DNA of 64,000 nucleotides from Burkholderiales bacterium (GCA_050741255.1 JBOIEQ010000002.1:4782-68781), one strand, 5' to 3'. Positions 1 to 64,000 are shown, counted from the stretch's first letter. Translations and numbers: made by a program. The notes: a model not told the origin generated them from the letters alone.

Positions 1-1
1 T

Positions 2-985
2 CGCCGCGTGCTGGTGACCGGCGCCGGCGGCTCGATCGGCTCGGAGCTGTGCCGGCAGCTCGCGCGCTTCAATCCGGCGGGGCTCGTGCTGTTCGAGGCG
101 AACGAATACGCGCTCTACACACTGGAGCAGGAGTTCCAGAAACGCTTTCCGGCGGTGCCGCTTGCCTGCGTCATCGGAGATGTGCGCGACGCGGCGCGCG
201 TGGACGCGGTGCTCGCCGCGGAGAAGCCCGCGGCCGTGTTCCATGCCGCCGCCTACAAGCACGTGCCGCTGATGGAGAACGACAACGCCTGGCAGGCCGT
301 GGCAAACAACGTCGCGGGCACGCGCACCGTGGCGCGCGCCGCGATCGCCCACGGCGTGGAGAAGTTCGTGCTGGTCTCCACCGACAAGGCGGTGAATCCG
401 GTCAACGTGATGGGCGCCACCAAGCGGCTGGCGGAACTGGTGTGCCAGGCGCTGCAACCGGAGCAGGGCACACAGTTCGTGTCGGTGCGCTTCGGCAACG
501 TGCTCGGTTCCACCGGCAGCGTGATCCCGAAATTTCGCGAGCAGATCGCGGCGGGCGGGCCCGTGACCGTCACGCACCCCGACATCACGCGCTACTTCAT
601 GTCCATCCCGGAAGCCGCGCAACTCGTGCTGCAGGCGGGTCTGATGGGCCGCGGCGGGCAGATCTTCGTGCTCGACATGGGCGAACCGGTGAAGATCGTC
701 GATCTCGCGCGCGATCTGATCCGCCTGTCCGGCTTTGGTGAAAACGAAATCAAAATTACGTTCTCCGGCCTGCGCCCTGGCGAAAAACTATACGAGGAAC
801 CGCTCGCCGCCGACGAGAATCTGCTGGCAACGCCGCACCCCAAGCTCTACGTCGCCCGCGCGAAAACGGAGGACGCACGCTGGTTCGCCGAGCTGGAAAC
901 CTGGCTCGACGGCGTGACGCCCACCAGCGCCGCCGACGTGCGCACCGGCCTCGCGCACCGGGTGCCGGAATACCGGCCACAGTAG
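2..985 (+). CDS. Polysaccharide biosynthesis protein, CapD/WbpM/PglF-type NAD-dependent nucleotide-sugar 4,6-dehydratase (C-terminal catalytic part, 5' end outside window)
   Basis: The reading frame is open to the window edge. It has a Rossmann motif VTGAGGSIGSEL, AAAYKHVPLME (YxxxK) and STDKAV, as in extended SDR sugar dehydratases. The stop lies 3 nt before the next ATG. Confidence 0.85.
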   Translation, partial: RRVLVTGAGGSIGSELCRQLARFNPAGLVLFEANEYALYTLEQEFQKRFPAVPLACVIGDVRDAARVDAVLAAEKPAAVFHAAAYKHVPLMENDNAWQAVANNVAGTRTVARAAIAHGVEKFVLVSTDKAVNPVNVMGATKRLAELVCQALQPEQGTQFVSVRFGNVLGSTGSVIPKFREQIAAGGPVTVTHPDITRYFMSIPEAAQLVLQAGLMGRGGQIFVLDMGEPVKIVDLARDLIRLSGFGENEIKITFSGLRPGEKLYEEPLAADENLLATPHPKLYVARAKTEDARWFAELETWLDGVTPTSAADVRTGLAHRVPEYRPQ

Positions 986-987
986 CC

Positions 988-2205
988 ATGGCGGGCCGTC
1001 TCGAACGCGCACGGGCCGGCGCCTACGGCGGCGCCCGCTGGGGCGCGATCGCACTGGGCATGTCGATTCCCGTTTCCATCGCGGGCGACAACATTCTCTG
1101 CGGTTTGATCCTGCTCGCCTGGCTCGCCAGCAGCCGGTTGCGCGAAGCCGGCGTGCGACTGCAGACGAACGCGCCCGCCATCGTCGGCCTCGCGCTGTGG
1201 GCCGCGCTGGCCGTGGGCCTCGCGTGGGGAGTCTGCGATCCCGGCGACGGCACGCAGATGCTGGGCAAGTACGCGGACCTGCTGCTGATCCCGGTGTTCG
1301 CCCTGCTGTTTGCCGACGCGCGCGACCGGCGGCGGGGACTCATAGCCTATCTTGCGGCCATGGGCGTGACGCTGGCGCTATCCCTCGCGCTCGCCGCCGG
1401 CATCATCCCCTCCCGCGAGTTTCGCGAGGAAATACCGTACGTGTTCAAGCTGTGGCTGACGCAGAACATCCTGATGGCGATCGGCGCCTACTTGTGCTGG
1501 CTGTTCGGTCGCGACGCGGCCACTGTCCGCGCGCGCGCCGCCTGGTGGGCGGCGGCCGCGCTCGCCGGCCTCAATGTGCTGCTGATGGTGCCCGGCCGTA
1601 GCGGCATGCTGATGCTCGGCCTGCTCGCACTGTACGCCGCCTGGACGTGGCGCGGCTGGCGCGCGCTGGGGCTGGCGATCGCGATCGGCGCCGCGGGTGC
1701 GGCCTTTGCCGCGGTTGCGCTGCCGTCGGTAGCCGGGCGCTTCGCACAGATTGCGACCGAGGCCCGCGACTGGCAACCCGGGCATCCCACCTGGACCTCA
1801 ACCGGCCAGCGCCTCGAGTTCTATCGCGTGAGCCTCGGCCTGATCGCCGCTCATCCGCTCGCCGGCTCGGGCACCGGCAGTTTCGCGCTCGCTTACCGCG
1901 AGGCAGTGGCCGGCACGAACCTCGAACCCACCCGCAACCCGCATAACGAATACCTGCTGCTCGGCGTGCAACTCGGCGTGGGCGGTGTGGTGCTGCTCAT
2001 CGCGCTGTGGATTGCACTGTGGACCGCTGCGGCGCGCCTGCCGCCGCTGGAACGCGATCTCGCGCGCGGGCTGGCACTCGCCTTCGCTGCCGGCTGTTTG
2101 TTCAACTCGCTGCTGCTCGACCACACCGAGGGCCTGCTGTTCGCGTGGCTGGCCGGCCTTGCCACCGGCGCGCTGCCGACACGCGGCGTCAGAGCCTCCG
2201 TATGA
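988..2205 (+). CDS. O-antigen ligase family membrane protein (WaaL-like)
   Basis: Polytopic hydrophobic protein with a Wzy_C-type loop (RNPHNEYLLLGVQLGVGG). Its stop overlaps the next start (ATGA at 2202-2205). Confidence 0.7.
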   Translation: MAGRLERARAGAYGGARWGAIALGMSIPVSIAGDNILCGLILLAWLASSRLREAGVRLQTNAPAIVGLALWAALAVGLAWGVCDPGDGTQMLGKYADLLLIPVFALLFADARDRRRGLIAYLAAMGVTLALSLALAAGIIPSREFREEIPYVFKLWLTQNILMAIGAYLCWLFGRDAATVRARAAWWAAAALAGLNVLLMVPGRSGMLMLGLLALYAAWTWRGWRALGLAIAIGAAGAAFAAVALPSVAGRFAQIATEARDWQPGHPTWTSTGQRLEFYRVSLGLIAAHPLAGSGTGSFALAYREAVAGTNLEPTRNPHNEYLLLGVQLGVGGVVLLIALWIALWTAAARLPPLERDLARGLALAFAAGCLFNSLLLDHTEGLLFAWLAGLATGALPTRGVRASV

Positions 2206-2951
2206 CGCTCTCCGTGATCGTGATCGCGAAGAACGAAGCCGCGGTCATCCGCCGCTGTCTCGATTCGGTGGCGTGGGCCGATGAACGCATCGTGCTCGAT
2301 TCCGGCAGCGCCGACGGCACGCCCGACCTTGCACGCGGCTGCGGCGCCCGCGTCGAAACCACGGCCGACTGGCCTGGCTACGGCCCGCAGAAGAATCGCG
2401 CGCTGGCCTTCGCCACCGGCGACTGGGTGCTCTCGCTCGACGCCGATGAATGGGTAACGCCGGAATTGCGCGCCGAGATCGAACGTGCGATGCGCGCGGA
2501 ATCCTCTCCCGCCTGGCGCATGCCGCGCTCGTCGAGCTACTGCGGCCGCTTCATGCGCCACTCGGGCTGGTGGCCCGATCACGTCACGCGGCTCTTCCGC
2601 CGCGGTGCCGCGCGCTTCTCCGACGATCTGGTGCACGAGCGGCTGGTGGTCGATGGTGCAACCGGCATGCTGGCGGCACCGCTCATGCACGAAGCGATCC
2701 GCGACCTCGCGGACGCGCGGCACAAGATGGACAGCTACTCCACCGCCAGCGCCGAGATGCTGTACCAGCGCGGCGTGCGGGCGTCCACCGCCAAGGCCGT
2801 GCTGCACGGCGCGTGGACTTTCCTGCGCACCTACGTGCTGCGGGCGGGCTTTCTCGACGGGCGCGAAGGCTTATGGCTCGCGGTCACCAATGCGGGCGGC
2901 ACCTACCACCGTTACGCCAAGCTCGCGCGGAAATGGCGGACGGGCACATGA
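2202..2951 (+). CDS. Glycosyltransferase family 2 (LPS core type)
   Basis: Internal ATG of ORF 2007..2951. N-terminus MTLSVIVIAKNEAAVIRRCLDSV and a DAD (DxD) motif in LSLDADEW. ATGA overlap with the upstream gene. Confidence 0.8.
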   Translation: MTLSVIVIAKNEAAVIRRCLDSVAWADERIVLDSGSADGTPDLARGCGARVETTADWPGYGPQKNRALAFATGDWVLSLDADEWVTPELRAEIERAMRAESSPAWRMPRSSSYCGRFMRHSGWWPDHVTRLFRRGAARFSDDLVHERLVVDGATGMLAAPLMHEAIRDLADARHKMDSYSTASAEMLYQRGVRASTAKAVLHGAWTFLRTYVLRAGFLDGREGLWLAVTNAGGTYHRYAKLARKWRTGT

Positions 2952-3754
2952 AAACCGCCGTCGTCGTCACCACCTACAACCGGCCCGCGGCACTGACGCT
3001 CGCGCTGGAAGGATTCGGCGCGCAAAGCACGCACGACTTCAGCCTGATCGTCGCCGACGACGGTTCCACCGACGACACGCGCACGCTGGTAATGGACTAC
3101 GCGAAGCGCGCGCCGGTGCCGGTCACGCATGTCTGGCAGGAAGACGAGGGCTTCCGTGCCGCCGCCATCCGCAACCGCGCGATCGCCGCGACGGACGCCG
3201 ACTACGTCATCTTCACCGACGGCGACTGCGTGCCCTCGCACACGTTTGTCGCGCAGCACCAGCGGCTGGCCGAACGCGGCTGGTTCCTCGCCGGCAACCG
3301 CGTGCTCCTGTCCGAGACCTTCACGCGCCGTGCGGAACACGAGCGCCTGCCGCTGCATGCGTGGACGCCCGCGCAATGGGTGTGGGCATGGCTGCGGCGC
3401 GACGTGAACCGCCTGCTGCCGCTCGTCGCACTGCCCGACGGTGCGTTTCGCCGGCGGCAGCCCGCCCGCTGGGAAGGCGTGAAGACCTGCAACCTCTCCG
3501 CGTGGCGCGACGACCTCGTCCGCGTGAACGGCCTCGACGAGTCCTACGCGGGCTGGGGCCTGGAGGATTCCGATCTCGCCGTGCGGCTGCTGCGCGCCGG
3601 CGTGCGGCACAAGACCGCGCGCTTCGCGGCGCCGCTGTTCCACCTGTGGCACCGCGAGAACGACCGCAGCGCGCTGCCCGAGAACCGGCGCCGCCTCGAC
3701 GAAGTGCTGCGTGCGGACCGCATCCGCGCGCAACTGGGTCTCGACCGCTATTGA
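2948..3754 (+). CDS. Glycosyltransferase family 2
   Basis: Internal ATG of ORF 2450..3754. MKTAVVVTTYNRPAALTLAL, IVADDGSTDDT and FTDGDCV are GT-A signatures. ATGA overlap at 2948-2951. Confidence 0.8.
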   Translation: MKTAVVVTTYNRPAALTLALEGFGAQSTHDFSLIVADDGSTDDTRTLVMDYAKRAPVPVTHVWQEDEGFRAAAIRNRAIAATDADYVIFTDGDCVPSHTFVAQHQRLAERGWFLAGNRVLLSETFTRRAEHERLPLHAWTPAQWVWAWLRRDVNRLLPLVALPDGAFRRRQPARWEGVKTCNLSAWRDDLVRVNGLDESYAGWGLEDSDLAVRLLRAGVRHKTARFAAPLFHLWHRENDRSALPENRRRLDEVLRADRIRAQLGLDRY

Positions 3755-4827
3755 TGGCCACACCGCGACGCGCGCTGGTGGTCGTGCCGCGCCGGCTGGG
3801 CGACGTGCTGCTCGCCACGCCGGTCATGCGCTCGCTCAAGCGGGCGTACCCGGACTGTCGGGTGGATGCGCTGGTGTTCGCCGGCACGGAAGCGATCCTC
3901 GCCGGCAATCCCGATGTGGACGCCGTGCTGACGATCGCCGAGCGCCCCACCGCCGGTGACCATGCCGCGCTCGCGCGACGCGTTTTCCGCCGCTACGACC
4001 TTGCGCTGTCGCTGGTGCCCGGCGACCGGTCCACGCTCTACGCCTGGTGCGCCGGCCGGCAGAGCGCCGGGCTGGTCGTGGACGAACCCAAACACGCGTG
4101 GAAGAAAGCGCTGCTCGGCCGCTGGGTGCCTTTCGACGACCGCGGCACGCATACCGTGGCGATGCATCTGCGGCTCATCGAAGCGCTCGGCATTCCGCCC
4201 GTGCCCGAGGTCGTCGCGAGCTGGCGGCCCGCCGATGCCGAGGCCGCACGCGCGGCGCTCGTCGCACAGGGCGTGACCGGCGCCTATGCCGTGCTGCATC
4301 CCTTTCCGAAGTTCCGTTACAAGCAATGGCCCGTCGCGAACTGGGCCGCCGTTGCGGACTGGTTGCGTGTGCGCGGACTCGCCGTGGTGCTGACAGGCGG
4401 GCCCGATCCGGCCGAGCGCGCCTTTTGCGCCGACATCGCGAAGCAGGCGCCGGTCGCGAACCTCGCCGGCGCGCTGTCGCTACCGGCCACCGCCTGCGTC
4501 ATCGCCGGTGCCCGTGCCTACGTCGGCCCGGATACCGCGACGACGCACCTCGCGGCCGCGCTTGGCGTGCCGACGGTGGCGCTGTTCGGCCCGACCGATC
4601 CGCTCAAGTGGGGGCCGTGGCCGCGCGCGCACCGGACGCTGGATAATCCGTGGCGCCGCGTCGGCAGCCAACGCGCAGACAATGTGGCCCTCATGCAGGG
4701 CACGATCGCGTGCACGCCCTGCCTGCTGGAAGGCTGCGACCGCCACGTCGACAGCACCGCCGACTGCCTGACCCATCTGCCGCCGCGCGCGGTGATCGCC
4801 GCCCTGGAACACTTTCTCACTCCATGA
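3754..4827 (+). CDS. Glycosyltransferase family 9 (LPS heptosyltransferase-like)
   Basis: Internal ATG of ORF 2485..4827. ALVVVPRRLGDVLLATPVMRSLKRAYPDCRVDAL and GPDTATTHLAAALGVPTVALFGPT are typical of GT9. The start overlaps the upstream stop by 1 nt. Confidence 0.8.
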   Translation: MATPRRALVVVPRRLGDVLLATPVMRSLKRAYPDCRVDALVFAGTEAILAGNPDVDAVLTIAERPTAGDHAALARRVFRRYDLALSLVPGDRSTLYAWCAGRQSAGLVVDEPKHAWKKALLGRWVPFDDRGTHTVAMHLRLIEALGIPPVPEVVASWRPADAEAARAALVAQGVTGAYAVLHPFPKFRYKQWPVANWAAVADWLRVRGLAVVLTGGPDPAERAFCADIAKQAPVANLAGALSLPATACVIAGARAYVGPDTATTHLAAALGVPTVALFGPTDPLKWGPWPRAHRTLDNPWRRVGSQRADNVALMQGTIACTPCLLEGCDRHVDSTADCLTHLPPRAVIAALEHFLTP

Positions 4828-5678
4828 CCGACCCTGCCCTGATCAGCCACTGCCCCGTCGGCTGCGCGTCCACGCTGACGCCCATGGACATCGTCCGGCC
4901 GGAGGGCGCTCTGCTGCGCTGTTCCGCGTGCGGGCAGCTCGTGAGCCAGATCGGCGCCGCCGCCTACGCGCGTTCGATGCAGGCCTTCGACGCGGCGGAT
5001 TTCAACCGCCCGGATCCCCGCGCGGCCGAACGCCGGCAGCGCGTCGCGCGCAAACGGCTTGCACGTATCGCACAACTGCTCGGCCGCGGACCGGCCGGCG
5101 CGACCCTCGTGGACGTCGGGTGTTCACGCGGCGACTTCGTCGCCGCCGCCAGCGCCTTCGGCTTCACCGCGGAAGGCGTCGAGCCGGCGCCGCACATCGC
5201 CGAAGCCGCGCGTGCCGCCGGCCGCGACGTCAAAACCGGTCTGCTGGACGATCAACGTTATCCCGACGCGCGCTTCGACGCCGTCACGCTGTTCGAGGTG
5301 ATCGAGCACCTCGCGCAACCGCTGCCGCTGCTCACGGAGATCCGGCGCATCCTCAAGCCGGGCGGCGTGCTCCTGGTCTCCACCGGCAACGGCGCAAGCT
5401 GGACCGCGCGGGCGTTAAAGGGACGCTGGGACTATTTCAGCATCGAGAAGGATGCGGGCCACGTCAGCTTCTACAACCCACGCTCGATCGCGCTGGCGGC
5501 GGAACGGGCGGGGCTCACCGCGGCAAGAATTGAAACCGCGCGGGTGCGGCTGGCGGAGAAAGATCAGGTCGCTGCGCCGCTGTATGTCGCCGCTAAGATC
5601 GGGGGGGAACTCGCCAACCCGTTGGCGCGGGTGCTGGGGCGAGGGCACGATCTGCTGGCTTACCTGCGTAAATCCTGA
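4824..5678 (+). CDS. Class I SAM-dependent methyltransferase with N-terminal Cys-rich (zinc-ribbon-like) segment
   Basis: Internal ATG of ORF 4650..5678. It has C-x3-C ... C-x2-C at the N-terminus, SAM motif I LVDVGCSRGDF and LKPGGVLLVST. ATGA overlap with the GT9 gene. Confidence 0.7.
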   Translation: MTDPALISHCPVGCASTLTPMDIVRPEGALLRCSACGQLVSQIGAAAYARSMQAFDAADFNRPDPRAAERRQRVARKRLARIAQLLGRGPAGATLVDVGCSRGDFVAAASAFGFTAEGVEPAPHIAEAARAAGRDVKTGLLDDQRYPDARFDAVTLFEVIEHLAQPLPLLTEIRRILKPGGVLLVSTGNGASWTARALKGRWDYFSIEKDAGHVSFYNPRSIALAAERAGLTAARIETARVRLAEKDQVAAPLYVAAKIGGELANPLARVLGRGHDLLAYLRKS

Positions 5679-5765
5679 CTTTCTGCTCCCGTGACGAGAG
5701 GCGCCGCGCTACAGGCGGACTTACTGGCGCTTGCCGATACTACCGGGTTGCGTTAGCATCAGCAG

Positions 5766-6047
5766 ATGGCCATCCTGTCGTTCAGGTGCGCCGAAACGCA
5801 GCAGCTCTTCAACGGGCAACGCGTAAAACGGTTCGTCAACTTCGAGGCGGTGGCCATGCGCAAACTGGCGATGCTGAACCGGGCAGGCAGACTGGATGAT
5901 TTGCGGGTACCGCCCGGCAACCGCCTCGAAGCCCTCAAGGGCCGGCGGGCCGGTCAGCACAGCGTGCGCGTGAACGATCAGTTCCGTGTCTGTTTTGTCT
6001 GGACCCCCGCCGGTCCGCAAGCTGTGGAAATCGTGGACTACCATTGA
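5766..6047 (+). CDS. higB: HigB-type (RelE superfamily) toxin, plasmid maintenance system killer family
   Basis: 93 aa ending ...VEIVDYH, with the RLEALKG...SVRVNDQFRVCF pattern of HigB-like killers. It sits immediately upstream of and overlapping an XRE-type antitoxin (toxin-first order). Confidence 0.8.
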   Translation: MAILSFRCAETQQLFNGQRVKRFVNFEAVAMRKLAMLNRAGRLDDLRVPPGNRLEALKGRRAGQHSVRVNDQFRVCFVWTPAGPQAVEIVDYH

Positions 6048-6058
6048 CGGAGAACACC

Positions 6059-6370
6059 ATGCGCAAGATTCCCTACCCTCGTCCCGGTGAAATCCTCATC
6101 GAGGAATTCCTCAAGCCGATGGAGATCACCCAGTACCGGCTCGCCAAGGAAATCGGCGTGCCGCAGCGGCGGATCGGCGAAATCGTCGCGGGTACGCGTG
6201 CCATCACGACCGATACCGGACTTCGCCTGTCGCGGTTTTTCGGCATGTCCGATGGTTTCTGGATCGGTTTGCAGGCGGACTACGATGCCGCCATGGCCAA
6301 GGATGCACTGGCGGGGACGCTCGAAAAAATTCGTCCCTGGGCGCAGCCGCGTGGGCGAGCGGTTGCTTGA
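6059..6370 (+). CDS. higA: HigA-type antitoxin (XRE helix-turn-helix)
   Basis: PGEILIEEFLKPMEITQYRLAKEIGVPQRRIGEIVAGTRAITTDTGLRLSRFFG is the HigA HTH signature. ATG 6059 has GGAG 6 nt upstream; the ORF track begins at TTG 6044. Confidence 0.85.
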   Translation: MRKIPYPRPGEILIEEFLKPMEITQYRLAKEIGVPQRRIGEIVAGTRAITTDTGLRLSRFFGMSDGFWIGLQADYDAAMAKDALAGTLEKIRPWAQPRGRAVA

Positions 6371-6455
6371 ACAACGATCGGAAGAGCCGCCTGTCTGACA
6401 CCATCAATTCCGGACGCGGGCACGACTTATTGGCTTATTTACGACCCAGTTATTC

Positions 6456-6644
6456 ATGAATGACAAGACCGCACAGAATCTAAGCATCGGCGTAATTTGC
6501 GTCCTAGCTTACTTATCCTTGTTTGAGGTTGTTCCGATTTGGATTCTTGTTTTGATATTTCTCGTGGGATTTGTATTTATGTCTAAAGGAATAGTCGGTT
6601 GCTTCAAAGACCTTTCTAGGCAAAGCGATAAAGAGAAACGATAG
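6456..6644 (+). CDS. Hypothetical small membrane protein in an AT-rich patch
   Basis: 62-aa ORF with one long hydrophobic stretch (two TM helices possible) and a charged tail. There is no clear RBS and the local composition is far more AT-rich than the flanks. Confidence 0.3.
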   Translation: MNDKTAQNLSIGVICVLAYLSLFEVVPIWILVLIFLVGFVFMSKGIVGCFKDLSRQSDKEKR

Positions 6645-6719
6645 CGGTCGGCCATAAATCAGAAGCATAGAAGAATATGAGCAATGGTCTCCGTTGCTCA
6701 ACACACTGGCGTCCCAAAG

Positions 6720-8117
6720 CTATCGCGCGTCACATGCCGAGCCCCGACACAGCAGCAACACCTCATCCCCGCCCAGCTTGAACCGCTCGACCACACGCCC
6801 CTGCGCTGCGTCACCCTCCTCGGCGATCGCATAAGCGTTATCCCAACCCTCCGGCGCCCACACGATCGCCGGCGCGGGCCAGCGGCGCGTATCGAGGTAG
6901 CCGATCACGCTCAGTCCTGCGGCGGTATCGTTTAGCGTATACAGCGTACGATCGCCCACCCGGGCCTGGATCGCGGCGGCGATGTCCGCGTAATTCTTGC
7001 CGCGGTAGTGATGCTGATACCAGGGAAAGAGCGCCACCGCGAACAGCAGCTTGAGCCCGACCATGACCGCCATGCAGCGGACGGCGAGTTTTACCGCGCG
7101 CGGCCCGGCCTGCCACACGACGAGCCCCAGGGCGAGGGCGAACAGCGGGAACACCGGCAGCAGGTAGCGCACGTTGCTCTGCGGCGAGGCCCAGTACGGC
7201 AGGCAGTTGATCAGCGCGATGGCCAGCGCGAGCACGACCGTCGCGCGCCGGACCCCCAGCGTCCCGCGATAGCGCCACAGGCACCACGCCGCCAGCGCAG
7301 TGGCCGGCAACAGTCGTCCCGCAAGCTTCAGCGGGAAAATCGCGTAATTCGTCCATGACACGTCGCTGGCGCCGGCGTCGAAGCGCGAGGCCGTGTAGTT
7401 CAGCATGCCGGTGAGCCGCGACAGGTCGCCGCGCACCGCCAGCAGCCACAGCACGGGCGCGGCCGCCATCGCGAGATGCAGCACCAGCGAGGGCGCCGAG
7501 AGCAGGAAGCGCCGCCGCCGGGCATCCACCGCGAGCGCGATAAAGGCGACGCCGTAGAACACGTAGGCCGTGATCGCCTTGGTGAGATAGGCGGCCGTCA
7601 TAGCCAGCACGGCGAGCGCGAGCCAGCCGGCGCGCTGACGTTCGCACGCGACCCACAGGCAGGCGATGCCCGCGAAGATGAAGAAGGCGAACACGGGATC
7701 GACATAGGCCAGCCAGCCACGGTAGAACAGCACGTCGGCGAGAGTCAGGTATGTGAGTGCGACGAACAACGCGGTTGCGCGGTCCCGCGTGAGCGCGCCG
7801 GCCAGCCAGCCCGCGAGCGCGGCGCTGCCGAGCGTCGCCGCGATGGTGACCGCGCGCGCGGCGATCAGCACCTGCGGCCACCCGATGACCGAGGCCACGG
7901 CCGCGACCAGCCAATTCGAGAAGGTCTCGTGCTGCAGCGGCAGGCCGTACAGCCGGCGATCGAACCACTGCCCGTTCTGCGCCATCTCCAGCGCGGAGAT
8001 GGTGGTCACCGCCTCCTCGCCGACGGCGTAGTAGAACAGCGCGGGGATGAAGCTCGCCGCCGCCAGCGCGAGAAGCACGCGCAGCGAACGCTCCGACACC
8101 GTGACTGCGGCGTTCAT
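6720..8117 (-). CDS. GT-C fold glycosyltransferase, ArnT / PMT (GT39/GT83)-like, polyprenyl-phosphate-sugar dependent
   Basis: 465-aa polytopic protein with an acidic first-loop motif (YYAVGEEAVTTISALEMAQNG) resembling the DE motif of ArnT/PMT enzymes. ATGA overlap with the upstream gene. Confidence 0.7.
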   Translation of the reverse strand: MNAAVTVSERSLRVLLALAAASFIPALFYYAVGEEAVTTISALEMAQNGQWFDRRLYGLPLQHETFSNWLVAAVASVIGWPQVLIAARAVTIAATLGSAALAGWLAGALTRDRATALFVALTYLTLADVLFYRGWLAYVDPVFAFFIFAGIACLWVACERQRAGWLALAVLAMTAAYLTKAITAYVFYGVAFIALAVDARRRRFLLSAPSLVLHLAMAAAPVLWLLAVRGDLSRLTGMLNYTASRFDAGASDVSWTNYAIFPLKLAGRLLPATALAAWCLWRYRGTLGVRRATVVLALAIALINCLPYWASPQSNVRYLLPVFPLFALALGLVVWQAGPRAVKLAVRCMAVMVGLKLLFAVALFPWYQHHYRGKNYADIAAAIQARVGDRTLYTLNDTAAGLSVIGYLDTRRWPAPAIVWAPEGWDNAYAIAEEGDAAQGRVVERFKLGGDEVLLLCRGSACDAR

Positions 8118-9346
8118 CTGGCAGCCATCGCGCGTAGGCGCGATTCCGCGACCGCGCGCAACGGCTCACCGCGATACACGCCGGGGCGCAGCGCTCCAGA
8201 GCGACGTTCCTCCCAGTAGCGGCTGAAGACGCGGAGGAAACACGGCGGCAGCGCGTGGTGGGCATCGACGAACTCGGCGTCGGTGCAACCGTAGCGTTCG
8301 GAGGCGGCCGCATCAAGGACGGTCACGCGATGCTGCACACCCCAGGCCGCGAGCGTGTCGGTCCAGTGCCGGAGCGCGCTCGCAGCGGCCGGGTTGGCGA
8401 CGACCGCACGCTCGATGCCCGGCAGGAGTGGCGGCACCAGCACGATCAGATCACCGCCGCGCGCCTGCAGTATCGCGGCGATCACGGCGAGGCGATCGAG
8501 CGCGGCGGCCGGCGGTTCGCCCCTGGCGCGCACGAGCGGGGCCACGTACGGCGAGTCGGGCCGCGCGGCCGCGGCCAGCACGGCGGGTGCGGTTACCGGC
8601 GTCAATGGTTTGAGATTGCCGAAGGTCGCGCTGCCGTCGAAGCGGAAACCGACGCAACGCCCGCGGTGAATGGTGTCGAAGTCGCGCGCGGGTGTGCCGT
8701 CGGCGCAGGTGTAATCAACGCCGGGTCCGTCGAGGAACACGGCGCGGAAGGCTTGAGCCGCATCCGGCGCGCGCAGGATGCTACGCAGCGCGCGCACCAG
8801 GTCGCGCACGCGCGGCGCCGACAGCGCGTCGGCCAGCAGCGCAAGGCGTCCGGGCCGCGGCGGGCCCGCGACGGCTTCGGGCCCGAGCAGCTGCGCCGCC
8901 GTCGGCGTACCGAGCGGCTCGAAGACCAGCCCGATCGCCCAGTCGAGCGGCACCACCAGCCACTGCACTTTCGTCTGCGCGACCAGCGCCTCCGCCTCCA
9001 CCAGCGCGGGGCCGAGCAGATTCGCGGACTGGCTGAAGTTGTAAGCGCGGAGCTCCCCCGGAAACGCATCGACGGACAGTCCCATGACGGTCGACGACCC
9101 GAGCACCAGCACGTTGACGTGCGGCAACCGGTCGGCGAGGCGCAGCACCTTGAACGGGCGGTTCTGCGACAGCGGCGGCGAGTAGGTCACCCCGCGCGTC
9201 GCCTGCTGCCATGCGCTCGCTTCGCGCGCGAGGCGCTCGCCGCCGAACGAACGCTGGACCAGCACATAGTTGGCGGCCGCGATCGGCACCAGCACGAGCG
9301 CCACGACGCCGAACAGAATCCACAGGTAACGACGGTAGTCGCTCAT
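8114..9346 (-). CDS. Membrane-anchored DltD/AlgJ-like (SGNH-like) protein, probable partner of the MBOAT
   Basis: Internal ATG of ORF 8114..9841. It has an N-terminal anchor YLWILFGVVALVLVPIAAANYVL, a candidate nucleophile in VLVLGSSTVMG and a C-terminal DAHH (DxxH). Its start codon overlaps the MBOAT stop by 1 nt. Confidence 0.5.
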   Translation of the reverse strand: MSDYRRYLWILFGVVALVLVPIAAANYVLVQRSFGGERLAREASAWQQATRGVTYSPPLSQNRPFKVLRLADRLPHVNVLVLGSSTVMGLSVDAFPGELRAYNFSQSANLLGPALVEAEALVAQTKVQWLVVPLDWAIGLVFEPLGTPTAAQLLGPEAVAGPPRPGRLALLADALSAPRVRDLVRALRSILRAPDAAQAFRAVFLDGPGVDYTCADGTPARDFDTIHRGRCVGFRFDGSATFGNLKPLTPVTAPAVLAAAARPDSPYVAPLVRARGEPPAAALDRLAVIAAILQARGGDLIVLVPPLLPGIERAVVANPAAASALRHWTDTLAAWGVQHRVTVLDAAASERYGCTDAEFVDAHHALPPCFLRVFSRYWEERRSGALRPGVYRGEPLRAVAESRLRAMAAR

Positions 9347-16934: not shown

Positions 16935-18923
16935 TCAGCGGAAAGCGTACTGCGCGGTCATGAAGAAATTCCGCTGCGGCGACGGATAGGCCGAGAACGT
17001 CGGGAAGCCCGTGAACACGCCGTACGAGAAGTATTTTTCGTCGAACAGGTTCTTGATCCCCGCGGTCAGCAGCCATGTCTTGATCTCGTAGACGGCCTTC
17101 AGGTCGACCACCGTATAGGCCGGCATCATCTGGTTGAAGGTGTTGGTCTCGTCGCTGTCGAAACGCTGCTGGCCGACGTAGCTCACCTGCCCGGAGAGGC
17201 GCAGGCGGTCGAGCGCCCGCCAGGTGATGCTCGCGTTGGCCGCGTTGCGCGGCACCAGCGGCACCTCGTTGCCGGCGAGCGGCACGCCGCCCACCGCCCC
17301 GGACACAAACTCCGAATCCGCGTAGGTGTAGTTGGCCGACACCGTGACGCTTTCCCCGAGATTGGCGCGGCCGGAGATTTCCACGCCACGCCGGCGCGTC
17401 GGCGGCAGGTTCACGTTATTGCCGGTGAACGGGTTGAGGTGGATCTCGTTGCTGGTCTCGATGTTGTAGAGCGCGATGCGCGCACCGTAGGCGCCGCCGT
17501 TCCACTCGGTGCCCAGTTCCTGCTGGTGGGATTTCTGCGGCTGCAGCAGGTTGATCGCGCCGGTGAAGATGTTGAAGTTGTCGTTGATGTTGGGCAGGCG
17601 GAAACTGAAGCCCGCCTTGGCGAGCAGCGACACGCCCTTGCCCACGTCCTGCCGCGCGGCGAGCTCCCACGCCGACAGCGTGGGCGTCTGGCTGGTGGAA
17701 AAGGCCGGCACCGGATTGCTCGCGCCGTAGTCCGTGCGCTGGATACGGCCGCCGGCGGACAGCGTGGTGGCGGTCGCGAAGCGCGCGGTGTACTGCGCAT
17801 AGCCCGCCAGCGAACGCTGGAAGCCTTCCGGCACGTTCAGGATGCCGAAGGCGGGAGTGGAATTCGTCGCCTGATAGTTCCAGTTTTCCCAGTCCACACC
17901 GCCGATCACCACCTGGTCGACGCCGCCGGCGGAAAACGGCAGCCGGACGCGCGGCGCGAAGGTCCACACGTCGCTTTGCGCATCGCTCAGGCTGGGGCCG
18001 AAGGCCGTGCCCAGGAAGAACCGGCCGTGGGAGACGCGCTGGCGGTAGGTCAGGTTGGCCGCCAGATCGGCGTCGCCCACCGAGACGTTGCCGCCCAGGT
18101 TGGCGTAACCGGTGGCGAGGGTGCCGTTGTCGTAGGCAAACAGCGCCTGGCGCGGGTTGGCGGCAATCTGCGCCTGGCTGATGGCGCCGGGCAGCCCGAA
18201 CGCCTGGTCGTTGCCGCCCAGCTTGAGGGACACCCCGTTGCGGCTGTTGCCCCAGCGCAGGTCGGCGAGCGCCGAGCGATTGCGAAAGCTGTTGTTATCG
18301 CGATAGCCGTTGCCGTTCTCGTAGGTGCCGATCGCGGCCGCCTCGAAATTCTCGCCGGCGTAGTTGAAAGCGGCGCTACCGGTAAGCGTGTTGTAACTCG
18401 CCACCCCGCCGCCCAGCGTCACCTGGCTGCGCTGCGCCGAGGGCGACTTGGTGATGATGTTGATGGTGCCGCCGGTGGCGCCGCCGCCATAGAGCACCGC
18501 GCCGCTGCCGTAGAGGATTTCGATTCGTTCCACCGCCTCCAGCGGGATCGCGGACCAGTTCACCGTGGTCTGTTCGTTTTCCGACACACGCTGGCCGTCG
18601 ACCAGCACCAGCGTGTTCTGGTCGCCGGTCGAGCCGAAGCCGCGCATATCGACTTGGAAATTGGGATTGCCGGTGTCGCGCACCCGGATGCCAGCCAGCT
18701 GGCCCAGCAGTTCGGGCACCGTGCGCGCGGCGGAATTGCGGATGTCGGCCGCGGACACGACGGTCACCCCGATCGGCAGACGTTCCTCGTCGGCCGGAAA
18801 GCGGGTGGCGGTGACGACCACTTCGGGCGCCCGCGGCACGGGTTCGCCGGCGTAGAGGTTGCAGGACAACAATGCGGAAAACGCGCCGGCGGATGCGAGG
18901 GCGCGGAACAGGACGTGCTGCAT
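16935..18923 (-). CDS. btuB: TonB-dependent outer membrane receptor, cobalamin/corrinoid-type (riboswitch controlled)
   Basis: The start was chosen at MQHVLFRAL (GGGAG 9 nt upstream). It has a signal peptide, a TonB box-like EVVVTATRF, a plug domain and a C-terminal aromatic residue (...AQYAFR). A cobalamin riboswitch lies in the 5' leader. Confidence 0.8.
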   Translation of the reverse strand: MQHVLFRALASAGAFSALLSCNLYAGEPVPRAPEVVVTATRFPADEERLPIGVTVVSAADIRNSAARTVPELLGQLAGIRVRDTGNPNFQVDMRGFGSTGDQNTLVLVDGQRVSENEQTTVNWSAIPLEAVERIEILYGSGAVLYGGGATGGTINIITKSPSAQRSQVTLGGGVASYNTLTGSAAFNYAGENFEAAAIGTYENGNGYRDNNSFRNRSALADLRWGNSRNGVSLKLGGNDQAFGLPGAISQAQIAANPRQALFAYDNGTLATGYANLGGNVSVGDADLAANLTYRQRVSHGRFFLGTAFGPSLSDAQSDVWTFAPRVRLPFSAGGVDQVVIGGVDWENWNYQATNSTPAFGILNVPEGFQRSLAGYAQYTARFATATTLSAGGRIQRTDYGASNPVPAFSTSQTPTLSAWELAARQDVGKGVSLLAKAGFSFRLPNINDNFNIFTGAINLLQPQKSHQQELGTEWNGGAYGARIALYNIETSNEIHLNPFTGNNVNLPPTRRRGVEISGRANLGESVTVSANYTYADSEFVSGAVGGVPLAGNEVPLVPRNAANASITWRALDRLRLSGQVSYVGQQRFDSDETNTFNQMMPAYTVVDLKAVYEIKTWLLTAGIKNLFDEKYFSYGVFTGFPTFSAYPSPQRNFFMTAQYAFR

Positions 18924-19014
18924 GAAAAGAACTCCCAGTCGGACGCATGCCCTCCGCATGCGGTTGCGTAAGGGAACGCCGGGGATGAGTCATCCACACA
19001 GCGGTTCCCAACCG

Positions 19015-19262
19015 CCGACTGAGGCCGGTCTACGGGCTCGCGAGTCTTGGCGCGCCGCCTTCCCGCGCAAGCTGGTTGCACAGTGGCTTCGTGGCGCGCC
19101 CGCACTCGCCTACCGTTGCGGGGGCAGCACAGGAATTGGGAGCAGGATTCGGGATACAGGAGTCAGGATCCAGTAAACCCACCACTGAATCCCGCATCCC
19201 GAATCCTGCATCCTGCTTTCCGCACCTGTTTCCCGATTATCCCGGCCGGCGAAACCGGCACG
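19015..19262 (-). promoter_or_regulatory. Cobalamin (B12) riboswitch aptamer in the leader of the TonB-dependent receptor
   Basis: Read on the minus strand: GGGAA-ACAGG-UGCGGAA...CCUGU-GCUGCCCCCGCAACGGUA (plus coordinates 19111-19234). There is also a B12 box, AGCCCGUAGACCGGCC (plus 19023-19038), which fits the consensus rAGYCMGgAgaCCkGCc. Confidence 0.75.
19141..19217. repeat. Tandem-unit hairpin element (unit about 7 nt, NCRGGAT) inside the riboswitch
   Basis: The arms at 19141-19171 and 19187-19217 are imperfect inverted copies. Each is built of four 7-nt units (AGCAGGAT TCGGGAT ACAGGAG TCAGGAT). Confidence 0.7.
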
Positions 19263-19462
19263 GGCACCTCGATCGGGCCCGGTGGAGCATTCCCGCCGGG
19301 CGCGCCGATCATAGCCGATTCGGTTCCATTCGCAGCTTCCTAATAGGCCCTTGATTGCTTGGATAGATCAATCTGAAGCGGGCACTCACACATTTGTTAG
19401 CTTGCGCTCACACCCAAAGCCACACTTGCATGGAAACAACATTCAAAAACGGCCCTTAGCGG

Positions 19463-19492
19463 TTGACTTAACGAGATTTTCACGCCTATAGT
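19463..19492 (+). promoter_or_regulatory. Candidate sigma70 promoter (TTGACT-N18-TATAGT), possibly giving a leaderless transcript
   Basis: TTGACT lies at 19463-19468 and TATAGT at 19487-19492. The ATG of the next ORF is at 19499, only 6 nt after the -10 element, and no SD sequence is visible. Confidence 0.35.
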
Positions 19493-19498
19493 GTACCG

Positions 19499-19714
19499 AT
19501 GGAGGCGGAGCTCAAATCGCTTGAGGGCAAGCTCGACCAGCTGGTCACGCTGTGTCTGCGCTTGCGTGGCGACAACCATGCGTTGCGCCAGCAACTGGCC
19601 AGCGCGCTGAACGACAGCAAGCACCTCGCTGAAACAATCACGCAGGCACGTAACCGTCTTGAAACACTGGTCAGCCAGATCCCGGACGATGAATCGGTCG
19701 GCTCGGCGGGATAA
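19499..19714 (+). CDS. TIGR02449-like coiled-coil protein (ZapB-like, conserved upstream of zapA)
   Basis: 71-aa heptad-rich sequence (LKSLEGKLDQLVTLCLRLRGDNHALRQQL...). Its position directly upstream of zapA matches other proteobacteria. Confidence 0.6.
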   Translation: MEAELKSLEGKLDQLVTLCLRLRGDNHALRQQLASALNDSKHLAETITQARNRLETLVSQIPDDESVGSAG

Positions 19715-19720
19715 GCCCAC

Positions 19721-20035
19721 ATGAGCGCCGAAGGGAAGACGATGCCGGTCAGCATCATGGGCCGCGAGTTCCGCGTGGCCTGCACGGACGAGGAACGACC
19801 GCAGCTCACCGCCGCGGTCGAATACCTGAACGGCAAGATGGAAGAAATCCGGGACCGCAGCAAGGTGAGCGGGCTCGACCGCATCGCCATCATGGCCGCG
19901 CTGAACATCGCGCACGAGTACCTCACCACCCGCGTGGGCGGCTCCGGCGCCGACGTCGCCGACGTCAAGCGCCGGATCTCCGGCATGGAAAGCGCCATCG
20001 ATCAGGCGATGGCCGATCAGGACGAGCTGTTCTAG
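19721..20035 (+). CDS. zapA: Cell division protein ZapA
   Basis: VSIMGREFRVACTDEERPQLTAAVEYLNGKMEEIRDRSKVSGLDRIAIMAALNIAHEYL is the ZapA signature. An alternative start at ATG 19742 has a better RBS. Confidence 0.85.
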   Translation: MSAEGKTMPVSIMGREFRVACTDEERPQLTAAVEYLNGKMEEIRDRSKVSGLDRIAIMAALNIAHEYLTTRVGGSGADVADVKRRISGMESAIDQAMADQDELF

Positions 20036-20077
20036 TCCCCTTCCGCGCAACACAACGTTGTTGCCGCGCATCGCCGT

Positions 20078-20297
20078 TGTTCCCGCAGTTGTCCCTTCCG
20101 CTGTTTGGCTCTAAACTCGTTTGGCCTACTGCGGTGTTCGTCAGGGTCGTAAATTCTTTGAACCAATGACTTGATCCGCGGTTGCCGACCTATGTGGCGC
20201 GGGTGTGCGCTCCTACCTGGAAGCGCCCAAAGCGTCCGGAAGGCGACCTTCTTGACCTGCGGTTCAAGATGCCGGCCTAACGGCATCTGCGGGGGCC
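20078..20297 (+). ncRNA. ssrS: 6S RNA candidate (boundaries approximate)
   Basis: The location immediately downstream of zapA is the conserved synteny. The 5' CCCGCAG pairs with the 3' CUGCGGG, and internal UUGAACC/GGUUCAA and CCGCGGUU segments resemble E. coli 6S. An intrinsic terminator follows. Confidence 0.6.
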
Positions 20298-20310
20298 TCG
20301 ATTCCGGAAC

Positions 20311-20349
20311 GCGGTGGCGCCGCTGACTCTCGCGCGCCACCGCGTTTTT
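20311..20349 (+). terminator. Rho-independent terminator
   Basis: Stem GCGGTGGCGC (20311-20320) pairs with GCGCCACCGC (20334-20343). The loop is 13 nt and a GTTTTT tract follows. Confidence 0.7.
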
Positions 20350-20364
20350 CTTGGTGAGGGCCAC

Positions 20365-20832
20365 ATGCGCTACTGGCTGATGAAGTCCGAACCGGACGCC
20401 TACTCGATCGACGACCTGCAGCGTGACAAGACGACCGCCTGGGTCGGTGTGCGCAACTACCAGGCCCGCAATTTCATGCGCGACCAGATGCAGATCGGCG
20501 ACGGCGTCCTGTATTACCACTCCAGTTGCGAGGAACCGGGCATCGTGGGCATCGCCGCGGTGAGCCGGAAGGCTTATCCCGACGAAACCCAGTTCGACCG
20601 CAAGAGTCCGTACTACGACAAGGCGGCGACCCGGGACAACCCGCGCTGGCTGCATGTCGACGTGAAATTCGTGCGCAAGACACCGCTCGTGTCGCTGGAC
20701 GAGTTGCGCAAGCATCCGGCGCTGAAGAACATGCGCACTCTGCAGCGCGGCAACCGGCTGTCGATCACGCCGGTCGATCCGGCGGAGTGGACCTACCTCA
20801 AAGGCTTGTTGGGGAAAACGGGCGGAAGCTAG
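20365..20832 (+). CDS. EVE domain-containing protein
   Basis: Internal ATG of ORF 20314..20832 with a GAGG RBS. MRYWLMKSEPDAYSIDDL...WVGVRNYQARNFMRD...VLYYHS is the EVE/PUA-like signature. Confidence 0.8.
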   Translation: MRYWLMKSEPDAYSIDDLQRDKTTAWVGVRNYQARNFMRDQMQIGDGVLYYHSSCEEPGIVGIAAVSRKAYPDETQFDRKSPYYDKAATRDNPRWLHVDVKFVRKTPLVSLDELRKHPALKNMRTLQRGNRLSITPVDPAEWTYLKGLLGKTGGS

Positions 20833-21090
20833 AGCCTGTTATGGACCTAAACGGTTGCGGCGGGAGTCGGGGTTCAGTGCTAGGAGCCGCTCGCGCCGCA
20901 GTGCCGGACACTGCAAGCGGGCGGCGACAACGCAATGGACCCCGAATCCCGCGTTCCCTTCGGGTTGAGCCAGAAGCGCCCGTCTGCGTCGTTGCTCGTG
21001 GCAGTGAGGGTCACCGCGGCCTCCTCACGCCTTGCAACCGCGCCCTTTTGGCTCAACGCCGCGCACGTTTAGGTCCATAACAGGCTCTAG
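20829..21090. mobile_element. MITE-like non-autonomous element E1 (262 bp, perfect 25-bp terminal inverted repeats)
   Basis: CTAGAGCCTGTTATGGACCTAAACG at 20829-20853 is the exact reverse complement of 21066-21090. There is no ORF with a recognisable transposase inside. Internal inverted repeats are present. Confidence 0.5.
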
Positions 21091-21578
21091 GGCTGCGGTT
21101 CCTCGGGCGGCAGCGCGAGGGCGGGGGCCAGTGCTTCGGCGCCCTGCGGACTCGGCCGCAGACCGATGCCGACCGTGGGCAACGCCGGCTGCGTCGCGCG
21201 CCACTCGCCCGGAGAAAACTCACCGGCAGTCACCCGCTCCTCGAATCGCAGTGACGGTGCCGACTCCCGGCCTTGCGGCTTGCCGGCCCCGAGGAAGCGC
21301 TGCGTGTTGTAGCCGCCCACCCGCAACCCGTCGAAACCATCGCGGTTGAAATTGAACTCCAGGGAAGGCGGTCGCACCGATGCGGGCGGCGGGCCCAGCG
21401 TGGCCTGCGGGCGCGAATAGCCCAGGGTGAAGCCGAATTGTGCTGGTTCCTGCTCGGCCCCGGTGCCGCCGATCGGGACCCGCAACACCAGCATGGCCGT
21501 CGGTTGCTGCGCGCAGACGGGAAAGCCGGCCGCCGCCAGCGCCGTACCGATGATCCAACGACAAATCGTCCGCTGCAT
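21087..21578 (-). CDS. Hypothetical secreted protein (signal peptide, Pro/Gly-rich)
   Basis: This is the last 163 codons of ORF 21087..22853, starting at ATG 21578 with a GGAGGGA RBS. It has a signal peptide MQRTICRWIIGTALAAAGFPVCAQQ. No family was recognised. Confidence 0.5.
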   Translation of the reverse strand: MQRTICRWIIGTALAAAGFPVCAQQPTAMLVLRVPIGGTGAEQEPAQFGFTLGYSRPQATLGPPPASVRPPSLEFNFNRDGFDGLRVGGYNTQRFLGAGKPQGRESAPSLRFEERVTAGEFSPGEWRATQPALPTVGIGLRPSPQGAEALAPALALPPEEPQP

Positions 21579-21688
21579 GCTCCCTCCTGCAGGTCTTGCC
21601 CACGCGTTGCCGAGGCGAGAAATATTACTCGCGCTGGCTAGACTGGCAAGAGGGTGGCGAAAATTCCCGTAAGTATATGAAATTAAAT

Positions 21689-22912
21689 CTAAATTGCGCC
21701 AGCCTTGCGCAGCTTGTCGCAGTCGGCGGCAGACAGTTCCAGCATCTCCTGCAAGACCGAGTCCGTGTGCTGCCCCAGCACCGGCGGCGGCGTTTCGTGC
21801 GCGATCGGCGTGCCGCTGAAGCGCATGGGACTGCGTACGAGCGGCACCTTGCCCGCGAGCGGGTGCGGCAGCTCGAACTTCAAACCCCGCGCCACCACCT
21901 GCGGCTCGCGGAACACCTGGTCGATCGTGTTGATTGGGCCGTTCGCCACGCCGCCCGCGTCGAGCGCCTCGCACCAGGCCTGCGTCGTGCGCTGCGCGAA
22001 GATTTTTTCGAGCAACGCGGTGATCGCCACGCGGTTTTCGACCCGCTTGCCGTTGGTGGCGAAGCGCGGGTCGGCCGCCAGTTCGCCGCAGCCGGCGATC
22101 TCGCAGAACCTGGCGAACAGGTTGTCGTTGCCGCAGGCGAGGATGATCGCGCCGTCCTGTGTCTTGAACGTCTGGTAGGGCACGATGTTCGGATGCGCGT
22201 TGCCGATACGGCCGGGTGCTTCGCCGGTGGCGAGGTAGTTCATGCCCTGATTGGCGAGGAAGGCCACCTGCGTGTCGAGCAACGCCACATCGATGTAGTT
22301 GCCCTCGCCCGTGCGGGCGCGGTGCGCGAGCGCGGCGCAGATCGCAATCGTCGCGTACATGCCGGTCATCATGTCCACGATCGGCACACCCACGCGCTGC
22401 GGACCGCCCCCGGGCAGGTGATCCTGTTCGCCGGTCACACTCATCAGCCCGCCCATGCCCTGCGCCATGAAGTCGTAGCCGGGACGATCCTTGTACGGCC
22501 CGGTCTGGCCGAAGCCGGTGACCGAGCAGTAAATAAGCCCGGGGTTGTCCTTGCGCAGGTCTTCGTAGCCCAGCCCGTAGCGCGCAAGGTCGCCGACCTT
22601 GTAGTTTTCGATGAGCACATCGCACTTCGCCGCCAGCCGGCGCACCAGCGCCTGGCCCTCCGGTCTGGCGAGGTTGACCGTGACGGACCGCTTGGCGCGG
22701 TTGGCGGCGGCGAAGTACGCGGATTCCGTGGTGTCGCGGCCCTCGGCATCCTTCAACCAGGGCGGACCGAACGCGCGCGAGTCGTCGCCCTTGCCCGGGC
22801 GCTCGACCTTGATGACATCCGCGCCGAGGTCGGCGAGATTCTGCCCGGCCCACGGCCCGGCGAGCACGCGCGAGAGGTCGAGCACGCGGATATGGGATAA
22901 CGGTCCTGCCAT
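21689..22912 (-). CDS. CaiB/BaiF family III CoA-transferase
   Basis: Internal ATG of ORF 21689..22981. LSHIRVLDLSRVLAGPWAGQNLADLGADVIKVERPGKGDDSR is the family signature. Confidence 0.85.
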   Translation of the reverse strand: MAGPLSHIRVLDLSRVLAGPWAGQNLADLGADVIKVERPGKGDDSRAFGPPWLKDAEGRDTTESAYFAAANRAKRSVTVNLARPEGQALVRRLAAKCDVLIENYKVGDLARYGLGYEDLRKDNPGLIYCSVTGFGQTGPYKDRPGYDFMAQGMGGLMSVTGEQDHLPGGGPQRVGVPIVDMMTGMYATIAICAALAHRARTGEGNYIDVALLDTQVAFLANQGMNYLATGEAPGRIGNAHPNIVPYQTFKTQDGAIILACGNDNLFARFCEIAGCGELAADPRFATNGKRVENRVAITALLEKIFAQRTTQAWCEALDAGGVANGPINTIDQVFREPQVVARGLKFELPHPLAGKVPLVRSPMRFSGTPIAHETPPPVLGQHTDSVLQEMLELSAADCDKLRKAGAI

Positions 22913-22934
22913 GTTCACTCCATCATCAGGTTGG

Positions 22935-23006
22935 CCGCCAAGACGCCAAGAGCGCCAAGGAAATGCGTAACGCCAGTGCACTCACGACCTCTTGGCGCCT
23001 TGGCGG
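22935..23006. repeat. Tandem-unit hairpin element (8-nt unit CGCCAAGA)
   Basis: The left arm CCGCCAAGACGCCAAGAGCGCCAAGG (22935-22960) pairs with the right arm CCTCTTGGCGCCTTGGCGG (22988-23006). It lies in the intergenic region between the hydratase and CoA-transferase genes. Confidence 0.65.
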
Positions 23007-23011
23007 AAAAT

Positions 23012-23797
23012 TTATCGGCCCGTGAACTTCGGTTTCTTCTTTTGCATGAACGCATCGTAGCCGATGCGGTAATCCTCCGTGTCGAAGTAGTCGAAATTCG
23101 CCTCGACTTCCGCCGCCGTCAGCAACGCCGCCCGCGGCGTCAGACGGCGGATGAACTGCTTGTGCCAGCGATGCACCAGCGGTGCGCCGTCGGCGATGCG
23201 TGCCGCCGTGGCGCGCACTTCCGCGGCCAGCGCGCCGTCGTCCACGAGCCGCGTGAGCAGGCCTTTGGCCAGCGCTTCCTCCGCGTCCCACACGCGGCCC
23301 TCGAGCAGGATCTCCGCCGCAACCGCCGGGCCGGCGAGCGCCAGCAGCCCCGCCAGTTCGTCGTAGGCGATCGCGAAACCCAGCCGATTGATCGGCACGC
23401 CGAAGCGTGCCGAGCGCCCGGCGATGCGCAGGTCGCACTGGCAGGCGAGTTCCAGCCCGCCGCCCACACAGGGCCCGTGGATCATCGCCACCACCGGATG
23501 CCGGCATTCGCCAACCGCCCGGAGCGCGCCGCCCACCAGCGCCCCGTGATAGTGCCGCCCCTGATCCCGGTCGTTGCGCTCGGTGGCGAACTCCGCGATG
23601 TCCGCGCCGGCCGCAAACGCCGCGTCACCCGCCCCGCGCAGGATGACGCAGCGCAGGCCATCGTCCGCCGACAGCGCGCGCACCGCCTCCGCCAGCGCGC
23701 GCCACATGGCGACGGTCAGCGCGTTGAGCTTGCCGGGATTGGCGATGGCGACGGTGGCGATGACGCCGTCGCGGGTGACGTCGATGGTGCCGGGCAT
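23012..23797 (-). CDS. Enoyl-CoA hydratase/isomerase family protein
   Basis: Internal ATG of ORF 23012..23899. Crotonase motifs VILRGAGDAAFAAGADIAEF and GPCVGGGLELACQCDLRIA. It is a paralog of 47915..48703. Confidence 0.85.
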   Translation of the reverse strand: MPGTIDVTRDGVIATVAIANPGKLNALTVAMWRALAEAVRALSADDGLRCVILRGAGDAAFAAGADIAEFATERNDRDQGRHYHGALVGGALRAVGECRHPVVAMIHGPCVGGGLELACQCDLRIAGRSARFGVPINRLGFAIAYDELAGLLALAGPAVAAEILLEGRVWDAEEALAKGLLTRLVDDGALAAEVRATAARIADGAPLVHRWHKQFIRRLTPRAALLTAAEVEANFDYFDTEDYRIGYDAFMQKKKPKFTGR

Positions 23798-23913
23798 GGG
23801 GGAAGCGGGGAAAAGCCGGATGATACGCGCTGGGCAATGCGCCATAATCACGGCGACGCCCTGGCAGCGGCATGCGGATAGGCCGGGCACCGATAACAAG
23901 GAGGAGAACCATC

Positions 23914-24900
23914 GTGAATCGCACCCCCGCCGTGCTGGCCGCGTTCCTGGCCTCGGCTCCCGTCGCCCTGCCCGCGGCCGCCCAGAACGCCGCCGCGACC
24001 TACCCGAACAAGTCCATCCGCTTCGTGGTGCCCTATCCGCCCGGCGGGACCACCGACATCGTCGCGCGCGGCATCGGCATGAAGCTTGCCGAGCGCTTCG
24101 GCCAGCAGGTAGTCATCGACAACCGCGGCGGCGCCAGCACCATCATCGGCGCGGACGCGGTCGCCAAGTCCCTGCCGGACGGCTACACGCTGCTGCTGAC
24201 CACCGCCACCACGATGTCGATCAATCCGCAGGTCGTGCCCAAGCTGCCGTACGACGCGGCAAAGGATTTCGCGCCGATCACCTTCGCGGTCAACGTGCCC
24301 TTCATGATCGCCGCCCATCCGTCGTTGCCGGTCAACACTATGCCCGAGCTGATCGCGCTGGCGAAGGCCAAGCCCGGCACGATCAAGTACTCGTCGCCCG
24401 GCACGGCCTCCAGCAACCACGTTGCCGGGGCACTCCTCGAGTCCATGGCGGGCATCAAGCTGCTGCACATCCCCTACAAGGGCTCGGGGCCCGCGACGAC
24501 GGCGGCGCTCGGCGGCGAGGTGGACTTCGTCATCACCGGTATCGCCACCGCCGCGCCCCACGGGAGGGCGGGCAAGCTGAAGCTTCTCGCCATCGGCGCC
24601 GACCAGCGTCACCCGGGCTGGCCCGACGTTCCTTCCACTGGCGAAGCCGGGCTCAAGGGTTACTACGCGGGCACGTGGTTCGGCGTGGTCACGCGCGCGG
24701 GAACGCCGCGGGCGATCATCGACAAGCTCAACCGGGAATCGGTGGCGGCGCTCTCCGCAGGCGAGTTGAAAGACCGCCTGACCGCGATCGGCTTTGACGT
24801 GGCCCCCGGCACCCCCGAGGAGTTCGCGAGCTTCATGCAGGTCGACATGGCGCGGGCGGCCAAGGTCATCAAGGCGGCCGGCATCCAGGCCGCCGAGTAG
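23914..24900 (+). CDS. Bug family (TctC-like) tripartite tricarboxylate transporter substrate-binding protein
   Basis: GTG start 23914 with AAGGAGGA upstream. It has a signal peptide followed by YPNKSIRFVVPYPPGGTTD, the hallmark Bug N-terminus. Confidence 0.85.
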   Translation: MNRTPAVLAAFLASAPVALPAAAQNAAATYPNKSIRFVVPYPPGGTTDIVARGIGMKLAERFGQQVVIDNRGGASTIIGADAVAKSLPDGYTLLLTTATTMSINPQVVPKLPYDAAKDFAPITFAVNVPFMIAAHPSLPVNTMPELIALAKAKPGTIKYSSPGTASSNHVAGALLESMAGIKLLHIPYKGSGPATTAALGGEVDFVITGIATAAPHGRAGKLKLLAIGADQRHPGWPDVPSTGEAGLKGYYAGTWFGVVTRAGTPRAIIDKLNRESVAALSAGELKDRLTAIGFDVAPGTPEEFASFMQVDMARAAKVIKAAGIQAAE

Positions 24901-24913
24901 GTCGTGCAGACGA

Positions 24914-27295
24914 TCAGCGGTTCTCGAACCGGTTGAGGTCGAACAGCGCCGCCTCGTCGGGCGCCCACTGCCGGTAGGCGTCCCGCACCGCGTCGCTGTG
25001 GGCCCAGAACGCCGGGTTGGTGCGGCGGACCGCGAAACGCGTAGCCAGCGCCCGGTAATCGGCCTCCGATTTCAGCCCGCGGACGGCAGCGGTGAACGCG
25101 GGCAGTTCGGCGCGCTGCAGGCGGTAGAACGCATTCGGGTAGTCCCCGATGAAGCCGGGCACCAGCGTGAGCGTGTCCTCGTCTGGCCGCAGTTCGGACG
25201 CCTCGCGGAACAGATGGCTCACATTGGCGTGCGCGGTGTCGCGGAGCAGCGTGAACCAGCGGGGCGGACCCACCGGATCGTCGACGCGCATCACGGTCAT
25301 CTCCGGCAGCCACTTCAGGCTGCGACCGCGTACCGCCGTCAGAATCTCGAGATCGCGGCGCAGCGCTTCATCCGGCACCGTCGCCAGGTCGTAGCGCTTG
25401 TCGAGCACCGGCGCGAGCCGCGCCTTCAGCAGGCCGTAGAGCTCGAGCTGCGGGTCCTTGGTGCGGTAGTCGATGCCGGTCTGGCGGTCGAACGTCGCGT
25501 TGCGCCCGTAGATGTATTCCTTCACCACATCCCGCGCGTCGCGATACCAGTAATCGGCCGTGGGCTTGCGCACGGCCTCCGGCAGGAACAACAGAAAATT
25601 GTACTCGCCCTCCATGCGCATGAAGTCCATGTAGAGCCGCGAGTTCAGCTGGTGGCCGGCGTTGCCGTAGACGTCGTAGCCCGCGACCAGCAGGTAATAC
25701 AACCGTTCGAACAACGGGTAACCGATGACCCAGCTCGTCTTCGGCGGCGTGCCGACGAAACCCTTCACCACCGTGGCATTGTCGAAGTTGCGGATGATGG
25801 TGAGCGCGGCGTTCGGGTTGCGCCCGTCGCCATCCCAGATCGTCGACAGGTTGAGCGCGCCCGGCTTGGCGAAGGCCTGCTCGAGAACGCGACTTTTCTC
25901 GCGCAGGTACTTCTTCTCTTCGTCGGCGAAATGCAGCCACGGCGTGATGATGCCCGCGTCGCTGCCGTAGGCCGCCGGCAGCGTAAGATCGCCCGTCTCG
26001 CGCACCACGAGCTCCGCATACGCGCTGTTGGCATCGAAGCGGGGATCGGTGAACACGACCCAGAAGCGGTCCTCGATCACGTTCACCGCAATCTGACCGC
26101 GGCACACCGAACCCTTGATGAAGTTCATGATGAAAAACTGCGCCTCATCGAGCAGGAAACGGTAGCGCGATTCCTGCGGCAGGTCCCGAAAGGTGATGAA
26201 GGGGTTGCTCGCCATCTTGAGCGCATACGAGGGCATGGCGGCCACGTTAAAGTCGGGCGTCAGGAACCACGCGCGATACTTGTCCATGCGCGCGGCGCCC
26301 AGCACGTACGGCATGTAGGTCTTGCCGACGGGGGTCTCCAGCTCCGGCACCAGCCGGTAATACACCCGCGCCACGCCGGGATCGTCATACGGCCGGCGCG
26401 TCGCCACCTGCGCCACCGGTTTGCCCGGCGGCGTGGTGGAACGCACGAGCCGGAAACCCATGCGGGCCACGTCATCCTCGAATATCAACTGGCCCAGATA
26501 CAGGTGCTCGTAGAGATAACGGCTCATCAGCCGCTCTTTCAGCGAATTCCCGTTAAGAAAAATCTCCCAGGCCTGCACCTGCCGCACGGCCGCGGCCGGC
26601 AGTGGCGCCACGCCTTCGAAGGGCGCGCCGGCGGCGAGCCAGCGCGTGATGACGTCCATTTCCCGCGCATTGAGACCCGGTAATCCATACGGCATGCCCC
26701 ACAGCGGATTGTCCTTTTCGAACCCGGCGTACGCCTCGACGGCCGGGCAACGCTGGCTGCGGTCGAGTCCCAGCGTGACCGCTTTCGGCAGCAGCGGCTC
26801 CGCAGGCAGCGGATGTTTCTGCTTGAGCGCGAGGCTGCGGAAGATCACGCTTGCCGCGAGGTTGCCCTCGGGCGCAGGGCGCTCGTTCAGGATCGCGGTG
26901 AAGCCCTTCTGACGCCACTGCGACGGCAGGTGCGCGTCCACGAACAGGCGGGTCAGCGGTGCCTCGTCCAGGCGCCCGCTGTCGTAGACGACCGCGGTGC
27001 TCGCGCCGCGCGCGACGCCCTCCCACGCGGTGAACTTGACCTGGCAGGGCGCGTCGTAACACGCGTGGCAGACCACGCAGCGGTTGTCGAGGATGGGCTT
27101 CACGTCCGCCCAGCGCGGCTGTCCCGGCGCCGGCGCGACGGGCACGTCGAAGCGCGCGGGATTCGCCGGCCCGTAGAGCTTGTTCAGTTCGGTGTCCTGA
27201 CGGAGCGTGGCGCAGCTCGCCACCGCGAGCGCGATCAGGGCCAGCAGGCTGCGCACGGAGGAGCGTCCGGCGGCGGCGGTCGAAGGAGGCTTCAT
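24914..27295 (-). CDS. cti: Fatty acid cis/trans isomerase (CTI), predicted lipoprotein
   Basis: 793 aa with the heme-c type motif CVVCHACYDAPCQ near the N-terminus, as in Pseudomonas Cti (CVACH). A lipobox-like VASC ends the signal peptide. Confidence 0.8.
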   Translation of the reverse strand: MKPPSTAAAGRSSVRSLLALIALAVASCATLRQDTELNKLYGPANPARFDVPVAPAPGQPRWADVKPILDNRCVVCHACYDAPCQVKFTAWEGVARGASTAVVYDSGRLDEAPLTRLFVDAHLPSQWRQKGFTAILNERPAPEGNLAASVIFRSLALKQKHPLPAEPLLPKAVTLGLDRSQRCPAVEAYAGFEKDNPLWGMPYGLPGLNAREMDVITRWLAAGAPFEGVAPLPAAAVRQVQAWEIFLNGNSLKERLMSRYLYEHLYLGQLIFEDDVARMGFRLVRSTTPPGKPVAQVATRRPYDDPGVARVYYRLVPELETPVGKTYMPYVLGAARMDKYRAWFLTPDFNVAAMPSYALKMASNPFITFRDLPQESRYRFLLDEAQFFIMNFIKGSVCRGQIAVNVIEDRFWVVFTDPRFDANSAYAELVVRETGDLTLPAAYGSDAGIITPWLHFADEEKKYLREKSRVLEQAFAKPGALNLSTIWDGDGRNPNAALTIIRNFDNATVVKGFVGTPPKTSWVIGYPLFERLYYLLVAGYDVYGNAGHQLNSRLYMDFMRMEGEYNFLLFLPEAVRKPTADYWYRDARDVVKEYIYGRNATFDRQTGIDYRTKDPQLELYGLLKARLAPVLDKRYDLATVPDEALRRDLEILTAVRGRSLKWLPEMTVMRVDDPVGPPRWFTLLRDTAHANVSHLFREASELRPDEDTLTLVPGFIGDYPNAFYRLQRAELPAFTAAVRGLKSEADYRALATRFAVRRTNPAFWAHSDAVRDAYRQWAPDEAALFDLNRFENR

Positions 27296-27296
27296 G

Positions 27297-28103
27297 TCAG
27301 TCCCTCCGCGCGGCGCTGATCCCGCCGTCGACCGTCAGCTCGGTTCCGGTGATGTAGGCCGCCTCGTCCGAGACCAGGAACAGCACGGCGTGCGCCGTGT
27401 CCCAGCCGGTGCCCATGCGTCCCATCGGCACCGCCGCGTGGCGCTTGGCGATCAGTTCCGCCGCACTGCCGGCGGACAGCTGTTTGACCAGGCGCTGCTC
27501 CACCAATGGCGTGTGCATGGTGCCCACCACCACCGTGTTGCAGCGGATGCCCTTCTTCACATACGCCATGGCCGTCGAGCGGCTGAAGGCCGCTAGCCCG
27601 GCCTTCGCGGTGCTGTAGGCCACGTTGACCCGGCCGCCGACCTGGCTGCGAAAGCCCGCGATGGAAGAAATGTTCACGATGACGCCCGCCTGCTGCTTCT
27701 CCATCACCGGCAGCACGAACTTGCAGCCCATGAACGCCGTCTTGAGGTTGAAGTCGAGCTGGCGGTCCCAGACTTCCTCCGTCATCGATACCGGATCGCC
27801 CGCCGCGGAACCGCCCACGTTGTTGACGAGGATGTCGACGCGCCCGAAACGGGCGGTGCAGGCCTCGACGGCCGCCTTCACTTCCGCCGCCTTCGTCATG
27901 TCGCAGCGGTGGACGACGCAGACGCCGCCTTCCTTCTCGATGATGTCGCGGGTTTCCAGCGCCGCCGCCTCGTCGAGGTCCGTAGCGAACACCGTCGCGC
28001 CCTGGCGCGCCAGCAGCACGGCGGTGGCCTTGCCGTTGCCCCAGCCGGGGCCCACGGTGCCGGCGCCGGCAACGAATGCGATCTTGCCCTTGAGATCAAG
28101 CAT
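27297..28103 (-). CDS. SDR family oxidoreductase
   Basis: Internal ATG of ORF 27297..28334. GKIAFVAGAGTVGPGWG, NNVG, NISSIAG and YSTAKAG (canonical Ser/Tyr/Lys). Confidence 0.85.
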   Translation of the reverse strand: MLDLKGKIAFVAGAGTVGPGWGNGKATAVLLARQGATVFATDLDEAAALETRDIIEKEGGVCVVHRCDMTKAAEVKAAVEACTARFGRVDILVNNVGGSAAGDPVSMTEEVWDRQLDFNLKTAFMGCKFVLPVMEKQQAGVIVNISSIAGFRSQVGGRVNVAYSTAKAGLAAFSRSTAMAYVKKGIRCNTVVVGTMHTPLVEQRLVKQLSAGSAAELIAKRHAAVPMGRMGTGWDTAHAVLFLVSDEAAYITGTELTVDGGISAARRD

Positions 28104-28123
28104 GGTGTACGTAACCCCGGGGC

Positions 28124-29050
28124 CTATTGATGTGCGTAAAGTTTCTTGCCCGCGACCGGCAGCTTCGCCATCAGGATGTCGCCGGAGAGCGATTCCGTGA
28201 TGTAGAGCGTTTTCAGGTCCGGGCCGCCGAAGGCGATGTTGGCGAGGTGGTGGTGCTTGTGGTCGTCCGAGGAAATCAGGTGCGTGGGCAGCATGTTGCT
28301 GTCGAAGCGCCAGATGCCGACGCCGAGCTGACACACCAGCAGGCCGTTTTCAGCGTCCATCTCGATGCCGTCGGGGCCGCCGACGCCACCGGAGAGTTGC
28401 ACCGCGACGCCGGTCTTGGAAATGGTGCCGTCGGCCATCAGCGGCAGCCGCCAGATCTGCTGCGAGCGGGTGACGCCGACGTAGCAATGCTTCTCCACCG
28501 TGGACAGCGTGATGCCGTTGGGGCTCGGCACGTTGTCGCACAGGCGGTCGAGCCGTCCCGCGGCGGACAGGCGGAACACGCGCCCGGTCGGGTCGGCGAT
28601 GCCGGTCTGGCCCTGGTCGGTGAAGTAGAGGTCGCCGTTGGAGGCGAAGTGCAGGTCGTTCAGGCCCTTGAAGCCCTCGCTGAATGCGGTGCGCAGGACG
28701 GTCTCCATTTTGCCGGTCTTCGGATCGAGCACCAGCAGGCCTTCCTTGTAGTCGCAGATGAAGATGCGGCCGTCCTTGTGGATCTTCAGCCCGTTGGGCC
28801 AGCCGTCGTACTGCGTGACGAGTTCCCAGTCACCCTTGGGGGTAATGCGGAAAATGCGGCCGAAGGGAATGTCGCAGAACCACAGGTTGCCGTCGCGATC
28901 GAAGGACGGCCCCTCCAGGAAGCATTCGACTTCCGCGTTCTGGCGATTCGGGTCGGACCACGCCGTCCGCTGCTTCTTGCGGAACTTCGCGGGCATGGAC
29001 ATGAAGACTTCGGTCTTGATGTGGGCGAGCGGCTGGAACGGATTGAACAC
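28124..29050 (-). CDS. SMP-30/gluconolactonase/LRE family protein
   Basis: Beta-propeller repeats: EGPSFDRDGNLWFCD, PNGLKIHKDGRIFICD, NDLHFASNGDLYFTD, PNGITLS and GPDGIEMD. The start could be a later ATG (MSMPAKF). Confidence 0.8.
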   Translation of the reverse strand: MFNPFQPLAHIKTEVFMSMPAKFRKKQRTAWSDPNRQNAEVECFLEGPSFDRDGNLWFCDIPFGRIFRITPKGDWELVTQYDGWPNGLKIHKDGRIFICDYKEGLLVLDPKTGKMETVLRTAFSEGFKGLNDLHFASNGDLYFTDQGQTGIADPTGRVFRLSAAGRLDRLCDNVPSPNGITLSTVEKHCYVGVTRSQQIWRLPLMADGTISKTGVAVQLSGGVGGPDGIEMDAENGLLVCQLGVGIWRFDSNMLPTHLISSDDHKHHHLANIAFGGPDLKTLYITESLSGDILMAKLPVAGKKLYAHQ

Positions 29051-29092
29051 CTGCGGACTCCGGTGGCGTGGAACGGTGGGGTGGGACGAAAA

Positions 29093-30076
29093 TCAGTCGG
29101 GCTTGGCGCCGGTGAGCTTGATGATCTTCGCCCACTTCTCGATGTCGACCTGCAGGAACCTGCGGAACTCCTCCGGCGTGCTGACTACCGGCTCGTTGCC
29201 CTCGTTCAGCAGGCGCTCGCGCATGTCCGGCGCATTCAGCACTGAGGCGATTTCCTTGTGCAGCTTGGCGACCACGGCGGGCGGCGTTTTCGCCGGCGCC
29301 ATGATGCCGTACCAGGTCGGCGCATCGAAGCCCGGCACGCCGGATTCGGCGACGGTGGGAATATCCGGCAGCGTCGGAAAGCGCTTCGCCGTGCTGACCG
29401 CGATACCCCGCAGGCGTCCCGACTTGTGGTGCGGAATGCTGACGATCAGCACCGTGAACGCCGCCTGCACTTCGTTGCCGAGCTGCGCGGTGGTCGCCGG
29501 CGCGATGCCCTTGTAGGGCACGTGCACCATGTCGAAGCCGGCGCTCTGCTTCAGCAGCTCCATCGCCAGGTGCGGCGGGCTGCCGTTGCCCGACGACCCG
29601 TAGGAGGCCGGCTTGGTTTTGGCGTAGGCGACCAGTTCCTTCACGTTCTTCACCGGCAGCGACGGATGCACCACCAGCATCATCGGCGAGATGACCGCGA
29701 GCGAGATCATCGCGAAATCGTTGACCGGGTCGAAAGGCAGCTTGGGATACAGCGTCGCGTTGCTGGCGTGACTGCCGAAGGCCATCATGAGCGTGTAGCC
29801 GTCGGGCAGGGATTTGGCGACCAGTTCCGCGCCGATCGCGCCCGCGGCGCCGCCGCGGTTGTCGATCACGAAGGTCTGGCCCCAGCGTTCGCCGAGTTTC
29901 TGGCCGATCAGGCGCGCGAGGATGTCGGTGCCGCCGCCGGGCGGGAACGGCACCACGAAGCGTACCGGCTTGTCGGGGTAAGTCGCCGCGCCCTGCGCGT
30001 GGCCCATGGCCGGGAGCGACGCCGCGGCCAGGGCGATGAGCGCCGGCAACACACGGGACTGGCGGCGAACGGACAT
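29093..30076 (-). CDS. Bug family (TctC-like) substrate-binding protein
   Basis: Signal peptide followed by YPDKPVRFVVPFPPGGGTD. Confidence 0.85.
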   Translation of the reverse strand: MSVRRQSRVLPALIALAAASLPAMGHAQGAATYPDKPVRFVVPFPPGGGTDILARLIGQKLGERWGQTFVIDNRGGAAGAIGAELVAKSLPDGYTLMMAFGSHASNATLYPKLPFDPVNDFAMISLAVISPMMLVVHPSLPVKNVKELVAYAKTKPASYGSSGNGSPPHLAMELLKQSAGFDMVHVPYKGIAPATTAQLGNEVQAAFTVLIVSIPHHKSGRLRGIAVSTAKRFPTLPDIPTVAESGVPGFDAPTWYGIMAPAKTPPAVVAKLHKEIASVLNAPDMRERLLNEGNEPVVSTPEEFRRFLQVDIEKWAKIIKLTGAKPD

Positions 30077-30200
30077 GCGCGACTCCGGAGGGACTTAAGG
30101 GCGTCATGATAAGGAACTCCACGCGCGGCGTCGATGCGATGGCGCCCGTTTGCCGGTAGCATCGCGCTTCCCGTCTCCCTCGCCTCCCCCGCCTCCGCAC

Positions 30201-31304
30201 ATGAAGATCAAGCGCATCGAGCCGATTCCCGTCAGCCTGCCGATGCTGAAGCCCATGAAGATGGCCGGCGTCGAAATCCGCGCCGCCGACAACCTGCTGG
30301 TGCGGCTGGAAACGGACAGCGGGCACGTCGGCTGGGGCGAGGCCGCCTCGGCGCCGAACATGACCGGGGAGACGGTCGAGGGCATGACGGCCGCCGCGCG
30401 CTGCATCGTGCCCGCGCTGGAAGGCCTGGCCGCGGAGAACGTCGCCGCCGTCGTCGCCGCCATGAAGCGCGCGATCTACGGCAACCTGGCGGGCAAATCC
30501 GCGATCGAAATGGCGCTGCACGATGCCCTGGGACGCGCGGCCGGCAAGCCCGTGTACGAACTGCTGGGCGGCAAACGCCGCGATCGCGTACCCGTGCTGT
30601 GGCTGCTCGGCACCGGCAGCGCAGACGGCGACGTGGCAGAAGCGCGCGCCAAGCGGGATGCCGGGGTTATCGCCTACAAGATCAAGGTCGGCGTGGACGA
30701 TCCGCTGCGCGATGCCGAGCGCACGCGCCGCATCTGCGACGCGCTGGGTGCCGGCCACCTGATTTCCGCCGACGCCAACCAGGGCTGGTCCGTCGAACAG
30801 GCCGTCGCCTACGTGAAAGCGGTCGCCGACACGCGACTGGATTTCTTCGAGCAGCCGGTGATGGGCGACGACCTCGCCGGGATGGCCACGGTGGCCGCGG
30901 CTAGCCGCGTGCTCATCGGCTTCGACGAAGGCGCGCACAGCCTCGCGGACATCGAACGCCACCACGCGATGAAAGCCGCAGCGGGCGTCAGTCTCAAGAC
31001 GATCAAGCTCGGCGGCCTGCGGCCGGTGATGGACGCGGGCGCGTTGTGCGAACGACTTGGCATGAAGATCAACCTCGCCTGCAAGATCGCCGAATCGGGC
31101 ATCGCCACATCGGGCGTACTGCACCTCGCCGCGGCGCTGCCGTCGGTGGACTGGGGCGTCAGCCTGTCGAGCCAGTACCTGGCGGATGACGTGGTGCGGG
31201 CACCGCTGGCCATCGTCGATGGGCACGCGCAGGTGCCGTCGGGCGCGGGCCTCGGCTTCGAGGTGGACGAGGCGAAGGTGCGGCGCTACACGCTGAAATG
31301 CTGA
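30201..31304 (+). CDS. Enolase superfamily enzyme (mandelate racemase/muconate lactonizing enzyme family)
   Basis: Internal ATG of ORF 30150..31304. GWGEAA capping domain, KxK in IAYKIKVG, metal ligands in SADANQGW and FFEQP. Confidence 0.8.
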   Translation: MKIKRIEPIPVSLPMLKPMKMAGVEIRAADNLLVRLETDSGHVGWGEAASAPNMTGETVEGMTAAARCIVPALEGLAAENVAAVVAAMKRAIYGNLAGKSAIEMALHDALGRAAGKPVYELLGGKRRDRVPVLWLLGTGSADGDVAEARAKRDAGVIAYKIKVGVDDPLRDAERTRRICDALGAGHLISADANQGWSVEQAVAYVKAVADTRLDFFEQPVMGDDLAGMATVAAASRVLIGFDEGAHSLADIERHHAMKAAAGVSLKTIKLGGLRPVMDAGALCERLGMKINLACKIAESGIATSGVLHLAAALPSVDWGVSLSSQYLADDVVRAPLAIVDGHAQVPSGAGLGFEVDEAKVRRYTLKC

Positions 31305-31314
31305 TCCGACCGAT

Positions 31315-32019
31315 CTACGCCAGCCGTTCCGCCAGTTCCTTGAAGTCCGCCACGATCAGGTCGGGCTGGTAGGGCCAGTTCCCGAACGGCCGTTTGCGGC
31401 GGTCGACGAACGCGGTGCGCATGCCCGCCGCCTTCGCACCCACGCAGTCGAAGGCGTGGTTGGCGACAAACAACACCTGGTCCATGGACACCCCCGTGAT
31501 CTCTGCGGCCTTGGTGTAGGTCGCTACGTGCGGCTTGAACGCGCCCGCCACCGCCACTGAAATGATGTGGTCGAACGCGATGCCGTGGTACGGGCGCGCA
31601 GCTTCCAGCATGTCCGGGTCGCCGTTCGACAGCACCGCGAGCTTGTAGCGCGTGCGCAGACGGTCCATCGCCGCCGGCACGTCGGGGAACGGGCGCAGCT
31701 TTTCGATCTCCGCCACCAGTGCGCTCACCTCCTGGTCCGTGTGCGGAATCTCCGCCCGCGTCAGGGTGGTGTCGACCGAGATCTCGCCGATGCGGCGGTA
31801 GGTGATGTGCTCCCGGTGCAGCAGCCCGTCGATCATCGAGTTCTCGAAGTGGGTGCGGCGCCACCACGTCACGAAGGCATCGGGGCGCCCCTGCCAGCCC
31901 TTGCGCTTCAGATACGGGGTGACCGCCTCGATCAGGCCGCCCTGCATGTCCACGACCGTGCCGTACTGGTCGAACATCACCACTTTGGTCGAGTTTTTCA
32001 GTTCCGCGAGAGTTGTCAT
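31315..32019 (-). CDS. Haloacid dehalogenase type II (HAD superfamily)
   Basis: This is the last 234 codons of ORF 31315..32796. Nucleophile motif VMFDQYGTVVD (DxYGT), LSNG and FVANHAFD. Confidence 0.8.
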   Translation of the reverse strand: MTTLAELKNSTKVVMFDQYGTVVDMQGGLIEAVTPYLKRKGWQGRPDAFVTWWRRTHFENSMIDGLLHREHITYRRIGEISVDTTLTRAEIPHTDQEVSALVAEIEKLRPFPDVPAAMDRLRTRYKLAVLSNGDPDMLEAARPYHGIAFDHIISVAVAGAFKPHVATYTKAAEITGVSMDQVLFVANHAFDCVGAKAAGMRTAFVDRRKRPFGNWPYQPDLIVADFKELAERLA

Positions 32020-32024
32020 TGGCT

Positions 32025-32912
32025 CTAGAGTTTGATCTTCGGGTCGAGCCAGTCGCGCAGGCTGTCGCCGAAGAGGTTGAACGCGAACACCGCGAGACTG
32101 ATCGCGATGCCCGGAAAGATGATCATCCAGGGCGCCTGCTGGTAGAAGTCCGCCGCCGATCCCGACAGCATCAGGCCCCACGACGGCGTCGGTTCGGTGA
32201 CGCCGAGGCCGAGGAAGGACAGCGAGGCCTCGGCGAGGATGGCCTGCGCCACGAACGCCGTCAGCATGATGAGGTACGGCGCAACCACGTTCGGCGCGAT
32301 GTGCCGGAAGATGATGCGGGTGTGCGAGAACCCGGCCGTGCGCGCGGCATCGATGTAGGGCATCTCGCGGATCGACAGCGCCGAGGCGCGCACCACGCGC
32401 GCCACCTTGGGCACCATCGGCAGGCCGATCGCGACCACCAGGTTCACGTCGACGCCGAGTACCACGTTCTTGCCGAGGATCGCGACCACCGTGATCGCCA
32501 GCACGATGATCGGAAAGGACAGCAGCACGTCCATCACGCGCTGGATCGCCATGTCGGTGCGGCCGCCGAAATAGGCGGACACGATGCCGATCACGGCGCC
32601 GAGCGTCGCCCCCCAGAACGACGCGAGAAAGCCCACCGCGAGCGCGGTGCGCGCGCCGTAGATGATGCGCGAGAGCACGTCGCGCCCGAAGGAGTCGGTG
32701 CCCAGCCAGTGCGCGCGCGAGGGCGCGGCCAGCATCGATGCGTAATCCACGGTCAGCGGATCGTACGGCGCCACCCACGGCGCGAAGAGCGCGCATACCG
32801 CCATCAGCACGATGAAGACCAGCCCCGCCGCACCGAGCGACTGCTGGCCGATGAAGCGCAGCACCGGATGGCGGCGCTTGGGGACGGTGTAGGTGGTGGC
32901 GGTTGTTGTCAT
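32025..32912 (-). CDS. ABC transporter permease (DppC/OppC-like)
   Basis: Internal ATG of ORF 32025..32984. It has a binding-protein-dependent transport inner membrane component, including the EAA-like loop SIREMPYIDAARTAGFSHTRIIFRHIAPN. Confidence 0.85.
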   Translation of the reverse strand: MTTTATTYTVPKRRHPVLRFIGQQSLGAAGLVFIVLMAVCALFAPWVAPYDPLTVDYASMLAAPSRAHWLGTDSFGRDVLSRIIYGARTALAVGFLASFWGATLGAVIGIVSAYFGGRTDMAIQRVMDVLLSFPIIVLAITVVAILGKNVVLGVDVNLVVAIGLPMVPKVARVVRASALSIREMPYIDAARTAGFSHTRIIFRHIAPNVVAPYLIMLTAFVAQAILAEASLSFLGLGVTEPTPSWGLMLSGSAADFYQQAPWMIIFPGIAISLAVFAFNLFGDSLRDWLDPKIKL

Positions 32913-32949
32913 GTGAGGCTGGATCACCGCAGCTGCCAACACCGGAGAA

Positions 32950-33032
32950 GGTAATGGGTAATGGGTAATGGGTAATGGGAACAACCCCGGCGCCGGTGCT
33001 TACTCATCACCCATGACTCATTACTCATCACC
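32950..33032. repeat. Tandem-unit hairpin element (7-nt unit GTAATGG x4)
   Basis: The left arm at 32951-32978 is four exact GTAATGG units. The right arm at 33000-33032 is the imperfect complement (GGTGATG AGTAATG AGTCATG GGTGATG when reverse-complemented). It lies between two permease genes. Confidence 0.75.
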
Positions 33033-33036
33033 ACGC

Positions 33037-33984
33037 TCAGCGGTAGCGGATCCGCGGGTCGAACACCGCGTAGAGCAGGTCGATCGCGAAGTTGATGAGC
33101 ACGAAGAACACCGCGACCAGCAGGACGAGCGCCTGGATCATGGTGTAGTCCCCGCGCGAGACGGCCTGCACGAACAGTTTGCCGATGCCGTTCAGGTTGA
33201 ACACCTGTTCCGTCACCACCAGCCCGCCGATCAGGAAGGCGAACTCGAGCCCGACCACGGTGATGACCGGCAGCAGCGCGTTGCGCATGGCGTGGCGCGC
33301 CACCACCAGCCGCTCGTAGACGCCCTTGGCGCGGGCGGTGCGGATGTAATCCTCCTGCAGGACTTCGAGGATGGAGGACCGCATCATCCGCGTGGCCACC
33401 GAGGAGTAGCGGTAGCCCACGGCGATGGCCGGCCAGATGAGCTGCGACAGATTGGCCCAGGGATCCTCGCGGAACGGCGTGAAGGTCAGCGGCGGGATCC
33501 ACGAGAAGTAGGTCAGCAGCAGCAGGATGATGATCATGCCGAGCCAGAACGACGGCACCGCCAGCCCGGCGATCGAGAACACGCGGATGGACTGGTCGAT
33601 CCAGGTGTCCTTGAAGATCGCCGACAGGGTGCCTAAGGGCAGCGCCAGCAGGATGGCGAGAATGGTCGCCATCACCGCCACCTGCAGGGACAGCTCGAGC
33701 CGGATGCCGATCTCGTAGGCCACCGGCTTGCCGGTCCACATCGAGTAGCCGAAGTCCCCCTGCAGGATGCCGCCGAACCATTTCACGAACTGGATCGCCA
33801 CCGGCCGGTCGAGGCCCAGCCGCGCCCGCTCCTCTTCCACCACGTGCTTCGGCACGTTGGCGCCCTCGAGCATGATCTGCACCGGATCGCCCGGCATCGC
33901 CCGCAGCATGAAGAACACCAGCAGCGCGACCCCGATCAGCGTCGGGATCATCAGCAGCAGGCGTTGGGCGATGTAGCGCAGCAT
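33037..33984 (-). CDS. ABC transporter permease (DppB/OppB-like)
   Basis: N-terminus MLRYIAQRLLLMIPTLIGVALLVFFMLR and the EAA loop YIRTARAKGVYERLVVARHAMRNAL. Confidence 0.85.
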   Translation of the reverse strand: MLRYIAQRLLLMIPTLIGVALLVFFMLRAMPGDPVQIMLEGANVPKHVVEEERARLGLDRPVAIQFVKWFGGILQGDFGYSMWTGKPVAYEIGIRLELSLQVAVMATILAILLALPLGTLSAIFKDTWIDQSIRVFSIAGLAVPSFWLGMIIILLLLTYFSWIPPLTFTPFREDPWANLSQLIWPAIAVGYRYSSVATRMMRSSILEVLQEDYIRTARAKGVYERLVVARHAMRNALLPVITVVGLEFAFLIGGLVVTEQVFNLNGIGKLFVQAVSRGDYTMIQALVLLVAVFFVLINFAIDLLYAVFDPRIRYR

Positions 33985-33990
33985 GGGTTG

Positions 33991-34063
33991 CGTGAGGCGT
34001 CAGGCGTGAAGCGTGAGGGGTAACGGTCTGGATCGCCTCACCCCTCCCGCCTCACTCCTCACC
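33991..34063. repeat. Tandem-unit hairpin element (7-nt unit CGTGAGG)
   Basis: The left arm is CGTGAGG CGTCAGG CGTGAAG CGTGAGG (33991-34018). The right arm at 34034-34063 reverse-complements to GGTGAGG AGTGAGG CGGGAGG GGTGAGG. It lies between the SBP and permease genes. Confidence 0.75.
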
Positions 34064-34065
34064 GA

Positions 34066-35658
34066 TTACTGGTCCAGCCATACGTCCGTCAGGTCCTGCC
34101 CCACGTAATGCGAGGGCGTCATTTGCCAGCCCTTCAGCTTGCGGTTCAGCACGATGATGCGGTGCCACCAGATGGTGGGAACGGTGTAGGCCTGCTCCAG
34201 CGCGCGCTTCTCGAACTCGCGCAGCAGCGCGGTGCGCTTCTTCTTGTCGAGCTCGCCGGACTGCTTGTCGTAGAGGTCGTCCAGCACACGGTCGGTCTGG
34301 CCCGCGTAGTTGATGGCCGACTTGTCGTGCGAGAGGAACTTCTGCAGCTGCAGGTTGGGCTCGTCCATGTAATCGCAGTTGAAATCGAGCGCGGCGTCGA
34401 AGGTCGGGTTGTCGCGCTGCTGCGCGGCCAGATACAGGCGCGTTTCGAGCTGCTCGTGCTTGACGTTGACGCCGAGCTGCCGCCACTGGTCGATCAGGAA
34501 CACGCCGACCGGCGTGTACGGCATCGCCACGTTGCGATTGGTCAGCGTGAAGGTGAGGTTGGGAACACCGGCGTCGGCCAGCAGCTTCTTCGCTTCCGCC
34601 CGCGACGCATTGATGTCCTTCGCGAAGCCCGGCAGCTTGACGAGTTCCGCTTCCGGCAATGCGTACTCGTAACCCGGCCGCAGCAGGCCGCCGACATGCC
34701 GCACCAGCGCCACCTTGGACAGCGCCTCGGCGCCGGCCCAGCGGTCGATGGCGAGCGACAGCGCCTTGCGCACGCGCGGGTCGTCGAAGGGCTTCTTCCT
34801 GGTGTTGAACGTCACCACCAGGCTGCACACCCACGGCGACTCCATCACCACCGCCTTGTCGCCCAGGGTCTTCACGATGCGGTCGCGGTCCGCCGGCGAA
34901 TGGCCGCGGAATTCCGCGAGCACTTCGCCCGCCGACAGCGCGTTGACCATCGGCGCACCCTGCGTGAAGAGCGCCATGAAACCATTCAGGTACGGCTTGC
35001 CCTTCTCAAAATAGCCGTCGAAGCGCTTGCCGGTCCAGTGCGAACCGGCGACGTGCTCGACGAAGGTGAAGGGCCCGGTGCCCATGACGTTGCGCTCGGG
35101 CCAGCGCGGGTCCTGCTTCAGCTTCGCCGCGCTGTAGACGCAGTCCCAGGGGCTCGCGAAGTTCGCCAGCATCGAGGCGTTGGGCTTTTTCAGCTTGAAC
35201 ACGACCGTGAGCGGATCGGGCGTGTCGATGGTCGCGATGTCGGCGTAACCCTCCTCGCGCAGCGACCTGACGCCCGGCGGCGGCTTGCGGATGCGGTCGT
35301 AGGTCGCCTTGATGTCCTCAGAGGTGAAATTCGAGCCGTCGTGGAACTTGACGCCTTTCTTCAGCTTGAAGGTATAGGTCAGCCCGTCCTTGGACACCGT
35401 CCACGACTCGGCAAGGTCACCCTTCACCGAGGGATACTTCGCGGTGTCGAACTTGAGCAGCGTCGAGTAGTGCGGGCGCACCGGGTGGATGAACGCGAAC
35501 GACGACTGCGCGTGGCAATCGTAGTTCGGCGGCTCCGCACCGACCGCGAACTTGAGCAGACCGCCCGGAACGGGCGTCTGGGCGAACGCGGCTCCCGTCC
35601 CGGCGCCGAGCATGAGGGCAAGGGCAATCGCGGCAATCCCCATCCAGGTATGTTTCAT
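34066..35658 (-). CDS. ABC transporter substrate-binding protein, family 5 (peptide/nickel/opine type)
   Basis: 530 aa with a signal peptide MKHTWMGIAAIALALMLGAGTGAAFAQ. Typical SBP_bac_5 features are present. Confidence 0.85.
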   Translation of the reverse strand: MKHTWMGIAAIALALMLGAGTGAAFAQTPVPGGLLKFAVGAEPPNYDCHAQSSFAFIHPVRPHYSTLLKFDTAKYPSVKGDLAESWTVSKDGLTYTFKLKKGVKFHDGSNFTSEDIKATYDRIRKPPPGVRSLREEGYADIATIDTPDPLTVVFKLKKPNASMLANFASPWDCVYSAAKLKQDPRWPERNVMGTGPFTFVEHVAGSHWTGKRFDGYFEKGKPYLNGFMALFTQGAPMVNALSAGEVLAEFRGHSPADRDRIVKTLGDKAVVMESPWVCSLVVTFNTRKKPFDDPRVRKALSLAIDRWAGAEALSKVALVRHVGGLLRPGYEYALPEAELVKLPGFAKDINASRAEAKKLLADAGVPNLTFTLTNRNVAMPYTPVGVFLIDQWRQLGVNVKHEQLETRLYLAAQQRDNPTFDAALDFNCDYMDEPNLQLQKFLSHDKSAINYAGQTDRVLDDLYDKQSGELDKKKRTALLREFEKRALEQAYTVPTIWWHRIIVLNRKLKGWQMTPSHYVGQDLTDVWLDQ

Positions 35659-35698
35659 GGCTCCTCCTTCGTTCGTTGTTTGCAGTGCGGAAACAGGG

Positions 35699-37789
<2,091 letters not shown>

Positions 37790-37859
37790 GATGAGCGTCT
37801 CGTTGTGGTGATGAAACCGCCCGCAGGCTAGGGGGTGCCCGCGGGTGTGTCAAGCCGGA

Positions 37860-40781
37860 TCAGGCAAGCGCGGCAGCGAGGACTTTCGCGACGTGGATGG
37901 CGTCCCGACCAGCGCCGTCGTGGATCTGGTGCCGGCAACTCGTGCCGTCAGCAATCAGTAAGGTTTCGGCGGCGGCCTCGCGCACCGCCGGCAGCAGGCT
38001 CGCTTCGGCCATTTTCATGGACACGTCGTAGTGATCGGCGTCGAAGCCGAAGCTGCCCGCCATGCCGCAGCAACTCGACTCGACGGTCTTCACCTCGAGC
38101 CCGGGTACCAGCTTCAGCACGCGCTCCACCGCCGGCATCGCGGCGAACGCTTTCTGGTGGCAGTGGCCGTGCAGCAGCGCCTGCTTTTCCGGCAGGGGCT
38201 TGAGCTTGAGGTCGAGGCGACCCGCGGCGTGTTCGCGCGCGAGAAACTCCTCGAACAGCATCGCCTGCGCGGCAAGCCTTGTCGCGTCTTCTCCCGGCAG
38301 CATGGAGAGAAATTCGTCGCGCAGTCCGAGGATGCAGGAGGGTTCCAGCCCGATGATGGGGATGCCACGCTCGACGTAGGGCATCAGCGCCGCGAGCGTG
38401 CGCCGCGCCTCGGCCTTCGCTTCATCGACCAGCCCGGTAGCGAGAAAGGTGCGACCGCAGCACAGCGGGCGGGCCCCGTCCTCCGCGCGTGCCACATGCA
38501 CCTGGTAGCCCGCCGCTTCCAGCACGCGGAGCGCCGCGCGCAGATTGTCCGGTTCGAAGCTGTTGTTGAAGGTGTCCGCGAACAGCACGACTTCGCCCGC
38601 GCCCTGGCCCGGGCGTGCCGTGCGTTGACCATCAAGGAAGGGATCGCCGCGCCACCGCGGCAGGCCGCGCTTCGCGGAAAAGCCCAGCAGCGTCTCGGAC
38701 AGCGCGGCGAGCCCTGGAATCGTGTCGCGCAGATTGAATAGCCACGGGAGGCGCGCGCCCCACGCGGCGTAGCGCGGCAGGAAGGCGACGAGCCGGTCCC
38801 TGAGGCTGAGACCATGACGCTTGCGGTAGTGATACAGGAACTCCGTCTTCATCTTCGCCATGTCCACGCCGGTCGGACATTCGCGCTTGCACCCCTTGCA
38901 CTGCACGCACAGGTCCATCGCGTCGCGCACGTCGTCGGAAAGTAGCGCGTCCGGGCCGAGTTGGCCGGAAATGGCGAGCCGCAGCGTATTCGCGCGGCCG
39001 CGCGTGAGGTCCTTCTCGTTGCCGGTGGCGCGGAACGACGGACACATCGTGCCCGCGTCGAACTTGCGGCAGTGGCCGTTGTTGTTGCACATCTCGACGG
39101 CCTTGTCGAAGCCGCCCCACTCGCTCCAGTCGAGCGCGGTGGCGATCTTCGGCACGGTGTAGCCGGGCTTGAAGCGGAACAGCGTGCGGTCGTCCTGCTT
39201 GGACGGATGCACGATCTTGCCGGGGTTGAGCAGCCCCTTCGGGTCGAAGATCCCCTTGATCTCCTCGAACGCGGCGACGAGCTTGGGCCCGTAGAAAGGC
39301 GCGATCCATTCGGAGCGCACCAGGCCGTCGCCATGCTCGCCGGAGTAGGCGCCCTTGTATTCTTTCACCAGCTCGGCGGCCTCCTCGGCGATGGCCCGCA
39401 TTTTTCCGGCCCCATCGTCGCGCATGTTGAGGATGGGCCGCACGTGCAGTGTGCCGACGGACGCGTGCGCGTACCAGGTGCCGCGCGTGCCGTGCTTTTC
39501 GAAGACACTCGTCAGGCGTTCGGTGTACGCGGCGAGATGTTCGAGCGGCACCGCGCAGTCCTCGATGAAGGACACGGGTTTGCCGTCGCCCTTCATCGAC
39601 ATCATGATGTTGAGGCCGGCCTTGCGCACCTCCCAGAAGTCGCGTTGCACAGCCGGATCGATCACCTCGACCACGCTGCCGGGCAGGCCGAAGTCCGCCA
39701 TCAGTTCGACCAGTTGTTTCAGCTTCGCGAGCTGCTCGTCGCGGTTCTCGCCGGCAAACTCCACCAGCAGGATCGCGTCCGGGTCGCCTTTCACGCACTG
39801 GTCGACGATGGGCCGGAACGCGGGGTTGGAGCGTGCGAGCCCGATCATCGTGCGGTCCACCAGTTCCACGGCGACCGGCTTCAGTTGCACGATCTGCTGC
39901 GGCGCCTCCATCGCGCGGTAGAACGTCGGGAAATGGCAGATGCCGAGCGTCTTGTGCTTCGGCAGCGGCGACAGATTGAGATGCAGCCGCTTCGAATACG
40001 CCAGGGTGCCTTCGGAGCCGACCAGCAGGTGCGCCATGTTGAAAGCGGGCGCCGCGAGCATATCGAGGTTGTAGCCGGCGACCTTGCGCAGCACTTTCGG
40101 ATAGCGGTGTTCGATCTCCTCGGCCTCGCGCACGAAGATGCCGCGGATCTTCTGCACCAGCTCGCGGTAACCCGCGGGGCCGCCGAGCTGCGACAGGTCC
40201 GCCGGCACGTCGCCGAAGGCATACTCCGCGCCGTCGGCCATCACCGCCTCGATCCCGGCGACGTTGTGCACCATGTTGCCGTACTGAATGGAACGCGAAC
40301 CGCAGGAGTTGTTGCCGGCCATGCCGCCGAGCGTCGCCTGCGCGCTGGTGGACACGTCCACCGGATACCACAGGCCGTGCGGCTTGAGGTGCGCGTTCAG
40401 ATGATCGAGCACCATGCCGGGCTGCACGACGGCGACCTTGCTGTCCTGGTCAAAGCTGACGAGCCGGTTCAGATACTTTGAGTGGTCGATGACCAGCGCC
40501 GCACCGACGGTCTGCCCGCATTGCGACGTGCCGCCGCCGCGCGGCAGCACCGGGATGCCCTCCTCCACGGCGATCTGCAGCGCGATCTGCGCGTCGCGTT
40601 CGGTCTTCGGCACCACCACGCCAACGGGCTCGATCTGGTAGATCGAGGCGTCGGTCGAGTAACGGCCGCGCGAAGCAGCGTCGAACAGGACTTCGCCTTC
40701 CAGTTCGCGCTTCAGCCGCTGCGCGAGCGCACTGTCGTCGGCACGGGGATGCAGGCGGAGGGGATGGACGGGCGCGTTCAT
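37860..40781 (-). CDS. FAD-binding and (Fe-S)-binding oxidoreductase, YdiJ-like (FAD-linked oxidase fused to GlcF-like 4Fe-4S/CCG domains)
   Basis: Internal ATG of ORF 37860..40937. It has an FAD_binding_4 N-terminus (RGGGTSQCGQ), CxxCxxCxxxCP ferredoxin motifs (CVQCKGCKRECP) and a C-terminal CCG (SSCCGMAGSFG). Confidence 0.8.
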   Translation of the reverse strand: MNAPVHPLRLHPRADDSALAQRLKRELEGEVLFDAASRGRYSTDASIYQIEPVGVVVPKTERDAQIALQIAVEEGIPVLPRGGGTSQCGQTVGAALVIDHSKYLNRLVSFDQDSKVAVVQPGMVLDHLNAHLKPHGLWYPVDVSTSAQATLGGMAGNNSCGSRSIQYGNMVHNVAGIEAVMADGAEYAFGDVPADLSQLGGPAGYRELVQKIRGIFVREAEEIEHRYPKVLRKVAGYNLDMLAAPAFNMAHLLVGSEGTLAYSKRLHLNLSPLPKHKTLGICHFPTFYRAMEAPQQIVQLKPVAVELVDRTMIGLARSNPAFRPIVDQCVKGDPDAILLVEFAGENRDEQLAKLKQLVELMADFGLPGSVVEVIDPAVQRDFWEVRKAGLNIMMSMKGDGKPVSFIEDCAVPLEHLAAYTERLTSVFEKHGTRGTWYAHASVGTLHVRPILNMRDDGAGKMRAIAEEAAELVKEYKGAYSGEHGDGLVRSEWIAPFYGPKLVAAFEEIKGIFDPKGLLNPGKIVHPSKQDDRTLFRFKPGYTVPKIATALDWSEWGGFDKAVEMCNNNGHCRKFDAGTMCPSFRATGNEKDLTRGRANTLRLAISGQLGPDALLSDDVRDAMDLCVQCKGCKRECPTGVDMAKMKTEFLYHYRKRHGLSLRDRLVAFLPRYAAWGARLPWLFNLRDTIPGLAALSETLLGFSAKRGLPRWRGDPFLDGQRTARPGQGAGEVVLFADTFNNSFEPDNLRAALRVLEAAGYQVHVARAEDGARPLCCGRTFLATGLVDEAKAEARRTLAALMPYVERGIPIIGLEPSCILGLRDEFLSMLPGEDATRLAAQAMLFEEFLAREHAAGRLDLKLKPLPEKQALLHGHCHQKAFAAMPAVERVLKLVPGLEVKTVESSCCGMAGSFGFDADHYDVSMKMAEASLLPAVREAAAETLLIADGTSCRHQIHDGAGRDAIHVAKVLAAALA

Positions 40782-40820
40782 GCCGCGGAATGATAACCGT
40801 ATCGCACACTGAAGCGCCTC

Positions 40821-41085
40821 AGAGCGCCTAACAGCGTGAAACGCACGTGCGCTGTCACGGGTTTGGCTCAGGGCGAGGCATCTGCCACCGGCCGTATGGG
40901 GTATACGGTCAAGGCAGATAACGACGCCATGGGCCAAACTCGTGCCAGCCCGGAGGGTTACGGCCAGAATCGCCGCTCACTTTGTCGCCCTCCGGGGGCC
41001 GTATTGACATACGCCCCCCATCGGGCTTCGCGTGCCCGACAATTCTGGCCGTAACGCACGCGCGTTTCACACTGTTAGGTGCTCT
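40821..41085. mobile_element. MITE-like element E2 (265 bp, 24-bp terminal inverted repeats with 2 mismatches)
   Basis: AGAGCGCCTAACAGCGTGAAACGC (40821-40844) matches the reverse complement of 41062-41085 (AGAGCACCTAACAGTGTGAAACGC). Nested internal inverted repeats include 40957-40970 against 41042-41055. Its size and AGAGC...AAACG termini resemble E1. Confidence 0.45.
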
Positions 41086-41119
41086 AAGCTACCATCGCGC
41101 TCCACGCTCAGGAGCTGCC

Positions 41120-42316
41120 ATGACCCTGCACACCGGACGCCATTTTCTGCAAATCCCCGGCCCGACCAACGTGCCCGACCGCGTGCTGCGCGCCATCGAC
41201 AGCGCGACTATCGACCACCGCGGGCCCGAGTTCCAGCAACTGGGCCAGGCCGTACTCGCGGGTCTGAAGCCCGTGTTCAAGACCAGGGGCACGGTCGTGA
41301 TCTTTCCGGCATCCGGCACCGGCGCGTGGGAAGCCGCGCTCGTCAACACGCTGTCGCCCGGCGACCGGGTGCTGATGGCCGAGACCGGCCATTTCGCGAC
41401 GCTGTGGGAAGGCATGGCGAAGCGGCTCGCCCTGGTGCCCGATTTCATCCCCGGCGACTGGCGCCGCGGCGCCGATCCGGCGGCCATCGAAGCCAGGCTC
41501 GCGGAAGACAAGGGCCACACGATCAAGGCCGTGTGCGTCGTGCACAACGAAACCTCCACGGGCGCGACTTCACGCATCGGCGAGATCCGCAAGGCTATCG
41601 ATCGTGCGAAACATCCCGCGCTGTTCATGGTGGATACGATCTCTTCCCTCGCCTCCATCGACTACCGCCACGACGAATGGGGCGTGGACGTCACCGTCGC
41701 CGGCTCGCAGAAGGGCCTGATGCTGCCGCCCGGCTTGTCGTTCAACGCCGTGAGCGACAAGGCGCTCGCCGCCGGCAAGACCGCGAAGCTGCCGCGGTCG
41801 TACTGGAGCTGGGACGAGATGCTCGCGCCGAACAAGAATGGCTTCTTCCCCTACACGCCGGCCACCAACCTGCTCTACGGTCTGCGCGAGGCGCTCACGA
41901 TGCTGGTCGAGGAAGAAGGCCTGGAAAACGTGTTCAAGCGCCACGACCGCCACGCCGAAGCCACGCGCCGCGCGGTGCGCGCGTGGGGCCTGGAGATCCT
42001 GTGCCAGAACCCGGCCGAATATTCGAGCGCGCTGACCGCCGTGCTGATGCCCGCCGGCCACGATGAAGCGGCCTACCGCAAGGTCGTGCTCGAGCACTTC
42101 GACATGTCGCTCGGCAGCGGGCTCGGCAAGGTCGCGGGCAAGGTGTTCCGCATCGGCCACCTCGGATCTTTCAACGACCTCACGCTGATCGGCACGCTGG
42201 CCGGCGTGGAGATGGGCCTCGGCCTCGCGGGGGTTCCGCACAAGAAAGGCGGCGTCGCGGCGGCCATGGAATATCTCGGCGGCAGCGAGGCACTGAAGAC
42301 ACGCGCGGCGGCCTGA
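41120..42316 (+). CDS. Class V aminotransferase (serine/alanine-glyoxylate aminotransferase family)
   Basis: Internal ATG of ORF 40982..42316 with an AGGAG RBS. FLQIPGPTNVPDRVLRA, ASGTGAWEAAL and GSQKGLMLPPG (PLP lysine). Confidence 0.8.
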   Translation: MTLHTGRHFLQIPGPTNVPDRVLRAIDSATIDHRGPEFQQLGQAVLAGLKPVFKTRGTVVIFPASGTGAWEAALVNTLSPGDRVLMAETGHFATLWEGMAKRLALVPDFIPGDWRRGADPAAIEARLAEDKGHTIKAVCVVHNETSTGATSRIGEIRKAIDRAKHPALFMVDTISSLASIDYRHDEWGVDVTVAGSQKGLMLPPGLSFNAVSDKALAAGKTAKLPRSYWSWDEMLAPNKNGFFPYTPATNLLYGLREALTMLVEEEGLENVFKRHDRHAEATRRAVRAWGLEILCQNPAEYSSALTAVLMPAGHDEAAYRKVVLEHFDMSLGSGLGKVAGKVFRIGHLGSFNDLTLIGTLAGVEMGLGLAGVPHKKGGVAAAMEYLGGSEALKTRAAA

Positions 42317-42406
42317 CCGCGCGCGGCAAGGCCGCATGGAACCGAACTTGCTAGGAACTCACTAGCCGGCGGGGGGCATCCCCCGATTCGCTTCAACGAG
42401 GCTTCC

Positions 42407-43378
42407 ATGCACAAGCTTGCACCGCTTCTCCTCCTGCTGTGTTCCACTGCGGTGCCCGCGGCCGACGTGGCGCCTGCCTATCCCGACCGGCCGGTCCGCT
42501 TTATCGTGCTGTCGCCGCCCGGCGGCGGCTCCGACATCACGGCACGGGCGATCGCCCAGAAACTCACCGAAAAGTGGGGCCAGCAGGTCATCGTCGACAC
42601 CCGCGCCGGCGCCGGCGGCGTGGTCGGCATGGAAATCGCGGCCAACGCCCGGCCCGACGGCTACACCCTGGTGCTCGGCGGCATCGGCCCGGTGGCCGTC
42701 GCGCCCAGCATCTACAAGAAGCCGCCCTACGATCCGGTCAAGGACTTCACACCCATCGTGCGCGCGGCCAACGCGCTCAACATGCTCGTCGTGCATCCCT
42801 CGGTGCCCGCGACCTCGGTAAAGGAACTGATCGCCTACGGCAAGACCTCGAACGCCAAACTCAATTACGGCTCGTCGGGCGCCGGGCGGGCAGACCATCT
42901 CGCCGGCGAAATCTTCAGCAAGATGACCGGCGTCCCCATGCAGCACGTGCCGTACAAGGGCGGTGCGCCGGCGATGGTCGATCTGCTGGGCGGCAACATC
43001 CAGCTGATATTTTCCACCGTGTCCACCGCCATCGTGCACGTCAAGGCCGGCAAGATCCGTCCGCTCGGCATGACGGCGGCGAAACGCTCGGAGTTCTTTC
43101 CCGACATTCCCACCATCGCGGAAAGCGGCCTGCCCGGCTTCGCCGTCGACAACTGGTACGGCGTGGTGGCGCCGGCCGGCCTGCCCCGCGCCATCGTCGT
43201 CAAACAGCACCGCGACATCAGCGACACGCTCAACCAGCGCGACGTGAAGGAGCGGCTGGCCGGGCTCGGCATCGTCGCCTTTCCGACCGCGACGCCGGAA
43301 GAGTTCGGCGCCTACATCAAGTCAGAAGTCGCCCGCTACGCGAAGATCGTCAAGGAGGCAGGCGTCACCGCCGAATAG
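42407..43378 (+). CDS. Bug family (TctC-like) substrate-binding protein
   Basis: Signal peptide followed by YPDRPVRFIVLSPPGGGSD. Confidence 0.85.
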   Translation: MHKLAPLLLLLCSTAVPAADVAPAYPDRPVRFIVLSPPGGGSDITARAIAQKLTEKWGQQVIVDTRAGAGGVVGMEIAANARPDGYTLVLGGIGPVAVAPSIYKKPPYDPVKDFTPIVRAANALNMLVVHPSVPATSVKELIAYGKTSNAKLNYGSSGAGRADHLAGEIFSKMTGVPMQHVPYKGGAPAMVDLLGGNIQLIFSTVSTAIVHVKAGKIRPLGMTAAKRSEFFPDIPTIAESGLPGFAVDNWYGVVAPAGLPRAIVVKQHRDISDTLNQRDVKERLAGLGIVAFPTATPEEFGAYIKSEVARYAKIVKEAGVTAE

Positions 43379-43436
43379 GCACTGCGTGCTGGACAACCCG
43401 CGCGGCAGCATCGATCATCGCGCCGGAGGAGACCCG

Positions 43437-44408
43437 ATGAAAAACCTGATCCGTTCGGCACTCGTGGCCGCCGGGGCGTTGTGCATCACTTGTGTGCACG
43501 CCCAGGCGCCGAACTACCCATCGCGCGCCATTCGCATGATCGTGCCCTTCGCCCCTGGCGGCGGCAGCGACATCGTCGCGCGGCTGATCGGCGTGGAACT
43601 GAGCAAGGGCCTCGGCCAGCCGGTGGTGATCGACAACCGCGCCGGCGCCGGCAGTACGCTCGGCACCGATCTCACGGCCAAGGCGCCACCCGACGGCTAC
43701 ACCATCGTCCTCAACAACATCGGCCTCGCCTTCAATGCAACGCTCTACCAGAAGCTGCCTTACGACACACTGAAGGATCTGGCGCCCATCAGCCTGGTCG
43801 CGACACAACCCAACCTGTTCGTCGTGCACCCGTCCCTGCCGGTGAAGAGCGTCGCCGAGTTTCTGAAACTCGCACGTGCCCGGCCCGGCCAGATCACCTA
43901 CGCCTCCGGCGGCGTGGGCAGTGGTTCGCATCTCGCCGCCGAACTGCTGATCCTGCTGACGAAGGTCAACCTCATCCACGTGCCCTACAAGGGCACGGGT
44001 CCGGCGGTGGTCGATCTGCTGGGCGGCCAGGTGCAGATGATGGTCTCCACCATGGCCTCCGCGCTGCCGCATGCGAAGGCGGGCAAGCTGCGCGCGCTGG
44101 GCGTCACCAGCGCCGCGCGTTCTCCGGCCGCGCCGGAGGTGCCGACGATGATCGAAGCCGGCGTGCCCGGCTTCGAATTCACGACGTGGTACGCCATGCT
44201 TGCGCCGGCCGGCACGCCCAGGCCCATCATCCAGAAACTCAACGCCGAACTGGCGCGCATTTCGAAGGTACCCGATATCGCGGACAAGTTCTCCACGCAA
44301 GGCCTCGACCCGCTGTCCTCCACGCCCGAGGCTTTCGGCGAATACCTCAAGTCCGAAGTCGACAAGTGGGGCAAGGTGGTGAAGGCCACCGGCGCCCGCG
44401 CCGAATAG
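43437..44408 (+). CDS. Bug family (TctC-like) substrate-binding protein
   Basis: Internal ATG of ORF 43386..44408. Signal peptide followed by YPSRAIRMIVPFAPGGGSD. Confidence 0.85.
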   Translation: MKNLIRSALVAAGALCITCVHAQAPNYPSRAIRMIVPFAPGGGSDIVARLIGVELSKGLGQPVVIDNRAGAGSTLGTDLTAKAPPDGYTIVLNNIGLAFNATLYQKLPYDTLKDLAPISLVATQPNLFVVHPSLPVKSVAEFLKLARARPGQITYASGGVGSGSHLAAELLILLTKVNLIHVPYKGTGPAVVDLLGGQVQMMVSTMASALPHAKAGKLRALGVTSAARSPAAPEVPTMIEAGVPGFEFTTWYAMLAPAGTPRPIIQKLNAELARISKVPDIADKFSTQGLDPLSSTPEAFGEYLKSEVDKWGKVVKATGARAE

Positions 44409-44419
44409 GCCGGACCCGC

Positions 44420-44896
44420 ATGAGTACCGACGCCCTTACACATCTGACCTACATGCAGCGCGCGCTGGACCTCGCGCGCAAGTCCATGGACTCGGGCAAC
44501 CGGCCGGTTGCCTCCCTCATCGTCCGCGACGGCGAGGTCATCGGCAGCGGCGTCAACACCATGCTGAGCGACCACGATCCGAGCGCGCACGCCGAGGTCG
44601 CCGCCATCCGCGAGGCCGGCGCGAAGCTGAAGACCATCGACCTCTCCGGCAGCACGCTGTATTCCACGCTCGAATGCTGTCCCATGTGCTTCTGGTGCAT
44701 GCAGGAAGCGAAGATCACCCGGGTCGTGCTGGGCGGCCGCTATGCCGGCATCGGGCGCACCGACCTGGGCCGCTACACGGTGGAGTCCTTCCGCGAATTC
44801 ACCGGCCGCCCGCTGGAGATCATCACCGGCGTGCTGCAGACCGAATGCGAGGCCGTTCGCCTGGAATGGATGCGGAAGGAAAGCAAAAACAAATGA
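44420..44896 (+). CDS. Nucleoside/nucleotide deaminase (CDA fold, TadA/guanine deaminase-like)
   Basis: This is the last 158 codons of ORF 43481..44896. Zinc motifs HAEVAAI and LECCPMC (HAE...PCxxC). Confidence 0.8.
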   Translation: MSTDALTHLTYMQRALDLARKSMDSGNRPVASLIVRDGEVIGSGVNTMLSDHDPSAHAEVAAIREAGAKLKTIDLSGSTLYSTLECCPMCFWCMQEAKITRVVLGGRYAGIGRTDLGRYTVESFREFTGRPLEIITGVLQTECEAVRLEWMRKESKNK

Positions 44897-44983
44897 ACCA
44901 CAGAGGCACAGAGGCACAGAGGACGGCAAGGAAAACGAACTTCGAATCGGGGTTTTCTCCGTGTCTCTGTGCCTCTGTGGTTC
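44895..44983. repeat. Tandem-unit hairpin element (8-nt unit CACAGAGG), same subfamily as 58160-58298
   Basis: The left arm is GAACCACAGAGGCACAGAGGCACAGAGGACGG (44895-44926). The right arm is TTCTCCGTGTCTCTGTGCCTCTGTGGTTC (44955-44983). It overlaps the TGA of the deaminase gene. Confidence 0.8.
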
Positions 44984-45034
44984 AATGGGTTTGATGGGCG
45001 AACCAAGAGCGCCTGACAACCTCGGAGGGGATCA

Positions 45035-45871
45035 ATGGCAAGCCTGAAAGACCGCATCGGCGTCGACATCGGCCGCCGCGCCAGGCTGGAAGACGGCATC
45101 GAATGGGCGGCAAAGAACGGCGTCCGCTATGTCGACATCCAGCTCGATACCGCGCACAACGCGGTGACCACGTTCGACGACAAGCGCTGTGACGCCATAC
45201 GCGCGCTCACCGAGAGGCACGGCATCACGCTCGGGCTGCACACGCTGTCGGCGGTGAACGTTGCCGAGTATTCGCCCTACGTGGGTGAAGCGGTCGACCA
45301 GTACCTCAAAAGCTACATCGACATTTTCCCCAAGCTCGGCGCGCACTGGATCGTGGTCCACGCCGGCTATCACTTCACCTCCGACGTGAAGCTGCGCATG
45401 GAAGCCGGCTGCGAGCGGTTGAAGCGCATGGTGGATTACGCCGGCAAGAAGGGCGCGGTCCTCTACCTCGAGAACCTGAACAACGAGCCGCCGGACGCCG
45501 AGGTGCATTACCTCGCGCACACCGTCGAGGAGTGGATGTACTACTTCGACCGCATCAAGGCCGACCACTTCCGCATGTCGTTCACCGCCAACCACGCGCA
45601 CCTGGTGCCCGACGGCGTGGACGGCTTCATCGACGCCATCGACTTCTCACGCGTGGGCGAGGTGCGGCTCGCCGACTGCTTTCGCCTCGGCAAGGAAGAA
45701 CACCTGCTGCCGGGCAAGGGCGACTTCGACTTCGGCCACCTGTTCAGGCGCATCGAGGCCAAAAAAGAGTTCAAGGGCCATTACATGAACGCGTTCGGCA
45801 CGCTCGACGACATGTTGGCCGGGCGCGAGTACCAGTTGAATAAAGCCAAAGCCGCGGGCGTCGCGGTATAA
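45035..45871 (+). CDS. Sugar phosphate isomerase/epimerase (xylose isomerase-like TIM barrel)
   Basis: Pattern GLHTLSAVN, WIVVHAGY and LYLENLN, typical of AP_endonuc_2/TIM-barrel family proteins. Confidence 0.75.
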   Translation: MASLKDRIGVDIGRRARLEDGIEWAAKNGVRYVDIQLDTAHNAVTTFDDKRCDAIRALTERHGITLGLHTLSAVNVAEYSPYVGEAVDQYLKSYIDIFPKLGAHWIVVHAGYHFTSDVKLRMEAGCERLKRMVDYAGKKGAVLYLENLNNEPPDAEVHYLAHTVEEWMYYFDRIKADHFRMSFTANHAHLVPDGVDGFIDAIDFSRVGEVRLADCFRLGKEEHLLPGKGDFDFGHLFRRIEAKKEFKGHYMNAFGTLDDMLAGREYQLNKAKAAGVAV

Positions 45872-45915
45872 CAAGCTGCCGAGCGGCCGCAGAGCCGCCC
45901 CCAGCAGCTGGAGGA

Positions 45916-46881
45916 GTGACCATGGCAAGAGCCTTCGTGGCGGCGTTCGCGCTTGCGTGCAGCGCGGGCGCATTCGCGCAAACGTTCCCGACCAAATCGA
46001 TCCGCCTCATCGTGCCGCAGACCGCGGGCGGTCAGAACGACATCCAGGCGCGGCTGATCGGCATGAAGCTCACCGAGTCGCTGGGCCAGACCGTGGTGGT
46101 GGACAATCGTCCCGGCGCGGCGGGCGCGATCGGTTTCGAAATCTCCGTCAAGGCGCCCGCCGACGGCTACACGCTCCTGCTCGGCTCGATCAGCACGCTC
46201 GCAGTGCTGCCGTCGATGCCGAACAAACCCGGCTACGACGTGCTGCGCGACTTCGCGCCGGTCACCCTGATCTCCACCTCGCCGTACGTGCTGGTCGTGC
46301 ACCCAGGAGTAGCGGCGAAGTCGGTCGGCGAACTGGTCACCATGGCCAAGGCCAAACCGGGCATGCTGACCTTTGCCTCCAGCGGCACCGGCAGCGGGCT
46401 GCATCTCGCCACCGAGTTGTTCGCGATCCGCAGCGGCGTGAAGCTGATTCATGTCCCCTACAAGGGTTCTGGCCCGGCCACCGTCGATATCGTCGCGGGC
46501 CAGGTGCAGATGATGCTGAACAACATCCTGCCCGCCCTGCCGCACGTGAAGACCGGCCGCCTGCGCGCGCTCGCCGTCACCACCGCCACCCGCTCCGCCG
46601 CCGTGCCGGACCTGCCGACGATCGCCGAATCCGGCTACCCCGGGTATGAGGCGAATTCGTGGCAGGGCATCGTCACGATCGTCCGCACGCCGAAACCGGT
46701 GATGGTCGTCCTGCACCGGGAGATCGTGAAGGCCCTGCAATCCCCGGAGGCCAAAAGCCAGATCGCCGGCCAGGGCAGCGACATCGTTGCAAACACGCCG
46801 GAGGAGTTCACCGTTTTCATCAAGGGCGAGCTGGCCAAGTGGTCCGACGTCATCAAAACCGCCGGCGTGCGCGCCGAATAA
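45916..46881 (+). CDS. Bug family (TctC-like) substrate-binding protein
   Basis: Signal peptide followed by FPTKSIRLIVPQTAGGQND. Confidence 0.85.
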   Translation: MTMARAFVAAFALACSAGAFAQTFPTKSIRLIVPQTAGGQNDIQARLIGMKLTESLGQTVVVDNRPGAAGAIGFEISVKAPADGYTLLLGSISTLAVLPSMPNKPGYDVLRDFAPVTLISTSPYVLVVHPGVAAKSVGELVTMAKAKPGMLTFASSGTGSGLHLATELFAIRSGVKLIHVPYKGSGPATVDIVAGQVQMMLNNILPALPHVKTGRLRALAVTTATRSAAVPDLPTIAESGYPGYEANSWQGIVTIVRTPKPVMVVLHREIVKALQSPEAKSQIAGQGSDIVANTPEEFTVFIKGELAKWSDVIKTAGVRAE

Positions 46882-46907
46882 TTCGTTCTCAACAGTAGGA
46901 GTTACCC

Positions 46908-47873
46908 ATGAAGTGGATGCGATGGACGGCAGGGGCGCTGATCGCCGCCTGCGCGGGCGCGGCAGTCGCCCAGACTTACCCGGCCCGGCCGGTCCGCATG
47001 GTGGTCGGCTTCGCACCCGGCGGCGGCACCGACATCGTCGCCCGCGTGCTCGGCGCCAAACTGTCGGAGTGGTGGGGCCAGCAGGTCGTGGTGGAAAACC
47101 GCGCGGGCGCCACGGGCACCATCGGCGCGGACTTCGTCGCCAAGGCCGCGCCCGACGGCTACACGCTGCTGATGGGGCACGTAAATTCCAACGCCATCGC
47201 GCCGACGCTGTTCAAGAAGCTGCCCTATGAATCGCCGAAAGACTTCGCGGCGATCACCTACGTCGGCTACGTGCCCAACGTGCTGACCGTGCATCCATCG
47301 CTGCCGGTGAAAACCGTGAAGGAACTCACCGCGCTGGCGAAAGCGAAGCCGGGTGAACTGACCTGCGCGTCCTCCGGCACCGGCAGCACCCAGCATCTCG
47401 CGCTGGAGATGTACATGACGCTGACCGGCGTGAAGATCATCCACGTGCCGTACAAGGGCAGCGGGCAGGCCATCGTCGACCTCGTCGCCGGCCAGGTCGG
47501 CATGAACTTCGATACCATGCCGCCGGTCATCGACCACATCCGGGGCGGGCGGCTGCGCGCGCTGGCGGTCACCACGCCCAAACGTGCGGCGCAATTGCCG
47601 GACGTCCCGACGCTGGAGGAAACCGGGCTGAAAGGCTTCGAGATGACGAACTGGTACGGCGTCGTGGGGCCTGCCGCCGTGCCTAAGGACATCATCGCCA
47701 AGGTCAATGCCGACCTCAACAAGGCGTTGCAGGATCCGACCGTGCGCAAACGGCTGGTGGATGTCGGTACCGAGATCAGCGGCGGCACCCCGGAGGCTTT
47801 CGACGCCTTCATCCGCAGCGAGATCGTGAAGTACACCAAGCTCGTGAAGGCGGCGAACGTCACCGTCGAGTAA
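46908..47873 (+). CDS. Bug family (TctC-like) substrate-binding protein
   Basis: Signal peptide followed by YPARPVRMVVGFAPGGGTD. Confidence 0.85.
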   Translation: MKWMRWTAGALIAACAGAAVAQTYPARPVRMVVGFAPGGGTDIVARVLGAKLSEWWGQQVVVENRAGATGTIGADFVAKAAPDGYTLLMGHVNSNAIAPTLFKKLPYESPKDFAAITYVGYVPNVLTVHPSLPVKTVKELTALAKAKPGELTCASSGTGSTQHLALEMYMTLTGVKIIHVPYKGSGQAIVDLVAGQVGMNFDTMPPVIDHIRGGRLRALAVTTPKRAAQLPDVPTLEETGLKGFEMTNWYGVVGPAAVPKDIIAKVNADLNKALQDPTVRKRLVDVGTEISGGTPEAFDAFIRSEIVKYTKLVKAANVTVE

Positions 47874-47914
47874 GGGTCTGCGGGCGGGGGCGGGGCACGG
47901 TTAGAATCCGGGCC

Positions 47915-48703
47915 ATGAATGCCCCCGCTGCACCCGTGCTCGTCGCCCGCGACGGTGCGATCGCCACCGTCACCCTCAACCACCCGGAGCGCCTGAACGC
48001 GCTCAACCGCGCGATGTGGGTCGGGCTCGGCGACACGATGCGCGCCTTGTCCGCGGACGACGCAATGCGCTGCGTGGTGCTGCGCGGCGCGGGCCACAAG
48101 GCCTTCGCTGCCGGCGCCGACATCGCCGAGTTCGCCACCGAGCGCGCGGACCGCGCGCAGGCCAGCGGCTACGGCAACCTCATCCACGCGACCATGCAGG
48201 CGGTCGCGCGCTGCCGCCATCCGGTCGTTGCGCTGATCGAGGGCGCCTGCGTCGGCGGCGGTCTCGAAATCGCGGCGTGTTGCGACTTCCGCGTCTGCGG
48301 CGAATCCAGCCGCTTCGGCGTGCCGATCGCCAAACTGGGTTTGACGATGGGTTACGGCGAACTGCAGGGCCTGCTCGCGCTCGTGGGGAAAGCCGTCGCC
48401 ACCGAGATCCTGCTCGAAGGCCGGGTGTTCGATGCGCGGGAAGCGCTCGCCAAGCGTCTCGTCAACCGGGTCGTGCCCGACGACGCCGTCGAGCGCGAGT
48501 CCTACGCGCTCGCGCAGCGCATCGCGGACGGCGCGCCCCTCGTCGCGCGGTGGCACAAGCAGTACATCGCCCGCCTGGGCGTCATCCCGGAGGTCGGCCC
48601 CGCGGAATGGGAAGAGGGTTTCGCCTGCTTCGACACCGGGGACTACCGCGAAGGCGTTGCGGCCTTTCTCGCCAAACGCAAACCCGCGTTCAGCGGCCGG
48701 TAA
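47915..48703 (+). CDS. Enoyl-CoA hydratase/isomerase family protein
   Basis: VVLRGAGHKAFAAGADIAEF and GACVGGGLEIAACCDFRV. It is colinear by eye with 23012..23797. Confidence 0.85.
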   Translation: MNAPAAPVLVARDGAIATVTLNHPERLNALNRAMWVGLGDTMRALSADDAMRCVVLRGAGHKAFAAGADIAEFATERADRAQASGYGNLIHATMQAVARCRHPVVALIEGACVGGGLEIAACCDFRVCGESSRFGVPIAKLGLTMGYGELQGLLALVGKAVATEILLEGRVFDAREALAKRLVNRVVPDDAVERESYALAQRIADGAPLVARWHKQYIARLGVIPEVGPAEWEEGFACFDTGDYREGVAAFLAKRKPAFSGR

Positions 48704-48707
48704 GCGC

Positions 48708-49508
48708 ATGTCCGGGCTTTGCAGACGGTGTTGCGGCGTGGCGTTGCTGCTCCTCGCGCTGCCATTGTATGCGCAGGGCGATACCGAACTCGAACGGCGC
48801 AGCGCGGAGGACATCCGGCAGACTGTTATCGTCGGCGAACCGCTGTCGCTGCAACGGCCCGCCGGCGGGCCTTTCTTCGCCATCCTTACACCCGCGGCCG
48901 AAGTCCGCGGCGCACCCGCGGCCGAAGTCCGCGGCGCGCCGGCCGCCAAACCGCGCGGCGGTGTCGTGCTGGTGCACGGCCTGGGCGCGCATCCGGACTG
49001 GGGACTCATCAGCACGCTGCGCACCCAGTTGCCGGCGGCCGGCTACACCACCCTGTCCATACAGATGCCGCTGCTGCCGGAAAACAGCCGGCCGGAGGAT
49101 TACGCGGCGGTGTTCCCCGACGCGGTCACGCGCCTGCGTGCAGCGGTCGCCTTCCTGCGCGCATCCGGACTGGAGAAGGTGGCGGTCGTTTCCTACGACC
49201 TGGGCGGACGCATGGTGAACCACTTCCTCGTGCGCGAAGCACAGCCGGGCGTCAACGCCTGGGCGTCCATCGCCATCTCCGGCGGCGTATTCACCGACGC
49301 TGCCAGGTTGCGCCTGCCGGTGCTGGACCTGTACGCGGAACGCGACTATCCGCCGCTCGTGCAGAACGCCGAGAAGCGCGCGGGCGACATCCGGCTGCTG
49401 CGCGGATCCGCGCAGGTCGAAGTCGCGGGCGCCAATCATCTGTTCGATGGCCGCGAGGCGCAGATGGTGGGCCACGTGCGGACCTGGCTCGACCGCGTCT
49501 TCCGGTAA
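48708..49508 (+). CDS. Alpha/beta hydrolase-like secreted protein (DUF3530-like)
   Basis: Internal ATG of ORF 48432..49508. It has a signal peptide and VVLVHGLGAHPDWGLISTLRTQLPAAGYTTLSIQMP. Confidence 0.6.
   Translation: MSGLCRRCCGVALLLLALPLYAQGDTELERRSAEDIRQTVIVGEPLSLQRPAGGPFFAILTPAAEVRGAPAAEVRGAPAAKPRGGVVLVHGLGAHPDWGLISTLRTQLPAAGYTTLSIQMPLLPENSRPEDYAAVFPDAVTRLRAAVAFLRASGLEKVAVVSYDLGGRMVNHFLVREAQPGVNAWASIAISGGVFTDAARLRLPVLDLYAERDYPPLVQNAEKRAGDIRLLRGSAQVEVAGANHLFDGREAQMVGHVRTWLDRVFR
48891..48938 (+). repeat. In-frame 24-nt tandem duplication (PAAEVRGA x2)
   Basis: CCCGCGGCCGAAGTCCGCGGCGCA is followed directly by CCCGCGGCCGAAGTCCGCGGCGCG. Confidence 0.9.
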
Positions 49509-49595
49509 GCCCGCGCAGCAGGTGCCTGCCGTCCGCGCACGCACCAGCCGTTACAATTGCGGTCTTTTCGCACCCGGTTCAGCCAGGAGAAGACC

Positions 49596-50576
49596 ATGCG
49601 CGCCTTGACCTCCACCGCGCTCACAATGGTGACGATTGCCGCTGCCGCGCTCGCAGCCTCCAGCGCCGCGCTCGCCCAGACTTACCCCAGCAAGCCCGTG
49701 CGCGTCATCGTGCCGTTCCCGCCGGGCGCGGGCGTGGACATCGTCACCCGCATCGTCACGCCGCGGCTGTCGGAACAGATGGGCCAGCAATTCGTCGCGG
49801 ACAACCGCGCGGGCGCGGGCGGCATCGTGGGCGCCGAAGTCGCGGCCAAGGCGCCGGCGGACGGCTACAACCTGCTGATGGGCACCGCCGGGCTGCTGAC
49901 CGTCGTGCCGGTGATGAGCAAGGTGTCCTACAACGTCGCACGCGATTTCATGCCGATCACCCTGGTCGCCTCGGTGCCCAGCCTGCTCGTCGTGCATCCG
50001 ACGCTGCCGGTCAAGACCATGAAAGAACTGGTCGCACTCGCGCGCGCGAAGCCCGGCGCGATCAACTACGCCTCCACCGGCAGCGGCACCCTGCCCCATC
50101 TCACCGCGGAACTGTTCCGGCTGCAGACCGGCGTCAACATCGTGCACATCCCCTACAAGGGCAGCGCCCCCGCCATGACGGATCTGCTCGGCGGCCACGT
50201 GGAGATGTTCTTCGGCAACATGCTGTCCGTCATTCCGCAGGTCCGCGAGAACAAGCTGCGTGCGCTGGTGATCACGACCAAGCAGCGCTCGCCCGCCGCG
50301 CCGAACATCCCGACGGTCGCCGAGGCCGGCTATCCCGGCCTGGAGGCCGAGACGTGGTTCGGTCTGCTCGCGCCGGCGGGCACGCCGAAGGAGGCCATCG
50401 CGAAGGTGCATGATGAGTTGATCAAGGCGCTGCGGCATCCCGACACGCAGCGCATGCTCGCCGACCAGGGCGCCATCCCCATCGGCAATACCCCGGAGCA
50501 GTTCGCCGCCTACATCCAGGCGGAGACCCGCAAATGGGAGAAAGTATTGAAAGCATCCGGAGTGCGTGCGGAATGA
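49596..50576 (+). CDS. Bug family (TctC-like) substrate-binding protein
   Basis: Internal ATG of ORF 49557..50576. Signal peptide followed by YPSKPVRVIVPFPPGAGVD. Confidence 0.85.
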   Translation: MRALTSTALTMVTIAAAALAASSAALAQTYPSKPVRVIVPFPPGAGVDIVTRIVTPRLSEQMGQQFVADNRAGAGGIVGAEVAAKAPADGYNLLMGTAGLLTVVPVMSKVSYNVARDFMPITLVASVPSLLVVHPTLPVKTMKELVALARAKPGAINYASTGSGTLPHLTAELFRLQTGVNIVHIPYKGSAPAMTDLLGGHVEMFFGNMLSVIPQVRENKLRALVITTKQRSPAAPNIPTVAEAGYPGLEAETWFGLLAPAGTPKEAIAKVHDELIKALRHPDTQRMLADQGAIPIGNTPEQFAAYIQAETRKWEKVLKASGVRAE

Positions 50577-51922
50577 AGGATGACGACAAGGACGTCACCG
50601 CCACCCTCGCCCGCTTCCTCGTACAGTCTCGCTACGAGGATATTCCCGCGCCGGTCCGGCACGAGGCCGCCCGCGCGGTGCTGAACTGGCTGGGCTGCGC
50701 GATCGGCGCCGCCAACCACGAAACAATCGAATACGCCTGGGCGGCGCTCGCCCCCTTTGCCGGCGCGGAGCAGGCGTCGCTCGTCGGCCGCCGCGAACGC
50801 ACCGACGTACTGCACGCGGCGATGATCAACGGCATCAGCTCGCACGTGCTGGACTTCGACGACACGCACGCGCGCACCGTGCATCCCAGCGCGCCGGTGC
50901 TGCCGGCGATCCTGGCGTTGTCGGAATGGAAGAAGCTGGGCGGCGCGCAGTTCGTGCACGCCTTCGTGCTCGGCGTGGACGCGGAATGCCGCGTCGGCAT
51001 TTCCGTGTTCCCCGAGCATTACAACGTCGGCTGGCACATCACCGGCACCGCCGGGGTGTTCGGCGCCGCCGCGGCCACCGGCAAACTGCTGGGCCTGAAC
51101 GAACAGCAGATGCGGTGGGCGCTCGGCATCGCCGCCACCCAGTCCTCGGGACTGCGCGAGATGTTCGGCACCATGTGCAAGAGCTTTCACCCGGGACACG
51201 CCGCGCGCAACGGCCTCATCGCCGCGCAGCTGGCCTCGAAGAACTTCACGAGTTCGGAACGCGCGATCGAGGCCCCGCGCGGCTTCGGCCACGTACTGTC
51301 CACGAAGTTCGACCCGACCATGATCACCGGCGATCTGGGGCGGCGCTACGAACTTTCTTCGAACATGTACAAACCCTACGCCTGCGGCCTGGTCGTGCAT
51401 GCCTCGATCGACGGCTGCGTCGAGCTGCGGCGCGAGCATCAGCTGAAACCGGAAGACATCGAGCGGGTGGACCTCATTGTGTGGCCGATGGTGCTCGAGC
51501 TCACCGGCAACCAGAAACCGCGGACCGGCCTCGAAGGCAAGTTCAGCATCTACCACGCTGCCGCGATCGCGCTGATTTACGGCACGGCGAACGAGTCCGA
51601 GTTCAGCGAATCCGTCGTGCGCGATCCGCGCGTGACTGCCCTGCGCGATCGCGTCACTGCGACGGCAGATGCGTCCGTGGGCAAGCTCGAAGCGCACGTG
51701 AAGATCACGCTGCGCAACGGCACGGTGCTGACCCGCCACGTCCCCCACGCGCTGGGCACCGTGCAGCGCCCGATGAGCGACGCCGATCTCGAAAACAAGT
51801 TCCGCGGCCTCGTCACCGGTGTGCTGCCGCCGGCGCAGATCGAGGAAGTGATTGGTCTGTGCTGGAAAGTCGGCGATCTCGACGACGTCGGCAAGCTCGC
51901 CCGCGCCGCGGTCCCCCGCTAA
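50573..51922 (+). CDS. MmgE/PrpD family protein
   Basis: Internal ATG of ORF 50534..51922, with an ATGA overlap on the Bug gene stop. LARFLVQSRYEDIPAPVRHEAARAVLNWLGCAIGA and DFDDTH are PrpD-family signatures. Confidence 0.85.
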   Translation: MKDDDKDVTATLARFLVQSRYEDIPAPVRHEAARAVLNWLGCAIGAANHETIEYAWAALAPFAGAEQASLVGRRERTDVLHAAMINGISSHVLDFDDTHARTVHPSAPVLPAILALSEWKKLGGAQFVHAFVLGVDAECRVGISVFPEHYNVGWHITGTAGVFGAAAATGKLLGLNEQQMRWALGIAATQSSGLREMFGTMCKSFHPGHAARNGLIAAQLASKNFTSSERAIEAPRGFGHVLSTKFDPTMITGDLGRRYELSSNMYKPYACGLVVHASIDGCVELRREHQLKPEDIERVDLIVWPMVLELTGNQKPRTGLEGKFSIYHAAAIALIYGTANESEFSESVVRDPRVTALRDRVTATADASVGKLEAHVKITLRNGTVLTRHVPHALGTVQRPMSDADLENKFRGLVTGVLPPAQIEEVIGLCWKVGDLDDVGKLARAAVPR

Positions 51923-51941
51923 CCCTCCGGAGCATCAAGCC

Positions 51942-52535
51942 TTGAAGAAAAGCGTCATCTACTTCCATTCCCTGTCCTCGCCCTGGGCCTATCTGGGCTG
52001 GCCGCGCTTTCAGGCGCTGATCAAAAAACACGATCTCGACGTGGTGGTGCGTCCCACGCGCATCGTTCAACCCAACGGCGGCATTCCGCTGCGCAGCCGG
52101 CCCGATGCGCGCCAGCGTTATCACGAGGTGGAACTCGACCGCTGGCGCAAGCGCCTCAACATGCCGCTCGTGCTGCGGCCCAAGCACTACCCGACGCAAA
52201 ACGAATTCTCCGCACGCATGGTGATCGCCGCCGACAAGCTCGGCTGGGACGCGCTGGCGCTGAGCCACGCACTGCTGTACGCGCTGTGGAGCGAGGAACT
52301 GGACGTCAAGGACGCGAACGTGCGCGTGGCTGTCGCAAACAAGCTCGGCCTCGATGGCGCGAAACTGCTCGCGATGCAGGACACGCCCGAGATGATGGAC
52401 GCCTGGCGCGCGAGCGAGCAGGAAGCGGAGTCGTACGGCGTCTTCGGCACGCCAACCTGGGTGTTCAACAAGACGCTGTTCTGGGGCCAGGACCGGCTGG
52501 AGTTTCTGGACGAGGCGCTGAGCGCCGCGAAGTAG
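51942..52535 (+). CDS. 2-hydroxychromene-2-carboxylate isomerase / DsbA-like thioredoxin-fold protein
   Basis: A TTG start at 51942 is proposed because the ATG at 51852 would overlap the PrpD gene by 70 nt. YFHSLSSPWAYLG is the N-terminal motif of the HCCA isomerase family. Confidence 0.65.
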   Translation: MKKSVIYFHSLSSPWAYLGWPRFQALIKKHDLDVVVRPTRIVQPNGGIPLRSRPDARQRYHEVELDRWRKRLNMPLVLRPKHYPTQNEFSARMVIAADKLGWDALALSHALLYALWSEELDVKDANVRVAVANKLGLDGAKLLAMQDTPEMMDAWRASEQEAESYGVFGTPTWVFNKTLFWGQDRLEFLDEALSAAK

Positions 52536-52615
52536 GCGCCGCGCCGCCCGCAAAAGTTCTTGTTAAGCCTACTGAATCTATTGCATATTCACGGACGCAG
52601 AATGAGGAACTCCTG

Positions 52616-53599
52616 GTGACCAGCAAATTGTCGATTGAGATGCTCCTGCTCGGGGCATCGTTAGTGGCGAGCGGCGCGGCGCACGCGCAGCAACCGTACC
52701 CTAACCGGCCCATCCGCCTGGTCGTGCCGTTCGCGACCGGCGGCGGTACCGATATCTCGGGACGCACGATCGCCAGCAAGCTGTCCGAGCGACTGAATCA
52801 GAACGTCGTCGTCGACAATCGCGCGGGCGCCGGCGGCAACCTCGGCATCGAACTCGTCGCCAAGGCCGCGCCCGACGGCTACACGCTGCTGATCGTGTCG
52901 AGCGGCTATGCCGCCAATCCGAGCCTTTACAAACTGTCGTACGACCCGGTGACCGGCTTCGAGCCCATCACGCAGGTGAGCCAGCAGCCGTTCCTGGTCG
53001 TGACGAATGCCAAGGTGCCGATCAAGACGATCAAGGAACTGATCGCGTACGCCAAGGCGAATCCCGGCAAGCTCAATTACTCGTCGGCGGGCGTGGGCGG
53101 TAGCCAGCATCTCGCGGTGGAGTTGTTCAAGGGCATGGCCGGTGTCGATATCGTGCACGTCCCCTACAAGGGCGGCGCGTCGAACATGGTCGACCTGCTG
53201 TCCAACCAGGTGCAGCTCGATTTCGGCACCATCATCTCGACCCTGCCCATGGTCAGGAACGGCCAGCTGCGGCCGCTCGCGGTCACCACCACGGTGCGCG
53301 CAACCGCGCTGCCCGAGGTGCCGACGGTCTCGGAGTCCGGTGTCCCGGGCTATTCCGTCAGCGGCTGGAACGCGATCCTCGCGCCGGCAAAGACGCCGCG
53401 CGACATCGTTGTACTCCTCAACCGCGAGATCGTGGCGCTGCTGCAGGCGCCGGACGTCAGGGAGCGTTACGCGACGGACGGCAGCATGATCGTGGCCGGC
53501 ACGCCGCAGCAACTGGCCGAGCATATCCGGGTGGAGGTTGCGAAGTGGGCCAAGCTCATCCAGGAACGCAACATCAAGCTTGAAACCGCGAGCCGCTGA
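52616..53599 (+). CDS. Bug family (TctC-like) substrate-binding protein
   Basis: GTG start 52616 with GAGGA 7 nt upstream. Signal peptide followed by YPNRPIRLVVPFATGGGTD. Confidence 0.8.
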   Translation: MTSKLSIEMLLLGASLVASGAAHAQQPYPNRPIRLVVPFATGGGTDISGRTIASKLSERLNQNVVVDNRAGAGGNLGIELVAKAAPDGYTLLIVSSGYAANPSLYKLSYDPVTGFEPITQVSQQPFLVVTNAKVPIKTIKELIAYAKANPGKLNYSSAGVGGSQHLAVELFKGMAGVDIVHVPYKGGASNMVDLLSNQVQLDFGTIISTLPMVRNGQLRPLAVTTTVRATALPEVPTVSESGVPGYSVSGWNAILAPAKTPRDIVVLLNREIVALLQAPDVRERYATDGSMIVAGTPQQLAEHIRVEVAKWAKLIQERNIKLETASR

Positions 53600-53650
53600 G
53601 CGCCCGCGGGCGAATTGCCGGATCGACAGAAAACCAGACAGGGAGAGGGA

Positions 53651-54652
53651 ATGAAGCTGTGCAGTTATGAAATCCAGGGACTGACGCGAGTCGGGGTGAT
53701 ACTCGACAAGGATCGCCTGGCCGATGCCACCATCGCTTGCGCCGCATACCTGCATGTCCAGGGAGAAACCAAGGCCTACGCGCTGGCGGATGTACTGACG
53801 CCCCCCTCCATGCTGGCGATCATCGAAGGCGGTGCTTCTTCCCTGGATGCGCTGCGCAAGGCCGAGCAATATGCAAAAGCCAACCCGCAGGCCTCGGGTC
53901 CGCGCGGGGAAAAGCTCTTTCACGCGATCAAGGAGGTGCGGCTGAAAGCACCTGTACCCCGGCCACCGAAAATCCTCGGCCCGAACTGGAATTCGAAGGA
54001 AGACCAGGCGCGGATCATCCGGCCGCCCGGCGAACCGCATCCTTTCTATGCGATCAAGCTGAGTACCGCGGTCACCGGACCCTTCGACCCGATCGAGATT
54101 CCGGACATCGGTGGCGTCATCTCCGAGGTGGAAGCGGCGTTGATCATCGGGAAAAAAGGCAAGAACATCCCCGAGAACAAGGCGGCGGAGTACATCTTCG
54201 GCTACACGGTGGCCAACGATCTGACCGCCCTCGACATGCGGGACAAGCAGGAATGGGTGCTGGTGAAGTCCCCCACCGGCGGCGAACAGATCCGGATTTC
54301 CTCGGCCGCCCGCTACAAGTGTCTCGACACCTTCTGTCCCATGGGACCCTGGCTGGTGACGGCGGATGAAATCGACATCCATAACTGCCGCATGGACGCC
54401 CGCGTCGACGGCGAACTCGACCAGACGGGAACGACCGCGGACATGGTCTTCAACTTCTTCCAGCTGATCGCCTACTTCTCCAAGGCGCACACGCTCGAGC
54501 CCGGTGACGTGATCCTCAGCGCCACCACGCCTCTCGCGCCGGAAAGAAAGAAAGCCAAGCTCGGAAAAATCGATATCAACAACGGCAAGAAAGTGCTGGA
54601 GTCGGAAATCGAGGGAATCGGCGTGATCCGCAACCCGATCAAGCGCGTATGA
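53651..54652 (+). CDS. Fumarylacetoacetate hydrolase (FAH) family protein
   Basis: Internal ATG of ORF 53615..54652. EVEAALIIGKKGKNI, GYTVANDLTA and GDVILSATT are FAH-fold motifs. Confidence 0.8.
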   Translation: MKLCSYEIQGLTRVGVILDKDRLADATIACAAYLHVQGETKAYALADVLTPPSMLAIIEGGASSLDALRKAEQYAKANPQASGPRGEKLFHAIKEVRLKAPVPRPPKILGPNWNSKEDQARIIRPPGEPHPFYAIKLSTAVTGPFDPIEIPDIGGVISEVEAALIIGKKGKNIPENKAAEYIFGYTVANDLTALDMRDKQEWVLVKSPTGGEQIRISSAARYKCLDTFCPMGPWLVTADEIDIHNCRMDARVDGELDQTGTTADMVFNFFQLIAYFSKAHTLEPGDVILSATTPLAPERKKAKLGKIDINNGKKVLESEIEGIGVIRNPIKRV

Positions 54653-54699
54653 CACCGGGCGGCGGCCGGTTCTCGGTTTCGAAGCGCTGACTGGTCGGC

Positions 54700-55272
54700 T
54701 TAGCCCGCGTCCGACACAGTCTCCCGCACCTCCCGCGCCCACCGCCACACCAGAAACCCCAGCGCCCCCGCGATTACGATCCACGCGATTACACGCAACG
54801 CGTTCGCGAGCGTGATGTCTTGGTTGAGCAGTCCCCAACGCAGCAGGATCGTGTTCCAGTCATGCTGGGGATCCTTGCCGAAGCCCGCGAGCGGCAGCAC
54901 CCGCGCGCGCGCATCCGCCATATAGATCGCCACGCTCAGCAGGCTCTGTCCCAGCCAGATGCTGCTGAGCCCGTACGACATCGTCCAGCGGCGACGCCAG
55001 AACTCGAACATGCAGATCAGCGGAAAGACGATCTGCGCGAACGTACCGCCGTAGACGGCCAGACGATTGCTGAACATACCGACGAGGGGATGTCCCGCTT
55101 CGTGCACGGCGAAGTTGGCGTCGTCCACCAGCGGCACCCAGCCGCCGGCGAAAAACGCGCGATACGCGATGAAGCCCGCGAACGCGAAAGCAAAGATCAG
55201 CCCGCCCGTCGGCACCGGATTCCACGGCCGCGTATTGGTCCAGGCGATGTCGTCTGCGATGCGCATGAACAC
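54700..55272 (-). CDS. Hypothetical polytopic membrane protein with HExxH motif
   Basis: 190 aa with about 5 hydrophobic helices. HEAGH sits at the start of a helix. No family was recognised. Confidence 0.5.
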   Translation of the reverse strand: MFMRIADDIAWTNTRPWNPVPTGGLIFAFAFAGFIAYRAFFAGGWVPLVDDANFAVHEAGHPLVGMFSNRLAVYGGTFAQIVFPLICMFEFWRRRWTMSYGLSSIWLGQSLLSVAIYMADARARVLPLAGFGKDPQHDWNTILLRWGLLNQDITLANALRVIAWIVIAGALGFLVWRWAREVRETVSDAG

Positions 55273-55390
55273 GGTCAGCCGCTTCCTACAGGGTAAACGC
55301 CGGGACCCCGACAGGCCGCCGACAGCGCGCTCTCCAGAATGCAGGCATCAGGCGGGCAATGGTAACCCGTCCTTTTGAAGGGGTCCGACC

Positions 55391-55546
55391 ATGATCTCCA
55401 CCATCCTGCTGGTTGTGCTGGTTCTGCTGCTGATCGGGGCGTTGCCGACGTGGTCGTACAGCGGCTCCTGGGGCTACTACCCGAGCGGCGGGCTGGGCCT
55501 GCTGGTGCTCATCCTGCTAATCCTGCTGCTCACTGGGCGCATTTAG
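55391..55546 (+). CDS. DUF3309 family small membrane protein (51 aa, not in the supplied ORF track)
   Basis: ATG 55391 to TAG 55544-55546 encodes MISTILLVVLVLLLIGALPTWSYSGSWGYYPSGGLGLLVLILLILLLTGRI. This matches the DUF3309 pattern (LGALP.W..S..WGY.PSGGLG). An AAGGGG RBS is present. Confidence 0.7.
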   Translation: MISTILLVVLVLLLIGALPTWSYSGSWGYYPSGGLGLLVLILLILLLTGRI

Positions 55547-55555
55547 GGGAGCCGC

Positions 55556-56131
55556 ATGAACAACACCACGGCCATCATCATCGCCGGGCGTTTCGATGCG
55601 CAGAAGAGCGCGGACGAGGCGATCCACCAGTTGCTGCACGTCGGCTTCCCCGCGGACCGGTTTACGAGCTTCTTCGTCAATCCGCCGGGGCATCACGACC
55701 GGTTTCCCATCGGCGGTGACCGCGACGAATCACCCGGCGCCAAGGGCGCCGATGGCGGCGCCGCGAAAGGCGCGGCCATCGGCGGCGCGATCGGTCTTGG
55801 CGTCGGTCTTGCGGCCACGCCGCTGGCCGGGCCGGCGGCAGCCGTGGGCGGCGCAGGCGTAGGCGCCTACGTAGGCTCGCTCGTGGGCGCGCTCAATCAG
55901 CTGGGCGGCGAGGAGGGCGAGCGCGTGCGTGTGCGCGAAAGCGGCGTACTGGTGGCCGTGCAGACCCGCAGCGCGGATGACGAACGTCTGGTCATCGACC
56001 TCCTCCAGCGCGCGGGCGCGCATGAAATCGAGCGCGCGCAAGGCCGGTGGGAAGCCGGCAAATGGGCGGATTTCGACGCCTTACGGCCGCCCATACTGGT
56101 GAAGAGCGTCGACGTCCGCTCGGCGGCATAA
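55556..56131 (+). CDS. Hypothetical protein with central glycine-zipper segment (general-stress-like)
   Basis: 191 aa. Two similar alpha/beta modules flank GAAIGGAIGLGVGLAATPLAGPAAAVGGAGVGAYVGSLVGAL. A GGGGA RBS lies directly after the DUF3309 stop. Confidence 0.5.
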   Translation: MNNTTAIIIAGRFDAQKSADEAIHQLLHVGFPADRFTSFFVNPPGHHDRFPIGGDRDESPGAKGADGGAAKGAAIGGAIGLGVGLAATPLAGPAAAVGGAGVGAYVGSLVGALNQLGGEEGERVRVRESGVLVAVQTRSADDERLVIDLLQRAGAHEIERAQGRWEAGKWADFDALRPPILVKSVDVRSAA

Positions 56132-56140
56132 AACCTTCGG

Positions 56141-57109
56141 CTAGCGCTCGTTCGCGCTCGTTGCAGCGCGCTTGAGACGGTCCCGTACCGCTGCCCACTC
56201 CGGCGTCTGTGGCAGTGCCTCCACCAGGATCACGTCGCGGCCTGCGGCATCGAGCGCGCGCAGGTTCGCATAGAGAGCGTGCGCATAGCCCGCGGCGTCC
56301 TGCGGCGCTGTGATCCAGGCATCACTTGAACCGGGCGGTTGCGCTGCGGTGTGCGCGAGGACCGCGACTTGCTTGCCCTGCCGGGAAAGGCTTGTGGCCA
56401 GTTCCAGCATCAGGTCCGCTGCCATCAACATGAGCGGCGTCGCCGGCGCGTAGTGCGACGCCAGCGTGCCGGAAGCGCGCGGCGCGTCCGAACCTCCGAT
56501 GCCCACCGGAATGCCCAGTACCTCTTCGATCATCGCCGGCGTAATCGCCCCGGGCCTCAGCACGCGGGGCCCTGCGCCCGTGAGATCCACGATCGTCGAT
56601 TCGATACCGACTTCCGGCAATTCTCCATCCAGCACCACGTCCACCGCATCGCCCAGGTCACGGCGCACGTCGTCCGCCCGCGTGGCGCTGACGCGGCCGA
56701 ACTTGTTGGCGGAAGGTGCCGCGATGCCGCCGCCGAACGCCGCGAGCAGCGCGTGCGCCACCGGATGCGCGGGCACCCGCAAGCCGACGCTGTCCTGCCC
56801 GCCGGTGACGAGGCCGGTGACCTGCGGCTGTTTTTTCAGGATGAGCGTCAGCGGGCCGGGCCAGAACTTCGCTGCCAGCGTATACGCGGGTGCGGGAATG
56901 TCGCGCGCCCAGAGCGGCATCTGCACCACGTCGGCGACGTGTACGATCACTGGATGGTCGGCCGGCCGGCCCTTCGCGGCGTAGAGGCGGCGGATGGCGT
57001 CGGGATTCGCAGCATCGCAGCCGAGGCCATAGACCGTCTCGGTGGGAAACGCGACGAGGCGGCCCTGGCGGAGGGCGGCTACCGCTTTTTCGATCTCCAA
57101 GGCATTCAT
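56141..57109 (-). CDS. tsaC: L-threonylcarbamoyladenylate synthase (Sua5/YwlC/TsaC type, with C-terminal Sua5 domain)
   Basis: GRLVAFPTETVYGLGCDA, KGRPADHPVIVHV, PGPLTLIL and SANKFGRVSAT. Confidence 0.85.
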   Translation of the reverse strand: MNALEIEKAVAALRQGRLVAFPTETVYGLGCDAANPDAIRRLYAAKGRPADHPVIVHVADVVQMPLWARDIPAPAYTLAAKFWPGPLTLILKKQPQVTGLVTGGQDSVGLRVPAHPVAHALLAAFGGGIAAPSANKFGRVSATRADDVRRDLGDAVDVVLDGELPEVGIESTIVDLTGAGPRVLRPGAITPAMIEEVLGIPVGIGGSDAPRASGTLASHYAPATPLMLMAADLMLELATSLSRQGKQVAVLAHTAAQPPGSSDAWITAPQDAAGYAHALYANLRALDAAGRDVILVEALPQTPEWAAVRDRLKRAATSANER

Positions 57110-57116
57110 TCGAAGT

Positions 57117-57239
57117 TAGCCGCAGAGACGCAGAGAGCGCAGAGAAAGCGGAATGACGGCAAAAAAAGAGGTCTTTCCGAATAAATCGCCGTTATTGCTT
57201 GTTCGCGTTTCCTCTGCGTTCTCTGCGTCTCTGCGGCTA
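57117..57239. repeat. Tandem-unit hairpin element (8-nt unit CGCAGAGA)
   Basis: The left arm TAGCCGCAGAGACGCAGAGAGCGCAGAGAAAG (57117-57148) pairs with the right arm at 57208-57239, whose reverse complement is TAGCCGCAGAGACGCAGAGAACGCAGAGGAAA. It fills the purC-tsaC spacer. Confidence 0.8.
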
Positions 57240-57247
57240 TTGTCGAT

Positions 57248-58141
57248 TTAGTTGCCTGTGAGCATGTGCAAAGCCTCCTGGTACTTCTCGGAGGTCTTCG
57301 CCAGGATATCCGGCGGCAGCGCCGGCGCGGGATGTTTCTTGTTCCACGGCTGCGTTTCCAGCCAGTCGCGCACGAACTGCTTGTCGAAGGACGGCGGCGA
57401 GATGCCCGTGCGGTACTGGTCTTTCGGCCAGAAGCGCGATGAATCCGGCGTCAGCGCCTCGTCGATCAGGTACAGCTTGCCCGCCGCGTCCACGCCGAAT
57501 TCGAACTTGGTGTCGGCGATGATCACGCCTCGCGTTTCCGCGTAGGCGGCAGCCTCGGTGTAAAGCTTGATCGCGATGTCGCGCACCTGCGCGGCATAGG
57601 CGGCGCCGATCGTCTCTTCCACCACGGCATAGGAAATATTCTCGTCGTGTTCGCCGGCCGGCGCCTTGGACGCGGCGGTGAAGATCGGCTGGTCGAGTTT
57701 CTGTGCCTGCTGGAGCCCCGCCGGCAGCTTGATGCCACAAATCTCGCCGGTGGCCTGGTAATCCTTCCACCCCGAACCCGCGACATAGCCGCGCACCACC
57801 GCTTCCACCAGCAGGGGCTTGAACTTGTGCACGACCATCGCGCGACCGGCGACCTGCTCGCGTTCGGCGGCGCCGCTCACCACCGACTCCGGCGCGACGC
57901 CGGTCAGGTGGTTGGGGCCGAGGTGCTGCAGTTTCTCGAACCAGAAATTCGACAGCGTGGTGAGCACGCGGCCCTTGCCCGGGATCGGCGTCGGCAGGAT
58001 GACGTCGAAGGCGGACAGGCGGTCGGTCTGGATGACGAGCAGCTTGTCATCGCCCACGGCGTAGAGATCGCGCACCTTGCCGCGATGCAGGAAGGGCAGG
58101 CTCTTGAGGCTGGATTCGAAGAGGGAGACGGGAGTGTTCAT
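57248..58141 (-). CDS. purC: Phosphoribosylaminoimidazole-succinocarboxamide synthase
   Basis: Internal ATG of ORF 57248..58174. [29 protein letters not shown] and [10 protein letters not shown] are SAICAR synthetase motifs. Confidence 0.9.
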
Positions 58142-58159
58142 ATAGTGATGGGAACGGTT

Positions 58160-58298
58160 GAACCACAGAGGCACAGAGTCACGGAGAACGGCAAACGCCG
58201 GTCACCTTCAGAGACAAGGGGAATGCGCTACGCGCAGATGGCGCTTGGTTCCATTTCGGGCGGATGGTTTTCTCCGTGCCTCTGTGCCTCTGTGGTTC
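58160..58298. repeat. Tandem-unit hairpin element (8-nt unit CACAGAGG), same subfamily as 44895-44983
   Basis: The left arm GAACCACAGAGGCACAGAGTCACGGAGAA (58160-58188) pairs with the right arm at 58270-58298, with 1 mismatch. The loop is 81 nt. It fills the purK-purC spacer. Confidence 0.8.
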
Positions 58299-58312
58299 CA
58301 GCTTTGCGATCG

Positions 58313-59464
58313 TTAACCATTGGCAGCGGCACGCGGCAGCACCGGCTGCAGCTTCGCGCGGATGCCGAGCGCCGCGGCGAGCGCGGCGTCGGCGGTCGCG
58401 CCGAGCACGGTGTAGTGGCCCATTTTCCGGCCCGGACGCGCTTCGTGCTTGCCGTAGAGGTGGAGCTTCGCGTCGGGCGAAGTGAACACCTCCTGCCAGG
58501 GCGGTGCGCCGTTGGCCCACAGGTCGCCCAGCAGGTTGACCATTACCACCGGTGACAACAGACGGGTCGCGCCGAAGGGCAGGCCGCACATGGCGCGCGC
58601 CTGCTGCTCGAATTGCGAAGTCGCGCAGGCGTCGATCGTGTAGTGGCCGCTGTTGTGCGGGCGCGGCGCGATTTCGTTGGCGACCAGCGCGCCGTCCGCC
58701 AGCACGAAGAACTCCACGGCCAGCACGCCGACATAGCCCAGCTGCTCCGCCACGCCCAGCGCCCGTTTCTCGGCTTCGCGCGCGAGTTCCGGCGACACGC
58801 GCGCCGGCACGATCGACACGTCGAGGATGCCGTCCACGTGTTTGTTCTCGGCGACCGGGAAGGCGACGCTCCTGCCGTCCGCGCCGCGCGCAACAACGAC
58901 CGAGAGCTCCTTCGCGAGCGCGACCAGCTTTTCCAGCACGCAGGCCTCGCCGCCCATCTTGCGGAACGCGGTCTTTGCTTCCGCGGCGTTCGCGATGCGC
59001 GCCTGGCCCTTGCCGTCGTAACCGAAGCGGGCCCGCTTCAGCACGCCCGGATACAGCGCTGCTGCGGCGCGGTCGAGGTCAGCCTCGTTTTCGATGACGG
59101 CGAACGGCGCGGTGCCGAAGCCGTGCTGCGCCAGGAAGTTCTTCTCGCGAATGCGGTCCTGCGCCACGGCGACGCTGTCGCCGGCCGGACTCACGGGACC
59201 GTGCGCGGCCAGCCAGCGCAGGCTGTCCGCGGGCACGTTCTCGAACTCGGTCGTCACCGCATCGCAGGCGTCGGCGAGCTGCTGCAGCGCTTCGCGATCC
59301 TGGTAGGCGGCCTTGATGTGCACGTCGGCGATGCTGCCGGCCGGGGACAGCGGGTCGGGATCGAGCACGGTGACGCGGTAGCCCATGCCGTGTGCGGCGA
59401 GCGTGAACATGCGGCCGAGCTGGCCGCCGCCCAGCATGCCGAGCATGGCGTCGGGCAAAATCAC
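58313..59464 (-). CDS. purK: 5-(carboxyamino)imidazole ribonucleotide synthase
   Basis: ATP-grasp protein with [12 protein letters not shown] at the N-terminus. It overlaps purE by 4 nt. Confidence 0.9.
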
Positions 59465-59979
59465 TTGCGTTTCACCGCGGGCAGTTTCATCTGGCGTACT
59501 TTGGCCGCCTGCTTGCGGCGGAACGCGGCAAGCCTGCGCGCGAGTTTCGGATCGTCACGCGCCAGCACCGCCACCGCGAACAGGCCCGCGTTGGCCGCGC
59601 CCGCTTCGCCGACGGCGAAGGTGGCGACCGGCACGCCTTTCGGCATCTGCACGATGGACAGCAGGGAATCGAGGCCGCCGAGCGCGCGCGAGGTGACCGG
59701 CACGCCCAGCACCGGCACGATGGTCTTGGCGGCGAGCATGCCCGGCAGATGCGCCGAACCGCCGGCGCCCGCGATGATGATCCGCAGGCCGCGCCGTTCG
59801 GCGGATTCCGCGTACTGATACAGGAGGTCGGGCGTGCGGTGCGCGGACACGACGCGCGCCTCGCACGGCACGCCGAAAGCCTTGAGCTGCTCGACCGCGT
59901 GCTGCATCACCGCCCAGTCGCTCTGGCTGCCCATCACCACGCCGACGAGCGCAGAGGATTTTTTTCGGGTGGAAGTCAC
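59461..59979 (-). CDS. purE: 5-(carboxyamino)imidazole ribonucleotide mutase
   Basis: [20 protein letters not shown] and [14 protein letters not shown]. Confidence 0.9.
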
Positions 59980-60032
59980 GCTGGCGGCGGATTCATGGTG
60001 AAGGGCGCATTTTATACCCGCACCGGAACAAT

Positions 60033-61055
60033 CTAGTACGTATCGGTGTGTTCATGCGCCAGATCGAGGGCGCGCCGCAACTGGGCATTCTCGCGCGAAC
60101 CGGCCCGGTTGAGCTCGCTGAAGAAGCGCTTTTCATCGGGGGCCCATTTCTCCTGGCCACAGAAACTGCGCCGGAACAGATCGACCGAAGCGTGGTCGAG
60201 CATCTTTCCCAGCACCTCCGGGTCCGTCCCTGAAACATGCGATCCGACCCAGTCGATCAACCCGGCACGGAAACCTGCGTATTGCGCCGCAAAATCTGGC
60301 GCTGTTATGAGGAGCGGCCAATGCTCGTAGCTCTCGCGGCTCATCACCGAGCTGATGCTCGATGGCCGCATATGCCGGATATAGAGCAGCTCTGGCGTGG
60401 TCCAGACCATGCCTTGCGCCACCGTCAGACACGACCACAAATATTGGAAGAAGATGATGTTCTCTGTTACTGCACACGTCGCGACGAGAGCGTCGCGCAT
60501 GGCCACGCGCCTTCCGACCGAATAAAACGTCGACGAATATCGGCGCATGAAAGCGAGCAGGCGCTCGACCGTTTCGATCTGCGGATAGGCGTGCATAGGC
60601 TGCACGGTGAAAGTTGCTTGGGTTTTGCCTTCTACGCCCGCTTTCTGCAGACGATTAAGGTTGAAGGCAGCCGATTTGCCGCGGGCGACCACATGATCAG
60701 GATGGTCGCGCAAAAAAGCTACGCAGCGCTCGAGCGTTTCCGGCACCACGAAATCATCGTCTGCGCATAACATGACGACCGGCGAGCTGATGCGGCCTAG
60801 TGCGTCGATCAGTTTCGCCGGAAAACTCAATGTGTTGGGGTAGAAAAACGGCTCCAGCCACAGCTCGGGCCAATCCACCTGTGCGCGTTCTACCACGGCG
60901 CGATCTTCCCCGGTGCTGCTGTCGACGAGATGGATCCTTCCCTGATACTCGATCCGACGCAGATATGAGAGCAGTCGGCGCAGAAAGCGCGCGCTGTTGT
61001 GAGAAGGGATGATCAGAGAGAACGCGTCCGGATCGTCGATGAGAGGAAAATTCAT
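60033..61055 (-). CDS. GT-A (GT2-like) fold protein, tandem paralog 1, function unknown
   Basis: Internal ATG of ORF 60033..61202. [14 protein letters not shown] (GT2 N-terminal strand) and CADDDF (DxD). It is colinear with 61066..62067, sharing YEHWPLLIT and a C-terminal ...DTY. Confidence 0.5.
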
Positions 61056-61065
61056 GGCAGCCGCG

Positions 61066-62067
61066 CTAGTAGGTGTCCGGGTAACGCGCCGTGAATTTCG
61101 CGCACGCGTCGACCCGCGCATACTCGGGCGAGGCGCGATCGCGCGACCGCTCGAGAAAACGGACCTCCTCGAAGTTGTCTGACTCGTGGCCGCAATAGCC
61201 ACGAATCATGAGGCCCACCGCAGCCTCATCGAACCGGGTCTCGAAGTCGAGAGGGAGCGTGGCGCGCGTGGCGTAGAAACTTGCGACCGCCACCCGGAAC
61301 CGCTGGTAGTACTCGGTGAAGCGCGGATGGGTAATGAGCAGCGGCCAGTGTTCGTAATCCGCGGCGCGCGCCTGTGCGCTGGTACTTTTTGCATGGCCTT
61401 GGCGCACGTAGAACAGCTCGTCGACACACGCAACCTTCCCCTGCACCACACCCAGCACCGATAGCAAATACTGGACGAAGATCATGTTTTCGCTGCCGGC
61501 GATGGTCGCGCGCGTGGCCTCCAGCAGCAGTTCCCGCCGGTGCACCGAATTGAAGGTGGTCGAATACTGGTTCACGCAGCCCAGCAGCCGCTCGAAGGGA
61601 TCGGCTTCGGCGTAGGCGCGCATGGGATACGACCGCAGCCGCCATTCGGGCGCGGCGGCGGCCTCTGCGCCCTGCTGCATCTCGAACATCATGTGCCGCC
61701 CGCGCGCGACCGCCAGGCCGCTGTCCGCCTCCAGCATTTCGACGCAGCCTTCCAGCGCGTCGAGCATGACGTAGTCGTCGTTCGCGCACACCATTACGGC
61801 GCGCGACTCCAGGCGCTCGAGCGTCGCGGCCAGCTTGTCGAAGAAACCGATCTCGGAAGGATAGGTCTGCAGGTCGATCCTTAACCCGGGGTATTGGCCT
61901 GCGCAGGCCCGCACCTGGGCCTGTGCCTCCGGCGCACTGCTGTCGGCAACGGCCAGTGCGCCCCGATAACCCTCGGCAGCCAGATAGTCCAGCGCCCGGC
62001 GTAGAAAGGCCGTACCGTTGTGGTTCGGCACGATCAGCGTGAAGGCGCGCGGGTCTTCGATCAGCAT
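61066..62067 (-). CDS. GT-A (GT2-like) fold protein, tandem paralog 2, function unknown
   Basis: Internal ATG of ORF 61066..62295. [29 protein letters not shown], and it ends ...YPDTY. Confidence 0.5.
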   Translation of the reverse strand: MLIEDPRAFTLIVPNHNGTAFLRRALDYLAAEGYRGALAVADSSAPEAQAQVRACAGQYPGLRIDLQTYPSEIGFFDKLAATLERLESRAVMVCANDDYVMLDALEGCVEMLEADSGLAVARGRHMMFEMQQGAEAAAAPEWRLRSYPMRAYAEADPFERLLGCVNQYSTTFNSVHRRELLLEATRATIAGSENMIFVQYLLSVLGVVQGKVACVDELFYVRQGHAKSTSAQARAADYEHWPLLITHPRFTEYYQRFRVAVASFYATRATLPLDFETRFDEAAVGLMIRGYCGHESDNFEEVRFLERSRDRASPEYARVDACAKFTARYPDTY

Positions 62068-62345
62068 GCAATGGATGGATGGGGAAACCCTGCGGCCATG
62101 CAAGGGTGACGGAAAACAGGAGGACCCAGCCGAAGAATGCGGGAGCGACTCGGTGATCGTCAACCGATCCGGCGGTACGCGTCCGCACGGCTTGGAGCGG
62201 GTGGCGGCCGCTGCTAAACTCAAGGCAAAAATACGCACCCTCGTCACGCATCCTCGCCCCGGGAAAACCACGCGATGGGGATGTCGGCATTGCACACCGC
62301 TGGTCGCTGGTCTCTATCGCCTTCCTCTGACTGTCTGGATTCCTG

Positions 62346-63134
62346 ATGACTCCTATTCCCTCAACCGTCCCCGGTCTGCGCAAAGGCGATGAACTCGCCG
62401 GGCGCGTTGCCCTCGTCACCGGCGGCGCCCGCAACATCGGCCGCGCCATCGCCCGTTCACTCGCTACCGGCGGTGCCGCGGTCATGGTCAACGCCAACAC
62501 ATCCAGGGCCGAGGCCGAGGAAACCGTGCGCATGATCATCGAGGCGGGCGGCCGCGCCGCGCACGTCATCGGCGACGTGACCGACCCCGCCGCCGTCAAA
62601 CAGATGATCGAGGCCACGCTCGCCGCCTTCGGCCGGCTCGACCTGCTGGTATGCAACGCCGCCGTGCGCGCCGAGACCCCTTTCGACAAAATCACGCTCG
62701 CCGAATGGCACAAGGTGCTGGGCGTGGTGCTCGACGGCGCCTTCCTCTCCGCGCAGGCCGCGCTGCCGCACCTGCGGACCTCGGGCGCGGGCGCGATCGT
62801 CAACATCGGCGGGCTCACCGGCCACAAGGGCGCGCTGGAGCGCTCGCATGTGGTGACCGCCAAGGCCGGCCTCGCTGGTTTCACCAAGGCGCTGGCCGTG
62901 GACCTCGCGGGCGACGGCATCACGGTCAACTGCGTGGTACCCGGCACGGTGGACACCGTGCGCGGACTGCCGGGCGCGCCCGCGCGGCCCGGCCACCGCG
63001 TCACGCTGCCGCCGCTCGGCCGGCGCGGACTGCCGGAGGAAATCGCCGCCATGGTGCGCATGCTGTGCGGCCCGGATGCGCGCTATATCACCGGGCAGTC
63101 GATTCATCTCAACGGCGGAGGATTGATGCCGTGA
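62346..63134 (+). CDS. SDR-fold protein lacking the canonical catalytic Ser and Tyr
   Basis: It has the Rossmann motif VALVTGGARNIGRAIA and NAA. Where FabG-type SDRs have NISS...YxxSK, this protein has NIGG...VVTAK. Confidence 0.8.
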   Translation: MTPIPSTVPGLRKGDELAGRVALVTGGARNIGRAIARSLATGGAAVMVNANTSRAEAEETVRMIIEAGGRAAHVIGDVTDPAAVKQMIEATLAAFGRLDLLVCNAAVRAETPFDKITLAEWHKVLGVVLDGAFLSAQAALPHLRTSGAGAIVNIGGLTGHKGALERSHVVTAKAGLAGFTKALAVDLAGDGITVNCVVPGTVDTVRGLPGAPARPGHRVTLPPLGRRGLPEEIAAMVRMLCGPDARYITGQSIHLNGGGLMP

Positions 63135-64000
63135 GCAAGGGCAGCAGCGGCAAGACCGGTATTTCCCCCACGATGGCGACACTGGCGGCGTACATCGCCG
63201 CCGCGCCCAAGCGCGCACTGCCGCCCGCGGTCGTCGAAAAAACCAAGCACCACATCCTCGACACACTCGCGGCCATGATCTCCGGTTCGCGGCTCGAGCC
63301 CGGCCTTTACGCGCTCAAGTACGCAAAGACACTGGGCGGCACGAAAGAGGCGTGCATACCCGGCAGCGGCCTCGTGACCACCGCGATCAACGCTGCGCTG
63401 GCCGGCGGCATGCTGGGCCATGCCGACGAGACCGACGATTCCCACGCGCCCTCGCTCACGCATCCCGGCTGCGGTGTCGTGCCCGCGGCGCTGGCGGTCG
63501 GTGAACGCGAACGCCGCTCCGGCCGCGAACTGATCCGCGCGGTGGCGCTGGGCTACGACATCGGCTGCCGGCTGACGCTGTCGCTGAACGCCTACGAATT
63601 CCGCGAAGACGGCCACTCCACGCACAGCTTCGGGCCGATGTTCGGCGCGGCGGCAGCGTCAACCGCACTGATGCGTTTCGACGCGCGGCGCGTGCGCCAC
63701 GTGCTGTCGTATACGGCGCAGCAGTCCTCCGGCGTGTCGTGCTGGATGCGCGACCCCGACCATATCGAAAAAGCGTTCGACTTCGGTGGCATGCCTGCCC
63801 GCAACGGCGTCGCCGCCGCGACGATGGTGGCGTCCGGTTTCACCGGCGTGGAAGACGTGTTCTCCGGCGAGCGCAATTTCTACGTCGCCTTCGGCCGCCA
63901 GCCGAACCCGGGCGAACTCGTACGTGAACTGGGCGAAACCTACGAGATCATGAACACCAACATCAAGCGCTGGTCGGTGGGTTCGCCGATCCAGGCGCCG
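63131..64000 (+). CDS. MmgE/PrpD family protein (3' end outside window)
   Basis: The frame is open from GTG 63131 (GTGA overlap with the SDR stop) to the window end, with an alternative ATG at 63173. LAAYIAAAPKRALPPAVVEKTKHHILDTLAAMISG and HADETDDSH are PrpD signatures. It is absent from the ORF track because no stop lies in the window. Confidence 0.8.
   Translation, partial: MSKGSSGKTGISPTMATLAAYIAAAPKRALPPAVVEKTKHHILDTLAAMISGSRLEPGLYALKYAKTLGGTKEACIPGSGLVTTAINAALAGGMLGHADETDDSHAPSLTHPGCGVVPAALAVGERERRSGRELIRAVALGYDIGCRLTLSLNAYEFREDGHSTHSFGPMFGAAAASTALMRFDARRVRHVLSYTAQQSSGVSCWMRDPDHIEKAFDFGGMPARNGVAAATMVASGFTGVEDVFSGERNFYVAFGRQPNPGELVRELGETYEIMNTNIKRWSVGSPIQAP

Follow-up and report, generated by a model that had tools for sequence, protein, structure and literature searches.

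The closest described systems are two kinds of intergenic arrays built from short tandem units. One is the STRR of cyanobacteria, intergenic tandem heptanucleotides present as several types per genome (Mazel et al., 1990, as cited in PMC4692102), one of which forms a hairpin between the co-transcribed genes hupS and hupL, where transcript stability or translational coupling was proposed as its role (PMC2670836). The other is represented by the GGGAATC, or (GGGANTN)n, heptamer arrays of Xanthomonas, usually of about four units each (Rehm et al., 2015; PMC4692102). In each genome, 70–75 of these arrays occur as close pairs, always convergent, with the G-rich arm leading on either strand; about 90% are intergenic, with an average distance of 28 nt to the ORF upstream, and most lie between ORFs of the same direction. 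They are transcribed, and their length differs among species at conserved sites (PMC4692102). Formation of G-quadruplexes (G4) has been proposed for them, and GGGAATC-type arrays do form G4 in vitro (PMC4692102). An excess of heptanucleotide simple sequence repeats (SSRs) has been reported for Burkholderia, Xanthomonas, and cyanobacteria, with polymerase slippage given as the cause (Mrazek, 2007, as cited in PMC4692102 and PMC4679880). Also to be compared are REP/BIME, imperfect palindromes of 20–40 bp with a GTAG or CGTC tag at one end (PMC3733652), and REPINs, in which two inverted repeats around a spacer make up a hairpin that is the replicating unit (PMC3733652; PMC3116915). Each repeat of a REPIN is itself a palindrome, recent copies have the spacer in common, and the cognate gene for a RAYT transposase lies between REPs.

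The window analyzed here, a stretch of 64 kb with a G+C content of 67%, is Burkholderiales-like, carries TctC/Bug genes, and has Burkholderiales MAGs as its closest relatives. It contains seven elements of one design, an array of G- or purine-rich units of 7–8 nt followed by a loop and by the inverted array. These elements, along with the riboswitch that hosts one of them, are as follows.

19141..19217, minus strand: E1, heptamer hairpin, unit approximately GGGATKC/CAGGATK, arms 19141–19174 and 19184–19217, fold z −6.15.
22935..23006, minus strand: E2, octamer hairpin, unit CGCCAAGA, fold z −5.41.
32950..33032, minus strand: E3, heptamer hairpin, plus-strand left arm a perfect (GGTAATG)x4, fold z −4.0.
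33991..34063, minus strand: E4, heptamer hairpin, unit GTGAGGC, fold z −4.16.
44895..44983, plus strand: E5, octamer hairpin, unit CACAGAGG, termini GAACC/GGTTC, fold z −9.17.
57117..57239, minus strand: E6, octamer hairpin, unit CGCAGAGA, termini GCCGC/GCGGC, fold z −9.56.
58160..58298, minus strand: E7, octamer hairpin, unit CACAGAGG, termini GAACC/GGTTC, fold z −7.41.
19006..19286, minus strand: cobalamin riboswitch (RF00174), host of E1, 92 bits, upstream of a TonB-dependent receptor gene.

A preliminary description of this DNA had named the seven loci, with their coordinates and units, as members of one architectural class; reading the sequence confirms these coordinates and units, and the unity of the loci, as opposed to chance, is borne out by folds, repeat searches, and shuffle controls. 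Period-7/8 arrays in the window are nearly confined to the seven loci, where they occur as oppositely oriented pairs (TRF), and in an inverted-repeat search E7, E6, E5, and E1 are the four longest inverted repeats of the window and E4 falls within the top 25, with alternative pairing registers present among the inverted repeats of the elements. RNA folding returns long single hairpins for all seven (z −4 to −9.6), not equaled by any of 200 shuffles. A detector that calls an element where a TRF array has a reverse-complement partner within 220 nt outputs exactly these seven, relaxed thresholds included, or 7 per 64 kb, while 30 dinucleotide-shuffled windows yield a single element, a chance level of about 0.03 elements per window.

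All seven lie outside genes, as had been claimed, save that the stem of E5 overlaps the TGA stop of a deaminase gene (44894–44896) by 2 nt, and it is also correct that six belong to minus-strand transcription units and one to a plus-strand unit. The case that had been ascribed to a leader RNA, E1, can now be placed in a terminal loop that caps one of the stems of the cobalamin riboswitch. The other hosts include housekeeping operons. E2 lies between genes for an enoyl-CoA hydratase (stop 23012) and a family III CoA-transferase (start 22912), E4 fills the spacer between a solute-binding-protein gene (stop 34066) and an oppB-like permease gene (start 33984), and E3 separates the latter from an oppC-like permease gene; in the purK-purC-tsaC operon, E7 lies between purK (stop 58313) and purC (true start 58141) and E6 between purC (stop 57248) and a sua5/tsaC-like gene (start 57109). 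Two ORF calls in the window extended into elements. Within the window, the elements start 2–12 nt past the upstream stop and end 6–51 nt before the next start. Over 29 co-directional cases, the median distance from stop to element is about 16 nt, and in Gemmatirosa convergent spacers are enriched (11 of 29 intergenic elements versus 29 of 169 spacers). The G/purine-rich arm comes first in 7/7 window elements and in 42 versus 7 elements of other sequences. The polarity previously described is thus real and nontrivial, but it is not a property of the plus strand, since an inverted repeat shows its G-rich arm first on both strands.

The preliminary view that these elements are unlike classical REP/BIME, ERIC, and Correia elements holds, and no Rfam family matches the elements at the gathering threshold either, only the cobalamin riboswitch and 6S RNA passing in the window. 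Plant miRNA-precursor matches at E5 and E6 were rejected as sub-threshold, generic long-hairpin matches. However, precedents of the same design, position, and polarity do exist, in the STRR hairpins (PMC2670836) and the Xanthomonas GGGAATC pairs (PMC4692102). With the latter, the elements share tandem G-rich 7-nt units, those of E1 fitting (GGGANTN)n, and convergent, close arrays that are intergenic and nearer to the upstream ORF, G/purine-rich arm first in all seven. They differ in that the GGGAATC/(GGGANTN)n unit with G4 potential is limited to E1, the other six being devoid of G-runs. While the Xanthomonas study dealt with one unit type, chosen for its G4 potential, the window contains at least six, mostly octamers without G-runs, and the nesting, cross-phylum families, and core switching found here are not described in that study (PMC4692102). 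With STRR, the elements share intergenic head-to-tail arrays of 7-nt (here 7–8 nt) units of several types (all seven loci, TRF), hairpins between co-transcribed genes, and even a unit, as CACAGAGG arrays are found on plasmids of Anabaena and Sphaerospermopsis. STRR have, however, been described for heterocystous/filamentous cyanobacteria, mostly as single heptamer arrays, and not for a Burkholderiales-like host with paired arrays, four of the seven of octamer type.

The likeness to REP/BIME and REPINs is that of short extragenic hairpins in hundreds of copies, at gene 3′ ends and within operons, with no target duplication and with mosaic or nested arrangements. Assignment to these classes was nevertheless rejected. 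GTAG/CTAC or CGTC/GACG is absent from the seven termini and their 10-nt flanks, and the arms are direct tandem arrays, not palindromes. Instead of a single consensus per genome or per RAYT there are many unrelated unit families, at least six unit types in 64 kb of the window and at least ten families in 300 kb of Gemmatirosa, loops are shared in one pair among 72, and neither RAYT nor Y1/HUH was found among the scanned ORFs of the window. MITEs, derivatives of DDE transposons in which terminal inverted repeats go with a direct target-site duplication, were rejected as well, with the arm flanks being inverted complements (GAACC/GGTTC, TCACC/GGTGA) and not direct repeats, and with one duplicated pair (L180, below) devoid of a target duplication. 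The Foldback (FB) transposons of Drosophila possess long inverted terminal repeats of short tandem units around a variable middle, but they are eukaryotic, kilobase-scale, and transposase-linked, the analogy being one of design only. To our knowledge, among the common short extragenic repeats of bacteria a mechanism is known only for REP/RAYT.

Where the preliminary description was mistaken is in considering the unit sequence locus-specific. The units belong to recurrent, multi-copy families common to loci, genomes, and phyla. In the window, E5 and E7 have the unit, the termini, and the inner stem in common, and E2 and E6, along with the three heptamer types of E1, E3, and E4, bring the unit types to at least six. 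E2 and E6 are matched by copies at other loci in relatives, one arm of E2 matching the purC-sua5 element of relative L088 at about 30 of 31 positions, and relative L082 possessing a second CGCAGAGA copy at 3673–3734. Each family is defined by an arm consensus of about 30 nt with fixed termini, for example GAACC-(CACAGAGG)n...GGTTC or GCCGC-(AGAGACGC)n...GCGGC, and this consensus is met again, with the same 8/9-nt unit spacing and termini, at unrelated loci and in other genomes and phyla. More than 120 metagenome contigs, with G+C contents of 36–71%, carry the 16-mer of CACAGAGG, many of them with the full hairpin, and the arm consensus from these contigs ends where the arms end; single arrays without a detected partner are also common. 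In Gemmatirosa kalamazoonensis plasmid 1, the initial 300 kb contain about 33 elements of at least ten families, the E5 family included, or about one per 9 kb, with loop lengths specific to families, with layers nested concentrically, and, in family D, with outer inverted repeats in addition to family-specific loops. In contrast, 1.38 Mb of sequence taken from 80 other Beta- and Gammaproteobacteria yielded only two true elements, a more than 50-fold gap in density between lineages of similar G+C. The seven loci are probably, though far from certainly, copies of small noncoding repeats, dispersed and able to form hairpins, that make up a class with several families; each copy consists of two inverted arrays of G/purine-rich 7–11 nt units around a variable loop. 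This class represents widespread, barely described bacterial intergenic repeats related to the cyanobacterial STRR and the Xanthomonas GGGAATC arrays.

Comparison of orthologous spacers, which the preliminary description had suggested, did reveal presence and absence, with empty spacers in L209, L210, L212, L088, and L218. Elements are kept at orthologous sites across 78–94% protein identity (6–22% divergence), and in more distant relatives, devoid of elements, the same spacers measure only 8–60 nt. A hairpin equal in size to E1 occupies the corresponding site in the orthologous riboswitches of L219 and L220. At the E2 site, L216 has a CGCAGAGA/CGCAAAGA type and L218 is empty (39 nt). E3 and E4 both have orthologs in L216 and L217, the E4 ortholog of L216 being one unit shorter, while L218 is empty at the E3 site (12 nt) and possesses a decayed version of E4; variant units in L218 are arranged in blocks. 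The E6 site is occupied by CGCAGAGA in L082, by CGCCAAGA in L088, and by CGCRAAGG in L211, and is empty in L209, L210, and L212, and the E7 site has a decayed ortholog with CGCRGAGR units in L082 (z −0.35) and is empty in L088 (61 nt). Kept sites change through unit gain and loss, homogenization of one arm, as in E3 of the window, where the other arm is not homogenized, point decay, and replacement of core and loop. The orthologous core switches, from CAGAG to CCAAG and from CAC to CGC, could also result from templated resynthesis or from concerted evolution without mobility.

The best-supported reading remains that of a mobile repeat class, one of those originally suggested, with the support coming from multi-copy families, conserved termini, one duplication of a whole element, and empty spacers in distant relatives. 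In the duplicated pair, of L180, the entire element, loop included, is copied between unrelated flanks with no target-site duplication, and elements nest in one another's loops. Loops are almost never common to copies, unlike in young MITE or REPIN families; among 72 loops of at least 25 nt, one pair matches over most of the loop. The elements show neither a conserved tag such as GTAG nor target-site duplications, and, in agreement with the preliminary description, no RAYT or other candidate mobilizer was found among about 45 window ORFs scanned, nor any transposase, RT, HUH, or Y1 domain. We lean, with some reservation, toward interpreting the elements as selfish hairpin DNA that resembles REP/REPIN elements, occupies gene 3′ ends, and belongs with the STRR hairpins and the Xanthomonas GGGAATC inverted arrays. 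As selfish or near-neutral DNA, they would spread in a REP/REPIN-like manner, through a mobilizing activity that may be encoded elsewhere in the genome or through gene conversion between copies, and would persist only at places where an independent stem-loop does no harm, namely gene 3′ ends and loop tips. In operon mRNAs, the 25–35 bp stems could act as barriers to 3′ exonucleases or as targets of RNase III, like REP/BIME, an effect that is probably secondary and not what maintains the elements.

What selfish spread does not account for is the leading position of the G/purine-rich arm. A more speculative proposal, which we regard as unlikely, places the hairpins in a superfamily of mobile DNA that spans phyla and is generated by a templated, polar process so far undescribed in bacteria, possibly via a hairpin single-strand intermediate. 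A short template would be copied reiteratively to give the G-rich array first, fold-back would then supply the complementary arm, and the hairpin would insert into gene ends and into the tips of hairpins already present; such a process would explain why the G-rich arm is 5′ on either strand, why the core changes in every unit of the two arms together, why loops are unique, and why nesting is concentric. Alternatively, nothing may move, the arrays arising by replication slippage and the inverted arm being made and corrected by template switching or fold-back synthesis at a stalled fork. Slippage is the very process to which the over-represented heptanucleotide SSRs of Burkholderia, Xanthomonas, and cyanobacteria are ascribed, and it agrees with orthologs differing in unit number, the one-arm x4 homogenization of E3, the variant-unit blocks of L218, the alternative pairing registers, the unique loops, and the common single arrays. 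Yet we find such local mutation improbable, given that the same arm consensus, unit spacing, and termini are met at unrelated loci, genomes, and phyla, that the L180 duplication includes the loop, that Gemmatirosa family D maintains its own loops and outer inverted repeats, and that density differs so strongly between lineages of similar G+C.

We are equally doubtful of selection at the RNA level, by which the elements would be intercistronic or 3′-end stem-loops serving mRNA segment stability, RNase III cleavage, U-tract-independent termination, or translational coupling, their families reflecting a shared trans-acting binder. The very stable folds, the element starts so close after stop codons, the transcription of the Xanthomonas arrays (PMC4692102), and the role proposed for the hupS-hupL hairpin (PMC2670836) are in line with such selection, as is the enrichment in convergent spacers in Gemmatirosa. 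The same is true of four of six downstream genes with no visible Shine-Dalgarno sequence between element and start codon, of window G·U pairs favoring the sense strand (25 to 14), of the constant length of E1 in three riboswitch orthologs, with six compensatory pairs, and of arms conserved between the window and L082 (27/31 and 27/32 identical) versus unalignable loops. However, no general strand bias is seen (G·U 98 sense versus 78 antisense; sense fold better in 15 versus 14), the ortholog trios of E3 and E4 show 11 pair-breaking and 10 wobble changes versus only two compensatory ones, the purK-purC element of L082 has decayed, and relatives manage with short, element-free versions of the same housekeeping spacers. 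A U-tract follows none of the seven, and intrinsic (Rho-independent) terminators were rejected on this basis, no T-run being present after any element on the transcribed strand; a terminator scan listed none of them, but with its loop limit of 3–8 nt it would miss such elements anyway. Least probable by far are DNA-level sites, either G4 on the G-rich arrays or arrays of sites for DNA-binding proteins: GGGAATC-type arrays do form G4 in vitro (PMC4692102), E1 has (GGGANTN)-like units, and a unit periodicity of 7–9 bp within inverted arrays is reminiscent of multimeric binding sites, but CACAGAGG, CGCAGAGA, CGCCAAGA, and GGTAATG do not have the four runs of G required for a G4, and at least six different units in 64 kb would need many binders.

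Overall, one design with many unit families is found in Burkholderiales, Gemmatimonadota, cyanobacteria, Xanthomonas, and many soil metagenome contigs, and the scattered reports of STRR, of GGGAATC arrays, and of heptamer SSRs may have one common cause. The strict polarity and the core switches that affect all units at once point to a mechanism yet to be found. In practical terms, the elements distort gene-start calls and look like small RNAs or miRNA precursors to structure scans, and they could serve as fast-evolving strain markers for genotyping.

The hairpins are real. The preliminary description had placed seven loci of tandem-unit hairpin architecture in the window, and reading the sequence bore this out, each element being an array of 7-8 nt G/purine-rich units (left arm), followed by a loop and an inverted array (right arm). 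The elements, along with the riboswitch that contains one of them, are as follows.

E1, 19141-19217, hairpin in a minus-strand unit
E2, 22935-23006, hairpin in a minus-strand unit
E3, 32950-33032, hairpin in a minus-strand unit
E4, 33991-34063, hairpin in a minus-strand unit
E5, 44895-44983, hairpin in a plus-strand unit
E6, 57117-57239, hairpin in a minus-strand unit
E7, 58160-58298, hairpin in a minus-strand unit
Cobalamin riboswitch, 19006-19286, minus strand, 92 bits, upstream of a TonB-dependent receptor gene (16935-18923)

Arrays of period 7 or 8 detected by TRF in the window are almost confined to these loci, as oppositely oriented pairs, and arrays with a period that is a multiple of three fall within coding sequence. 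E7, E6, E5, and E1 exceed all other inverted repeats of the window in length, and RNA folding against shuffles returned one long hairpin per element (z of -4.0 to -9.6). A detector for TRF arrays that have their reverse complement at most 220 nt away recovered exactly E1-E7, also at relaxed thresholds, and a single element from 30 dinucleotide shuffles of the window. A small ORF at 55391-55546 (+), for a DUF3309-like hydrophobic peptide, has 9-nt TRF rows that are coding repeats, unrelated to the hairpins. Two further repeats were noted. At 48889-48937, a 24-nt sequence (CACCCGCGGCCGAAGTCCGCGGCG) is repeated directly and without mismatch, in two copies. At 40957-40980/41032-41055, 24-nt arms that lack tandem units form an imperfect inverted repeat (83% complementary); it falls in the spacer from which a FAD-oxidase-like gene and one for a class-V aminotransferase diverge, and may be an operator.

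As to position, the elements indeed lie outside genes, six of the seven in spacers between co-directional genes and E1 in a riboswitch leader. The six spacer elements begin 2-12 nt past the upstream stop and finish 6-51 nt short of the following start, with E5 overlapping the TGA of its upstream gene by 2 nt. E1 occupies the terminal loop of a riboswitch stem, between the Rfam-consensus GGUGC and AAUUCC, and it is this hairpin that accounts for a length of 281 nt versus 189 nt in the model. Mechanical ORF starts (GTG/TTG) fall inside E2 (22981), E3 (32984), and E7 (58174); homolog lengths and in-frame ATGs put the true starts downstream (58141 for purC, whose homologs have 295-298 aa, and 22912 for the CoA-transferase gene), so hairpins of this kind can lead to wrong start-codon calls. 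No T-run follows any of E1-E7, and Rfam matches to the elements at gathering or E-value thresholds included nothing relevant. Sub-threshold matches at 57113-57244 and 44895-44983, to the plant miRNA precursors MIR1507 and MIR6462, were rejected as an artefact expected from any long perfect hairpin. In line with the absence of a RAYT-type or other mobilising gene noted before, none of the ~45 window ORFs scanned has a transposase, reverse transcriptase, or HUH domain.

The window (67% G+C) has genes for TctC/Bug-family receptors and for a fatty-acid cis/trans isomerase (CTI), together with an opp-like ABC operon and purE-purK-purC-sua5, and its closest relatives are Burkholderiales MAGs. One MAG contig (GCA_975255875.1) shows 99.8% identity to it; the related locus L001, at 99.8% identity and with all differences near one contig end, represents the same population, so no polymorphism is to be seen there. 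Positions 1-16800 hold a polysaccharide/O-antigen-type cluster (Polysacc_synt_2, Wzy_C, heptosyltransferase, DegT aminotransferase, MBOAT, methyltransferases, ABC exporter) of tight or overlapping genes, without any hairpin element. A 6S RNA gene (20123-20299, +, 57 bits) adjoins an EVE-domain gene, and this neighbourhood, with zapA and zapB, is also found in the relatives L218 and L219.

The unit sequences had been thought specific to each locus. This did not hold: the units form families shared among loci and genomes. One example is E5 and E7, which are alike in their unit, in their GAACC/GGTTC termini, and in an inner stem, GAGAAAACC/GGTTTTCTC. Another is E2, one arm of which matches an element in the purC-sua5 spacer of the relative L088 at ~30/31 positions; the relative represented by L082 and L216 carries CGCAGAGA once more, at a different locus. 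The CGCAGAGA, CGCCAAGA, and CACAGAGG families follow a common plan, of an 8-nt unit, a 9-nt unit, and a third unit that passes into A-rich sequence. Exact matches to CACAGAGGCACAGAGG occur on at least 120 metagenome contigs of 36-71% G+C. Among the matches listed, the detector found the CCTCTGTG partner for about two-fifths of the CACAGAGGCACAGAGG arrays, the remainder including some at contig ends and some apparently single, and the consensus was NNAC-CACAGAGG-CACAGAGG-(A)CACRGAGR-AAA, conservation ending with the arms. The same contigs carry other units (CACGAAGG, CGCAAAGG, CACCAAGG, GACGATA, GGAATGC, GGGAACA, ATAAGGC).

A plasmid BLAST search brought up Gemmatirosa kalamazoonensis (Gemmatimonadota, 72-74% G+C), in which the E5/E7 family is also present, as GAACC-(CRCAGAGGA)n...GGTTC. 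The first 300 kb of its plasmid 1 (detector output inspected by eye) contain ~33 elements of at least 10 unit families, all multi-copy and with loop length differing by family, at the density of the window, about one per 9 kb. An 11-mer family there also conserves its loop and an outer inverted repeat, and some elements are nested concentrically, with CGCGGAGAA outermost, then CCGCAGAGG, and CACAGAGGA innermost. CTI-gene loci were also surveyed in other Beta- and Gammaproteobacteria (80 loci, 1.38 Mb); they yielded two true cases, and such nearly element-free loci allow no orthologous comparison.

Comparison of orthologous spacers in relatives, proposed in the preliminary description, revealed presence/absence differences at purC-sua5, purK-purC, ECH-CoA-transferase, and E3.

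Units at orthologous spacers of the window and related loci (PurC identity is to the window)
purC-sua5, window (reference): CGCAGAGA
purC-sua5, L082 (PurC 93%): CGCAGAGA
purC-sua5, L088 (PurC 93%): CGCCAAGA, junctions GCCGC...GCGGCTAAC as in the window
purC-sua5, L211 (PurC 81%): CGCRAAGG
purC-sua5, L209 (PurC 88%): empty, 29 nt
purC-sua5, L210 (PurC 85%): empty, 36 nt
purC-sua5, L212 (PurC 80%): empty, 8 nt
purK-purC: window CACAGAGG; L082 CGCRGAGR, same GGAACC/GGTTC ends; L088 empty
ECH-CoA-transferase: window CGCCAAGA; L216 CGCAGAGA with one CGCAAAGA unit; L218 empty, 39 nt

Elements are thus acquired in short spacers and then persist long. The heptamer elements E3 and E4 are kept in both 94% relatives (L216 and L217), with alignable loops that differ by ordinary point substitutions, and E1 stands in the same place, at nearly the same length and with related heptamers, in relatives whose receptors are 89% and 78% identical. 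Elements change by slippage within an arm and by decay: the E4 3' arm differs by one unit among the window and the 94% relatives, the E3 arm is a perfect fourfold array in the window only, its homogenisation resulting in mismatches with the other arm, and L218 retains a decayed E4 and lacks E3. The L082 purK-purC element folds no better than shuffles (z -0.35). Octamer families also swap core and loop together, and the loops of the ECH-CoA-transferase element in the window and L216 are unalignable. Beside the decayed E4 ortholog, L218 has a ~300-nt insertion (~9690-10000) with terminal inverted repeats AGAGTGCCTAACATGATGAAAC/GTTTCATTATGTTAGGCACTCT, which looks like a MITE unrelated to the hairpins. 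Insertion into pre-existing hairpins was rejected as a general rule, being true for E1 and the nested copies and not for the empty E2/E3 sites of L218. Some empty spacers hold what could be a "seed" or "scar" unit (CCGCTTGGCG in L209, CTGCGCC in L218). Such units are suggestive but expected by chance at this G+C, and are not relied on.

The reading best supported, toward which we lean, is that the hairpins are selfish or near-neutral repeats of a REP/REPIN-like class, which would be tolerated at gene 3' ends and loop tips; their mode of spread and any RNA effect are what we infer. Copy-paste evidence from loops comes from one pair alone, the only one sharing most of its loop among 72 loops of at least 25 nt: in this pair, at L180, the two copies are 90% identical over exactly the stretch from ACCACAGAGG to CCTCTGTGGT, between unrelated flanks and with no target duplication, and no target-site duplications were seen among the elements examined. 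As the arms are tandem arrays, they evolve also by slippage; that local slippage and template switching are the whole explanation, with families shared across genomes, seems unlikely. Telomere-like healing of a central break is disfavoured, since a few array-flanking bases are also inverted complements. The REP/REPIN-like reading leaves unaccounted for the coordinated core switches, the sharing of one family across phyla, and the polarity rule. The G/A-rich arm had been described as coming first on the plus strand; the polarity is real (7/7 in the window, and 42 versus 7 among 51 elements chosen independently of the search pattern), and it is not a strand property, as an inverted repeat has the same arm 5' on both strands and arm order is thus uninformative on strand.

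Selected RNA stem-loops are a doubtful alternative. The elements lie close to the upstream stop (median ~16 nt in co-directional cases), and G·U pairs in the window number 25 sense versus 14 antisense; in 29 co-directional cases, the counts are 98 versus 78, with no clear bias, and folding favours the sense strand in 15 versus 14. In the E3/E4 ortholog trios (the window and both 94% relatives), 11 changes break a pair, 10 are wobble changes, and 2 are compensatory, a weak covariation, and together these counts argue only weakly for selection on the RNA helix. Convergent spacers appear enriched in Gemmatirosa by crude gene calls (11/29 intergenic elements versus 29/169 spacers). Sites acting as DNA, through G4 structure or protein binding, are very improbable, the G-quadruplex reading having been rejected for six of the seven elements.

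As to known systems, the elements are, as had been proposed, unlike REP-type repeats, being neither REP, REPIN, MITE, nor intrinsic terminator, nor any Rfam family. They are alike in design, position, and polarity to the GGGAATC heptamer arrays of Xanthomonas, which form mostly convergent pairs (Rehm et al., 2015, PMC4692102) and are intergenic, near the upstream ORF, and transcribed (PMC4692102), and to the STRR heptamers of cyanobacteria, with STRR hairpins between hupS and hupL (PMC2670836). An excess of heptanucleotide SSRs in Burkholderia, Xanthomonas, and cyanobacteria is attributed to Mrazek et al. (2007) in PMC4692102 and PMC4679880. Literature searches with the arm sequences found no paper, searches by concept found related reports only for Xanthomonas, the Beggiatoaceae TAACTGA repeat, and STRR, and neither found a treatment of all such elements as one class. 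Overall, the hairpins belong to a kind already known but poorly understood, of which the window elements are a variant. New here are the octamer families and the many families within one Burkholderiales genome, along with cross-phylum recurrence, nesting, insertion into a riboswitch, and core switching at orthologous sites.
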